Origin: Pristiophorus japonicus
Taxonomy: Eukaryota
Length of the DNA stretch: 64,000 nt
Direction of reading: 5' to 3'
NCBI RefSeq assembly: GCF_044704955.1
Contig: NC_091990.1
Coordinates: 187,302,001 to 187,366,000 of the forward strand
The number at the start of each line of letters is the position of its first letter. The first letter of the stretch is position 1. The notes under the pieces are model-generated. The model searched no databases and was not told the DNA's origin. It was given only the letters and a program-made list of their open reading frames with translations. Shown here one piece after another: positions 1 to 64,000 of the stretch. Made by a program: the position numbers and the translations under genes.

Positions 1-152
1 CTCATTTAGTTTGAGGATAAAGCTGGTTAGATTACAAAATCTGCTATGACCGAAATACTCTTTTATTTTCAGGGATTTAATTTCACTTAATTTTTTTTAA
101 AGCTGATTTGGTGATAAACACGTTCATCTGAAACTCCCAACTTTTCCTACAG

Positions 153-191
153 GAACTAAGCTCAACGTATACTGTGCTAAATCCAGAACAG
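153..191 (+). CDS. AKIP1: AKIP1 penultimate coding exon (ELSSTYTVLNPEQ)
   Basis: cttttcctacag acceptor, CAG|gtgaat donor; 39 nt, phase 0-0, open and in frame with the next exon. Confidence 0.6.
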
Positions 192-652
192 GTGAATTTA
201 AGCAAGCAGGACTAGAAATTGGCTGTGCAGCGCTGGTTTTTCAGGTGCTCCATGGCCTCCCAAAGCTCCAACATGGCGACCAACATGAACATAATCGTTA
301 TGAGCCACAAGTGCTCTATTTGCCATATTGGTAAAAGTCTCAAAATCGTCATGCAGTGTGCATTCCTGAAGAAGGCATTGGCCCCTTTGCATTTGCAAAT
401 AAGGGGCTGAGCGCCTGTTTCAGGTCCCCACTGCAAGATTGGCTTGCCCTGAGATAGCCAGTGCCAGCTGCACATGGGAGGGGGAGGGAAACCAGATCTA
501 CATGCGGCCTAACGGGCGATCCTTATACAGCAGTTGATTTGGCAATAAGGCAGGCAGCTACAGTAATGGTGAGTTTTTTTTACATACAAGCAAATCTACT
601 AATGTGATCTGCTCTTGATGATTGCCTCTTTTTTTTCCTTTTTAACAAACAG

Positions 653-796
653 ATTAAATGCAATGACAAGGTTCATATTCAAGTGGCCCCAGGTTCTTAT
701 GCAGTGACGGCAAAATCAAGAATATCTGATCAAGAGCCGACTCATGTGATACATTTGGGACCAGACCAGACCATCGATCTTGCCTTTACTGTCTGA
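653..796 (+). CDS. AKIP1: AKIP1 (A-kinase interacting protein 1, C11orf17) last coding exon
   Basis: Polypyrimidine tract plus aacag acceptor; translates [47 protein letters not shown], resembling the recalled AKIP1 C-terminus (IEVYPGTYSVT...THVV..DSGQSVDLVF); synteny with C11orf16 and ASCL3. Confidence 0.85.
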
Positions 797-1149
797 AGTG
801 TGTAGAGTACAGTGTTGCAGGGCATGTGGCAATAATGATGTCTATGCAATGATTATCTCACACAACTTTTAATTTAAAATGCCGTACCTCCATGCTGTAG
901 TTGAAGACTGAGTGAAGTAACCATTTCTAAAGTGCCATGCTGCTTAACACATTTGAATGGAATACAATTTTAAAACTGAACATAACTGAATTATGCAGTC
1001 TATTTTTGTATCGTGTTCTTCATGCATGACAATTTTAATTTTAGCTGAAGTACAGATCTTGTATAAATTAATAAATGGAGTAGTGAGATTAATTTTAATA
1101 TACTTACGAAAATGGATGACTAAAAGTCTATCTTGGTAGTGTACTGTTG

Positions 1150-1295
1150 TCACTGTAAATAATGGAACTTTATTGCATTATATTTTGCAAAGTTTCAAAA
1201 TAAAAGCCTGCCACGGTCTTTCCTCCTCCCTTTTCACTAAGTGCATGCATTAGGGTCTATTAAAGGGATCCATTTTAATAGTTTTGACATTTAAC
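1150..1295 (-). other. Candidate non-coding terminal exon of C11orf16
   Basis: Minus-strand acceptor ttctttcacag ending at 1296, minus-strand AATAAA at 1174-1169; matching donor-like CAG|gttcag 16 nt after the C11orf16 stop (5703/5702); 3' end is an estimate. Confidence 0.4.
1199..1204 (+). promoter_or_regulatory. Candidate AKIP1 polyadenylation signal (another AATAAA at 1070-1075)
   Basis: AATAAA about 400 nt after the AKIP1 stop in an AT-rich 3' UTR. Confidence 0.5.
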
Positions 1296-1444
1296 CTGTG
1301 AAAGAATTACCATGTGAGCTCTTGTATGTCAGGATTAAAATCATAATGGATTTTTTGTTGGACATGTAGGTGACATTATCATCGAATTAATCCTTGCATA
1401 ATGACCAGGCTGTCAATCAAACCGAGGGCAAGACTGATTTTGTA

Positions 1445-2075
1445 ACAGCGATAACTTGTATTTATATAGTGCATTTAATGAAGAAAAAATGACCCAAGGT
1501 GCTTCACAAAGAGTTAAGGGGTAAAAATGGACATTGAGTCAAAGATGGAGAGGTTGGGAGTGGTGACCAAAAGCTGGGTGAGAGATGTCTTTTCAGAAGC
1601 TTCTTAAAGGTGGAGAGGTATAGAGCTAATTCCAGAGAGTTGTCTCTGGATATCTCAAGGCATAGCTGTCAATGGTGGAGCGTTGGGAAGAGGTGCACAA
1701 AAGGACAGAAGCAGATGAATGGAGAAGGCGGGATCGGTTATAGGGCTGGAGGTGGTTAGAGATATGGAGGGATTTAAACAGATTTTTAAATTTGAGGCTT
1801 TGGGGCACCCAGAGGGGTCAATGTAGGTCAGTAAGGACAGGAATAATAGGTGAAAGGGACTTAGTTTGGGATAGGATGCCAGGAGCAGTGTTATGGATGA
1901 GCTGAAGCTTGCGGAGGATAGGAGGCCGATGAGAGCATCGAAGCTGGAAGTGACAAAGGGACTGAGAATAGATCAGGTTGTTTGATGCTAAGCTCCTTGT
2001 GACTAGATGAGTAGGGAGTCACGGTGATGCTGAAAGGAGAGGTTGCAGATGTTAATTTTTGTGATAATGACAATG
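1445..2075 (-). mobile_element. L2 LINE 3' fragment, decayed
   Basis: Reverse complement of the L2 tail (aaaggcgctatataaatacaagttgttg) seen in the other L2 copies. Confidence 0.65.
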
Positions 2076-2439
2076 TGGCTGCATCAATCCAGCCTCCTCC
2101 AATACCAGCGCAGAAGTAAGCTTCTGAAATCAATACTTGGAAAAATCTTGCCACTTCATAGAATTTGAGTGCTCACTGTCCCTGCTCTTGGTGGGTCCAT
2201 GGGGAAGAATATAAAATCTGGGCCCTCATGAACAGGTCATCTGTTTAAATGCAATGGTGCACTGCTGATTGACTCTGACTGTATTTTATGTATGTTGCCC
2301 AACTCTCCCTGGAAACATCCTGTGACATAAACATTTAGAGCTGTTATTTACAGCCACTGACTAGGTGCCACTCGTAAAAAGAGGCTTGAGGTTTGGTGCC
2401 AACAGCTGGCATAACTCGCTGGAGTGCTTCTCTGGGAAA

Positions 2440-3500
2440 TAAATAGAAATTACAACATGGAAACAGCCCATCCTGCCAAACTAATTCATGTTGGCGTTGC
2501 CCTCCAAGTGAGAAAATAGTCCCACTCACATTTACCTATCGGGTTCCTATATCCCTTTAACCTCTTTTCATTCATCCATCTATCCAATTTAATCTTGAAT
2601 GTTAACAGTTTAGGCCTCAACCATTAACCTAGGAACTGAATGCCACATCCTCACATTCTCTCTCTCTAAATAAGTTTCTCTTGTTCCCTGTTCTAAATAT
2701 CTTGCATTTAATCTTGTATCTATGGCCCCTTGCTTTAGATCCTTCAACTGCAGTCTGCTTTCATAAGTGTTTAAAATTAACGCCTTACAATCTGCATTGT
2801 TCTAACGGGAAAAAACAAATTTTCAAGTTTTTCTTCATATTTGATTTCCTCATACAGGGCAGCATCCTACTGAATCTTTAATTGTATCCTCTCTAAAGCC
2901 TCAATATCTTTACTATAGTGTGTATCCCAAAACTGCATACAGTATTACTAACTGAAATCATGTAACGGTTTTATTTGGCTTACCAGTAGCTCCTTAATAT
3001 TCTATATCTAGTGATAAAACCTAGAATTTCATAACTTTAATAGCATTATCAACCTTAGGTGCTGCCTTTAATATCCTGTGAACTGTACCCCCAAGTCACT
3101 TTGCCACTCTACAGCACCGAGCCCACTTCCATTCAGGAAATACTGACTTCTTTTACCAAAATGCATTACCTCACACTGATACTGAATTCCATTTGATAAT
3201 TTTTAAGCCCATTCATTCATCTTATCAAAATTCCCTTGGAGCTTCCTTTGGTCTTCTAAAAACATTAATTATACCTCCTATCTAAGCACCATGGGACATT
3301 TTGCTATGTTAAAGGTGCTGTTAAATGTAAGTTGTTTTGGTGGTATCTGCAAACTTCCAACACCACTCCTCTGATCCCATATCCAAATCTTTGGTATACA
3401 CAGTGAGCAGGAGTGGCCCCAGAACTGAGTGCTGTGGGACACTACTGCCCAGTCTTTTCTCTCTCTATCTTTGGAAGAGATCTATATATTATCATCTTGG
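2440..3500 (-). mobile_element. Old CR1 LINE 3' fragment, heavily decayed
   Basis: Antisense remnants of RT C-terminal motifs (cccaaaactgcatacagtatt; ggccccagaactgag = GVPQ.SVLGP region). Confidence 0.6.
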
Positions 3501-3859
3501 GTCTGTAGACCCTCTGACATAGGCACCACCCAAAACATAGATACCTATGTTCAGAATGCCAGATTTTCAAGACTTCCCTCCTCCCTGACCTCATCACCTT
3601 CCTATAAGCATAGAAACAATGGAATTCCAAAAGGAGAATTCATTATATCATTATTTATAAGGTTACACTGACTTCAAATTCTTTGCAAATAACAACTTCC
3701 TTTAAATCCTTGATAACTCAGAATTGTACAGTAATGGAAGTCTCTTCTGGTGCCTACATTCCAGCAGGAATATTGTATTCAGTAATCTCTAGCCATTGAG
3801 ATGCTTTACCACACCTTGGACACAATACTGGTACCAGATCTGGTTTATGGAAGGATCAC

Positions 3860-5450
3860 CCCACTAGTTACAGCCTGCCAACCTGAAAATGACCTATTTA
3901 ACCTTACTCTCTGTTTTCTGTCTGTTAACCAATCCTCTATATTACCCCAACCCCTTTAGCCCTTATCTTATGTAGCAACCTTTTATGTGGCATCTTATCG
4001 AATGCCTTTTGGAAATCCAAATATTCTACCTCCACTGGTTCCCCTTTATCTACCCTGCAAGTTACATCCTCAAAATCTCTAATAAATTTGTCAAACACAA
4101 TTTCCCTTTCATAAAACCATGTTGAATCTGCTTAATCATATTATGATTTTCTAAGTGTCCTGTTACTACTTCCTTAATAATGGATTCCTGCATTTCTCTG
4201 AAGACTGATGTCAGGCTAATTGACCTGAAGTTCCCTGTTTTCTCTCTCCCTCTTTTCTTGAATAGCAGGGTTACATTTGTTGTTTTCCAATCTATTGGGA
4301 CCATTCTAGAATCTGGGGAATTTTGGAAGATCGCAACCAATGCATCCACTATCGCTCAGGCACCTCTTCTAGGATGTAGGGCATCAGGTCCAGGGGATTT
4401 GTCAGCTTTTAGTCCCATTAGTTTTTCAAGTACTTTTTCTCGACTGATATTAATTTCTTTAAGTTCCTCACTCATTAGTCTCTTGGTTCCCCACTATTTC
4501 TGGTGTGCTTTTTATGTCTTCTACTCTGAAGGAAGATACAAAATATTTGTTTAAAATCTCTGCCATTTCCTTATTCCCCATTATAATTTCTCCTGCCTCA
4601 GCCTCTAAGGAACCAATGCTTACTTTTGCCACTCTCTTCCATTTTACATACTTATAGAAACTCACAATCTGTTTTTATATTTCTCTTTTCTCCCTTTTTG
4701 TCAATTCTTTGCTGATTTCTAAAGCTCTCCCAATCCTCAGGCATACTACTATTCTTCGTTACATTATAAGCCTTTTCTTTTAATCTAATACTATCCTTAA
4801 CATCTTTAGTTAGCCATGGATGGATCACTTTTCCCGTGGAGTTTTTATTTATCAATGGAATGTATATTAGTTGAGAATTTTGGAATATTTCTTTAAATGT
4901 TTGCCACTGCTTATCTACCTCCATACCTGTTAATCTAATTTCCCATGCTCCTTATCCACCCCGCCCCCCTCTTTAATACCTGCCATTGGCTTTATTTAAG
5001 TTTAAAACTCTCGTTTCAGATTTATGTATGTTACTCTCAAACTCAATGAGAAATTCTATTATAATCACTCTTCCCCAGAGGATCCTTTACTATGAGATTA
5101 CCAATTAACCCTGTCTCCGCACACAATACAAGATCTAAAATTGCCTGTTCCCTGGTTGATTCCACAATGTATTGTTCTAGGAAACTGACTCGAATGCATT
5201 CCATGAACGCGTCCTGCAGATTACTTTTGCCAATTTAATTTGCCTAGTCTTCCACGATTGTTGCATTACCTTTTTTACAAGCTCCTATTATTTCTTGATT
5301 AATACAATGTCTAATGGTATAGCTACTATTAGGGGGCCCATAAACTACTCCCACCAGTGTTTTCAGCTCATTGTTATTTCTTATCTCCACCTATACTAAT
5401 TCTGCTTTCTGATCTTCTGAGCCGAGATCCTTTCTCACTATCCTTATGAA
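3860..5450 (-). mobile_element. CR1 LINE ORF2 fragment (endonuclease end, tether, RT start)
   Basis: ORFs 4062-4349, 4468-4665 and 4652-4924 with DWKTTNVT, SLTSV and [15 protein letters not shown]; frameshifted. Confidence 0.85.
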
Positions 5451-5718
5451 CAGATTAACTTGGGTTTAAAGAAGAGGAGAATAAAGACTGGATAGAGAAA
5501 AATAAATCACAAATTTAAGAAAAATAATATTAAACAATACACAACATTAGTGTATGAAAATGAATGATGTGGATCCTGGATCTCATGTCACAGATACTAA
5601 TGGCTCTTGAGATCAGATGCTGTATTTCTGTCTCTGGAATGTGCTGCCGAATATTATCTGACATTTATATAGGGTCTATTGTGGTAACAGCATAGACTGA
5701 ACCTGGTAAAACTTCTGT

Positions 5719-5850
5719 CTAAAATGATGAAACACGTTTCATTTGATGCTTTCTTCTTCCTGTCTCTCGTTCTTCAGTCAACCTCTCTGCTTCATGGAAC
5801 TTTTCTGCCAGCATTTTATTGTATTGTTCCATTTGCTTCCTTCTAGCTTC
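5719..5850 (-). CDS. C11orf16: C11orf16 orthologue, last coding exon (EARRKQMEQY...KRVSSF*)
   Basis: catgttttctag acceptor, phase 0 matches previous exon; charged coiled-coil-like 43 aa then TAG. Confidence 0.7.
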   Translation of the reverse strand, partial: EARRKQMEQYNKMLAEKFHEAERLTEERETGRRKHQMKRVSSF

Positions 5851-6054
5851 CTAGAAAACATGAATAATGAGACATTATAACATTTTGTTTTAATTCACGC
5901 ATCCTTTTTTCTTCTTTTTGAAGAAGTGATGGTAATAGATCAGGAAGCAGGTAAAGAAGAATGTCGTTGGATGACCTGATACTACAGTTAGTTATGTGTG
6001 CCTCATACAATCCACCTGTACAGAGACAGGGAATAATAAAGGACATTGGTCAAC

Positions 6055-6360
6055 ACTGGTTGGGGATTCTAGGACGAGGGGGCATAGTCAAAAAATTAGA
6101 GCCAGACCTTTCAGGAGTGAAATTAGGAAACACTTCTATACATTAAGGGTGGTAGAAGTTTGGAACTCTCTTCTGCAAACAGCAATTGATGCTAGATCAA
6201 TTGATAATTTTAAAATCAGAGATTGATAGCTTCCTGTTAAAGTTATTAAGGGATATGGGCCAAAGATTGGTATATGGAGTTGGTCACAGATCAGCCATGA
6301 TCTCATTGAATGGCAGAGCAGGCTCGATGAGCTGAATGGCTTATTCCTGTTGCTATGTTC
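6055..6360 (+). mobile_element. CR1 3' end fragment
   Basis: TRGH...RVV.VWNSL motif and conserved 3' UTR gatcagccatgatctcattgaatggc. Confidence 0.8.
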
Positions 6361-6574
6361 CAAGAAAGAAAATTTACACTCGAGTGTATTAAACCAAAGA
6401 TTTTGCAGATGAATGTTTTTGAGTCCAGTTGTTCTTTCTGAATATTTCATTTGTGCTAATAATTACTGATGATGGGGACTGGTTGATACAGTGAACTAAC
6501 TAGCTTCTCAACTCTGGTCTCCATACAGCCTAGGTTTGTGGAATAAAAGTTTCCTCTTTCTGTTGACTATGGAT

Positions 6575-7040
6575 AAACTTAAGCTCATCCAAAACTCTGC
6601 TGCCTGTATCCTAACTCGCACCAAATCCCGTTCATCTATCATCCCTGTGCTCTCTGACCTACATTGGCTCCTGGTCCAGCAACATCTCGATTTTAAAGTT
6701 TTGAATGAGCTGAAATTTACAGAGAATTGAGGAAGATGGAAGGCGCTGAATAGCTGGTCTCAATGTTTGTCACAAAGAAGTCCATGAGCGCCTCACACCT
6801 GTTGGAGGTGAGGGTGGAAGGGATAGGGGAGGGAGATTCAAGGAAACACTTGGTACTGTAGAAGTGAAGCTGTGGGTTATCTTTGCTTTCAAGGATGATC
6901 CTGGAGCAGTGAGCAGTTTTTGCAGAAGAGAGAGAGGCCTGATAGTGTTTGATGTGGTCCAGCAAGGTCTGGTGATAGAGGGTTAACTGAGTTGTGTGCC
7001 AGATATGCTTGTCTGTGCTCTTGAACTTGAGGGAGTGATT
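6575..7040. mobile_element. L2 fragments in both orientations
   Basis: + LIQNSAACILTRTK..LHWL (6575-6700); - strand ORF 6717-6965 resembling L2 ORF2 tether. Confidence 0.6.
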
Positions 7041-9334
7041 ATAACATTGAGAGAGTGGAATAAAACAGAGAATTAAACCAGTTCACAATAGGAGCCAGTA
7101 ATGCAATGTGGGTGCCATTTATCCTGTCATCCTGCTGCCTAGAAATCATCACAAAATGGATGAATTGCCCTTCTCTTGTGAAGATGGTATTGGTAACCTG
7201 TCATATGCAGGACCACACTACACCCTGGCTAACGTTGCCTAAGTCCACGATTGTAGCTTGGGAGGTATCTATGGCATAACAATTGAGAGCTATGATGCAG
7301 GAGCCGAAGAGGAGAGGAGACAGATTTTTGAATATTAAGGGAATCAAGGGCTATGGGGACAGTGCAGTTGAGGTAGAAGATCAGCAATGATCTTGTTGAA
7401 TGACAGAGCAGGCTCCTAATTCTCATGTTCTTATGTAAGACTTAGACAGCCATGAACAGAGAAGTTCTGTAACTTCATCGGATCCGTAAGTCATCATGCA
7501 AAAGGTGGTACAGCTTCCTTAGTGAAATACAGTCACCAAAAGCAGACTCCTCAATCAGCCCCTCAAAAAATCTGCGAGGCCTATATATTTGTTGTGGGGG
7601 TAATAATTGGTTGAACTATCCTCCTTTGATGTTAACTCACCCTCCTTTTCTCCCTTTTGTTCTATTCCTACACAAAAGAATCCCATGTTACTCTACCTTA
7701 CTGTGAGTGTGTGTGTGGGGGGGAAGGCAGTCAAAAACATGCTGCTTACCAGAGAGACTCTCTAACAGTTTGAAGTGTGACTTAGTTGCTCCACACAGCA
7801 GAAGAAACCATTTCTCAAAAGATGCAGGCAAATGTGAGATATTGGCAAAAGTATTCAATGCATTAAGTACATTTTAAAAGTTCACATTTCCCTTTTAGGT
7901 CAATTCCAAAGAAGGTTGTGCCACATTTATCTGTATGTAACTTACCCTGAAGATAATTACATCTAATGGGGATACAACAGCCAGGAATCTTGGTCCCTTA
8001 AGCCATTCAGCTAATTTGCATGTATGTGAAGGAACAAATGTAGCAAGTGACACCTCCGACTCAGACCGGAAATTTTGGGGAACAAAAAATAGCTGGAACA
8101 ATTGTGGAAATTGATCTCACCTAGAATTATGAACCTCCAAATTGTATTCTGCTGCCACTGTGCTCCTGATATTTTCACCAGCATTGAGCAGCAAGTCTAC
8201 TAAGGCTTGTAGGTGTCATTGGAGAACTCAGTTGGGGATCTAGTGCACTGCATCCATCTTGGAACAATGGGCTAACTGGTGGGTTATGGTGGTGAACAAT
8301 ATGTAAACACACAAAATATAGAACACAAAAAAGATTTGAATAGGTTTCATGGTGCTGAGTATTGGGGACAAACTTCAAACCAGCACAAAGTGGCTTCTAT
8401 ATTTTTTACTTCCTGAAGGGCTGCACCGTGGAATAATATTCCAAGTGCAATATTATGGTTTTTCAGAGCTCAAGATGAGTTTTGAAGATATTTATTGGAG
8501 GATCTAAGAGATATCTGTTTCAACTGTTGATTTATATTCGTACCTAGAGGTCCTGCTGCATGCCACCTGCAGCTTTAACACAGTCCTTCAGAACCATGCT
8601 GAGAAGGGACGAAGGGCATTTTAATCTTTCTTGCACTTCAATAAAAAAATAACATTTCTACGGCACTTCTCATATCTTCAGGACGTCCCAAAGCACTTAC
8701 AAACAATGAAGTAGCATTGAAGTAGTCACTGTGACGGGCAAATTGGAATCAAAGATTGGCAGGCAAAACTGTAATCAAATAATGGACTGCCTTTAAAGAG
8801 GAGAGGGTTCAGGTACAGTCGAGGTACATTCCCACGAGGGGGAAAGGTAGGGCAACCATAGCCAGAGCTCGCTGGATGATGAAAGAGATAGAGAGTACAA
8901 TGAAGCAGAAAAAGGAGCATATGACAGACATCACGTTAAGAATACAAGTGAGAATAAGGTTGAATATAGAAAGGTCAAAGGGGAAGTGAAAAAGGAATTA
9001 AGAGGAGCAAAGAGGGAGTATGAGAATAGACCGGCAGCTAACATAAAAGGAATCCAAAAGTCTTCTATAGGCATATAAATAGTAAACAGGTAGTAAGAGG
9101 AGGGGTGGGGCTGATTAAGGACCAAAAAAGATACCTACGCATGGAGGCAGAGGGCATGGCTGAGGTACTAAATGAATACTTTGCATCTGTCTTTACCAAG
9201 GAAGAAGATGCTGCCAAAGTTATAGTGAAAATGAGATAGTTAAGATACTGGATGGGATAAAATTTGATAAAGAGGAGGTACTAGAAAGGCTGGCTGTATT
9301 TAAAGTAGATAAGTCACCAGGACTGGATGTGATG

Positions 9335-9619
9335 TATTGTGTCTGTAAGCACTCTAGTAATGACTCCACGAGGCAAGGTATTGTACTTGAACTGTGGTGA
9401 CCTTAGTCCATTTATTACAGCTCCTGAGTGAGGGTACAGCGTGGTGAGCTCCCTTTTATACCTGGTTACCTGTCGTGTACAGGTGACCCCTAGGTCTCCA
9501 CCAGTTGCACCCTCTGGTGGTACAGGCATAGTGTATACAGTGTGAAGGTACATCCAGTGGTCTTATGTAACTGTACATTGAGTGTACAGAGTGTATACTT
9601 ATATTATACATACACAACA
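9335..9619 (-). mobile_element. Solo LTR, short family, copy 1
   Basis: 5-bp TSD TGATG (9330-34, 9620-24); ends TATTGTG...CACAACA; minus-strand TATAAAA and AATAAA; homologous to 38101-38395 and 46780-47013. Confidence 0.8.
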
Positions 9620-10029
9620 TGATGCATCCTAGGATGCTGAGGGAAGTAAAGATGGAAACTGCAGAGGTACTGGCCATAATCTTCCAATCCTCCTTAGACA
9701 TAGGGTGGTACCAGAGGAATGGAGAATTGCAAATGTTGCACCCTTGTTCAAAAAAGGCTATATGGATAAACCCAGCAAATACAGGCCAGTCAGTTTAACT
9801 TAAGCATTGGGGAAGCTTTTAGAAACAATAATCTGGGACAAAATTAACAGTCACTTGGACAAGTGTGGATTAATTAAGGAAAGCCAACACAGATTTGTTA
9901 GAGGCAAACCATGTTTAACCAACTTGATTGAGTTTTTTGATGAGGTAACAGAAAGGGTTGATGAGGGCAATGCGATTAAAGTGGTGTACATGGATTTCCA
10001 ATAGGCGTTTGATAAAGTAGCACATAATA

Positions 10030-11475
10030 CAACACTGCCATCTATCTGACAACGTGGAAAACTGCCCAGGTATGTCCTGTCCACAAAACGCAGGACAAAT
10101 CCAATCCGGCCAATTACCGCCCCATCAGTCTACTCTCAATCATCAGCAAAGTGATGGATGGTGTCGTCGACAGTGCTATCAAGCGGCATTTACTCACCAA
10201 TAATCTGCTCACCGATGCTCAGTTTGGGTTCCACCAGGACGACTCGGCTCTAGACCGCTTTACAGCCTTGGTCTAAACATGGACAAAACTGCTGAATTCC
10301 TGAGGTGAGAGTGACTGCCCTTGACATCAAGGCAGCATTTGACAGAGTGTGGCATCAAGGAGCCCGAGTAAAATTGAAGTCAATGGGAATCAGGGGGAAA
10401 ACTCTCCATTGGATGGAGTCATACCTAGCACAAAGGAAGATGGCTGTGGTGTTGGTGGTCAATCATTCCAGCCCAGGACATCACTGCAGGAGTTCCTCAG
10501 GGCAAAGTCCTGAGCTCAACCATCTTCAGGTGCTTCATTAATAACCTTCCCTCCATCATAAGGTCAAAAGTGGGGATATTCGCTGATGAATGCACAATGT
10601 TCAATTCTATTCTTAATTCCTCAGAAAATAAAGCAGTCCATGCCAGCATGCAGCACGACCTAGACCATATTCAGGCTTGGGCTGATAAGTGGCAAATAAC
10701 ATTCGCTCCACACAAGCGCTAGGCAATGACCATCTCCAACAAGCGACAGTCTATCCACCACCCCTTGACAATCAGCGGCAATACCATTGCTGAATCCTCC
10801 ACCTTCAACATCCTGGGTCACCATTGACCAGAAACTTAACTGGACCATCATATAAATACTGTGGCTACAAGAGCGGGTCAGAGGCTGGGTATTCTGTGGC
10901 GAGTATCTCACCTCCTGACTCCCCAAAGCCTTTCTACCATCTGCAAGGCACAAGGAGTGTGATAGAATATTCTTCACTTGCCTGGATGAGTGCAGCTTCA
11001 CTAACACTCAAGAAGCTCGACACCATCCAGGACAAGGCAGCCCGTTTGATTGGCATCCCATCCATCATCTTAAACATTCAGTGCCTCCACCATTGGTGCA
11101 CCGTGGCTGCAGTGTGTACCATCTACAAGATGCACTGCAACAACACGCCAAGGCTTCTTCGGCAGCACCTCCCAAACCCACGACCTCTATCACCGAGAAG
11201 GACAAGGCAGCAGGCGCATGGGAACACCATCACCTCCAAGTTCCCCTCCAAGTTACACACCATCCTGACTTGCAAATATATCGCCGTTCCTTCATCGTCG
11301 CTGGGTCAAAATCCTGGAACTCTCTTCCTAACAATACTATGAGAGTTCCTTCACCACAAGGATTGCAGCGGTTCAAGAAGGCAGCTCACCATCACATTCT
11401 CTCGGGCAATTAGGGATGGGCAATAAATGCCGGCCTTGGCAGCGACACCCACATCCTGGAATGAATTTTTTTTAA
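10030..11475 (+). mobile_element. Second LINE family (CR1/L2-group RT), 3' portion, nested in CR1
   Basis: ALDIKAAFDRVWH, FADE and LDTIQDKAARLIG motifs; tail gggcaataaatgccggcc...; host CR1 resumes in register at taggcttgccagc. Confidence 0.8.
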
Positions 11476-11933
11476 ATAGGCTTGCCAGCAAAGTTGAAGC
11501 CCATGGAATAAAAGGGACAATGGCAGCATGGATACAAAATTGGCTAAGTGGGAAATTGGAAGGTGAACAGTCATTTTCAGACTGAAGGATTGTATACAGT
11601 GGTGTTCCCCAGGGGTCAGTACGAGGACCACTGCTTTTCTTGATGTATATTAATGACTTATTCTTGAGTGTACAGGGCACAATTTCAAAATTTGCAAAAG
11701 ACACAAAACTTGGAAGTAAGGAAAACAGTGAGGAGAATAGTGATAGAGGGCATAGACAGGCCGGTGTAATGGGCAGACACATGACCGATGGAATTTAATG
11801 CAGAAAAGTGCAGTGATACATTTTGGTAGGAAGAACAAGCAACAGTAATTAAACTAAAGGATACAATTCTAAAGTGGGTGCATGAACAGAGAGATCTGCG
11901 GGTATATGTGTACAAATTGTTGAAGGTGACAGG

Positions 11934-12050
11934 ACATAGAAACATAGAAAATAGGTACAGGAGTTCATGGCTGAACATGCAACTTCAGTACCCCATTCCT
12001 GCTTTCTCGCCATACCCCTTGATCCCCCTAGTAGTAAGGACTACATCTAA
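11934..12050 (-). mobile_element. CR1 3' tail fragment nested in CR1
   Basis: (catagaaa)n followed by antisense CR1 3' UTR. Confidence 0.75.
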
Positions 12051-13040
12051 CAGATTGAGAAAGCGGTTAAAAATTCATACAAGCTTTATAAATAGAGGTA
12101 TAGAGTACAAAAGCGTGGAAATGATGATGAACCTGTATAAAACACTGGTTCGGCCTCAACTGGAGTGCTGTATTCAAATCTGGGCATCTCACTTTAGAAA
12201 GGATGTGAAGGCCTTAGAGAGGGTGCAGAGAGGATTTACAAGAATGGTTCCAGGGATGAGGGACTTACCTTAAGTGGATAGACTGGAGAAGCTGGGGTTG
12301 TTCTCCTTAGAGCAGAGAAGGTTGAGAGGCGGATTTGATAGAGGTGTTCAAACTCATGAGGGGTCTGGACAGAGTAGATAGAATCTGTCCCCACTGGTGG
12401 AAGTTCAAGGACCAGAGGACACAGATTTAAGGTGATTGGCAGAAGGCGACATGAGGAAAAACTTTTTTATGCAGCGAGTGGTTAAGATCTGGAATGCACT
12501 GCCTGAAAGGGTGGTGGAGGCAGACTCAATTATGGCTTTCAAAAGGAAACTGGATAAGTACCTGAAGGAAAATAATTTGCAGTGCTACAGGGAATGGGCG
12601 GGGGTGTGGGACTAGCTGAAGTGCTCTTTCGGAGAGCTGGCACAGACTCAACAGGCCAAATGACCTCCTTCTGTGCTATAACCATTCTATGATTCTACGA
12701 TTCTATGGCTATGAAGGCAAATTTGGCAGCAAATTTGCACACAGCAAGATCTCTTAAAGAGTGATGAGATAAATGACCAGTAATTATATTTTGGTAGTAT
12801 TGGTTAAGAGATAAATGTTGACCTAATTTATGTGCTCAAGTCACTGACAACAAATATCAGGAACTTACAATGTGGGGAATCATATGCACAAACCCATATT
12901 ACACAGTCCCCAGTGTGATACATTTAAACAGCAATTCATTGCATTATATCCCCTCCAACCCCAACTAATGAAAAACGTAACAAAGTCATGGCACTATTGT
13001 TTATAACGTGTAACTTCTGTGTAGAAAAATCAATTTACTG

Positions 13041-13452
13041 TGTCAGCTGTGGCTCAGTGGTGGCACTCTTGCCTGTGTGTCAGAAAAGTCAAACCCCACT
13101 CCAGGACTTGAGCACAAAATTTTGAAGGAGTATTGCACTGTTGGAGGTGCTGTCGTTTGGACATGTGATGTAAAACGAGATCCTGTCTGCCCTCACATAA
13201 AATAACCTATGGCACTTATTGAAGAAGAGCAGGGCAAATCTCCGGGTGTCCTGGTGAACATTTATTCGTCAACTAAATCACTAATAAACTTTAATTGGTC
13301 ATTCATCCCATTACTGTTTGTAGGACCTTGCTGTGCGCAAATTGACTGCTGTGTTTTCTTCTACTGCAACAGTGACCGCATTTCAAAAAGTAATTAATTG
13401 GCTGTGAAGCACTTTGGAATGTAAAAGGTGCTATATAAATGTGTTCTTTTTT
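13041..13452 (+). mobile_element. tRNA-derived SINE, DeuSINE/SacSINE1-like, with L2-type tail
   Basis: A-box tggctcagtgg; central gaagaagagcaggg...ttgctgtgcgcaaattg block; L2-like tail aaaggtgctatataaatg; second copy at 25806-26273. Confidence 0.7.
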
Positions 13453-13498
13453 TCTAAGTGTTTTACTTTCCAAAGGAACAGTTTCCTGAGTAAGTTAC

Positions 13499-13748
13499 CT
13501 GCTTCTGGATTTCTTTAATCTCATTTGCTTTCACTTTCTCTGCCTCTATCGAATCCTTCCTCGCTGTCGCCTGCTGGAGATACGCCAATCTGCGGGTTTC
13601 TCTCTCCTTGTCCTCAGAGGCTATGGACTGGAACCTGGTGTGAGTCTTCTGCTGCAAATGTTTCTTGGCTCTCTTCATTTCCTCCAGCTGGCGCTCACAC
13701 TCTGCGACCTGTTTGAAATCCTTCTGCAGGCGCTGAATCACTTTCTCC
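13499..13748 (-). CDS. C11orf16: C11orf16 orthologue coding exon 10 (coiled coil)
   Basis: ttttgcctttag acceptor, CAG|gtaact donor; 250 nt, phase 2-0; EKVIQRLQKDF...EIQKQ. Confidence 0.8.
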
Positions 13749-14010
13749 CTAAAGGCAAAATACTGAATCAAGTCAGAGTCACTTTAATAGGTTGTGAAAA
13801 AAAATGTAATGACTGAAAATAAAAGGAAATAATGTTTTACTATTGCACTGTCTGCATTACTGTAAACTCCGGATAAAAGGTTACTGCTCTAAAAAAATAT
13901 GCATAGCAGAGCGTATCTGGAAAGCGTGTTCCCTTTTGTTGCTTAAATAATGGTTAGTGCACCAAAAGGTGCAGTGTGTTAGATATTTGTCTATAGCCTT
14001 AAGAGACTTG

Positions 14011-14358
14011 TGGGTAGAAATTTGCATAGTTTGCGCCTCCCGTTAGCGCCCCTGGTGGCATGGTGAGGCCCCTCGCCCCATTGCAGTGCTCGCAGCATGC
14101 CCTCCTCTTTAATGGAAGGGGAGGGTCATGTGCTCTCGCCATCTCTATGTGGCTCTCCGCGTAGCCCTGGACAATTCGCGTGCTTACCACCCATTCCCGC
14201 ACCCGAGAAGAAGTGGAGCACCCGACATTGTGCTCTGCTTCCTCTAGGGACGGTAATCACAATTTCACGGCAGGGATGGGACTTCCATGCCGGGTGCAGA
14301 AAGTCCAGCTACACCTTGGTTACCGCCCCAAAATGGGGCGCTACTGAACTTCGACCCC
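14011..14358. mobile_element. PIF/Harbinger-like MITE
   Basis: Imperfect TIRs TGGGTAGAAATT / AACTTCGACCCC, 3-bp TSD TTG, GC-rich interior. Confidence 0.6.
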
Positions 14359-15174
14359 TTGGGTTTTAATTCAGCCCATGGTAATAAGATGAAAATCTTA
14401 TGTTGTTAATTTTAAGGGTTCCACGTGAACAGAGTCTCAACTATTTCCTAGTAGGCACAAATCCACAATAGAAAATAAATCATAATTATACTTAGAAAGG
14501 TGAAGACCATCTCTGGGAAGAAAATGGAAACAATCATACTGGTGGGATCAGTTGTCTCATGCAGGTGGAGAATGTCTTAGCTTTTTTGTCTGAGAGGGTT
14601 TGCACTTAAGCTAGCAGGTGCTCGCTGAAACTGGAATTTGGGACATCATTAGAGTTTTACTCTGCAATTGAGTGTGACCAGGCAGCCCCTGATACTGACA
14701 CTGGGAGGCCAGGGTTGAAAAGTGGTCTGTTTCTTTGCAGTAACTGAGCATAATCATTCTTCAAATTGTAATAATAAAAAAATTATTTCTCAAGAAATGG
14801 TGAATATGTAAATTAGGATCAGTTGTCTCATACAGGTGGAGTAAGTCTTAGCTCTCTTGTATGGGAAGGTTTGCACTGTTCTGTGATATTTGACAGAGTG
14901 ACAGCTATTTTAGGCTGTGCTAATGCTTGTGAGCATAAGGCCAAATTTATTTCTACATTAGTGTGGATTTGTTTACATTTGTGTTTTTCAGCAGATTACT
15001 TGAAAAAGCTGAATAAAATCCAAAGATATTGATAAATCTCAAGTAATTTCAGATTGGTGTGCAATTTTTGAACACAGAAATAAGAGGAGCCTGGATATCT
15101 TGTGTGGGTTTTACTGTGTCATGGAGTTTCGATAAAACAAGCACCAAGAGTAAGAGTGTATTGAGTACAAATGC

Positions 15175-15580
15175 TCGGCCATTCCAAAGGACAGTTAAGA
15201 GTCAGCCATGTTAATGTGGGACTGGAGTAACCTATAGGCAGACTGGGTAAGGACAGCAGGTTTCCTTTCCTTAAGGACATTAGTGAACCAGTTTGGTTTT
15301 TACAGCCCATCATCATCATAGGCAGTCCCTCGGAATCGAGGAAGATTTGCTTCCACTCCTGAAGTGAGTTCATAGGTGGCTGAACAGTGCAATACGAGAG
15401 CCACAGACCCTGTCACAGGTGGGACAGATAGTCATTGAGGGAATCCAACAGCAAATATATATTTTTTTAATGTGCAGTCAAATTCTCAAACTGCCAAGGT
15501 AGGAGTTGAACTCACATTTTCTGGATTATCACTCCAGGCCTCATAATTACAAATGCATTAACATAACCACTACACCACTG
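15175..15580 (-). mobile_element. tRNA-SINE fragment interrupted by an RTE 3' tail (about 15310-15445)
   Basis: Antisense to the SINE pieces at 15580-17845; (cat)n aggcagtccctcggaatcgagg RTE tail inside. Confidence 0.6.
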
Positions 15581-17845
15581 GGAGCATGGTAATGTAATGG
15601 TTATGTTACTGGACTAGTAATCCAGAGGCCTGGACTAATAAACCATGAGACATGAGTTCAAATCCCAACACAGCAGCTAGGGGAATTTAAATTCAGTTAA
15701 TTAAATCTGGAGAATAAAAATGGAGAGATTACAAAGTGCTGCAGTACAGAGGAACCTGGGGTTCCTTGTGGATGAAACATAAAAAGTTTGCATGCAGGTA
15801 CAGCATGTATCAGGAAGGCAAGTGGAATGTTGGCCTTTATTGCAAAGGGAATGGAGTATAAAAGTAGAGAAGTCCTGCTACAACTGTACAGGGTATTGGT
15901 GAGACCACAGATATCTGCGCTCCTCAAATTCTGCCCTTTTGAGCATCCCTAATTATAACTGCTCAAACATCAGTGGCTGGGCCCCAAGCTCTGGAACTCC
16001 CTCGCTAAACCTCTCTGTCTCTCTACCTCTCTTTCCTTCTTTAAGACGCTCCTTAAAACCTACCTCTTTGATCAAGCTTTTGGTCATCTGCCATAATTTC
16101 TTCTTATGAGGCTCAGTGTCAAATTTATTTTTTGTCTTATAACACTCCTGTGAAACGCCTTGGGACGTTTTACCAGGTTTAAAGGCGCCATATAAATACA
16201 AGTTGTTGTTGTTGTCCTTACCCAGTCTGGCCTATATATGTGACCCACAGCAATGTGGTTGACTCTTAACTAATCGTAGCCAGAAAATCTCCTGCAATGG
16301 TTTCTCTTCCCACTCCTACATCGTTACCTCTGGTGTCCCCCAAGGATCTATCCTTGGCCCCTCCTATTTCTCATCTTTATGCTGCCCCTTGGCGACATCA
16401 TCCGAAAACCCGGCGTCAGTTTCCACATGTACGCCGACGACACCCAGCTCTACCTCACTACCACTTCTCTCGGCCCCTCCACAGTCTCTAAATTATCGGA
16501 CTGCTTGTCCGACATCCAGCACTGGATGAGCAGAAATTTTCTCCAATTAAATATTAGGAAGACCGAAACCATTGTCTATGGTCTCTACTACAAATTCCAT
16601 TTCCTAGCCACTGACTCCATCCCTCTCCCTAGCATCTGTCTGAGGCTGAACCAGACTGTTCGCAATCTTGGTGTCATATTTAACCCTGAAATGAGCTTCT
16701 GACCACATATCCGCGGCATAACTAAAACCACCTATTTCCACCTCCAGAACATTACCCATCTCCGTCCCTGCCTCAGCTCATCCGCTGCTGAAACTCTCAT
16801 CCATGCCTTTGTTAACTCTAGACTTGACTACTCCAATGCACTCCTGGCTAGCCTCCCACATTCTACCCTACGTAAACTTGAGGTCATCCAAAACTCAGTT
16901 GCCTGTGTCCTAACTTGCACCAAGTCCCGTTCACCTATCACCCCTGTGCTCACTGACCTACATTGGTTCCCAGATAAGCAACGCCTCGATTTCAAAATTC
17001 TCATCCTTGTTTACAAATCCCTCCATGGCCTCAGTCCTCCCTATCTGTAATCTCCTTCAACCTCACAACCCCCCCCCCCCCCACCACCCCCCATGAGATA
17101 TCTGTGCTCCTCAAATTCTGCCCTCTTAAGCATCCTTGATTATAATCGCTCAATCATCAGTGGCCGTGCCTTCAGCTGCTTAGATCCTGAGCTCTGGAAC
17201 TCTCTCCCTATACCTATCCGTCTCTCTACCTCTTTTTCCTCCTTAAAACCTACCTCTTCATTAGAACATAAGAACATAAGAAATAGGAGCAGGAGTAGGC
17301 CATACGGCCCCTCAAATCTGCTCTGCCATTTAATATGATCATGGCTGATCCGATCATGGACTCAGGTCCACTTCCCTGCCCGCTCGCCATAATCCCTTAT
17401 TCCCTTATTGTTTAAGAAACTGTCTATTTCTGTCTTAAATTTATTCAATGTCCCAGTTTTCACAGCTGTCTGAGGCAGTGAATTCCATAGACCCACAACC
17501 CTCTGAGAGAAGAAATTTCTCCTCATCTCAGTCCCCAAGCTTTTGGTCATCTGCCGTAATTTCTTCTTATATGGCTCAGTGTCAAATTTTTTGTCTTATA
17601 GCACTCCTGTGAAGCGCCTTGGGATGTTTTACTAAGTTAAATGCGCTATATAAATACTAGTTTTGTTGTTGTTGTTAATTGCTCTCTGAAATGGCCTGAA
17701 AAGTACCAAACCACTTTAATGAAGTCAACCCTGTGGGTTTACCTTCAGCACGAGGACTGCAGCGGTTCAAGAAGTCGGCTCACCACCATGTGGGCAATAA
17801 ATGCCGGCCTTGCCTGTAACGCCCGCATCCCGTGAAAAAAAAACA
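15580..17845 (+). mobile_element. tRNA-SINE broken into three pieces (15580-15720, 16215-16272, 17677-17845) by CR1 and L2 insertions
   Basis: B-box gagttcaaatcc in the head; gactcttaact | aattgctctctgaaatggcc rejoin across the L2; tail gggcaataaatgccggccttg shared with the LINE at 10030-11475. Confidence 0.6.
16272..17676 (+). mobile_element. L2 LINE 3' portion (RT), with antisense CR1 tail inserted at about 17263-17532
   Basis: [10 protein letters not shown] and [10 protein letters not shown] motifs; tail gctatataaatactagttttgttgttgttgtt. Confidence 0.88.
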
Positions 17846-17849
17846 CTAC

Positions 17850-18065
17850 CTTGTACTGAGCAACTGAGAAAGGATTGAGCGGGCAAACTGTATACAGGTC
17901 ATCCTACTATGGTGTGATATGTTTTTTTCCTCATGTTCTGCAACTGTTAATGTTTCATTTTTCTCATCATTTGATATTTCAATTGTTGTTTCATACAACG
18001 GAAAAAGCTTTGGCTGGCCATTCGATGGCCTCCTGAGATGTCGAGTAAAGAAATGAGGTGCCTCC
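17850..18065 (-). CDS. C11orf16: Candidate C11orf16 cassette exon 9 (216 nt)
   Basis: Acceptor tgtttcaatcaag, donor AG|gtagtg; phase 2-2, open in the required frame (ORF 17846-18088); no recognisable homology. Confidence 0.45.
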
Positions 18066-18667
18066 CTTGATTGAAACAGATATTTCAATAAAATAAAATA
18101 TCACACAAACATTGACTAGTTCCTGGTTTTCTTTACTTTTATAGGCTGGTCATGCGGCAAGGTTTGCTATGATCTAAAGTGGCTTGAGCTCTGAACCAAT
18201 ACAAGCTGTGTTTTGTAATTAATGTGTAGTCAATCACAAATCAACTTTGGTTTCACACTTAGTGCAATGGTGCAAAATAATGATCACCTGGAAGCATTTT
18301 AAACTTCATAGCACAGACAGTTAGCTCTCTGCAAATACTGAAATCATTTCTGGATATCAAATTGCAAACAATAATCACTCCCCAATATTAGATGATAGCC
18401 TGAAATCACACCTGGATATCAAATTGCTATTTGTAATCAACCCCTGCTCCCACCCCCATATCACATTGCAGCCTAGATTCACTCCCAAGTGGTATCCATT
18501 ATTTTTCATTTATATTGAATAATCCCTGGATTATACACATGTCACATTCTTTAACCTTGACTGTCTCATATTCTTTACCTGTCTCTAACTGATCTCTCAG
18601 TGTCACGACAGCTAACTTCTATTGTATTGCGCTACATTCAAACACTGTTACCCCAGACCTGATGTAC

Positions 18668-18840
18668 CTGCGCTGTTCCTGGACACTTCGATACTTGTCT
18701 TGACTTTGCTGCTCTCTGTCTTCCTCCCACTGACGCAGCTGCAGCTTTTTCTTTCTCGATCTTTGCACCGATTCCTGATGTTGGCGGTCACGTGATACCT
18801 GATTCTCTCCGAGACGCTCCTGAATTGGTGGAGCCTGAGC
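18668..18840 (-). CDS. C11orf16: C11orf16 orthologue coding exon 8
   Basis: T-rich tract plus ccag acceptor, AG|gtacat donor; phase 0-2; AQAPPIQERLGE...QWEEDREQQSQDKYRSVQEQR. Confidence 0.75.
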
Positions 18841-19614
18841 CTGGCCATTAAAATTAAAAATTAAAAATTTTTACTTAAAAGAACAATGCTTTACTGCTCA
18901 AATGATTTGCTGTTCTGTTTTGTTATTGGGGAAATAACTGCTACGTGGTTATGTGGTTAGTACACGTCTTTCTGTACACTGACTTTAGAGTGTTCATCAA
19001 AAAAACTGGGCGCTAATAATTTATTGGAGCACAGTCCTTCACTGCTAGACTCTTGATTCAAATGTAGGAGACTAATGGCATGAAAGCCAACTGGTTCTGA
19101 GAATCCCATTTGAAATATGTTTGGATAGGCAATCTAATGCTCAGTAGACATGAATGTATAGCATGACATTGGCAAGAGCATGCTGATCAAAGGGAAATGA
19201 TGAGGTAAATGAAAATGTCACAATTGTTCAGTAAGATGTGCACTTCTGAGGCGGGTTTAACTCATTGTTGGAGGAGAGTACAGAGCATTATCCAATCTGT
19301 GCTGTACCTGATAGGGGATGGCTATAGTGTGGCATTGACAGAAGCCCAGGGCAGGTTTGCTGTCCATCTTTTCAGCGGAGAAAGCTACATGGCGCGGGAG
19401 ATTTGGGGAACAGGGAAAGAAAAGGGAATAAAAACAGAAAATACTGGGAATACACAACAGCATTTCAAAGAGAGAAAAAAACAACTTAACGTTTCAGGTA
19501 GAAGCACTAAATTGTTAAGGAAAACTATGGTATATAACAAAACAAATATATGAGAAAATGGGTTGAAATTGCTCTGCAATTTTATGGATACTATCGATCA
19601 GTTTGGAAGTTTAC

Positions 19615-19808
19615 CCCGGTAGATGATGTGATGTCATGTTTCTGATGTGTCAGAACCTCTTTCATTGTGATTCTGTTCTGAGGATGTGTAGAATCAATGT
19701 TTTCAAACACTGCACTACAATTTGTTGGCCCAAGGTTCTGCAGCTTCATGGAAGAGATCAGCTGACTGGAGTCAGACAAACTCCTCGATGGACTTGTAGA
19801 CCATGTTC
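19615..19808 (-). CDS. C11orf16: C11orf16 orthologue coding exon 7
   Basis: ttttctttttgcag acceptor, GGG|gtaaac donor; phase 1-0; GPTNCSAVFENID...ITMKEVL. Confidence 0.75.
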
Positions 19809-21952
19809 CTGCAAAAAGAAAAGTATTGTTGTTCAGAATGGTAGTAACTGGATCCAAGGCTTGGCCTATGTCACTCTTCAGCTGGCTTTTAGAAAAATAC
19901 ATGGCCTGACCACATGTCGTTTCCCCCCCCCAACCTCCACACTTGGGCCATCCATAATGGTGCAGCTGAGATTGCGAACTCACCTTGTGTGGTGGGGGGG
20001 TCTTACTGAGATTTTTATTATTTTAAGATGAATGATGTCACACTTCCCTTAAAAAAATCTCGACAAACATACAATCCATGATTTTTTTAAATACTTGTAT
20101 TTATATAGCATATTAGCACACTGTCTAAACTTTTGGAGCGCAGTAACGGTTGTTATTTAATCAAATAAAGCAGTGTTCTACACTAGTATATTTCCCACAA
20201 ATAGAAATTAAATACATGACCAGCACATTTTGGTTTTTGGTGGTATTGGTTGAGAGAGAGAGAGCACATTGGTCAGAACACCACAGAACTCCCTGCTCTT
20301 CTTCAAATAGTGTTAAAGGATCATTCACCCAAACATGTAGCTGGTTCCTAGGTTCAATATTTCATTCAAAGGCAAGACCTTCAATAATGCAGCATTCCCT
20401 CAATATTGCATTGGAGTGGTTAGGCTAGGAGCTTGTGTGTTTTAGTGCTTTTTCAAACCAGTGATAAAATACACCAGGTTTTACATCACAAACCAAATAT
20501 CAGAATACATAGTACGTACATTTGGTAATGTTGTATCACCTATAGCTGTTTATAAATAAACATACATTATGTAGTGTGCATTGTTGTTTATAATATATTA
20601 TTTAGTTTTTTGGTAACAAACCCAGGTAGTACTACAGTACGTGCCAGTCACGTGCCATATATTTTCAGATCAGGTTCCATGTCAATATTATCGTTACTCA
20701 TTCGCTACATCACTCTATCTCTATTATCTTGTGAGCTCCCCAATATCAATTAGGAAACTAATATAAAATCTAATTTTTATATAAAAATAAGGGGAAAATG
20801 TATGACTTTTAAATGGGGACTGAATTACATCTCCACACCCTGGGCCAAATGTCCCCCGTCCTCTAATTCTGCTTCATTTGAAGACTACACTTGTTCTTGA
20901 CTCCTCATATGCAACACCTCTAGAAATTACCCATACAGTTTGTTCTGTACATGTCTGCTCCCTTTGCTGTGCTGGAAATATAACTAGGCAGTTTATATGG
21001 AGTACAGGAGTTATCAGTGAGAAATCGATGAGCCTGCCTAGAGCTGAATAAATTGTTACCTTTTACCTCATGGACTGTAGAATTAATGGACTGTAGAGTT
21101 ACACAAAGCGACATTGGATACAGGCTGGAGGGTGGAAGTTAGAGTAAACTTTTTCACAGCAAGTAGATAAGTGGACCTTCATCAAGAACAGTTTAATGAT
21201 GTGTAAATGAACTCCTTCGAAAAGTAGCGGGACTAAATACCCTGCAATTAGTTATGGAAGGTATCAAAGGTGATAAGTACAGACACATGAACCATTACCG
21301 GACAGAATAGTGTGGCTGCAAAGTGATAGGGACCCTGGGGATGTCATCTGTGCAATGCAACGAGTCATGCTCGAATATTAAAATTAGTAATGTTAGATTG
21401 ATACACTGGAGTTTTCTTTCAATTACTTTTGGATAGGGACACATTTCACATAGTTTCTTAGCCATTGGCGACAGTTATTTAGCTGTCTCAGGAGATTAAA
21501 TGAAGGAAGATTCTGTAACAGTGTAAAATGTACATGATCTGTTGAAAGGAGTGAGCTCTGTATAGTGTTATACTCTGCCACCCCCTCTATGCTGTATTTT
21601 TGTGATGTATAAATGCTGTGTTAAACCTTTAATGGGCTGATGGTTTACTTTTGTCAACACAACAAGCATATTTAAAATACTGCATATTAGATAACACCCT
21701 TATATTTTTGGTTTCAGTCTAACACTTTCCTAATTAAAACCACAAATTGAATCATAGTAAAAATGGTTTCAGATTTTGAGAACACATATACACAGGTATC
21801 TGATTCCTGCACTGAACAAGTCCAATTTTCTTGGACTTTCTCCCTCCGCCACTGTAACTTCAGTGGCATTTTGATGGAAACTCCATTCAATGAGAAGGTG
21901 AAGTCCAAGGAAATTCACCCCCTATAGAATTGAAAGAAAAGTTTCTCTTTAC

Positions 21953-22648
21953 CTGGTTTCTTTCTATATGGTTCTTGGTGGCTTTGAGTCCAATACCTCC
22001 ATTCAGGCCTGTCTTTTACTTTGGTCATTGGCATCTCCAACAGGTTAATGTCTGTATTCACCATTCTGTCTTCCAAAGTAGGCTTGCTGACAGTTGTTTC
22101 TGGGCCACTATCAGAATCTTCAGATGATGAAGAGGAAGAAGATGAACAAAGCAAGTTTTCATCAGGAACTTTCTTTTTGGGAATATCTAGTTCCTGAAGC
22201 TGTAAAGTAATTTTCTTGTCTAACTCATCTTTGTCAAATGCTGTTGTGTTGGTAGATCTTTGAGTCACTGGCCACCATCCTACGGGAGAAATCACTTCTG
22301 GAAAACAGTAACACGCAGGATGAGCTGGCAAACAGTGGAAGCCACGATAGAATCCATGCCAGTAATTATTATCTAGGTCCAGACCAGGGAAGCCTGAATA
22401 CCAGGGCTGGATGTATGTTGGTTCAAAGTGGCACAGGTGAGCCGGCAGAGTCTGGGGCTGAAGCAGACAAACATCACGACAGGTACTCAATTCCTCATCC
22501 TGTAGTTGCTGTCTGGATGATAGAGGAGTAAGCAGCTCCTGTAGCACTCTTTCATACAAAGCAGATGGAATCCATATGGCCACATTTTTGGAAACTTTGA
22601 CTGTTTTCCCATTCCAGAAGTTTATAGAGACCTCATCATCTTCAATCG
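21953..22648 (-). CDS. C11orf16: C11orf16 orthologue coding exon 6
   Basis: 696-nt open exon, phase 1-1; INFWNGKTVKV..VAIWI (end of DUF4537-like region), WWP, poly-S, RPEWRYW; G|gtaaag donor. Confidence 0.88.
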
Positions 22649-23863
22649 CTGTTTAATTAAAAAGGGGGAAAGAGCTTTATATTCTGGAACTATACTTTTA
22701 ATATGAATATACATCACACATCATACCACTGGAAGACTAATCTAACATGTCAGGTTTTATTTTCAGTCTAGTTATCAATTGAATTAATTGATTTAATTGT
22801 AGCTTGAAACAAAATTCAAAATATACAAGACAGCTTCAGAGTGACAGTTACCTTGGAACAAAAGGGGTTGTGTAACGCTGAAAAAGCTGTAAATCTGAAG
22901 TGTCAGTACATATAACAGTGAAATTATTTTTATTTAATAATTTTATTCCAGTGAAAATGCTTTTAGATAAAGTAAAGGTGTAAATTTAAGAAAAAAATAC
23001 AGTACACAAGCAAGCACGCAGTAAAGTACGTTAAAGTGGCAAGCTTATGAGAAGTTGGAAAATATAATCCTCAAAACATTATTCACTGGTGTCAGTAACT
23101 CTGAGGTACTTCTGTATTTGAACAATTCAAAACAATTACAGATGCCACTCATATTCAGCATGATTCAATTCATGCAATCAGAAAAATAAAAGAAACACTG
23201 GGGATGCACCATTTAACCCTTCAAATAATGCCCATTATGCACAGCTTTTACAAAATTATATCTCTGCCTTGAAATTTGATAAATGTTCTCTCTTCACCCA
23301 CAAGCTAACAAAGGTTGTATGCCAAACAACTGTTCCTTCAAGAACCAGTCATTTTGTTCACTACTTGGGGTTAATGTTATATCAGGAGTTATTTTACAAG
23401 TTCAAGGTTGCCCACCACCAGCGCATACTCAAAAAGTTACCCCATTTGCCCAACATCGTCAAACTACCTTGTACTATTAGCAAATCCCCTGTATCTTTGC
23501 CCACAGCCAGTCAGAGGTATATGTTGTTGTGAGGGAAGGAGGAAGGAAGGGATGAATGAACTCAGTCAAAGAATATAGATATGTTTTTACATTGTTTTAA
23601 TGCAGAACGAAGGAAGAACAGCGAATGTAGACAGGAGTGGTTTAAACGGTATTTAATCACAATGACACTGAGAACATTAGGTATGGTGTAAAACAAGCCA
23701 TCGATTTGCTGACAGCCCATTGACCAATTGCACCCCTAGGAGCCTTAATGGGCTTCTAGTTTGCAAATCCTGGATTCAAACGGAAAGCATAAAGTTGAAA
23801 TCAGATCCAATATATCGCCAATCAGGACAATAACTGTATATGTAATTAAATTGAAGTCCATAC

Positions 23864-24092
23864 CTTGCAGAGGATCTCTGATCTCAATGCCAAATATCAC
23901 TGTTCCAGGACCATATCTGGTTCCATCTGATTGCCAAGGTGCTAATACGTTATCACCCAGAAGCACAGAATGCCTTATGGCCTCATTGTACTGAATTATA
24001 TCATACAATGCAGTCTTCTGCACAGATACTTGCCACTTCCTGCTTGGATCTAGAGATTTGTCAAATTCAATCAGGAATAATCCTTTCTTTAT
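23864..24092 (-). CDS. C11orf16: C11orf16 orthologue coding exon 5 (DUF4537-like)
   Basis: FLIEF...GDNVLAPWQSDGTRYGPGTVIFGIEIRDPLQ; canonical splice sites; phase 0-1. Confidence 0.9.
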
Positions 24093-24211
24093 CTGACAAC
24101 AGCAGAAAGAGGTTATGTTGCAGTATTTATTTTCCTTTATATATTACCTGACACTTTATTTTAGTTACCTGCAGTATTTGTTAAGTAAAGCATAATGATT
24201 CAAATAGTCTA

Positions 24212-24665
24212 CAACAACTAGTATAATTAAAAAGTGTCTTTAACGTAGTAATACCTCCCAAGGCACTTCACAGAAGCGTTACCAAACAAAATGTGACACC
24301 AAGTAATGTAAGGAGATATTAGGGCAGATGATCAAAGGCTTGGTTAAAAAGGTAGGTTTTAAGGAGCGCCTTAAAGGAGAAGAGAGGCAAAGAAGTTTAG
24401 GGAGGGAATTCTGAAGCTTGGGGCCTAGGCAGTTTCGCAATGGCCGCCAATGTTGGAACAATTAAAATCAGGGTTGAGCAAGAGGCCAGAATTGGAGGAG
24501 CACCGAGATCTCGGGGGGTTGTGGGGCTGGAGGAGATTACAGAGATAGGGAGGGGCGAGGCCATGGAGGGATTTGAAAACAAGGATGAGAATTTTGAAAT
24601 TGAGGCATTGCTTAACCGGGAGCCATTGTAGGTCAGCGAGCACAGGTGTGATGGGTGAACGGGAT
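24212..24665 (-). mobile_element. L2 3' fragment
   Basis: LQWLPVKQ.L.FKILILVFKSLHGLAPPYL motif plus L2 tail. Confidence 0.85.
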
Positions 24666-25210
24666 TACTGCAGATTAGTACATTTATATACTATGCCAAA
24701 AAGTAGTATTTCTCAAGGATGTGCCTGAGATTTTTCTTCCAATCTTGTCTCTTCCTCTCACAACGGCACTGTCTCATTTTGGGTATGCGGATTTAGTACT
24801 GTGCTAACTTGAGTCAGAGTGGTACAGATAATGGCAGCCACGTCAGCCATAAAATAGCAAAGCAGCCTGCTCTTCCCCAGAAATACCATCTTTCCCTTAA
24901 GAAGCCAGTTTTTATACTTTTCATTTATGTTCACTGAAGACAGCAGATGATCATTGCCGGCTACTTCAGCAAAACCACCCTCCTGTACCTCAAGCAAATG
25001 ATCATGATTTATCTGCATGTTTAGCGTCATCATGGTATTCCGCCATGAGTGAAGTTACAGTCCAACGCAATCCTGCCCTCACTCAACATCCACACATCCA
25101 CACAAATACTTTCCCTCTGGAATGACTGGATAGCTATCAGGAATGCCTGATTTTTCCCTCCCCCCCCCTCCCCTCCGCCTTGCTCAGGGCTGCTGGAGTT
25201 AATGACAGTA

Positions 25211-25655
25211 CAGGCAACTCTCGATTATCCGGGTCCCTCGGAGATGGGGCTATGCCGGGTAAACTATTTCTCCGTTAGAGCGAGTTGACATTAGAAAGTT
25301 AAAACTTCAATGAATAAATACTGTGCAATTAGCTACAAACAGTAACAAGGCAGTTAAGTATGGACATTACCAGCATGCATGCAGGTGGCCTCGAGGAGGA
25401 GATTGTCTAGCTCTGGGGTTTCGGAGTGCGATGCCTTCCCAGGCCAAAAGGTCTCCGAACGCACCGGCCCGATGCCTTCCCAGGCCAAAAGGACTCCAAA
25501 CGCACTGGCCCGATGCCTTCCCGGGTCGAAAGGACTCCAACGTCAGCGGCGGCTGCGAGAGACAGCGGCTGAGCAGCGCGCACATATACGGAATTTTAAA
25601 TGCCGTTACAACGGTTTCCCATTGCATCCATGTGTAGATAATCAAGAGTTGCCTG
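25211..25655. mobile_element. Tc1/mariner (Tigger/pogo-like) MITE
   Basis: TIRs CAGGCAACTCTCGATTATC / GATAATCAAGAGTTGCCTG, TA on both flanks. Confidence 0.8.
25429..25542 (+). repeat. 41-bp minisatellite, about 2.8 copies, inside the MITE
   Basis: cgatgccttcccaggccaaaagg... units begin at 25429, 25470 and 25511. Confidence 0.9.
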
Positions 25656-25805
25656 TATTTACTAATATCATCACACTGGCTAGGAAAAGCCAACTCAGGA
25701 ATTTAATTGAATTCTGCAGCATCTCTGATAGGTACAACAACCAAATAAAGTGGCATTTTCTCCTGTACAAATATTGTATGTTCCTCATAGGTATGACTGT
25801 CATAG

Positions 25806-26273
25806 TGTCAGCCAGGGGTACCATTGGTAGCATCCTTGCCTCTGAGTCAGAAGGCTGGAGTTGGGTCAAGTCCGACTCCATAGAGACTTAAGCACAAAAA
25901 TCTTGGCTTGGGCTCCAGTGCAGTACTGAGTGCTGCACTGTCTGAGATGCCGTCTTTTGGATGAGATGTTAAACCAAGGTCCCGTCTGCTCTCTCAGGTG
26001 GATGTAAATGATCCCATGGCACTATTTCAAAGAAGAGCAGGGAAGTTATTCCTGGAGTCCTGGCCTATGTTTATCCCTCAATCAACATCACTAAGATAGT
26101 GTATCTGATCATTATCATATTGCTGTTTGTGTGAGATTGCTGTGTGCAAATTGGCTGCCGCGTTTCCTACATTACAACAGTGACTGCACTTCAAAAGTAC
26201 TTCATGGGTTGTAAAATGCTTTGGGTGATCGGTGGTCATGAAAGGAACTATATAAATGCAAGACTTTCTTTCT
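25806..26273 (+). mobile_element. DeuSINE/SacSINE1-like SINE, copy 2
   Basis: Homologous to 13041-13452; tRNA-like head and L2-type tail. Confidence 0.75.
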
Positions 26274-26889
26274 CAATGTGAAATTTGATCAGATTATGAT
26301 CACGCTTCCCCTTTACTATGGGATTTCTAATTAACCCTGTCTCTTCACACAATACAAGATCTAAAATAGCCTATTCCTTGATTGGTTCCATGATGTATTG
26401 TTCTAGGAAAATGTCTCGAATGCTTTCCATGAACTCGACTTCCAGACTACTTTTGAATATTTTGAGGGGTGCCTTACTCAGCTTAGTATGTTCAAACATT
26501 CAATAATTTTGTAATAAAAATCAGTAACACGTACTAAGTTATTGATGTGCTTTATATGTATAATTTGTTAGAAATAAGTTGTGGGTAAACAAATAATTAT
26601 TTTACTCATCCAGAAACAGTTGCAATAAAACCGCAAAATGAGGAATGAGTTCCATTTGATGGCATAGTTGGTCAAGGATGCTGTTATAAATTGGATTAGA
26701 CAATGATATAGTGTAGAACTTTCAATAGGAGTGGGGTGAAGTTTATTTTTTGAATTCTTTTCTTTCAAATGAGAAGTTTTGTAATTATATAATCATGCAG
26801 TTGAATAAATAATCAGCTGTGCCAAGACTGCAAAAAGTTAAAAGAAATGTTATTACTAGTTCAATTTAAATATTAACAGCATAATTCAC

Positions 26890-27019
26890 CCCCACCTCTT
26901 GCTTGATTGTGCCACGGTAATAGAATCCATCAGACTCCCGCCTTGCTAAGACAGAGGTTCCAGAAATCAATTGACTTGATCCAAAAGGTCCCTTCCATGG
27001 GTCAGCATATTCGCAGATA
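26890..27019 (-). CDS. C11orf16: C11orf16 orthologue coding exon 4 (start of DUF4537-like region)
   Basis: VLARRESDGFYYRGTIK motif; tttctcaatag acceptor; GGG|gtgaat donor (alternative in-frame donor after 26896). Confidence 0.88.
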
Positions 27020-27861
27020 CTATTGAGAAAGATGTCAGTGCACAGCTCCAGCTTCATTTTGATCAATGCAAACAGTGGTTAAAGTATGCTTTGGGGAGAG
27101 CAGGAATTGGAAAATAAGCATGAATTCAATGCTTTATGTACAAAGTTTTTCTGTGTGATGATAGAGATAGAAAGCAAAGACACAGTCACATAACGAGTTG
27201 GGAGAGGACATCAGATGCAATTTGCAGTGAGGGAGGGGAATATAATGTATGACAAAAAAATTAGGGGCATCTATGGTAGAAAGCATTGATAATTCATTAG
27301 TTCCAATAAGAAAGGTTACATTCTTTAATATATTTCCTAATTATTTTTTTGATAAAAGCAAATTATCATAGAGCCATTTGACATCATCCAAAGCTATGTA
27401 GTTGCAGTCCAATTCAGAATTTCAGTGAATCCAGAAAAAAATTGTCCTTATAAAGGTAAAATAAGTCTTAGTAGTGTATGATCAATAAAATAATGGGCTA
27501 AGCAAGTCCCCTTAGCCTCCAAAAAATCCCGCCAACAAAACATGCTTAGCAACTGAAGTCCCATTATTAAAGTCAAACACAAAATCTTTTCCCTAATGTT
27601 GTGTTGTCTTGTAAATTGAACTATTCCAATACTGACATTAAATTGACAAGATACTCCACTAATTGCATCACTAGTGGGCTAGTCCACTAAAAACAATGGA
27701 TTATAGTCACACTACTTTTTAATGAAGAGCCAATTATTTGATTACATCAGTTATCCAGCTTGAGACATATTTTAATAATATAAGCTTGAAATACTTAAGC
27801 AATTTAAAACACTGTGCTCTGGTTTCTAATGTGACATGCAGCACTACAAATTAAGGAAATG

Positions 27862-27989
27862 CAAAAGCAAAATGCTGCGGATGCTGGAATTTAGAATAAA
27901 AACAGAAAATGCTGGAAATCTCAGCAGGTCAGGCAGCATCTGTGGAGAGGAAGCAGAGTTAATGTTTCGAGTCTATGACCCTTCATCAT
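27862..27989 (-). mobile_element. Short Penelope-like repeat with hammerhead-core relic
   Basis: Perfect 14-bp TSD AAATTAAGGAAATG (27848-61, 27990-28003); minus strand starts ATGATGAAGGGTCATAGACTCGAAACATTAAC. Confidence 0.7.
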
Positions 27990-28087
27990 AAATTAAGGAA
28001 ATGACTAGTTTAGTAAGTTCTAAGATAATGATACGAGTACCGAAATTTCTTTTATCAAGAAAATGAACAGAGAAGGAAGAGACTAAC

Positions 28088-28269
28088 CCAGCAGTAACCA
28101 GTGGACTGTACACACTGACCGGCTGCATGTGAAAAGTTTTTGGGTCAGAACCTTCTGCCCATGAGCCAATGTAAGCGTTGTTGTCCAGTGCTGTTTTTAC
28201 ACTGCAGTATTTCAGATCAGAATACAGGGGCCCAGAGGTTGAGAGGTCTGCAGGGTAAACAGGAATCAC
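28088..28269 (-). CDS. C11orf16: C11orf16 orthologue coding exon 3
   Basis: ttgttacctag acceptor; GG|gttagt donor gives the phase 2 needed by the next exon; VIPVYP...KYCSV. Confidence 0.7.
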
Positions 28270-28999
28270 CTAGGTAACAATGAACAAATGATTAGATTCT
28301 TCCACAATGTGAGGCATTTTCTTGCTAATATGTAGCAAACATTCCGAGAAAACAAATGGACCCAATCAAATAATGTGCCATTTGTTATTTTTCTCTCTCA
28401 CATGTTCCTGGTTAAAGGGAACGTTTCATCTATTTAAAATGACAAACTTGGATACTCATTAGTACAAGCCCCTGTACTGCTTCTCTCAGTACACATTTTT
28501 AGTCTGAAGACACTTAGCTCGCAATATCTGCAGTCCCTTTTTCCAGGATTAGAGAAACTAGAGTTATTCTTCCTGACGACCCTGTTATTGAAAAGCTATC
28601 AGGTTTCTCGGCTTGTGACTTATGCTGTTCAAAGCGCTTGGTTCAATTATTGTGTTTCTATCTGCTATGGAGGCAGAATTTAGTAACCAGATAGTATCCC
28701 CACTCTGTAATGGCATCAAATTCCTGCTAATAATTGTGGGTCAGATGATGCTATTGAAAACTGCGACTGGAACCTTCATTCTGTGTCACTGGATAGTCAC
28801 CAGGCAATAGTAAGCAGGCATTAGACATGCTGTCACAGTCCTCGGTGATATCATACTGACATCGATTCATTATTGGATAATAGCAGCACAAATAAATAGC
28901 AGGAAAAAATCCACTGGAAAAACATGGAAATTTGAGGCATTTAATTAAATAACTAAATTTTCTTCCTGCAGTCTAAGCTTACAGATTCATAATTATTTT

Positions 29000-29537
29000 C
29001 AACAATAATTTATATAGCGCCTTTAACGTTAGTAAAACATCTCATGGCGCTTCACAGGAGTATTATGAGAGAAAAATTTGACACCGAGCTGCATAAGGAA
29101 AATTAGGGCAGGAAGCTTGGTCAAGGAGGTAGGGTTTAAGGAGCGTCTTGAAGGAGGAAAGAAATGTAGAGAGACGGAAAGGTTTAGGCTTAGAATTCCA
29201 GAGCTTGGGGCCTAGGCAACAGAAGGCACGGCCACCAATGGTTGAGCGATTATAATCGGGTGCTCAAGGGGGCAGAATTAGAGGTGCGCAGACATCTGAG
29301 GGGGCGGGGGGTTGTGGACCTGGAGGAGATTACAGAGACAGGGAGGGGTGAGGCTATGGAGGGATTTGAAAACAAGGATGAGAATTTTGAAATCGAGGCA
29401 TTGCTTAACTGGGAGCCAACGTAGGTCAGTGAGCACAGGGGTGATGGGTGAGCATGACTTGGTGCAAGTTAGAACATGGCAGCCGAGTTTTGGATCACCT
29501 CTAGTTTATGTAGGGTATAATGCGGGGGGCCAACCAG
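29000..29537 (-). mobile_element. L2 3' fragment
   Basis: Antisense L2 tail and ORF2 C-terminus, homologous to 24212-24665. Confidence 0.85.
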
Positions 29538-29956
29538 GAAACATAGAAACATAGAAAATAGGTGCAGGAGTAGGCCATTCGGCCTTCGAGCCTGCACCAC
29601 CATTCAATAAGATCATGACTGATCATTCACCTCATTACCCCTTTCCTGCTTTTTCTCCATACCTTTGATCCCTTTAGCCATAGGGGCCATATCTAACTCC
29701 CTCTTGAATATATCCAATGAATTGCCATCAACAACTCTCTGCTGTAGAGAATTCCACGGGTTCACAACTCTCTGAGTGAAGAGGTTTCTCCTCATCTCAG
29801 TTCTAAATGGCTTAACCCTTACCCTTAGACTGTGTAGCCTGGTTCTGGACTTCCCCAACATCGGGACCATTCTTCCTGCATCTAACCTGTCCAGTCCCGC
29901 CAGAATTTTATATGTTTCTATGATCCTCTCATCCTTCATCCTTCTAAACTCCAGTG
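29538..29956 (-). mobile_element. CR1 3' fragment, (TTTCTATG)n subfamily
   Basis: IETYKIL.GLDRLDAGRM...RVVN.WNSL; (catagaaa)n tail. Confidence 0.88.
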
Positions 29957-29959
29957 AAG

Positions 29960-31215
29960 GAGGATCTTTGAGGATTTCTTTGAGGGCGGATAAGGGGGAA
30001 TCAGTGGATGTGGCATATTTGGATTTCCAGAAGGCATTCAATAAGGTGCCACATAAAAGGTTACTGCACAAGATAAACATTCACGGGGTTGGGGGTAATA
30101 TATTAGCATGGATAGAGGATTGGCTAACAAACAGAAAACAGAGAGTCGGGATAAATGGGTAATTTTCCGGTTGGCAAACAGTGACTAGTGGGATGCCGCA
30201 GGGATCAGTGCTGGGTCCTCAACTATTTACAATCTATTAATGACTTGGATGAAGGGACCGAGTGTAATGTAGCCAAATTTGCTGATGATACAAAGATGGG
30301 TGGGAAAGCAAATTGTGAGGAGAACACAAAAAATCTGCAAAGGGATGTAGACAGGCTAAGTGAGTGAGCAAAAATTTGGCAGATAGAGTATAATGTGAAA
30401 TGTGAGGTTATCCACTTTGGCAGAAAAAATAGAAAAGCAAATTATAATTTAAATGGAAAAAAATTGCTAAGTGCTGCAGAACAAAGGGACCTGGGGATCC
30501 TTGTGTATGAAACACACAAACTTGGTATGCAGGTACAGCAAATAATCAGCAAGACAAATGGAATGTTTGCCTTTATTTCAAGGGGGATGGAGTATAAAAG
30601 CAGAGAAGTCCTGCTACAACTGTACAGGGTATTGGTGAGGCCACACCTAGAGTACTGCGTGCAGTTTTGGTCTCCATATTTAAGGAGGGATATACTTGCA
30701 TTGGAGGCCGCTCAGAGAAGGTTCACTAGGTTGATTCCAGAGATGAGGGGGTTGACTTATGAAGATAGGTTGAGTAGGTTGAGCCTACTGAATTACAGTT
30801 CAGAAGAATAAGAGGTGCTCTTATCGAAACATAAAGCTAATGAGGGGGCTCGACAAGGTGGATGCAGAGAGGATACTTCTGCTCATAGGGGAAACTAAAA
30901 CTAGGGGACTTAGTCTCAGAATAAGGGGCCGCCCAGTTAAAACTGAGATGAGGAAGAATTTCTTCTCTCAGAGGGTTGTATATCTATGGAATTCCCTGCC
31001 CCAGAGAGCTGTGGAAGCTGAGCCATTGAATATATTTAAGGTGGAGATAGACAGATTTTTGAGCGATAAGGGAATAAAGGGTTATGGGGAGCGGGCAGGG
31101 AAGTGGAGCTGAGTCCATGATCAGATCAGCCATGATCTTATTAAATGGCGGAACAGGCTCAAGAGGTCAGGTGGCTTACTCCTGCTCCTATTTCTTATGT
31201 TCTTAGGTTCTTATG
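29960..31215 (+). mobile_element. CR1 3' portion, (TTCTTATG)n subfamily
   Basis: [33 protein letters not shown]; tail ttcttatgttcttaggttcttatg. Confidence 0.9.
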
Positions 31216-31644
31216 AATAGTCAAGTCTAGAGGTAACAAAGCCACAAAATATTCCAATTTACCACCACCTCTTCAATCATTCATTCAACAATTCAATCGA
31301 TGTTCACTGAACAGTGTAATGAGACTGTGAAAGGGGTGATAAGGAGAAGTCACGAATTCCGAAAATTTAAAACAAAAAAAGTGGCTATGCACTGCACTGC
31401 AATCAGTTACTTTTACCCCTCTTTCAAAAGGAGCGCTTTCGTTTGATTTTTGGCATTGATGACATTGGGGCATCGTACTGCCCCCTACGGCTTGTAAAGA
31501 AACAGCATCTGAAAGGGAGGATAGATGAAAGTTTGGGATGCGGTACTTCATCGCCTCTGTGACAGTCTTTGCCTTTCAGAAGATGATTGGCCTGCTGTGC
31601 TTTTCCATAATTTTCTGCAAAATTTCCCTAATTTTCTGCACAAT

Positions 31645-31886
31645 TTTCTTCTTCACTCAGAGAATTGTTAACCTGTGGAATTCCCTGCCGCAGAGAGTTG
31701 TTGTGGCCAGTTCGTTAGATATATTCAAAAGGGAGTTAGATGTGGCCCTTATGGCTAAAGGGATCAAGAGGTATGGAGAGAAAGCAGGAATGGGTACTGA
31801 AGTTGCATGATCAGCCAGGATCATATTGAATGGTGGTGCAGGCTCGAAGGGCCGAATGGCCTACTCCTGCACCTATTTTCTATGTT
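31645..31886 (+). mobile_element. CR1 3' tail fragment ending 24 nt from a C11orf16 splice donor
   Basis: FFTQRIVNLWNSLP and CR1 3' UTR. Confidence 0.85.
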
Positions 31887-31909
31887 GCCCATTTTTTCTC
31901 GCAAGTTAC

Positions 31910-32269
31910 CTGTTTGATATCTCCACAGGTGTCGAGTCTAATGAGATGAGCACTGCCGCGAGTCAGTCTGCCAAGTCCCTGCAGGAACTCTCGACTTTCA
32001 CTGTCGATCCATTTACCTGACAAGTAGAACGTGTGTATTGGACGGCTGCGGGATATATAAGGTATCACGTGGAAAATGTCCTTTAATGTATTGTCGGGCA
32101 GGCCGTTTGTCACCAGGTAGATAGCCTGACATACTGGGTCATCGAATGCAGCTGTTAATGCACCAAGCAGATCCCTGCCCAGCGTACAGGTGAGCGATTG
32201 AATCCACTGCATTGCACTAGAGACAGTCTGGGGGGAGCAGGTTACTATCCGGTCACACCATTTGGTTAC
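31910..32269 (-). CDS. C11orf16: C11orf16 orthologue coding exon 2 (VWA domain C-half)
   Basis: 360 nt, phase 0-0; KW....V.CSP...AMQWIQSL, LLGALTAAFDD, AIYLVTNGLPD, PIHTFY, FLQGLGRLTRG pattern of VWA3-type domains. Confidence 0.85.
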
Positions 32270-32600
32270 CTGCGTGAAGGAAGGATGCAATGGATGTTTA
32301 ACAGTGTAGCTATGTATCGGAATACAGATTAGAAAACAAATAATTTACACTCGTTATTCAAGGCGTAATAATTATGATAATTTAGCAGAACTAATATATA
32401 ATCAATATATAATATGGACCCAAAACATACATCATAAGCGAGTATAATACATATATAAACTCTTATTATGACTTTAGTTAATAAATCTAACTAACGCTAC
32501 ACGACATAATTAAATGACCTTTATTTACTTTTGAACTAGTCTCTTTTTGCTAAAGTGTATAAATTATACCTTTAACCTTCTTAGTACAAGTAGACTATAC

Positions 32601-32810
32601 CTTATTGGAAAACTCCACAATGTTAAAGCGACTGTGGTTAGTATTGTAAGCCTGGGCCAGAAGTGTTTCCATGAGGTGATACTTGACTGTAGTGAGGTTG
32701 GCTTGCATGCTTTCTGAGGTGTCAACAACAAAGGTAACATTCGTGTCCCTTATATCGCCAAACAATGTGGGAAATCCCTGGAACTGTGGAATGGGGTAAA
32801 CCACTGGCAT
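32601..32810 (-). CDS. C11orf16: C11orf16 orthologue coding exon 1 (VWA N-half); exon acceptor at 32842
   Basis: ACAACCATG start context; LFGDI...VTFVVDTSESM (DxSxS), FNIVEFS; AAG|gtatag donor. Confidence 0.8.
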
Positions 32811-33265
32811 GGTTGTAGCTCCCGAGGATCCAAGTACTTCCCTAAAAATACAAACACGCTCGGGTAAGCACAAACAACAAATATTTGCAGCGAAGAGTTG
32901 TTTGAAGATCATCCAATATTAGCGAAATAGTTTGAAAGGCTTCGAGAAGATATTCAAACATTTAAAAAAAAACGATTTCTCCTTTTAGTGGCCAATGTTA
33001 GCCTCATGAGACCGTTTCACCAGAACTGGAAGTAGTTCTCAGACAAACTTTACCAAGGTCAGATCGGTGGAGCCAGTGGGAATATATAAAACACACTGGT
33101 AACTGCCGGCTGATTTGGGGCTGAGTGTTTTATTGAACTGTTTTTTCTTACACCTCGCCTTAAAAATACTAAATTCAAACATTGCACGGAAGTGTGTTCT
33201 GCAGTCAAGGGGCTGGTAGTGGCCCGGATCAGGTGTGTCTGTCCTCCGTGCGGATCACTACTTAC

Positions 33266-33435
33266 CGGGAACTGCTTGGTTTCTGTTGCAAGACCCCACT
33301 TGAGACGGGAGCCTGTGCTGCGAACTCCGGTTGCTATGTTCCAAACTGTGTTGCTAGGCTCCAAACCGTGTTGCTAGGTTCCCTGCACCGTGTTGCTATG
33401 ACGCAGTGAGTGTACTGTGGGAGTTGTAGTTCTTT
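33266..33435 (-). promoter_or_regulatory. Candidate C11orf16 promoter and non-coding first exon
   Basis: Strong donor CCG|gtaagt after 33266; four GTTGCTA(T/G)G RFX half-sites at 33330, 33350, 33370 and 33392; ZNF143-type GAACTACAACTCCCA at 33432-33418; CpG-rich. Confidence 0.65.
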
Positions 33436-33524
33436 TCCCGCAGATGCAGAAAGAGCTGCGAGAAATTGTCCACATCAGTGCAAAACTTTACGCAAACCCT
33501 GCCTTCCGACCGCAGGGACTGGAG

Positions 33525-33915
33525 TGTGTACTGGATAACGGCATCGAAGCACTGACCACACTCGACCAGCTCCGCTGGGCAGGGCCACATTGACCGCCTG
33601 CCCGACAGGGGACTCCCAAAGCAAGCGCTCTACTTGGAACTCCTACACGGCAAGCGAGCCCCAGGTGGGCAGAGAAAATGCTTCAAGGACACCCTCAAAG
33701 CCTCCTTGATCAAATGCAACATCCCCACCGACACCTGGGAATCCCTGGCAAAAAAACACCCTAAGTGGAGGAAGAGCATCCGGGAGGGCACTGAGCACCT
33801 CGAGTCTCGTTGCCGAGAGCATGCAGAAAACAAGCACAGGCAGCGGAAGGAGCGTGCAGCAAACCAGACTCCCCGCCCACTTTACTACTCTCTGTCACAG
33901 GTGGGAGAGACAACC
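33525..33915 (+). mobile_element. RTE-clade LINE 3' fragment
   Basis: QLRWAGH, GKRAPGGQRK.FKDTLKASL motifs. Confidence 0.85.
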
Positions 33916-33917
33916 AT

Positions 33918-36900
33918 TAATGAGGATGGGTACAGCATCAAACAAGAAATTCGGGATGCGTGCAATAAAGGTACAGCAGTTATCATGGGTGACTTTAATC
34001 TACATATTGACTGGGCTAACCAAACTGGTAGCAATGCGGTGGAGGAGGATTTCCTGGAGTGTATTAGGGATGGTTTTCTAGACCAATATGTCGAGGAATC
34101 AACTAGAGGGCTGGCCATCCTAGACTGGGTGATGTGTAATGAGAAAGGACTAATGAGCAATCTTGTTGAGCGAGGCCCCTTGGGGAAGAGTGACCATAAT
34201 ATGATAGAATTCTTTATTAAGATGAAGAGTGACACAGTTAATTCAGAGACTAGGGTCCTGAACTTGGGGAAAGGTAACTTCGATGGTATGAGACGTGAAT
34301 TGGCTAGAATAGACTGGCAAATGATACTTAAAGGGTTGACGGTGGATAGGCAATGGCAAACGTTTAAAGATCACATGGATGAACTTCAACAATTGTAAAA
34401 CTGGGAAGGTGGCTCAACTGTGGCTAACAAGGGAAATTAAGGATAGTGTTAAATCCAAGGAAGAGGCATATAAATTGGCCAGAAAAAGCAGCAAACCTAA
34501 GGAATGAGAGAATTTTGTAATACAGCAGAGGAGGACAAAGGGTTTAATTAGGAGGGGGCAAATAGAGAATGTGAGGAAGCTTGTTGGGAACATAAAAACT
34601 GACTGCAAAAGCTTGTATAGGTATGTGAAGACAAAAAGATTAATGAAAACAAACGTAGGTCCCTTGCAGTCAGATTCAGGTGAATTTATAATGGGGAACA
34701 AAGAAATGGTGGACCAGTTAAACAAATAATTTGGTTCTGTTTTCACGAAGGAAGACACAAATAACCTTCCGGAAATATTAGCGGACCGACAGTCTAGTGA
34801 GAAGGAGGAACTGAAGGATATCCTTATAAAGCGGGAAATTGTGTTCGGGAAATTGATGGGATTGAAGGCCGATAAATCCTCGGGGCCTGATAGTCTGCAT
34901 CTGTGGAAATGTATTTTTATCTAAGCTGATACCATACAGTATTTGTGTGCCCTTTGCCATATATATATAACAAAATGGAGTCCTGGCCCTTCCAGAACTT
35001 TCTGCATTTTAGCAGTCAGCTTGCATAAACAGCTAAACCTGGTTTGAGATGGCTGATGGCCAACAGACAGCTAGGAGACAAGTCATGCTGAGACAAGTAC
35101 CCCCCCCCCATGGTGCTCTCCTATTGTCTACACGACAAGAGTTCCATGTCACCCCACCCTTATCTTCTAGACTCAAACCACCAGCCATTAGCTCTTGTAG
35201 AGACCTCATCCATTTGATGCAAACAGATAAACTGACCAGGAAATTGAACAATCCTGACACAATACAAGACAGGTGATAGCCCATTACCTCATTCTCATGG
35301 AGTAATGGCCGGCTGGCCAACTGATAACCCTGACAAAAGGAAATATCTGTAAACCATGTCAGGACCAGGATATAGTAATTAACTCTTTATCTGTATTCAC
35401 TGACTGTGAGACAGAGCAATACACAGGGAGAGGCCATAACTTGGCTTTTACTGTATAAATATCTTGTGAAACTGTACCATTGCGGAGGTGTTCACTTAGC
35501 CCTTGACTGAGTGTGACCTACCCCTTGCTAGCAAGCGAATTAAAGAAACTTCTGCCGGAGCTGTAAGTGTCGGAGTCATTCTTTTTGGAGGTCGAGATTT
35601 CGACACATCCCAGAGTACTTAAGGAAGTGGCCCTAGAAATAGTGGATGCATTGGTGATCATTTTCCAACAGACTATCGACTCTGGATCAGTTCCTATGGA
35701 CTGGAGGGTAGCTAATGTAACATCACTGTTTAAAAAAGGAGGGAGAGAGAAAACAGATAATTATAGACCGGTTAGCCTGACATCAGTAGTGGGGAAAATG
35801 TTGGAATCAATTATTAAAGATGAAATTGCAGCGCATTTGGAAAGCAGTGACAGGATCGGTCCAAGTCAGCATGGATTTATGAAAGGGAAATCATGCTTGA
35901 CAAATCTTCTGGAATGTTTTGAGGACGTAACTAGTAGAGTGGACAAGGGAGAACCTGTGGATGTGGTGTATTTAGACTTTCAAAAGGCTTTTGACAAGGT
36001 CCCACACAAGAGATTGGTGTGCAAAATCAAAGCACATGGTATTGGGGTTAATGTACTGACGTGGATAGAGAACTGGTTGGCAGACAGGAAGCAGAGAGTC
36101 GGGATAAACGGGTCCTTTTCAGAATGGCAGGCAGTGACTACTGGAGTTCCACAGAGCTCAGTGCTGGGACCCCAGCTCTTTACAATATACATTAATGATT
36201 TAGATGAAGGAATTGAGTGTAATATCTTCAAGTTTGCAAACTGGGTGGTGATGTGAGCTGTGAGGAGGATGCTGAAAGGTTGCAGGGTGACTTGGACAGG
36301 TTAGTTGAGTGGGCCAATGCATGGCAGATGCAGTATAATGTGGATAAATGTGAGGTTATCCACTTTGGGGGCAAATACACAAAGGCAGAATATTATCTGA
36401 ATGGCGGCAGATTAGGAAAGGGGGAGGTGCAGCAAGACCTGGGTGTCATGGTTCATCAGTCATTGAAAGTTGGCATGCAGGTACAGCAGGCGTTGAAGAA
36501 GGCAAATGGTATGTTGGCCTTCATAGCGAGGGGATTTGAGTATAGGAGCAGGGAGGTCTTACTGCAGTTGTACAGGGCCTTGGTGAGGCCTCACCTGGAA
36601 TATTGTGTTCAGTTTTGGTCTCCTAATCTGAGGAAGGACGTTCTTGCTATTGAGGGAGTGCAGCGAAGGTTCACCAGACTGATTCCTGGGATGGCGGGAC
36701 TGACATATGAGGAGAGACTGGATCAACTGGGTCTTTATACACTGGAGTTTAGAAGGATGAGAGGGGATCTCATAGAAACTTGTAAGATTCTGATGGGACT
36801 GGACAGGTTAGATGCGGGAAGAATGTTCCCGATGATGGGGAAGTCCAGAACCAGGGGACACAGTCTTAGGATAAGTGGTAGGCCACGAGGAGAAACTTCT

Positions 36901-37147
36901 TCACTCAGAGAGTTGTTAACCTGTGGAATTCCCTACCGCAGAGAGATGTCGATGCCAGTTCATTGGATATATTCAAGAGGGAGTTAGATATGGCCCTTAC
37001 GGCTAAAGGGATCAAGGGGTATGGAGAGAAAGCAGGAAAGGGGTACTGAGGGAATGATCAGCCATGATCTTATTGAATGGTGGTGCAGGCTCGAAGGGCC
37101 GAATGGCCGCCTATTACACCTATTTTCTCTGTTTCTGTTTCTATGTT
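33918..37147 (+). mobile_element. 5'-truncated CR1 (endonuclease end to 3' tail), interrupted by a solo LTR
   Basis: IMGDFN and SDHN endonuclease motifs; RT ORFs 35567-36256 and 36253-36987; stops and frameshifts. Confidence 0.92.
34902..35605 (+). mobile_element. Solo LTR, 704 bp (Gypsy- or ERV-type)
   Basis: TGTGGAAAT...ATTTCGACA termini; 4-bp TSD CATC (34898-901, 35606-09); TATAAA about 35454 and ATTAAA about 35539. Confidence 0.85.
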
Positions 37148-38100
37148 CCTATTAATGACTTTACTGGGACTCCATTACTTTAAAACCCAGAATTGACAAA
37201 ACATAGTCACTGGATGGCGCCAAAATGCTGCATATAAAATTCTTCTCGCGCACAGAAAACACAACAATCCATTCTATACAAGCATTCCTATATATCACAG
37301 ATTCCCGCCAATAGTAGACTTGAGAAAGAATAACCAGGATACATAGTTTCATCTCAGTTTCATGCCTTTGTTACCTCTAGACTTGATAACTCCAACGCAT
37401 CCCTGATCCCCCTCCCACGTTCTACCCTCTGTAAACTTGAGCTCATCCAAAACTCTGCTGCCCGTGTCCGAACTCGCACAAAGTCCCGCTCACCCATTAC
37501 CCCTATGCTCAGTGACCTACATTGGCTCCCGGTTAAGCAACACCTTGATTTTAAAATTCTCATCCTTGTTTTCAAATCCCTCCATGGTCTTGCCCTTCCC
37601 TACGACTGGAATTTTCTGGGGGGTCAACGGGTAGCGGATCAGGTGGGAAATTTGATTTTTTTTGACAGCGGTGGGGAATCCGCTATCATCCTGCCACAAC
37701 ACACCTTTCCCGATGGTGTGCCTGTGATCTCGGATCGGATCCGACCCGCAGAGGAGGGCAACCCAATTAAAGCAACTATTGGCTTGCTGACAGACTCTTA
37801 ATAATAATTTTAACCTAACCTTTACACTTTAACTCCTTAAAAAATATCTCTTTGACCAAGCTTTTGGTCAGCTGCGCTAATTTCTACTGATGCAACGGTG
37901 TCAAATTTTTATCTCATGATACTCCTGTGAAGCGCCTTGGGATATTTCACTATGTTAAAGGTACTATATAAATAAAAGTTGTTGTTGTGTTGTTTAACTG
38001 CTCACCCATTGGGTCCACGTTGAATGGCCATTGAAACAACTAATTAGTTGACAGCTTGAAATGCACTATTAAAGCTCCCACCTCACAGCTGTTTACTTTC

Positions 38101-38395
38101 TGTTATGTCTTTAGATGCTCTGATAATGACACCATGAGACAATGTATTGTACTTGAACTGTAGTGACCTTAGTCCATTTAATGTAACTCCAGAGTGAGTA
38201 TCACACATGGTGGCCTGCCTTTTATACTCGGCCTGGCACACCTATACAGGTAACCTACAAGTCTCCCACTGCAGTGCCCTCTGGTGGCAGACCTTAGTGA
38301 CCATACAGCTGGTGTACAAGTCTTCCATAGTAGTGCCATCTGGTGGCACATCATATGTAATAGTACAAGCAGTAAACATGTTTGGATACATGACA
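38101..38395 (-). mobile_element. Solo LTR, short family, copy 2
   Basis: TGTTATG...CATGACA termini, perfect 5-bp TSD CTTTC (38096-100, 38396-400). Confidence 0.88.
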
Positions 38396-39242
38396 CTTTC
38401 AAAGCACAGAAGCAGTTCTTACTCCATTTGGAACACAGATTGAGCTTTATGTAGGCTGCAAGTGTTTGAGCAAACTCTCCATCCAGTGTCACTTCATTGG
38501 AACACCCTCTCTCACCATTGACAGATTACTTCTGTCATCTCAACGTCACCTGCCATCTATTCATCATGGGTGCTGTTTATACTGTCTCACCTTGGTCCTC
38601 AGAATCTGACCACAATCAGCCCCAACACCAGCAGCACCAGGCACACCAACCGCAACAACACCACCAACCTTCTCCATAATCACCTGATGCTGCACAGGAC
38701 ACTGGGCATCAGCACCCGAGCACATTGTTGTCAGGGAGGCCAGGGATGGCCTCACCATGGCCAGATTTACTTCACTTGACACTATACATCTTGGCTGCCT
38801 CATGATGCACCAGGTTGGCACCACCCCACACCAACAACCTAAAGCATTCCTATAATGCCCAAGCCATTCCTTTCACACTCATCACCATTGCGGGGGCACC
38901 GTTATGTCTCACCATTCACTGCAACCCACTAAGACACTTCCAAAGGTGCACCCAAATTTGTCCAAGAGTGCAAAATGTTGAAAATACAGGTTTCAATGCT
39001 TGACAGCACATTAACAGAAATTTTACATAAACATTGGATAAAACATCCAAGTGCTATCCTTGTGTGTTGTTAGTTGGTATGATTGCACTAGGATGAGGGT
39101 GAGTGTGAGAAGTGGTGAATGAGATTGGGATGTGATAATGTAGATAGAGAGAAGGATGGGTGGAGGTGCAAGGTAAGTTGGTGTGAGTAAGAATGTGCAG
39201 GAGTAGGATTGGGAAGGCAGAGTGATGGGGATATGAGATAAT

Positions 39243-42200
39243 TAATGGGTAGGACCTCAAAGGTAGCAATCTCCGGGTTACTACCGGTGCAGCATGCTAA
39301 TGAATACAAGAATAGAAGGATAGAGAGGATGAACGCGTGGCTGGAGAGTTGGTGTAGGAGGGAGGGCTTTAAATTCTTGAGGCATTGGGACCGCTTCTGG
39401 GGGAGATGGGACCTGTACAAACTGGATGGGTTGCACCACAATAGCACCCGGACCAATATCTTCGCGCGGAGTTTTGCTAGTGCTGTTAGGGAGAGTTTAA
39501 GCTAGCTTGGCAGGGGGATGGGAACCTGAGAACAAATTCAAAAGGGAAGGAAGTAAAGCAGAAATTGAATAGCAAGAATTTAGAAAGCAAATCTGTAAGA
39601 CAGAGGAAATAAGGATTAGTAAGTAGTAATCAAGGAGGTCTTCAGTGCTGAATGGTATATACTTTAATGCAACGAGTATAGCGAATAAGGTGGATGAGCT
39701 AAGAGCACAAGTAGACACTTGGGAATATGACATTATAGCCATTACAGAGACATGGCTGAAAGAGGGGCAGGTTTGACAGATCAATATTCCTGTTGGGGGT
39801 AATATATTAGCATGGATAGAGGATTGGCTAACTAACAGAGAACAGAGAGTCGGGATAAATGGTCCATTCTCTGGTTGGCAAAAAGTAACAGTAACACTGG
39901 GGTGCCGTAGGGATCAGTGCTGGGACCCCAACTATTTACAATCTATATTAACGACTTGGAAGAAGGGACTGAGTGTAACGTAGCCAAGTTTGCTGACGAT
40001 ACAAAGGTGGGGGGAAAAGCAATGTGTGAGGAGGATACAGAAAATCTGCAAAAGGACAGAGACTTTCCCTTCATAAATCCATGCTGACTCTGCCTGACCG
40101 AATTTTGATTTTCCAAATGTCCTGCCACTGCTTCTTTAATAAAGGACACCAACATTTTCCCAGTGAGTGGGCAAAAATTTGGCAGATGGAGTATAATGTT
40201 GGAAAGTGTGAGGTCATGCACTTTGGCAGAAAAAAATCAAAGAGCAAGTTATTATTTAAATGGAGAAAGATTGCAAAGTGCCGCAGTACAGCGGGACCTG
40301 GGGGTACTTGTGCATGAAACACAAAAGGACAGTATGCAAGTGATCAGGAAGGCCAATAGTATATTGGCCTTTATTGCAAAGGGGGTGGAGTATAAAAGCA
40401 GGGAAGTATTGCTTCAGCTACACAAGGTTTTGGTGAGGCCACACCTGGAATACTGCGTGCAGTTTTGTTTTCCATATTTACGAAAGGATATACTTGCTTT
40501 GGAGGCAGTTCAGAGAAGGTTCACTAGATTGATTCCGGGGATGAGAGGGTTGACTTATGAGGAAAGGTTGAGTAGGTTGGGCCTCTCCTCATTGGATTTC
40601 AGAAGAATGAGAGGTGATCTTATCGAAATGTATAAAATTATGACGGGGCTTGACAAGATGGATGCAGAGAAGATGTTTCCACTGATGGGGGAAGACTAAA
40701 ACTAGAGGGCATGATCTTCGAATAAGGGGCCGCCCATTTAAAGCAGAGATGTGGAGAAATTTCTTCTCTCAGAGGTTTGTAAATCTGTGGAATTCGCTGC
40801 CTCAGAGAGCTGTGGAAGCTGGGACATTGAATAAATTTAAGACAGAAATAGACAGTTTCTTAAACGATAAGGGTATAACGGGTTGTGGGAAGCGGGCGGG
40901 GAAGTGGAGCTGAGTCCATGATCAGTTCAGCCATGATCTTATTTAATGGCGGAGCAGACTCGAGGGGCCATATGGCCTACTCCTGTTCCTATTTCTTATG
41001 TTCTTATGTTCTTATAAACAAAAAAAGGGAAGCTTATGTCATATAATGGTGGCTAAATACTGTAGAATCTTTGGCGGAATATAGAAAGTTAAGAGGTAAA
41101 ATTAAAACAATATTAGAAATGCTAAGAGAGAACATGAAAAATTCTTGGCTAGTAAAATCAAGGAAAACCCAAGGATGTTCTATAAATATATTAGGAGCAA
41201 GAGAATAACTAAAGAAAGGGTAGGGCCTATCAGAGACCATGAGGGTAATCTTTGTGTGGAGGTGGAAGATGTTGGTATGGTTCTTAATAAATACTTTGCG
41301 TCTGTTTTCACAAAGGAAAGGGGCAATGCAGATACTGCTATCAAGGAGGTAATAACCATAGTGCGAGAGGAGGTATTAAGGGGTTTTGCAGCTTTGAAAG
41401 TAGATAAGTCCCCAGGCCTAGATGAAATGCATCCCAGGCTGTTGAATGAAGTAAAAGCAGAAATAGCCTTGACCATCATTTTCCCATCCCCTTTCGATCT
41501 GGGCATGGTGCCGGAGGACTGGAGGACTGCCAATGTGGTACTCTTGTTTAAGAAGTGAGAAAGGGATAGACCGAGTAATTACCGCCCTGTCAGCCTAACC
41601 TCGGTGGTGGGAAAATTATTGGAAAAAATCCTGAAAGACAGGATAAATCTGCATTTGGAAAGGCAAGGATTCATTAGGAACAGTCATCATAGATTTGTTA
41701 AGGGAAGGTTGTGTTTGACTAACCTGATTGAATTTTTTAAGGAGGTAACGAAAAGGGTCGATGAGGGTAGTGCGTACGATGTAGTATATATGGACTTTAG
41801 CAAGGCTTTTGATAAGGTCCCACATGGTAGACTGGTCATGAAGGTTAAAGCCCATGGGATACAGGGCAAAGTGGCAAGTTGGATCCAAAATTGGCTTGGA
41901 TGTAGGAAGCAAAGAGTAATGATTGATGAATGTTTTTGTTACTGGAAAGATGTTTCCAGTGGGGTTCCGCAGGGCTCAGTACTGGGCCCCTTGCTTTTTG
42001 TGGCATACACCAATGATCTAGATTTGAATATAGGAAGTATGATTAAGAAGTTTGCAGATGACACTAAAATTGGCTGTGTGGATGATAATGAGGAGGATAT
42101 CAATCTACTGGTCAGGTGGGCTGAGCAGTGGCAAATGGAATTTAATTCAGAGAAGTGTGAGGTGAAGCACTTTGGGAGGGCTAATAAGGAAAGGGTATAC

Positions 42201-43280
42201 ACATTAAGCTTTAGGCTACTTAAAAGTGTAGATGAACAAAGGGACCTTGGAGTGCTTGTCCACAGATCCCTGAAAGTAGCAGGCCAAGTGGATAAAGTGG
42301 TTAAGAAGGCTTACAGAATCCTTGCCTAATTGGCCAAGGCATAGAATACAAGAGCAGGGAGGTTATGCTTAAATTATGTAATACTTTGGTTAGGTCACAA
42401 CTGGAGTACTGCGTGCAGTTCTGGACACCGTATTATAGGAAGGACGTGATTGCACTAGAGAGGGTGCAGAGGAGATTTACGAGGATGCTGCCTGGAATGG
42501 AAAGTCTTAGTGATGAGGACAGATTAGATAGGCTGGGTTTGTTCTCATTGGAACAGAGGAGGCTGAGAGGAGACCTTATTGAGGTGTACAAAATTTTGAG
42601 GGCCTGGATGTAGTGGATAGCAAGGGCCTATTTCCAGTAGTGGATGGGTCAATTACGAGGGGGTATTGTTTTAAGGTAGTTGGTGGAAGTTTCAGAGGGG
42701 ATTTAACGGGAGGCTTCTTCACACAGAGGGTTGTGGGAGTCTGCAACTCACTGCCTGGAAGGGTGGTAGAGGCAGAAACCACATTTAAAAGATGGTTAGG
42801 TGGGCACTTGCAGTGCCTTGACCTGCAGGGTTACAGACCTAGAGCTGGTAAGTGGGATTACACTGGATAACCTCTTGTTGGCTGGCACAGATACGATGGA
42901 AAGTACTGCAGCGAATCGAATACGGTCAATGTGATCTCCTAGACTAATTTTGATCACCTGGATGGGTCGGAGAGGAAATTTCCCAGATTTTTTTTTCCCC
43001 AATTGGCCTGTGTTTTTATCTGGTTTCTGCATCTCCCAGAAGATCGCATGGCTCCGGTTGGGGTGGTGTGTAGAATGTTTCGATGCAAGGGGTATCACAG
43101 TTGTGTGGGACAGATTGGTTGGGCCGGTTGCTCTTTACCTTTCTGCCATTGTTCATTGTTCATAGGTTTGTATGTAAGCTTCAGACCTGCTGACCAAGGG
43201 TCGTGCGGCTCTTTGTTGGCCAACGCGTACACGATGGGCCAAAATGGCCTCCTTCTGCACTGTAGATTTCTATGTTTTTA
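39243..43280 (+). mobile_element. Long CR1 copy: ORF1 SGNH-esterase end, ORF2 start, RT and long 3' UTR
   Basis: ISGLLP...WCRREGF...DGLH (39245-39505); YFNA.SI.NK.DEL...AITETWL (about 39650-39780); RT ORFs 41145-42870. Confidence 0.88.
39792..41015 (+). mobile_element. CR1 3' portion, (TTCTTATG)n subfamily, nested in the longer CR1
   Basis: RT C-terminal ORF 40163-40699 and tail ttcttatgttcttatgttcttat. Confidence 0.88.
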
Positions 43281-43324
43281 TGATAGGCACAGCAGCATGA
43301 AGGTGAGTGTAGCTTTGTACTCAC

Positions 43325-43560
43325 GTTTCCTGATGTAATGAGATGATTGAAAGCTTTGTGCTATTGAACCCAGGTCCTTCTGATAACATCCCTGCTTGTG
43401 ACCTCCTCTGCAATGTGCAACCAGGCTGTCTTGGTCTCCTGGGGAGGTCTCTTATGCCCATCGGAAGGGACAAGGACCTCCCTGCATGCTCTAACGCCCT
43501 CCATAAGCATATGGAGGGTGTCATGGAACCTGGGTGCAGCCCTGCACCTCTGTGTAGTGA
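43325..43560 (-). pseudogene. Myb/SANT-like DNA-binding domain remnant (Harbinger second ORF)
   Basis: AAPRF...LMEGVRACREVL.PSDG.KRP...TKTAWL.IAEEV.SR....RTWVQ followed by a stop. Confidence 0.7.
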
Positions 43561-44468
43561 TTGTCAGTGTGTGCAGCACCTCAATGCTGTAGAACACTGA
43601 CAGCACAAATGTAAAAAGTAATGTGGTCATGGTACCTTTAAGGAAACTGGCTCAAGATGCATCATGAATGATATCACCAGCCCCGCTCCATCTAATTGGG
43701 CCGGGAACTGCTCTGGGTGGGCTTATCAAGCCCCATTGAGGTAAGTTCATGTTAGGCAGCGGGATGGAGCCAGCAGCGGGCAGCGGCCCACCACTTACAC
43801 CAGCTGCACCAGACCCGCAGAGGTAAGCAAAATCTCAGCCTATATCTCTAATCTCCTCCAGCTCCACAATGCCCCAAAATATCTGCGCTCCTCTAATTCT
43901 GACCTCTTGATCATCCCTGATTTTAATTGTTCCACTATTGGACGCCATGCTTTCAGCTGCCAAGGCCCTAAGCTCTGTAATTCCCTCCATAAACCTCTCT
44001 ACCTCTCTTTCCTCCTTTAAGATGCTCCTTAAAACCCACCTCTTTGACCAAGCCTTTGGTCACCTGCCCTAATATCTCCTTATGTGGCTCCATATATTTT
44101 GATTTTGAATGCTCCTGTGAGGTTTTACTACATTATCATCATCTCTTAAAGGCGCTATATAAATACAAAGTGTTGTTGTTGTTGCAGTGTTCATCACATT
44201 GGCAGCTAATAAATGCTTCTGCCCCATTAGCTCTTACTATCAGGCGCTTAAGAGGTCCGACTCTTTATAACCCAGGTCCCATGCATTTCCCAAATAAATA
44301 TATTTTGTAACTTATTTTCTGTTCAAATTAATTCACACATTTTCAATTGATCATGGGACAGTGGATCCATGGAGATTTTGGATGATATAATGTCAGCTGC
44401 CGGGAATTCTCTCCAATTCCAGGGTATCCATTTTTCCGTTGCCACTGAGTTCGCAGTCATGTAACTCT

Positions 44469-45720
44469 CATCATCATCATCATCATAGGCAGTCCCTCGG
44501 GGTCGAGGATAACTTGCTTCCACACAAAGAATGAGTTCTGAGGTGACTGAAGAGTCTGATGTGGAACCTACAGTCTCTATCACAGGTGGGGCAGACGGTG
44601 GTTGAAGGAACGGGTGGGTCGGGGGTCCCGGTTGCCGCATGCTTCTTCTGCTGTTTGCGCTTGGCTTCAGTTTGCTCTTTGCGAAGAGACACGAGGCATT
44701 TATCGCCTTCCCGGATGCTTTTCCTCCACTTTGGGCCAGGGATTCCCAGGTGTCGGTGGGGATGTTACATTTTTTTAAGGAGGCTTTGAAGGTGTCCTTG
44801 AAGCGTTTCCTCTGCCCACCTGGGGCTCGCTTGTCGTGTCGGAGCTCCGAGTAGAGCGCTTGTTTTGAGAGTCTTGTGTCAGGCATGCGGATGATGTGGC
44901 CCGTCCAGCTGAGCTGATCGAGCGTGGTCAGTGCTTCGATGCTGGAGATATTGGCCTGAGTAAGGACACTGATGTTGGTGTGCCTGTCCTGCCAATGGAT
45001 TTGCAGAGGCAGCGTTCGGGTACTTCTCCAGTGTTTTGAGGTGCCTGCTGAACATAGTTCATTTCTCAGCCATATAGAAGGACGGGTATCATCACTGCTC
45101 TGCAGACCACGAGCTTGGTGCCGGGTTTGAGGTCCTGGTCGTCAAACACTCTCTTTCTCAGGCGACCGAAGGCTGCACTGGCACACTGAAGGCAGTGTTG
45201 GACCTTGTCATCGATGTCTGCCCTTGCTGACAGTAGGCTCCCGAGGTATGGAAAATGGTCCACGTTGTCCAAGGCCTCGTCATGGATTTTGATAATCGGA
45301 GGGGGGGTGGGGGGGGTGGATAGTGCTGTGTGGCGGGGGCAGGTTGGTAGAGCACCTTTGTCTTATGGATGTTTAGTGTAAGGCACATGCTCTCGTTCGC
45401 CTCAGTGAAGGTGTTGCCGATGGCTTGGAGTTTGGCCTCCGAGTGAGTAGGCATTGTCTGAGTACTGTAGTTCGATGACGGAGGATGGGACGACCTTGGA
45501 TCTGGCCTGGAGGTGGCGGCGGTTGAACAGTTTCCCGTTTGTCTTGTAATTTAGCTCCACTCCAGCGAGGAGCTTGCTGAGGGTGAGATGGAGTATTGCA
45601 ACAAGGAAGACTGAGAAGAGCATTGATGCGATGACACAGCCCTGCTTGACCCTGGTCCGGACATGGAATGGGTCTGTGTGGATCCGCTGATCAGGATCAC
45701 AGCCTGCATGTCATTGTGGA
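44469..45720 (-). mobile_element. RTE-clade LINE 3' portion
   Basis: (CAT)n tail; VKQGCVIA, VDHFPYLGS and MPDTRL.KQALYSEL motifs. Confidence 0.9.
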
Positions 45721-46779
45721 GCACATGTTCTACCTTGTATAGTGAGCACAGACTCTTGCCTTTCAGAACTCAGAGAGCTTTTTCCAGTGACATTATGAAT
45801 TGTTTAATACATTTGAGACAATTTAAAATGCATACAATAATAAGCCCCTCCATTCAAATACATTCTCAGATCTCTGTAGAGAATAAGGTGCAGTTATACA
45901 GTTGATATAAAGTTGCAAAAGTGAAGTATAACTGGAGTCAGATTCCGAGATGACAGCGGAATGCAGTGATACGAGTCCCTCAGGGAAATCGTCTCACCTC
46001 CCCGCACCCCTCCCTTTGGTTTGACATCGCATTGAGTATAACTCCTGTGTGGTATCAAACCAGATTTTAAAAGTGTTCATGGGGCTCATTGGACCTCCAG
46101 TGTACTTTACCAAAGCAAGATTCCTAAAATTGTTTTGACAAAGCAGGCACAATATCCGCACTCTAAAAAACACTTCAAATTTACCAGTGGGGAGTGGATT
46201 TCTCTCCTTCTGAGGAGGCGAGCGGGATTCCAACCAGGCAGTACAAACTAAATACACCCAAATGTGAATCAGTTCTGTGGTTACCAGTACAACCCTAGCC
46301 TAAAAATACTATTGGGGCTTTTCCCTTTAAGCAACAGATAATTTCTACAATTGAATATGCAATGACAGATCACACTTGCTGTGATGGTGATTGCAGCTCT
46401 GTGGACTTGGAGTGGTCAGGATCACGGCAACAGTTTCATAGAATCCTAGAATTTTATAATCTAGAAGGATGTCATTCGTCCCATCGTCCTCATACACTGT
46501 TTAAAAAATTCAAATATTTATCCACACCCCTTTCAAAAGTTATTATGAATTGTGTTTGACATAAGTTTCTGGTAGAGTATTCCATATCCTGACAACATTC
46601 TGCCGTAAAAAATATCTAAACCTCTCCCTTCATTCTTTGGGTGAGAATCTTAAATTTTTATCCTGTAGTTACTGTTTCACGACCAGTGGAAATAATGTTT
46701 CCCTTATCAAAGCCTCTATCAGATCTCTGAACCTTCTCTGATGCAGTGAAAAGTTTTACTAGCCTTTCATCCCTGACCT

Positions 46780-47013
46780 TGTCATGTATCCTACATGGTT
46801 ACTGCTTGTACTATTACAAGGTGTGCCACCAGAGGGCACCACAGTGGGAGGCTTGCAGGTTACATGTAAAGGTGTGCCTGGCCTAGTATAAAAAGCAGGC
46901 CACCATGTGTGATCCTCACTCTGGAATTATCAAATAAAGGACTAAGGTCACTACAGATCAAGTACAACACATTGCCTCGTGGAGTCATTATTAGAGCATC
47001 TAAAGACATAACA
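46780..47013 (+). mobile_element. Solo LTR, short family, copy 3 (234 bp)
   Basis: TGTCATG...CATAACA termini; TSD GACCT/GACTT; TATAAAA about 46887, AATAAA about 46933. Confidence 0.85.
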
Positions 47014-47029
47014 GACTTCACCCTAATAA

Positions 47030-48660
47030 ATCTCGATCAGGAAATATGAGGAAGGAAAGAAAGGAGATGGGGTAGCAGAATTGATTAAGGAAATATTACA
47101 ATTCTAGAGAGAGGATGTCCTGGAGGGGTCAAGGATAGAATCTATCTGGTTAGCTTCTGGGTGTATTCTATAGGGCACCAAATAGTGGGAAGGATATAGA
47201 GGAGCAAATTTGCAGGGAAATTACAAAGAAGTGCAAGAACTACAGAGTAGCGATAACGGAGAATTTCAATTATCCTACTATAGACTGAGATAGGAACAGT
47301 GTAAAGGGCTGAGCGAGGGAAGAATTTCTGAAGTGTGTTCAGGAGAACTTTCTTGATCCTTGCTCCTGGCCCAATGAGGAAGGGGGCATTGTTGGATCTG
47401 GTTCTGGGGAATGAGATGTCAAGTGGAGCGCGTGTTGGTAGGAGAATATTTAGTGAACAATGATCATAGTTAACATCATCATCATCATAGGCAGCCCCTT
47501 GGAATCGAGGAAGACTTGCTTCCACTCTTAACATGAATCCTTAGGTGGCAGTACAGTCCAATAAGAGAGCCACAGTCCCTGTCACAGGTGGGACAGATAG
47601 TCGTTGAGGGAAGGATTGGGTGGGACTGGTTTGCCGCATGCTCTTTCCGCTGCCTGTGCTTGATTTCTGCATGCTCTCGGCGATGAGACTCGAGTTGTTC
47701 AGCGCCCTCCCGAATGCACTTCCTCTACTTAGGGCGGTCTTTGGTCAGGGACTCCCAGGTGATGGTGGGGATGTTGCACTTTATCAGCGAGGCTTTGAGG
47801 GTGTCCTTGTACCGTTTCCTCTGCCCACCTTTGGCTCGTTTGCCGTGAAGGAGTTCCGAGTAGAGCGCTTTCTTTGGGAGTCTCGTGTCTGGCATGCGGA
47901 CAATGTGGTCTGCCCAGCGGAGCTGATCAAGTGTGGTCAGTGCTTCAATGCTGGGGATGTTGGCCTGGTCGAGGACGCTAATGTTGGTGTGTCTGTCCTC
48001 CCAGGGGATTTGTAGGATCTTGCGGAGACATCATTGGTGGTATTTCTCCAGTGACTTGAGGTGTCTACTGAAGATGGTCCATTTCTCTGAGCCATACAGG
48101 AGAGCGGGTATTACTACAGCCCTGTAGACCATGGGCTCGGGAGCCTCTTATCAACAAGAGCAGACATTGATGACGAGATTCAACACCGCCTCCAGTGCGC
48201 CAGTGCAGCCTTTGGCCGCCTGAGGAAAAGAGTGTTCGAAGACCAGGCCCTCAATTCTACCACCAAGCTCATGGTCATAGTACCATAAGGTTTTGATTAG
48301 CTATGGAAAAGGATAAGGAGCAATCTAGAGTAAAAATATTTAATTGAAGGAAGGTCAATTTCAGTGAGATGAGAATGGATCTGTCCCGGGTAAACTGGAA
48401 TTAAAGATTGGCAGGCAAAACTGTAATTGAACAATGGGCTGCCTTTAAAGAGCACAGTTGAGGTACATTCCCACAAGGGGGAAAGGTAGGGCAACCAAAG
48501 CCATGTACCCTGGATGACGAAAAAGATAGAGAGTAACATGAAGCAGAAAATGGACCGTATGACAAATGTCAGGTTGAGAGTATGAGAATGGGTTGGCAGC
48601 TAACATAAAAATTACTCCAAAAGTCTTCTATAGGCACATAAATAATAAATGAGTATAAAG
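47030..48660 (+). mobile_element. Decayed CR1 endonuclease/tether fragment split by an RTE
   Basis: tgatcatagt | tcatagtaccataagg rejoin of the SDH-motif region across the RTE. Confidence 0.65.
47471..48276 (-). mobile_element. RTE LINE with inverted 5' segment (about 48135-48276 in + orientation)
   Basis: (CAT)n tail at left, TSD TCATAGT (47464-70, 48275-81), orientation switch at about 48134. Confidence 0.85.
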
Positions 48661-49359
48661 AGGAATGTTGGCCTTTATTGCAAAGGGGATAGAGTATAAA
48701 AGCAGAGAAGTCCTGCTACAACTGTACAGGGTATTGGTGAGGCCACATTTAGAGCACTGCATGCAGTTTTAGTCTCCATATTTAAGGAAGGATATACTTG
48801 CATTGGAGGCTGTTCAGAGAAGGTTCACTAGGTTGATTCCGGAGATGAGGGGGTTGACTTATGAAGATAGGTTGAGTAGGTTGGGCCTATAGTCATTGGA
48901 GTTCAGAAGAATGAGAGGTGATCTTATCGAAACATATAAGATAATGAGGGGGCTTGACAAGGTAGATGCAGAGAGGATATTTCCACTCATAGGTGAAACT
49001 AAAACTAGGGGACATAGGGCCCAAGTTTCGGGCTGCGCCTAAAATGGCGCAGCCCGGACCTGGACGCCCGTTTTTCGCGCCACAAAGTCCACCTAAAAAA
49101 AACTTACCTATTCTCCGCCTCCCTGCAGGTCCTCTGGCCCTCGGCGCAGCCCAGCGCGAGCTGTAGGGGACGGAGCCAGGTCCCTGCGCTGAAAACAGTG
49201 CCGGGACCTCTACACATGCACGCTACAGTGGGCACACATGTGCAGTAGCTCCAGGCGCCCAAAACTGTGGGAGGGGCCCGAAGCACACAGCCCCTAGCCC
49301 TGGCCCAATGGCCTCACTGGGGCTGCGTGGATAAGGCTCCTCCCACCTGACCGGACCTG

Positions 49360-50432
49360 ACCCGACCTCCGCGCCCCCTCCCCCCCCACGAATCTCTCTC
49401 TTCACCCCCCCCCCCGCGACTCTCCCACCCCCCCCCGACCTCCGCGACTCTCCCACCCCCCCCCCCCCGACCTCCGCGACTCTTCCACCCCGACCTCCGC
49501 GACTCCCCCCCAGGACCTCCGTGACTCCCCCCCCCCCGGACCTCCGCGACTCTCCCCCCCCCCCCCCCGGACCTCTCCGACCCCCCCCCCCACCCGAGAC
49601 CCGATGCCACCTACCTGTAAATCCAGCCCGAAGTCTTGGGCCCGGCCATTCAGCCTCCTTCTCTCCCTTCCTTCCCTCCCTCCCTCCCTCCATCCTCTCT
49701 CGCTTCTCCCCCTCTCCCCCCCTCTTCTCCCCTTCTCCCACTCCCTCCCCCCCCCCACTCCCCCTTCTCCCGGCCGTTCAGCCTCCTTCTCTCCCTTCTC
49801 TCCCTTTCTTCCCTCCCTCCCCCTCTCCCTCCATCCTCTCTCCCTTCTCCCCCCCTCCCCACCTTCTCCCCTTCTCCCCCTCTCACCCCCCCTCCCCCCT
49901 TCTCCTCCTCCCCCCCTTTTCCTCCTCTTCNNNNNNNNNNNNNNNNNNNNNNNNNNNNNNNNNNNNNNNNNNNNNNNNNNNNNNNNNNNNNNNNNNNNNN
50001 NNNNNNNNNNNNNNNNNNNNNNNNNNNNNNNNNNNNNNNNNNNNNNNNNNNNNNNNNNNNNNTCCGCCTCCCCCTCCTCTCCCCCCTTCTCCTCCTCTCC
50101 CCCCTTCTCCTCCTCTCCCCCTTCTTCTCCCCCCTTCTCCTCCTCCCCACTCCCCATCTCCCCCCCATCCCCCATCTCCTCCTCTCCCCCCACCTCCCTT
50201 CTCCCCCCCACCCCATCCTCCTCCCCCCACCCCCCTCCTCCTCCCCCCCACCTCCCCACCCACCCCTCCTCCTCCCCTCACCCCCTCCTCCTCCCAACCC
50301 TCCTCCTCCCCACCCCACCCCCCTCCTCCTCCCCCCCCACCCCCCTCACCTCCCCCCCACCCCCTCTCCCCCTCCCCCTTCTCCCCCTCCCACCCCCCTC
50401 CTCCCCCTCCCACCCCCCTCCTCCCCCTCCCC
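49360..50432 (+). repeat. C-rich minisatellite (gacctccgcgactc-Cn) and polypyrimidine tract
   Basis: Directly visible low-complexity sequence. Confidence 0.9.
49931..50062. other. Assembly gap (132 N)
   Basis: Run of n characters. Confidence 1.
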
Positions 50433-51354
50433 TCGCTGTCAGAAATACAGACACTGACAGACAGAGAATGAGAGACACACACACAGACAGACAGAGAGAT
50501 AGAGACACTGACAGAGACACACTGGGGGGGCCGTCCCAGCACGCTGTTGGAGGACTCCCGGTGCTGCAGTCGGTAAGTAGAACATGTTTTATTTATTGAT
50601 TTTTAAAATTAAAAAAAAAAATGTATTAATTTTTTTGGATTGATTTATTGGTTGATTTATTGATGTATTTATCATTTATTTTGATGATGGCTCTTTATTT
50701 GTAAAACTGAAGTGTTTAATGTTTGTAAATTTCCCTTTAAACCCTAGCCCCCCCCCCCCCATTCCCTACGCCTGATTTTCTAAAGTGTAGACAGGTTTTT
50801 TCGAACGTACAAAAATATTCACTTACTCCATTCTAAGTTAGTTTGGAGTAAGTTTTCATTGCCTAAACTTTGAAAACAGGCGTAAGTAGCCGGGCATGCC
50901 CCCTTTTGAAAAAAAAATTCTGTTCCAAAGTGAAACTGTTTTAACTGACTAGAACTGGAGCAAACTAAATGCCGAGAATTCAAATTTCTAAGATACTCCA
51001 TTCTAAACCAGTTGCTCCAAAAAATCAGGAGCAACTCAGGCCAAAACTTGGCTCCATAGTCTCAGAATAAGGGGCCGCCCATTTAAAACTGAGATGAGGA
51101 GAAATTTCTTCTCTCAGAGGGTTGTAAATCTGTGGAATTCTCTGCCCCAAAGAGCTGTGGAAGCTGGGTCATTGAATATATTTAAGGTGGAGATAGACAG
51201 ATTTTTGAGCGATAAGGGAATAAAGGGTTATGGGGAGCGGGCAGGGAAGTGGAGCTGAGTCCATGATCAGTTCAGCCATGATATTAAATGGCAGACCAGG
51301 CTCAAGGGGCCAGGTGGCCTACTCCTGCTTCTATTTCTTATGTTCTTATGTAAG

Positions 51355-54216
51355 AGCAGGGGTGGGGCCAATTATGGACCAAAATGGTGACATACGCATG
51401 GAGGCAGAGGGCACATCTGAGGTACTAAATGGATACTTTGCATGTGTCTTTACCAAAGAAGAAGATGCTGCCAAAGTCATAGTGAAAGATGAGGTAGTTG
51501 AGAAACTGGATAGGATAAAAATTGATAAGGAGGAGGTACTAGAAAGTGGATAAGTCACCAGGACCAGATGGGATGCATCCTTGGATGCTGAGAGAGGCAA
51601 GTGTGGAAATTGCATAGATACTAGCCATTGTCTTCCAATCCTCTTACTACTAGGGGGAATCAAGGGGTATGGCGAGAAAGCAGGAATGGGGTACTGAAGT
51701 TGCATGTTCAACTATGAACTCATTGAATGGCGGTGCAGGCTAGAAGGGCCGAATGGCCTACTCCTGCACCTATTTTCTATGTTTCTATGTTTCTATGTTT
51801 CTATGTTTCTTGAGATATGGTGATATGGTGAGTGGTGAGTGGTGCCAGAGGACTGGAAAATTGCAAATGTTACACCCTTGTTCCAAAAAGAGTGTAAGGA
51901 TAAACTCAGCAATCACAGAAGCTTTTAGAAATGATAATGCGAGATAAAATTAACATTCACATGGGCAAGTGTGAATTAATTAAGGAAAGCCAGCATGGAA
52001 TTGTTCAAGGCAAATTGTGTTTAACTAACTTGATTGAGTTTTTTGATGAGGTATCAGAGAGGGTTGATGAGGGCAATGCGGTTGATGTGGTGTACATGGA
52101 ATTCCAAAACGCCTGGATTTGGGGAATGAGGTAGGTCAGGTGGAGCAAGTGTCAGTAGGAGAACTTTTAGAAAAAGTGATCATAGTAACGTAAGGTTTAG
52201 ATTAGCTATGGAAAAGGATGAGGAGCAATCTAGAGTAAAAATATTTAATTGGAGGAATGCCAATTTCAGTGGGATGAAGATTGGCAGGCAAAACTGTACT
52301 CGAACAATGAGTCTTTAAAGAGGAGATTGTTCAGGTACAGTCGAGGTACATTCCCACAAGGGGGAAAGGTAGGGCAACCATAGCCAGAGCTTCCTGAAGT
52401 GAAAAAGGAAATAAGAGAGAGTATGTGAAAAGATTGGCAGCTAACATAAAAGGGAATACAAAAGTCTTCTATCGGCATATTATTAGAACATAAGAAGATA
52501 AGAACAAAAGAAATAGGAGCAGGAGTAGGCCATCTGGCTCCTCAAGCCTGCTCTGCCATTCAATAATATCATGGCTGATCTGATCTAGCCCTCAACTCCA
52601 CTTCCCTGCTGTCTCCCCATAACTCTTGACTCCCTAATAAATGGGTAGTAAGAGGAGGGGAGGGGCTGATTAGGGACCAAAAAAGAGACATACACATGGA
52701 AGCAGAAGGCATGGCTGAGGTACTAAATGAGTACGAAATGAGGATGGTGCTGCGAAAGTCATAGTGAAAGAAGAGATGGTTACAATACTGGATGGGATAA
52801 AAATTGATAAAGATGAGGGACTAAAAAGGCTGGCTGTACTTAAAGTAGATAAGTCACCAGGACTGGATGAGATGCATCCTAGGATGCTGAGGGAAGTAAA
52901 GGTGTAAATTGCAGAGGTACTGGCCATAATCTTCCAATCTTCCTTGGATATGCAGCTGGTGCCAGAGGACTGGAGAATTGCCAACATTACATTTGTTCAA
53001 AAAAGTGCATAATGATAAACCCAGCAACAAGAGGCCGGTCAGTTTAACCTCGGTAGTGGAGAAGTTTGTAAAAACAATTAACCGGGATAAAATTAACAGT
53101 CACTTGGACAAGTATGGATTAATTAAAAGAAAGCCAGCATGGATTTGTTGATGGCAAATCATATTTAAATAACTTGATTGAGTTTTCTGATGAGATAACA
53201 GAGGGGGTTGATGAGAGCAATGCAGTTGATGTGGAGTACATGGACTTCCAAAAAGCGTTGATAAAGTGCCAGCAAAGTTGAAACCCATGGAATAAAACGG
53301 ACAGTGGCAGCATGGATACGAAATTGGCTCAGTGACAGGAAACAGAGAGTAGTGGTGAGCGGTTGTTTTTCGTACTGGAGGAAGGTATACAGTGGTGTTT
53401 CCCAGGGGCCGGTACTGGGACCATAGCTTTTCTTGATATATATTAATGACTTGGGTGTACAGGGCACAATTTCAAAATTTGCAGATGACACAAAATTTGA
53501 AAGTATAGTGAACAGTGAGGAGGATAGTGATAGAATTCAAGAAGACATAGACAGGCTCGTGGAATGGGCGGACACGTGGCAGGTGAAATTTAATGCAGAA
53601 ATATAATAAGAATATAAGAACATAAGAACATAAGAAATAGGAACAGGAGTAGGCCATATGGCCCCTTGAGCCTGCTCAGCCATTCAATAAGATCATGGCT
53701 GATCCGATCATAGACTCAGCTCCACTTCCCCGCCTGCTCCCCATAACCCCTTATCCCGTTATTGTTTAAGAAACTGTCTATTTCAGTCTTAAATTTATTC
53801 AATGCCCCAGCTCTCTGAGAGAAGAGGGTTTTAAATGGACGGCCCCTTATTCTAAGATCATGCCCTCTAGTTCTAGTCTCCCCCATCAGTGGAAACAACC
53901 TCTCTGCATCCACCTTGTTAAGCCCCCTCATAACCTTATATATTTCGATAAGATCATCTCTCATTCTTTTGAATTCCAATTGTAGAGGCCCAACCTACTC
54001 AACCTTTGCTCATAAGTCAACCCCCATGTATGCGAAGTGATACATTTTGGTAGGAAGTCCAAGGAGAGGCAACATAAATGAAAGGGTACTATTCTAAAGA
54101 GCGTGCATGAACAGAGACACCTGGGGGTATATGTGCACAAATCGTTAAAGGTGGCAGGGCAGGTTGAGAAAGCGAGTAAAAAAGCATACAGGATCCTGGG
54201 CTTCATAAATAGAGGC
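51355..54216 (+). mobile_element. Two adjacent decayed CR1 ORF2 fragments with nested CR1 tails (51645-51810 +, 52485-52635 -, 53605-54025 -)
   Basis: Repeated YFA.VFTKEEDAAK, SQHG..GK.CLTNLIEF and FADDTK blocks; octamer tails at the insert ends. Confidence 0.75.
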
Positions 54217-55470
54217 ATAGAAACATAGAAACCTAGAAAATAGGTGCAGGAGTAGGCCATTCGGCCCTTCGAGCCTGCACCACCATTAAATAAGATAATG
54301 GCTGATCATTCACCTCAGTAGCCCTTTCCTGTTTTCTCTCCATACCCTTGATCCCTTCAGCCGTAAGGGCCATATCTAACTCCCTCTTGAATATATCCAA
54401 TGAACTGGCATCAACAACTCTCTGCGGTAGGGAATTCCACAGGTTAACAACTCTCTGAATGAAGAAGTTTCTCCTCATCTCAGTCCTAAATGGCTTACCC
54501 CTTATCCTTAGACTGTGTCCCCTGGTTCTGGACTTCCCCAACATTGGGAACATTCTTTCTGCATCTAACCTGTCCAGTCCTGTCAGAATTTTATAGGTTT
54601 CTATGAGATCCCCTCTCATCCTTCTAAACTCCAGTGAATACAGGCCCATTGATCCAGTCTCTCCTCATATGTCTGTCCTGCCATCCCGGGAATCAGTCTG
54701 GTGAACCTTCACTGCACTCCCTCAATAGCAAGAACGTCCTTCCTCGGATTAGGAGACCAAAACTGTACACAATATTCCAGGTGAGGCCTCACCAAGGCCC
54801 TGTAAAACTGCAGTAAGACCTCCCTGCTCCTATACTCAAATCCCCTAGCTATGAAGGCCAACGTGCCATTTTCCTTCTTCACCGTCTGCCGTACCTGCAG
54901 GCTAACTTTCAATGACTGATGAATCATGATACCCAGGTCTTGCTGCACCTCCCCTTTTCCTAATCTGCTGCCATTCAGATAATATTCTGTCCTCGTCTTT
55001 TTACCCCCAAAGTGGATAACCTGACATTTATCCACATTATACGGCATCTACCATGCATTTGCCCACTCATCTAACCTGTCCAAGTCAGCCTGCAGCCTCT
55101 TAGCTTCCTCCTCACAGCTCACACCACCACCCAGCTTAGTGTCATCTGCAAACTTGGAGATATTACACTCAATTCCTTCATCTAAATCATTAATATATAT
55201 TGTAAATAGCTGGGGCCCCAGCACTGAACCCTGCGGCACCCCACTGGTCACTGCCTGTCATTCTGAAAAGGACCCGTTTATCCCGACTCTCTGCTTCCTG
55301 TCTGCCAACCAGTTCTCTATCAACATCAGTACATTACCCCCAATACCATGTGCTTTAATTTTGCACACGAATCTCTTGTGGGACCGTGTCAAAAGCCTTT
55401 TGAAAGTCCAAATACACCACATCCACTGGTTCTCCCTTGTCCACTCTACTAATTACATCCTCAAAAAATT
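54216..55470 (-). mobile_element. CR1 3' portion, (TTTCTATG)n subfamily
   Basis: [17 protein letters not shown] and RPHLEYCVQFWSP in ORFs 54233-55251. Confidence 0.92.
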
Positions 55471-55479
55471 CTACCCTCA

Positions 55480-56155
55480 AATCTACCACTCAAATCTATC
55501 CTCAAATCCAGCACCAAATTCATGGTCTACAGGGCTGTAGTAATACCTGCCCTCCTGTATGGATCTGAGGCATGGACGATGTATAGAAGGCACCTCAAGT
55601 CACTGGAGATATATCACCAACGATGTCTCTGCAAGATCCTGTAAATCCCCTGGGAGTTCAGGCGCACCAACATCAGTGTCCTCGACCAGGCTAACATCAC
55701 CAGTATTGAAGCATTGACCACACTCGATCAACTTCACTGGGCAGGCCACATAGTACGTATGCCAGATACGAGACTCCTTAAGTAATTGCTTTATGCGGAG
55801 CTCCTTCATGGTAAATGAGCCAAATGTTATAAGGACACCCTCAAAGCCTCCCTGGTAAAGTGTGACATCGCCACTGACACCTGGGAGATCCTGGCCGCAG
55901 ACCGCCCGAGGTGGAGAAAGTCCATCCGGGAGGGCGTTGAGCTCTTCAAGTCTCAACACAAAGAGCATGAAGAGGCCAAGCACAGGCAGCGGAAGGAGCG
56001 CGCGGCAAACCAGCCCTACGACCCCCTCCCCCGATGAAGGTCTGTCCCACCTATAACAGGGTCTGTGGCTTTCTTATCGGACTGTTCAGCCATCAAAGAA
56101 CTCACTTTGGGAGTGGAAGCAAGTCTTCCTCAATTCCGAGGGACTGCCTATGATA
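55480..56155 (+). mobile_element. RTE LINE 3' portion
   Basis: MVYRAVVIPALLYGSEAW, WAGHIVRMPDTRL; tail ccgagggactgcctatgat. Confidence 0.88.
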
Positions 56156-57389
56156 AATTATTCTATGATTCTATCATCCTAGTAAGTCTCTTCTGTACCT
56201 TCACAATGGCCTTAAAAGATGTCGCGATGTCGAGGCCATATTTACTTAGGTCAGACCCAACAAGTCTCGAGCTGTTTAATGGAAACGTTTTGCTTCCCAC
56301 TGTTGTCGAGTTGATTATGCAATGCTCTCTGTCATACGCTACAAGGAGAAGGACATCTCCGCTAAATTCCCATGAAGAGTTGTTGTGATTTGTGTTATGT
56401 ATTTGGGATCTTATCACACCACCACTGAGCTAGTTGCTTCTGACTTGGTGAGACTCTGGTTAACTTGCTCTGCAGTTTTGGATCCTCTATCTCTGCCTCT
56501 CCTATTTATAATTAATTACGTTTTTAAATCGTAAAACCAGTTTTCTACATTACAAATACATTTTAAATAGCCCATGGTTCATTTTCATTTTTTGGTATTA
56601 AAATATTTAACTTCAACTCTGTCTCTATTTTAGCTCACTACACTTCATAGCTAGATTTGAATAAAACATTTATCAGAACTTTTGTCTTCGGGAAAAGGAA
56701 CACGACCAAGCTTTGTGCGGGTTTGCTTGACCCTGATAATCCTTTTCATTTGTTTTACAATGTGCTGTGAACCATTTCTCTGAACAATTCCGAAGTTGAC
56801 ATTTTCAGCAACATAAAATCAACATGATTATTATCAATGTTTATGTCTCAGCATTTTAAAATATCCATTGACATTCTCGTGAGAAAACAGGTAATACTTT
56901 AAGCTTTAGTATTTTCGCTTTGGGGTCACCTTGCTGCCAGTGTTACTCTCCCACTGGCTTCACCTGAGCCATCTGGAAACGCAGAAGGAAGAATTGTTTT
57001 ATAAATTTATGGTAAATTTTTTAACTATTTTGAGCTTTTGTCCTGTGACTGTTTTTTTTCCCATACAGATGCTGTTAGAAACTGACTAATATGGTTTGTG
57101 CTGTCTTCATATATCCGGGAATATCGGGGTCAACCTCAGTACATTGGATGGAGGGCTATTTGCATGCAATAAGAGAGCGACCAAATTCACATTGCTTTAA
57201 ATACTCAGTGGATCTATTTTTCCCACAATGGTCACTACATCTATAAAAACAATATTGTATTGAGCACTTTGAAACGTTTGGTCGTGATTTACTCCTTATA
57301 TGTATCCAAGCATGTTATTAATTTATTTCTACAAATCAAAAGGTAAAAGGTCCAGAGAAGAGTTTGATTGGCCACTTGACATTGGTTGG

Positions 57390-60300
57390 TTAATTCCGAA
57401 AAGAACGACTAAAAAAATGATTAAGAAAGGGAAGATAGACTATGAAAGTAAACTAGCACAAAATATAAAAACAGATAGCAAGAGTTTCAATAGGTATATA
57501 AAAAGGAAAAGAGTGGCTAAAGTAAATGTTGGTCCCTTAGAGGATGGGGGGGGGGGGGGGGCAGAATTAGTAATGAGGAACATGGAGATGGCAGAAACTC
57601 TGAACAAATATTTTGTATCAGTCTTTACAGTAGAGGACACTAACAATATTCCAACAGTGGATAGTCAAGGGGCTATGGGGGGTGGGGGAGGAACTTAATA
57701 CAATCACAATCACTAAGGAGGTGGTACTCAGTAAGATAACGGGACTAAAGGCAGATAAATCCCCTGGACCTGATGGCTTGCATCCTAGGGTCTTGAGAAA
57801 AGTAGCGGCAGGGATTGTGAATGCATTGGTTGTAATTTACCAAAATTCCCTGGATTCCGGGGAAGTCCCAGCAGATTGGAAAACTGCAAATGTAATGCCC
57901 CTATTTAAAAAAGAAGGCAGACAAAAAGCAGGAAACTATAGACCAGTTATCCTAACATCTGTGGTTGGGAAAATGTTGCAGTAGCAGAACATTTGGATAA
58001 GCAAAATTCGGTCAGGCAGAGTCAGCATGGATTTATGAAGGGGACGTCATGTTTGACAAATTTGCTAGAGTTCGTTGAAGATGTAACGAACAGGGTGGAT
58101 AAAGGGGAAACAGTGGATGTGGTGTATTTGGACTTCCAGAAGACATTTGACAAGGTGCCACATAAAAGGTTACTGCAGAAGATAAAAGTTAACGGGGTTA
58201 GGGGTAATATATTAACATGGATAGAGGATTGGCTAACTAACAGAAAACAGAGAGTCGGGATAAATGGTTCACTCTCTGGTTAGCAACCAGTAACTAGTGG
58301 GATGCCGCAAGGATCAGTGTTGGGACCCCAACTATTTACAATCTATATTAACAACTTGGAAGAAGGGACTGAGTGTAATGTAGCCAAGTTTGCTGATGAT
58401 ACAAAGATGGGAGGAAAAGCAATGTGTGAGGAGGGGACAAAAAATCTGCAAAAGGACATACAGGCTAAGTGAGTGGGCAAAAATTTGGCAAATGGAGTAT
58501 AATGTTGGAAAGTGTGAGGTCATGAATTTTGGTAGAAAAAAAATCAAAGAGCAAGTTATTATTTAAATGGAGAAAGATTGCAAAGTGCTGCAGTACAGCG
58601 GGACATGGAGGTACTTGTGCATGAAACATAAAAGGATAGTATGCAGGTACAGCAAGTGATCAGGAAGGCCAATGGTATCTTGGCCTTTATTGCAAAGAGG
58701 ATGGAGTATAAAAGCAGGGAAGTCTTGCTATAGCTATACAAGATATTGGTGAGGCCACACCTGGAATACTGCGTGCAGTTTTGGTTTCCATATTTATGAA
58801 AGGATATACTTGCTTTGGAGGCAGTTCAGAGAAGGTTCAGTAGATTGATTCTGGGGATGAGGGGGTTGACTTATGAGGAAAGGTTGAGCATGTTGGGACA
58901 CTACTCATTGGAGCTCAGAAGAATGAGAGGTGATCTTATCGAAACGTATAATCAACACAAATAACCTTCCGGAAATACTAGGGGTTCGAGGGTCTAGCGA
59001 AAAGGAGGAACTGAAGGAAATCCTTATTAGTCAGGAAATTGTGTTAGGGAAATTGATGTGATTGAAGGCCGATAAATCCCCAGGGCCTGATAGGCTGCAT
59101 CCCAGAGTACTTAAGGAAGTGGCCCTAGAAATAGTGGATGCATTGGTGATCATTTTCCAACATTCAATAGACTCTGGATCAGTTCCTATGGACTGAAGGG
59201 TAGCTAATGTAACACCACTTTTAAAAAAAGGAGTGAGAGAGTAAACGGGGAATTATAGATCAGTTAGCCTGACATCGGTGGTGGGGAAAATGTTGGAATC
59301 AATTATTAAAGATGAAATAGCTGTGCATTTGGAAAGCATTGATAGGATCGGTCCAAGTCAGCATGGATTTATGAAAGGGAAATCATGGTTGACAAATCTT
59401 TTGGAATTTTTTGAGGATGTAACTAGTAGAGTGGACAAGGGAGAACCAGTGGATGTGGTGTATTTGGACTTTCAAAAGGCTTTTGACAAGATCCCACACA
59501 AGAGATTAGTGTGCAAAATTAAAGCACATGGTATTGAGGGTAATGTATTGACATGGATAGAGAACTGGTTGGCAGACAGAAAGCAGAGAGTCAGAATTTC
59601 AGAATGGCAGGCAGTGACTAGTGGGGTGCTGCAGGGTTCAGTGCTGGGACCCCAGCTATTTACAATATACATCAATGATTTAGATGAAGGAATTGAATGT
59701 AATAACTCCAAGTTTGCAGATGACACTAAGCTGGGTGGTAGTGTGAGTTGTGAGGAGGATGCTAAGAGACTGCAGGATGACTTGGACAGGTTAGGTGAGT
59801 GAGCAAATGCATGGCAGATGCAGTATAATGTGGATCAATGTGAGGTTATCCACTTTGGTGGCAAAAACAGGAAGACAGAATATTATCTGAATGGTGACAG
59901 ATTAGGAAAAGGTGAGGTGCAACGAGACCTGGGTGTCATGGTTCATCAGTCATTGAAAGTTGGCATGCAGGTACAGCAGGCAGTGAAGAAGGCAAATGGC
60001 ACGTTGGCCTTCATAGTGAGGGGATTTGAGTATAGGAGCAGGGAGGTCTTATTGCAGTTGTACAGGGCCTTGGTGAGGCCACACCTGGACTATTGTGTTC
60101 AGTTTTGGTCCCCTAATCTGAGGAAGGATGTTCTTGCTATTGAGGGAGTGCAGCGAAGGTTCACCAGATTGATTCCCAGGATATCAGGACTGATATATGA
60201 GGAGAGACTGGATCAACTGGGCTTGTATCCACTGGAATTTAGAAGAATGAGAGCGGATCTCATAGAAACATATAAAATTCTGACAGGATTGGACAGGTTA

Positions 60301-61020
60301 GAGGCAGGAAGAATGTTCCCATTGCTGGGGAGTTCCAGAACCAGGGGTCACAGTCTAAGAATAAGGGGTAAGCTATTTAGGACCGAGATGAGGAGAAACT
60401 TCTTCACTCAAAGAGTGGTTAACCTGTGGAATTCTCTACCGCAGAAAGTTGTTGAGGCCAGTTTATTAGATATATTCAAAGGGGAGTTAGATATGGCCCT
60501 TACGGCCAAAGGGATCAAGGGGTATGGAGAGAAAACAGGAACGGGGTACTGAGGTTGAATGATCAGCTATGATCTTATTGAATGGCGGTGCTGGCTCAAA
60601 GGGCCGAATGGCCTACTCCTGCACCTAATTTTTATGTTTCTATGGTTCTAATATGAGGGTGCTTGACAAGGTGGATGCAGAGAGGATGTTTCCACTGAAT
60701 GGGGAAACTAGAACTAGAGGGCATGATCTTAGAATAAGGGGCCGCTCATTTAAAATAGAAATGAGGAGGAATTCCTTCTCTCAGAGGGCTGTAGATTTGT
60801 GGAATTTGCTGCCTTGGAGAGCTGTGGAAGCTGGGACATTGAATAAATTTAAGACAGAAATAGACAGTTTCTTGAGTGATAAGGGGATAAGGGATTATGG
60901 GGAGCGGGTGGGGAAGTGGAGCTGAGTCCATGATCAGATCAGCCATGATCTTATTGAATGGTGGAGCAGGCTTGATGGGCCGTATGGCCTACTCCTGTTC
61001 CTATTTCTTATGTTCTTATG
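57390..61020 (+). mobile_element. CR1, (TTCTTATG)n subfamily, with a nested CR1
   Basis: KSPGPDGLHPR to RT ORFs 57682-58283; resumes at about 60652 (MRVLDKVDAERMFP); octamer tail. Confidence 0.9.
58953..60650 (+). mobile_element. CR1, (TTTCTATG)n subfamily, nested
   Basis: RT ORFs 59278-59802 and 59818-60552, very similar to 35567-36987. Confidence 0.9.
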
Positions 61021-62882
61021 TAATCCATCTACTTATTTGAAAAGCCTTGTAATAATGATACATTCTGACACATTTACCCGAAGTTATGAATGAAGTGCTA
61101 TAGATAAATGGGGTTTAAAGAATCGTTTTAATATTAAAGACATGGATTGAACTACGTGTAATAACAAAATGAATACACATTACCATTTCCACAGTTTTGA
61201 ACAAAATTCTAGTGCAAATAAAAATTCTTTATTGATAACAAAATCCTTTCAATAATCCTATTGATCTCAGTTTATCCGGGAGTAGATGCTCACAAACAAC
61301 CTGAAGCTTTACAAGTTAGATAACAAATAGAATAGTGCATTTCTCGAAAGAAAGGTAGCAGAAACCTGCTTGCGGCGTGTTTATCCCTTTACCTGTTAAA
61401 GCAGTCACGGTTCAGAAAGCAGAGAGCGCAGCTCTCCACAAATGCTACAAGTTAGTGAAAACTACAATCAACAATATCATGCAAGAAGCATTCATGATGT
61501 GGGTCGTAGGTGTGTGTGAATATTTCTGTCAGTTCCAAGGCACTGATTCATTCTGGTTCACTTCCACCCAGCCCCGTTTCATAGTCTCACTAAACTGTCG
61601 CCGCCGCTCCTCCAGCAAATAAACTCTCGAGAACCAATTCGCCGAGTCTGTTGTATCAGCGGTCCAATATGGTCCAGTTGTCCTTATGTGATTTGGTGCC
61701 GTGTCGTTTATACTCTGAGAGCCAGAGATTTCAAATAAGATCATTCGCAGTCGGACCGAGCGATTGTAATTTTTAGACGTCCGATTTAATAAGAATAAAT
61801 TATATCAAAAATATCAATAATGTTGAAGATCTGCGTTAGATCGAATTCGTCTCCATATAATTAAATATAACTAATATAATTGCGCGGTTATTATCTCCAA
61901 TAACAACCAAGTAATTAAGGCGACTCTATTCTGGATTCAGACCATGATCAGCAGGAACTTTAACTTGTTCCTTAACAGGTGAACTCCACAATCTGCCTCT
62001 GACTGGCCGCGTTCTTCTGGAATTTGTTGGTTTACAAATTGTATTTATGCTGTGACCTGCACGAACAGCCTGCGTTCTTAGAGTAAATGAATAATAAAAC
62101 GCCAAGAGGAGAAGAAACAAAAGCAACGGAAGCTTCCATTGGTTTATTGCTCTGAATTCCGTTACATTACAGCAAGGTATTCTTAAAAGAGATGTCAGTT
62201 GTTTAATTTTATTGGGATAAATTAAAATGTTTTAAAATGTGTTGTTGGGATGTGAGCCCAATCCTGGTGGCCCTGCCTAGTGTGTTTACGCTACTTAGAT
62301 CCCGACTTAACTTCCAAGTTATAGTTAGAAATGCAACCAGTGAAGAAGGCGCTTTGTGTGTTGCAAAAACATTCAGACTGGTTATGGGAAAGAAAGCCGC
62401 AATATTAAGATCACTAATTTACAATTGCTATTTCCCCAAATTGCCCTGCAGTGCTGAATGGAAACAAAGGGGCCTCTAAAATGTAAATAGCAAAATAAAG
62501 ACATTTGAGTTCAACCTAATTTATTTAAATAATTAATCCTGACCATGTCATTGTTTGTTGCTGGACAGAACGTTATTGACCAGCTCCCCTGTGGATCAGT
62601 GGTTAGTTGGAGAATTTGGATTTGAAGCGCTGAAACAGATTAGAGTGTTGGAAAGTGATTTTGCAATTTCAGTTCCCGCGTAACTGACACGTCCCCTTCT
62701 CTATTGCATTTCCTCCCCATGTTTAATAGCTAAAACTATTGGACCCTCTGCACCTAGGTCTTCAGGATGCTTGTGGTTCACCATGGAGACGAGATGTGAT
62801 GGATGGCGCTTCCATTCTCCCTGCCCCTGCTGATCCCGAGTGCTTTCCAAAAGACACCGGTGCATCTTCACGTTGCCTCGGG

Positions 62883-63521
62883 TTACTTGGATTGTGAGCT
62901 GTCGGTTACCCTGTAAACTGAGTATCCCTCGGAGGAGCAAACCCTGGCGGTTTCCACGGCAACGGTTGCCTGGGACACGGCGTCCCTAGCCGGCTCCCGC
63001 TCCACGTGGTCCCCGGGCAGCCGCAGCAGAGATTGCAACTCCTTGATGTACTTGATGGCGGCTCTCAGAGTTTCCACCTTGCTGAGTCTTTTCTCGGAGA
63101 ACTCCTGCGGGAGATGCTGCCGCAGCCGCGCGTAGCCCTCGTTGACACACTTCACCCGCTGCCTCTCCCTCTCGTTGCGCTTGCGGATGAACGCGGGCTC
63201 ATAGGCGTAATCGTAGACCCCGCTGAAGGGGTTGTGGAAAGGGATCTGAGGGTAATAGTGCCAGGCAGCGTAAGCCTCGCCGCCGAACACATCGGTGTAG
63301 GTGTGATCAGCGCAGGACAGCATCGGGATCTCATCGGGGTGACGGAGCCGGGGCGGCTCGGCGCTCGGCTGTAACCCAGAAAGATCGGCGGAGAGCGGCG
63401 GGGCCATCTGCATGTAGGCGGCATCTCCCAGCGTTATCCTCTCCATCAGACTGGCGTAACTTTCCGGCTCCATCTGATACACGTAACCCGGGGATGTCAC
63501 AGCCATAGAGCTTTCGATCAT
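62883..63521 (-). CDS. ASCL3: Achaete-scute family bHLH transcription factor, ASCL3 by synteny (212 aa from first ATG)
   Basis: EPAFIRKRNERERQRVKCVNEGYARLRQHLP...KRLSKVETLRAAIKYI bHLH of the ASCL3/4/5 group; acceptor cttcttccccttgctcgcccag ending at 63538 precedes the ATG; CpG-island composition; adjacent to C11orf16 and AKIP1. Confidence 0.9.
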   Translation of the reverse strand: MIESSMAVTSPGYVYQMEPESYASLMERITLGDAAYMQMAPPLSADLSGLQPSAEPPRLRHPDEIPMLSCADHTYTDVFGGEAYAAWHYYPQIPFHNPFSGVYDYAYEPAFIRKRNERERQRVKCVNEGYARLRQHLPQEFSEKRLSKVETLRAAIKYIKELQSLLRLPGDHVEREPARDAVSQATVAVETARVCSSEGYSVYRVTDSSQSK

Positions 63522-64000
63522 ATTTTGTCCCACTGTACTGGGCGAGCAAGGGGAAGAAGTCAGGTACAAATTAATGAATTCATTTTCTTAAGAGTTGAAA
63601 TAGTTGAGATTCGTTATAGTTTTCAAAACACGGGACACAGTTTCAAAATCCCTTATGTTTACCAGAAAAAAAATCAATTTTTTGACTAAATCCGACACAG
63701 CATTCCCCCACACCTTATCAATTAGTTATCAGTAAATAAATATGCTTAACTCGTGAACAGCTGCCCACGGCAGTTTCTACATGTAACGTATCTTTAATGT
63801 ACTGAGAATTAGGTTGAAATATATTAAGATAAACTTTAAAATTATTTACTAAACAAATCCAAATAACTTTCTGCATTTGTCTTTTTATCAAAGATTTAGT
63901 TCTACAAGGTGCAGTTTTAAAAATACTCTTAATTTTTAGACTCACACAGATGGCTGGTAACACCTCTAGTCCAGTATGGTAAACAGGACATGTTATGAGA

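What the first reader, a model, noticed from the sequence alone, without database searches (positions are those of the whole stretch)
5719..32810. C11orf16 orthologue with an N-terminal VWA domain and a long coiled-coil tail
Seen: 11 minus-strand exons with GT-AG sites whose phases chain into a 2772-nt frame (923 aa). Exons 1-2 encode a VWA fold, exons 4-6 a DUF4537-like region and exons 8-11 a K/E/R/Q-rich helix. Known (from recall): human C11orf16 is about half this size and lacks a VWA domain, while VWA3B combines VWA with DUF4537. Inference: this is the ancestral VWA+DUF4537 architecture, C11orf16 is a truncated VWA3-family relative in mammals, and this gives a functional handle on an uncharacterised gene.
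Basis: partly seen in the sequence, partly recalled or inferred. Interest (0 to 1): 0.7.

Follow-up and report, generated by a model that had tools for sequence, protein, structure and literature searches.

The report
Full-length shark C11orf16: VWA, Tudor, coil
This shark gene is the counterpart of the uncharacterised human gene C11orf16 and has exons for a VWA domain, a predicted tandem Tudor module and a predicted coiled coil, likely the ancestral form of a likely motile-cilium scaffold protein whose VWA part land vertebrates appear to have lost.

Summary
The gene is real, but the model needs correcting: 10 coding exons, 2550 nt, 849 aa (not 11 exons, 923 aa). It is colinear with 824-851 aa shark, ray and lungfish proteins that databases already list with VWA_3 + DUF4537. 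UniRef splits this species' gene in intron 3; spliced contigs join exons 1-2-3, 4-5 and 7-8, but none bridges 3-4. Synteny and a DUF4537 tree (100/99) make it the C11orf16 orthologue. VWA is kept in fishes and invertebrates and absent from 84 of 84 tetrapod proteins, which mostly start inside the old exon 3, so the loss is tetrapod-wide, not mammalian. The family is a sister of VWA3A/VWA3B (100/100), already separate in molluscs, not a cut-down VWA3B. DUF4537 folds as a tandem Tudor. The VWA metal site is complete in 30 of 44 invertebrate-clade domains and in 0 of 42 vertebrate ones. A VWA-bearing ohnolog lies beside an ASCL4-like gene; the scan noted it earlier in another genome. A motile-cilium scaffold role is inferred from human co-expression and X-box-like promoter sites. 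A known kind of gene, with a tidy history that my searches did not find in print.

The parts
33330..33400 (-). Four C(A/C)TAGCAAC sites about 20 bp apart, X-box (RFX) half-site-like, in a GC-rich stretch at the likely promoter
   Evidence: 4 of 5 window matches lie in these 71 bp. The same 9-mers stand in the RFX EMSA probes of PMC5024701. The pattern was chosen after I saw the sites, and the copies form a short degenerate repeat, so they are not independent. Function untested.
33266..33339 (-). Likely non-coding first exon (inferred)
   Evidence: The X2 contig has 74 nt before its piece at 32840; GT donor at 33265 seen; the piece itself was not listed.
32601..32841 (-). Coding exon 1 (acceptor 32841, ATG 32810): first half of VWA with DxSxS
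31910..32269 (-). Exon 2: second half of VWA
   Evidence: VWA_3 E 2e-6; spliced to exons 1 and 3 in contigs
28088..28269 (-). Exon 3: linker with the KYC motif; the tetrapod start codon maps to its codon 8
27020..28087 (-). Intron 3: where UniRef splits the gene (P0001 reads 37 aa into it and stops at the edge of a repeat; P0017 starts 13 aa before exon 4)
   Evidence: low-depth contigs of both runs lie inside it
26896..27019 (-). Exon 4: start of DUF4537 (Tudor repeat 1)
   Evidence: on one X1 contig with exon 5
23864..24092 (-). Exon 5: middle of DUF4537
21953..22648 (-). Exon 6: end of DUF4537, then a Cys/His-rich and Ser-rich low-confidence region
19615..19808 (-). Exon 7
18668..18840 (-). 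Exon 8: start of the predicted coiled coil
   Evidence: donor fixed by the X2 contig and orthologues
13499..13748 (-). Exon 9: predicted coiled coil
5719..5850 (-). Exon 10: end of the coiled coil, stop codon
62886..63587 (-). Neighbour: ASCL3-like bHLH ORF (synteny marker)
   Evidence: HLH E 8e-19; the name ASCL3 rests on P0015's label and on recall

Best explanation
The ten exons are the shark orthologue of C11orf16 and likely make one 849-aa protein, with a VWA domain, a predicted tandem Tudor module (DUF4537) and a predicted coiled coil, that likely works as a non-enzymatic scaffold in cells with motile cilia or flagella. Mechanism as inferred: RFX-type factors would switch the gene on in ciliated cells. 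The coiled coil would dimerise or anchor the protein on a ciliary or basal-body structure. The second Tudor repeat, which keeps a W/Y/F/N cluster, would bind a partner, possibly a methylated Lys/Arg peptide. The VWA domain would be a second docking surface, metal-dependent in invertebrates and probably metal-free in vertebrates. History as inferred: a VWA-Tudor-coil gene, already separate from VWA3A/VWA3B in the bilaterian ancestor, was duplicated with the ASCL3/ASCL4 block in early vertebrates. Its metal site decayed, tetrapods dropped exons 1-2 and gained a start codon inside exon 3, and several amniote and fish lineages later lost the coil. Shown: exon structure, domains, splicing of exons 1-2-3, 4-5 and 7-8, tree positions, domain distribution in annotated proteins. 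Inferred: the exon 3-4 join in this species, genomic loss in tetrapods, every functional step.
For: Exons are colinear with nine shark, ray, gar and lungfish orthologues; the model is 65-83% identical to cartilaginous-fish proteins without large gaps. The intron-derived tail of P0001 and head of P0017 match no other fetched protein, while orthologues run straight across the exon 3-4 boundary. DUF4537 tree: C11orf16 22 rows at 100/99, tetrapods nested beside lungfish; paralog 10 rows at 100/98; VWA3B outside. Tmemb_9 exons lie just beyond the ASCL3-like gene. VWA tree: family 21 rows against 20 VWA3A/3B domains at 100/100. VWA is absent from 84 of 84 tetrapod proteins; 43 of 84 have the KYC-type motif exactly at residue 13; no named tetrapod among 45 short VWA hits. 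Folds: VWA to ITIH, E 2e-11; DUF4537 to the tandem Tudors of SGF29 and BAHCC1, Z 10.3, rmsd 3.2-4.0 over 118-129 residues. W78, Y/F85, F112, W113, N114 of repeat 2 are kept in 84-99% of 196 rows. Human C11orf16, VWA3A and VWA3B are in the FOXJ1-coexpressed motile-cilia clusters of all four tissues (PMC7331728 supplement rows). VWA3B was found in respiratory cilia by proteomics (PMC12310455 passages). X-box-like sites.
Against: No contig bridges exons 3-4. The X2 contig stops one base into intron 3, and both runs have contigs inside intron 3. UniRef has two proteins for this species, and elephant-shark and reedfish models are also broken up. All cartilaginous-fish full-length proteins are predicted models. 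Tetrapod loss rests on annotated proteins, not on genome scans. No solved axonemal chain matches the family (best PDB hit ITIH4, E 7e-4). I saw no localisation data for C11orf16. The best Tudor matches are nuclear chromatin readers. The folds were predicted for orthologues (P0008, mean pLDDT 59.6, pTM 0.33; P0205, pLDDT 75.3), not for the window's own protein.
Confidence: 0.65

Rival explanations
1. The gene structure and history are as above, but the protein is a nuclear or germ-cell methyl-mark reader that is merely co-expressed with the cilia programme.
For: The top fold matches are histone-binding tandem Tudors (SGF29, BAHCC1, SETDB1, 53BP1). Aromatic residues of repeat 2 are conserved. 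No axonemal structure holds the family. A goat ovary proteome lists C11orf16 on one peptide (PMC9281040 passages).
Against: A shared fold shows no function, and identities are 12-20%. Repeat 1 has Arg where PHF1 has Trp. The sister protein VWA3B was detected in isolated cilia. A long coil fits a structural role (general knowledge).
Confidence: 0.2
2. In this shark the locus yields two products, a 288-aa VWA-only protein and a 611-aa DUF4537-coil protein, through retention of intron 3 or an internal start, as UniRef has it.
For: Two UniRef entries match the window letter for letter. No bridge of exons 3-4 in 2 of 2 runs; contigs inside intron 3 at depth 2-5.5, against 4.3-8.9 for the spliced exon 2-3 contigs; the X1 intron piece is 93% alike, as alike as the exons.
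Against: Both splice sites are canonical and in phase. The boundary peptide is colinear with 8 of 9 orthologues tested by pattern, and the intron-derived peptides have no homologue. X2 has no cover of exon 4 at all, so the junction could not be seen there. Unspliced precursor RNA explains low-depth intron contigs.
Confidence: 0.1
3. One reading: C11orf16 is a VWA3-family gene cut down specifically in mammals, and VWA gives it its function.
For: VWA3A/VWA3B are the nearest named outside relatives among the best 150 of 1.84 billion proteins. VWA3B has the same order, VWA then DUF4537. The coil was found in 0 of 33 mammal proteins.
Against: VWA is missing in all 30 amphibian, 6 turtle, 7 bird, 7 squamate and 1 crocodilian proteins too. 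The families are separate in molluscs. The metal site is incomplete in 42 of 42 vertebrate domains.
Confidence: 0.05

Closest known systems
C11orf16 homologues of cartilaginous fishes, gar, paddlefish and lungfish (NCBI/UniRef models, PF13768 + PF15057)
   Same: Same ten exons, domains and length (824-851 aa for the long ones); 65-83% identity within cartilaginous fishes.
   Different: This species' own entry is split into two proteins at intron 3.
Mammalian C11orf16 / mouse BC051019 (orangutan 466 aa, mouse 402 aa)
   Same: Orthologue by DUF4537 tree and neighbours (the human gene order is recalled); shares the KYC motif and DUF4537.
   Different: Lacks exons 1-2 (VWA) and the coil; starts inside the exon 3 homologue. 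The human protein itself was not among the listed hits.
VWA3B (and VWA3A)
   Same: Related VWA_3-type domains; VWA3B carries DUF4537 after its VWA domains; same human motile-cilia signature.
   Different: Two VWA domains (VWA3B) or three without DUF4537 (VWA3A), 1190-1740 aa, last VWA mostly with a complete metal site; separate branch since before molluscs and chordates split.
Tandem Tudor readers SGF29, BAHCC1, SETDB1, 53BP1
   Same: Predicted fold of DUF4537 (Z 6.9-10.3).
   Different: 12-20% identity; ligand binding not tested; no chromatin context shown.
Unnamed C11orf16-like ohnolog (Heterodontus P0056, gecko P0081, frog P0082, newt P0086; own genome G000:C15:55.95-55.98 Mb)
   Same: VWA + DUF4537, exon breaks at matching places, ASCL-type neighbour.
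   Different: Keeps a degenerate VWA in amphibians and reptiles; no mammal among its named members here.

Membership tests
C11orf16 orthologue | DUF4537 groups with tetrapod C11orf16 rather than with paralogs | tested here: met
   22 rows at 100/99; four intended rows (alligator paralog, Adineta, Polypterus, Octopus) dropped out of that tree through a stale file
C11orf16 orthologue | Neighbours TMEM9B - ASCL3 - gene - AKIP1 | tested here: met
   Tmemb_9 and HLH hits in that order; the human order and the AKIP1 label of 653-797 are recalled, not tested
VWA domain (VWA_3, PF13768) | Profile hit over cut-off and VWA fold | tested here: met
   28.4 bits for exon 2, 40.7 for the orthologue; Foldseek to ITIH E 2e-11
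Metal-binding (MIDAS) VWA | D-x-S-x-S ... T ... D | tested here: not met
   Window protein reads D,S,S,R,N; complete in 0 of 10 non-teleost, 0 of 15 teleost-clade, 0 of 17 paralog domains and 30 of 44 invertebrate-clade domains; the MIDAS definition is recalled
VWA3B | Two VWA domains before DUF4537, over 1100 aa | tested here: not met
   one VWA, 849 aa
VWA3B | VWA and DUF4537 group with VWA3B sequences | tested here: not met
   (unrooted; separated at 100/100 in the VWA tree)
Tandem Tudor domain | Two Tudor barrels in tandem | tested here: met
   predicted model of orthologue P0205: Z 10.3 to SGF29 and BAHCC1, Foldseek E 5e-6
Tandem Tudor methyl-reader | Complete aromatic cage and methyl-peptide binding | tested here: inconclusive
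   conserved W/Y/F/W/N in repeat 2, Arg at the Trp place of repeat 1; cage geometry and binding not tested
Motile-cilium protein | Localisation in cilium or basal body | not testable with these tools
   only human co-expression and promoter motifs
Single VWA+DUF4537 transcript in this species | Reads across 28088/27019 | tested here: inconclusive
   no bridging contig in 2 runs; X2 does not cover exon 4

The most novel reading that the evidence does not exclude
DUF4537 is a methyl-mark-reading tandem Tudor module used inside motile cilia. C11orf16, its lost-in-mammals ohnolog and VWA3B form an unrecognised bilaterian family of ciliary reader-scaffolds. Its VWA arm decayed in visible steps (metal site, then the whole domain, with a new start codon in exon 3), and sharks already uncouple the two halves by regulated retention of intron 3.
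Probability: 0.15. Interest if true: 0.7.

Novelty: new member of a known kind. Interest (0 to 1): 0.33.

Why it matters
It corrects a split annotation and gives an uncharacterised human gene a structure and history: a predicted tandem Tudor core, a VWA domain lost at the base of tetrapods, a coil lost later, and a sister copy that still has the VWA. That yields direct tests (localisation in cilia, methyl-peptide binding, fish knockouts of the full form). It also suggests what the DUF4537 of VWA3B is; VWA3B is a ciliary-proteome protein, and its link to ataxia is recalled, not checked. No new biochemistry is shown, and the architecture was already visible in public protein annotations.

Tried and rejected
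Eleventh exon: the scan of introns gave 18032-17850 as the best candidate; rejected for lack of any homologue. Exon 8 donor at 18659: rejected, contig and orthologues end at 18668. Run search: no holder on record as RNA was listed; the two runs were laid anyway and gave spliced contigs. Exons 9-10 lay outside both laid stretches, so their junctions were not tested. No bridge of exons 3-4 is a blank, not a disproof. 'VWA lost in teleosts', suggested by the precomputed Pfam column, is wrong: Arapaima, Aldrovandia and Clinocottus have the domain under Pfam's cut-off. Search for a tetrapod VWA-only remnant: none named among 45 hits of 97-536 aa; the search needs shared 5-residue words, and 26 or more hits are unnamed. 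A full X-box consensus (recalled) has no match at this promoter, and no half-site cluster was found upstream of the paralog. PDB sequence searches gave only ITIH and weak Tudor hits. Literature searches: C11orf16 (40 papers, 30 listed), VWA3A or VWA3B (228, 30 listed), DUF4537 (3), VWA3A + axoneme + cryo-EM (0), VWA3B/cilia terms (25 listed), BC051019 (5), C11orf16 + cilia (4), X-box terms (6). No listing described the VWA-bearing form or the tetrapod loss; most papers were seen as listings only. The fold-mining preprint 10.1101/2021.08.24.457439 assigns domains to C11orf16 in a figure and supplement that I could not see (one passage), so a Tudor assignment may already be in print. PMC11619975 confuses C11orf16 with AAMDC (passages) and was not used.
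Full report
Setting. The window is a repeat-rich vertebrate stretch. Exon 2 is 100% identical to a UniRef protein labelled Pristiophorus japonicus, so the genome is most likely that sawshark's. An HLH gene lies at 63587-62886, and Tmemb_9 exons follow just outside the window.

Gene model. Reading the minus strand and scanning for splice sites gave ten coding exons from ATG 32810 to the stop at 5719. Nine orthologues map onto exactly these ten. Joined, they give 2550 nt and 849 aa, with no internal stop and GT-AG at all nine introns. The best extra candidate, 18032-17850, has no homologue. Pfam finds VWA/VWA_3 in exons 1-2 and DUF4537 in exons 4-6. The last 184 aa are 55% K/E/R/Q.

Splicing. 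Two coded runs were laid as contigs; neither is on record as RNA, but their contigs skip introns at the predicted sites. X2 (0 differences) joins exons 1-2-3 and 7-8. X1 (about 7% diverged) joins exons 2-3 and has exons 4 and 5 on one contig. The exon 3-4 junction, which links VWA to DUF4537, was not bridged: X2 has no cover on exon 4, its contig stops one base past the donor, and both runs have low-depth contigs inside intron 3. UniRef splits the gene there, into a 288-aa 'VWA3A-like' protein and a 611-aa 'C11orf16 homolog'. They share 251 and 598 aa with my model; their 37-aa tail and 13-aa head come from intron 3 and match nothing else, while 8 of 9 orthologues tested show the boundary peptide in one chain. 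I read the split as an annotation artefact, perhaps caused by a slowly spliced intron. This is inference.

Already in databases. 12 of 15 hits to exon 2 carry both PF13768 and PF15057: sharks, rays, gar, sturgeon, lungfish. The architecture is therefore not unique to this gene.

Distribution. A profile search listed 120 of 123 hits, which I scanned with region profiles. VWA is present in cartilaginous fishes, gar, sturgeon, paddlefish, Arapaima, Aldrovandia, lungfish, amphioxus, a tunicate and a snail. It is absent from 84 of 84 named tetrapod C11orf16 proteins (30 amphibian, 6 turtle, 1 crocodilian, 7 bird, 7 squamate, 33 mammal; five unnamed proteins and three tetrapod paralogs left out). 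Non-tetrapod entries without VWA are split or partial models (sawshark, Rhinoraja, coelacanth, elephant shark, whose VWA part is fused to ASCL3 in P0015). 43 of the 84 have the KYC-type motif exactly at residue 13, which puts their start codon at codon 8 of shark exon 3. This points to one loss of exons 1-2 in the tetrapod stem. The coil was found in 29 of 30 amphibian and 4 of 6 turtle proteins, and in none of the mammal, bird, squamate or crocodilian ones, nor in gar, Arapaima or Aldrovandia. The search of 1.84 billion representatives (best 150 listed; architectures; 30 named) adds a hemichordate, a brachiopod, octopus, rotifers and a flatworm. No arthropod, nematode or non-bilaterian was among the 30 named, which is too few to claim absence. 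No named tetrapod was among 45 short VWA hits.

Relation to VWA3A/VWA3B. VWA3B has two VWA domains and DUF4537; VWA3A has three VWA domains and no DUF4537. In a FastTree of 136 VWA domains and an IQ-TREE of 41 of them, the C11orf16-family domains stand apart from all VWA3A/3B domains (100/100), with molluscs on both sides. In a 42-row DUF4537 tree the sawshark gene sits in the C11orf16 group (100/99), tetrapods nest beside lungfish, and VWA3B is outside (four intended rows were dropped). The trees are unrooted. So it is an old sister family, not a shortened VWA3B.

Ohnolog. The own genome has three DUF4537 matches among 150 scored of 471 candidates. One, on C15, is a complete VWA + DUF4537 gene with exon breaks at matching places. 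It lies between a PR-zinc-knuckle gene and an ABC1-kinase gene (PRDM4 and ADCK2 by recall), 87 kb from a bHLH 83% identical to the window's. Its relatives occur in sharks, skates, paddlefish, gar, coelacanth, amphibians, alligator and squamates and form their own group (100/98). This fits an early vertebrate block duplication. An earlier scan note (e1-10283621), seen after I had found the copy, says the same for a ray; nothing was noted near this window.

Structure. AlphaFold2 on the bamboo-shark orthologue gives a confident VWA (residues 24-193), a beta module (270-425), disordered linkers and one long helix (680-850); mean pLDDT 59.6, pTM 0.33. Foldseek matches the VWA best to ITIH chains and the beta module to the BAHCC1 tandem Tudor. 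A model of the DUF4537 of P0205 matches SGF29 and BAHCC1 at Z 10.3, then SETDB1, SAWADEE, Agenet, UHRF1 and 53BP1. In 196 aligned rows, repeat 2 keeps W, Y/F, F, W, N, while repeat 1 has Arg where PHF1 has Trp. PMC11855755 labels a TDRD1 fragment as DUF4537 (one passage), which agrees with a Tudor fold. The five MIDAS residues are complete in 30 of 44 invertebrate-clade domains and in 0 of 42 vertebrate ones; this gene has Arg and Asn for Thr and Asp (some rows are fragments, and Ser for Thr was counted as incomplete).

Function. Human C11orf16, VWA3A and VWA3B are all in the FOXJ1-coexpressed clusters of four tissues (PMC7331728, supplement rows and passages). VWA3B was detected in respiratory cilia (PMC12310455, passages). 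Four X-box half-site-like 9-mers cluster upstream of the likely first exon; they equal parts of RFX probes in PMC5024701 (passages), but the pattern was chosen after I saw the sites. Against a fixed axonemal role, no solved chain matches the family. I commit to a ciliary scaffold as the likeliest role, with a nuclear or germ-cell reader as the main rival.

Verdict. Observation partly confirmed; interpretation partly supported. It is an ordinary orthologue whose domain pairing is already in annotations. The stepwise decay, the tetrapod start codon, the Tudor assignment and the ohnolog were not found in my eight literature searches, with the caveat on the unseen preprint figure and supplement. 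Interest 0.33.

Noticed in passing
window 653-797 (+): Terminal coding exon (AG acceptor, 47 aa, stop) of a convergent neighbour; it resembles the end of AKIP1 by recall.
   Followed up: partly
window 62886-63587 (-): ASCL3-like bHLH ORF; the genome has two further close copies, on C15 (83%) and on C17 (85%), the latter near Tmemb_9 exons, i.e. a third copy of the block where no DUF4537 match was listed.
   Followed up: partly
L001 = G000:C10:193082244-193082531: Another DUF4537 exon, closest to the last repeat of a snail VWA3B (E 7e-12) and only weakly like ray VWA3B; gene not identified.
   Followed up: partly
protein P0015 (Callorhinchus milii): A public model fuses ASCL3 to the VWA exons of C11orf16; probably an annotation read-through, but it confirms that the two are adjacent.
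   Followed up: no
window 24093-24100 (-): The exon 5 acceptor gives a protein two residues shorter than in other sharks and like that of rays, which suggests tandem acceptors.
   Followed up: no
window 49300-50600: Long C/T low-complexity tract around the run of N at 49931-50062.
   Followed up: no
window 33550-36990, 59245-60549 and elsewhere: Many broken LINE (reverse-transcriptase-like, by recall) fragments fill the introns and the stretch between this gene and the ASCL3-like gene.
   Followed up: no
proteins P0031, P0034, P0122, P0129, P0130: Amphioxus and other invertebrate members have long isoforms (1300-1430 aa) with about 400 extra residues before the coil.
   Followed up: no
protein P0207 (JGI, unnamed): 2070-aa protein with five tandem VWA domains related to this family.
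   Followed up: no
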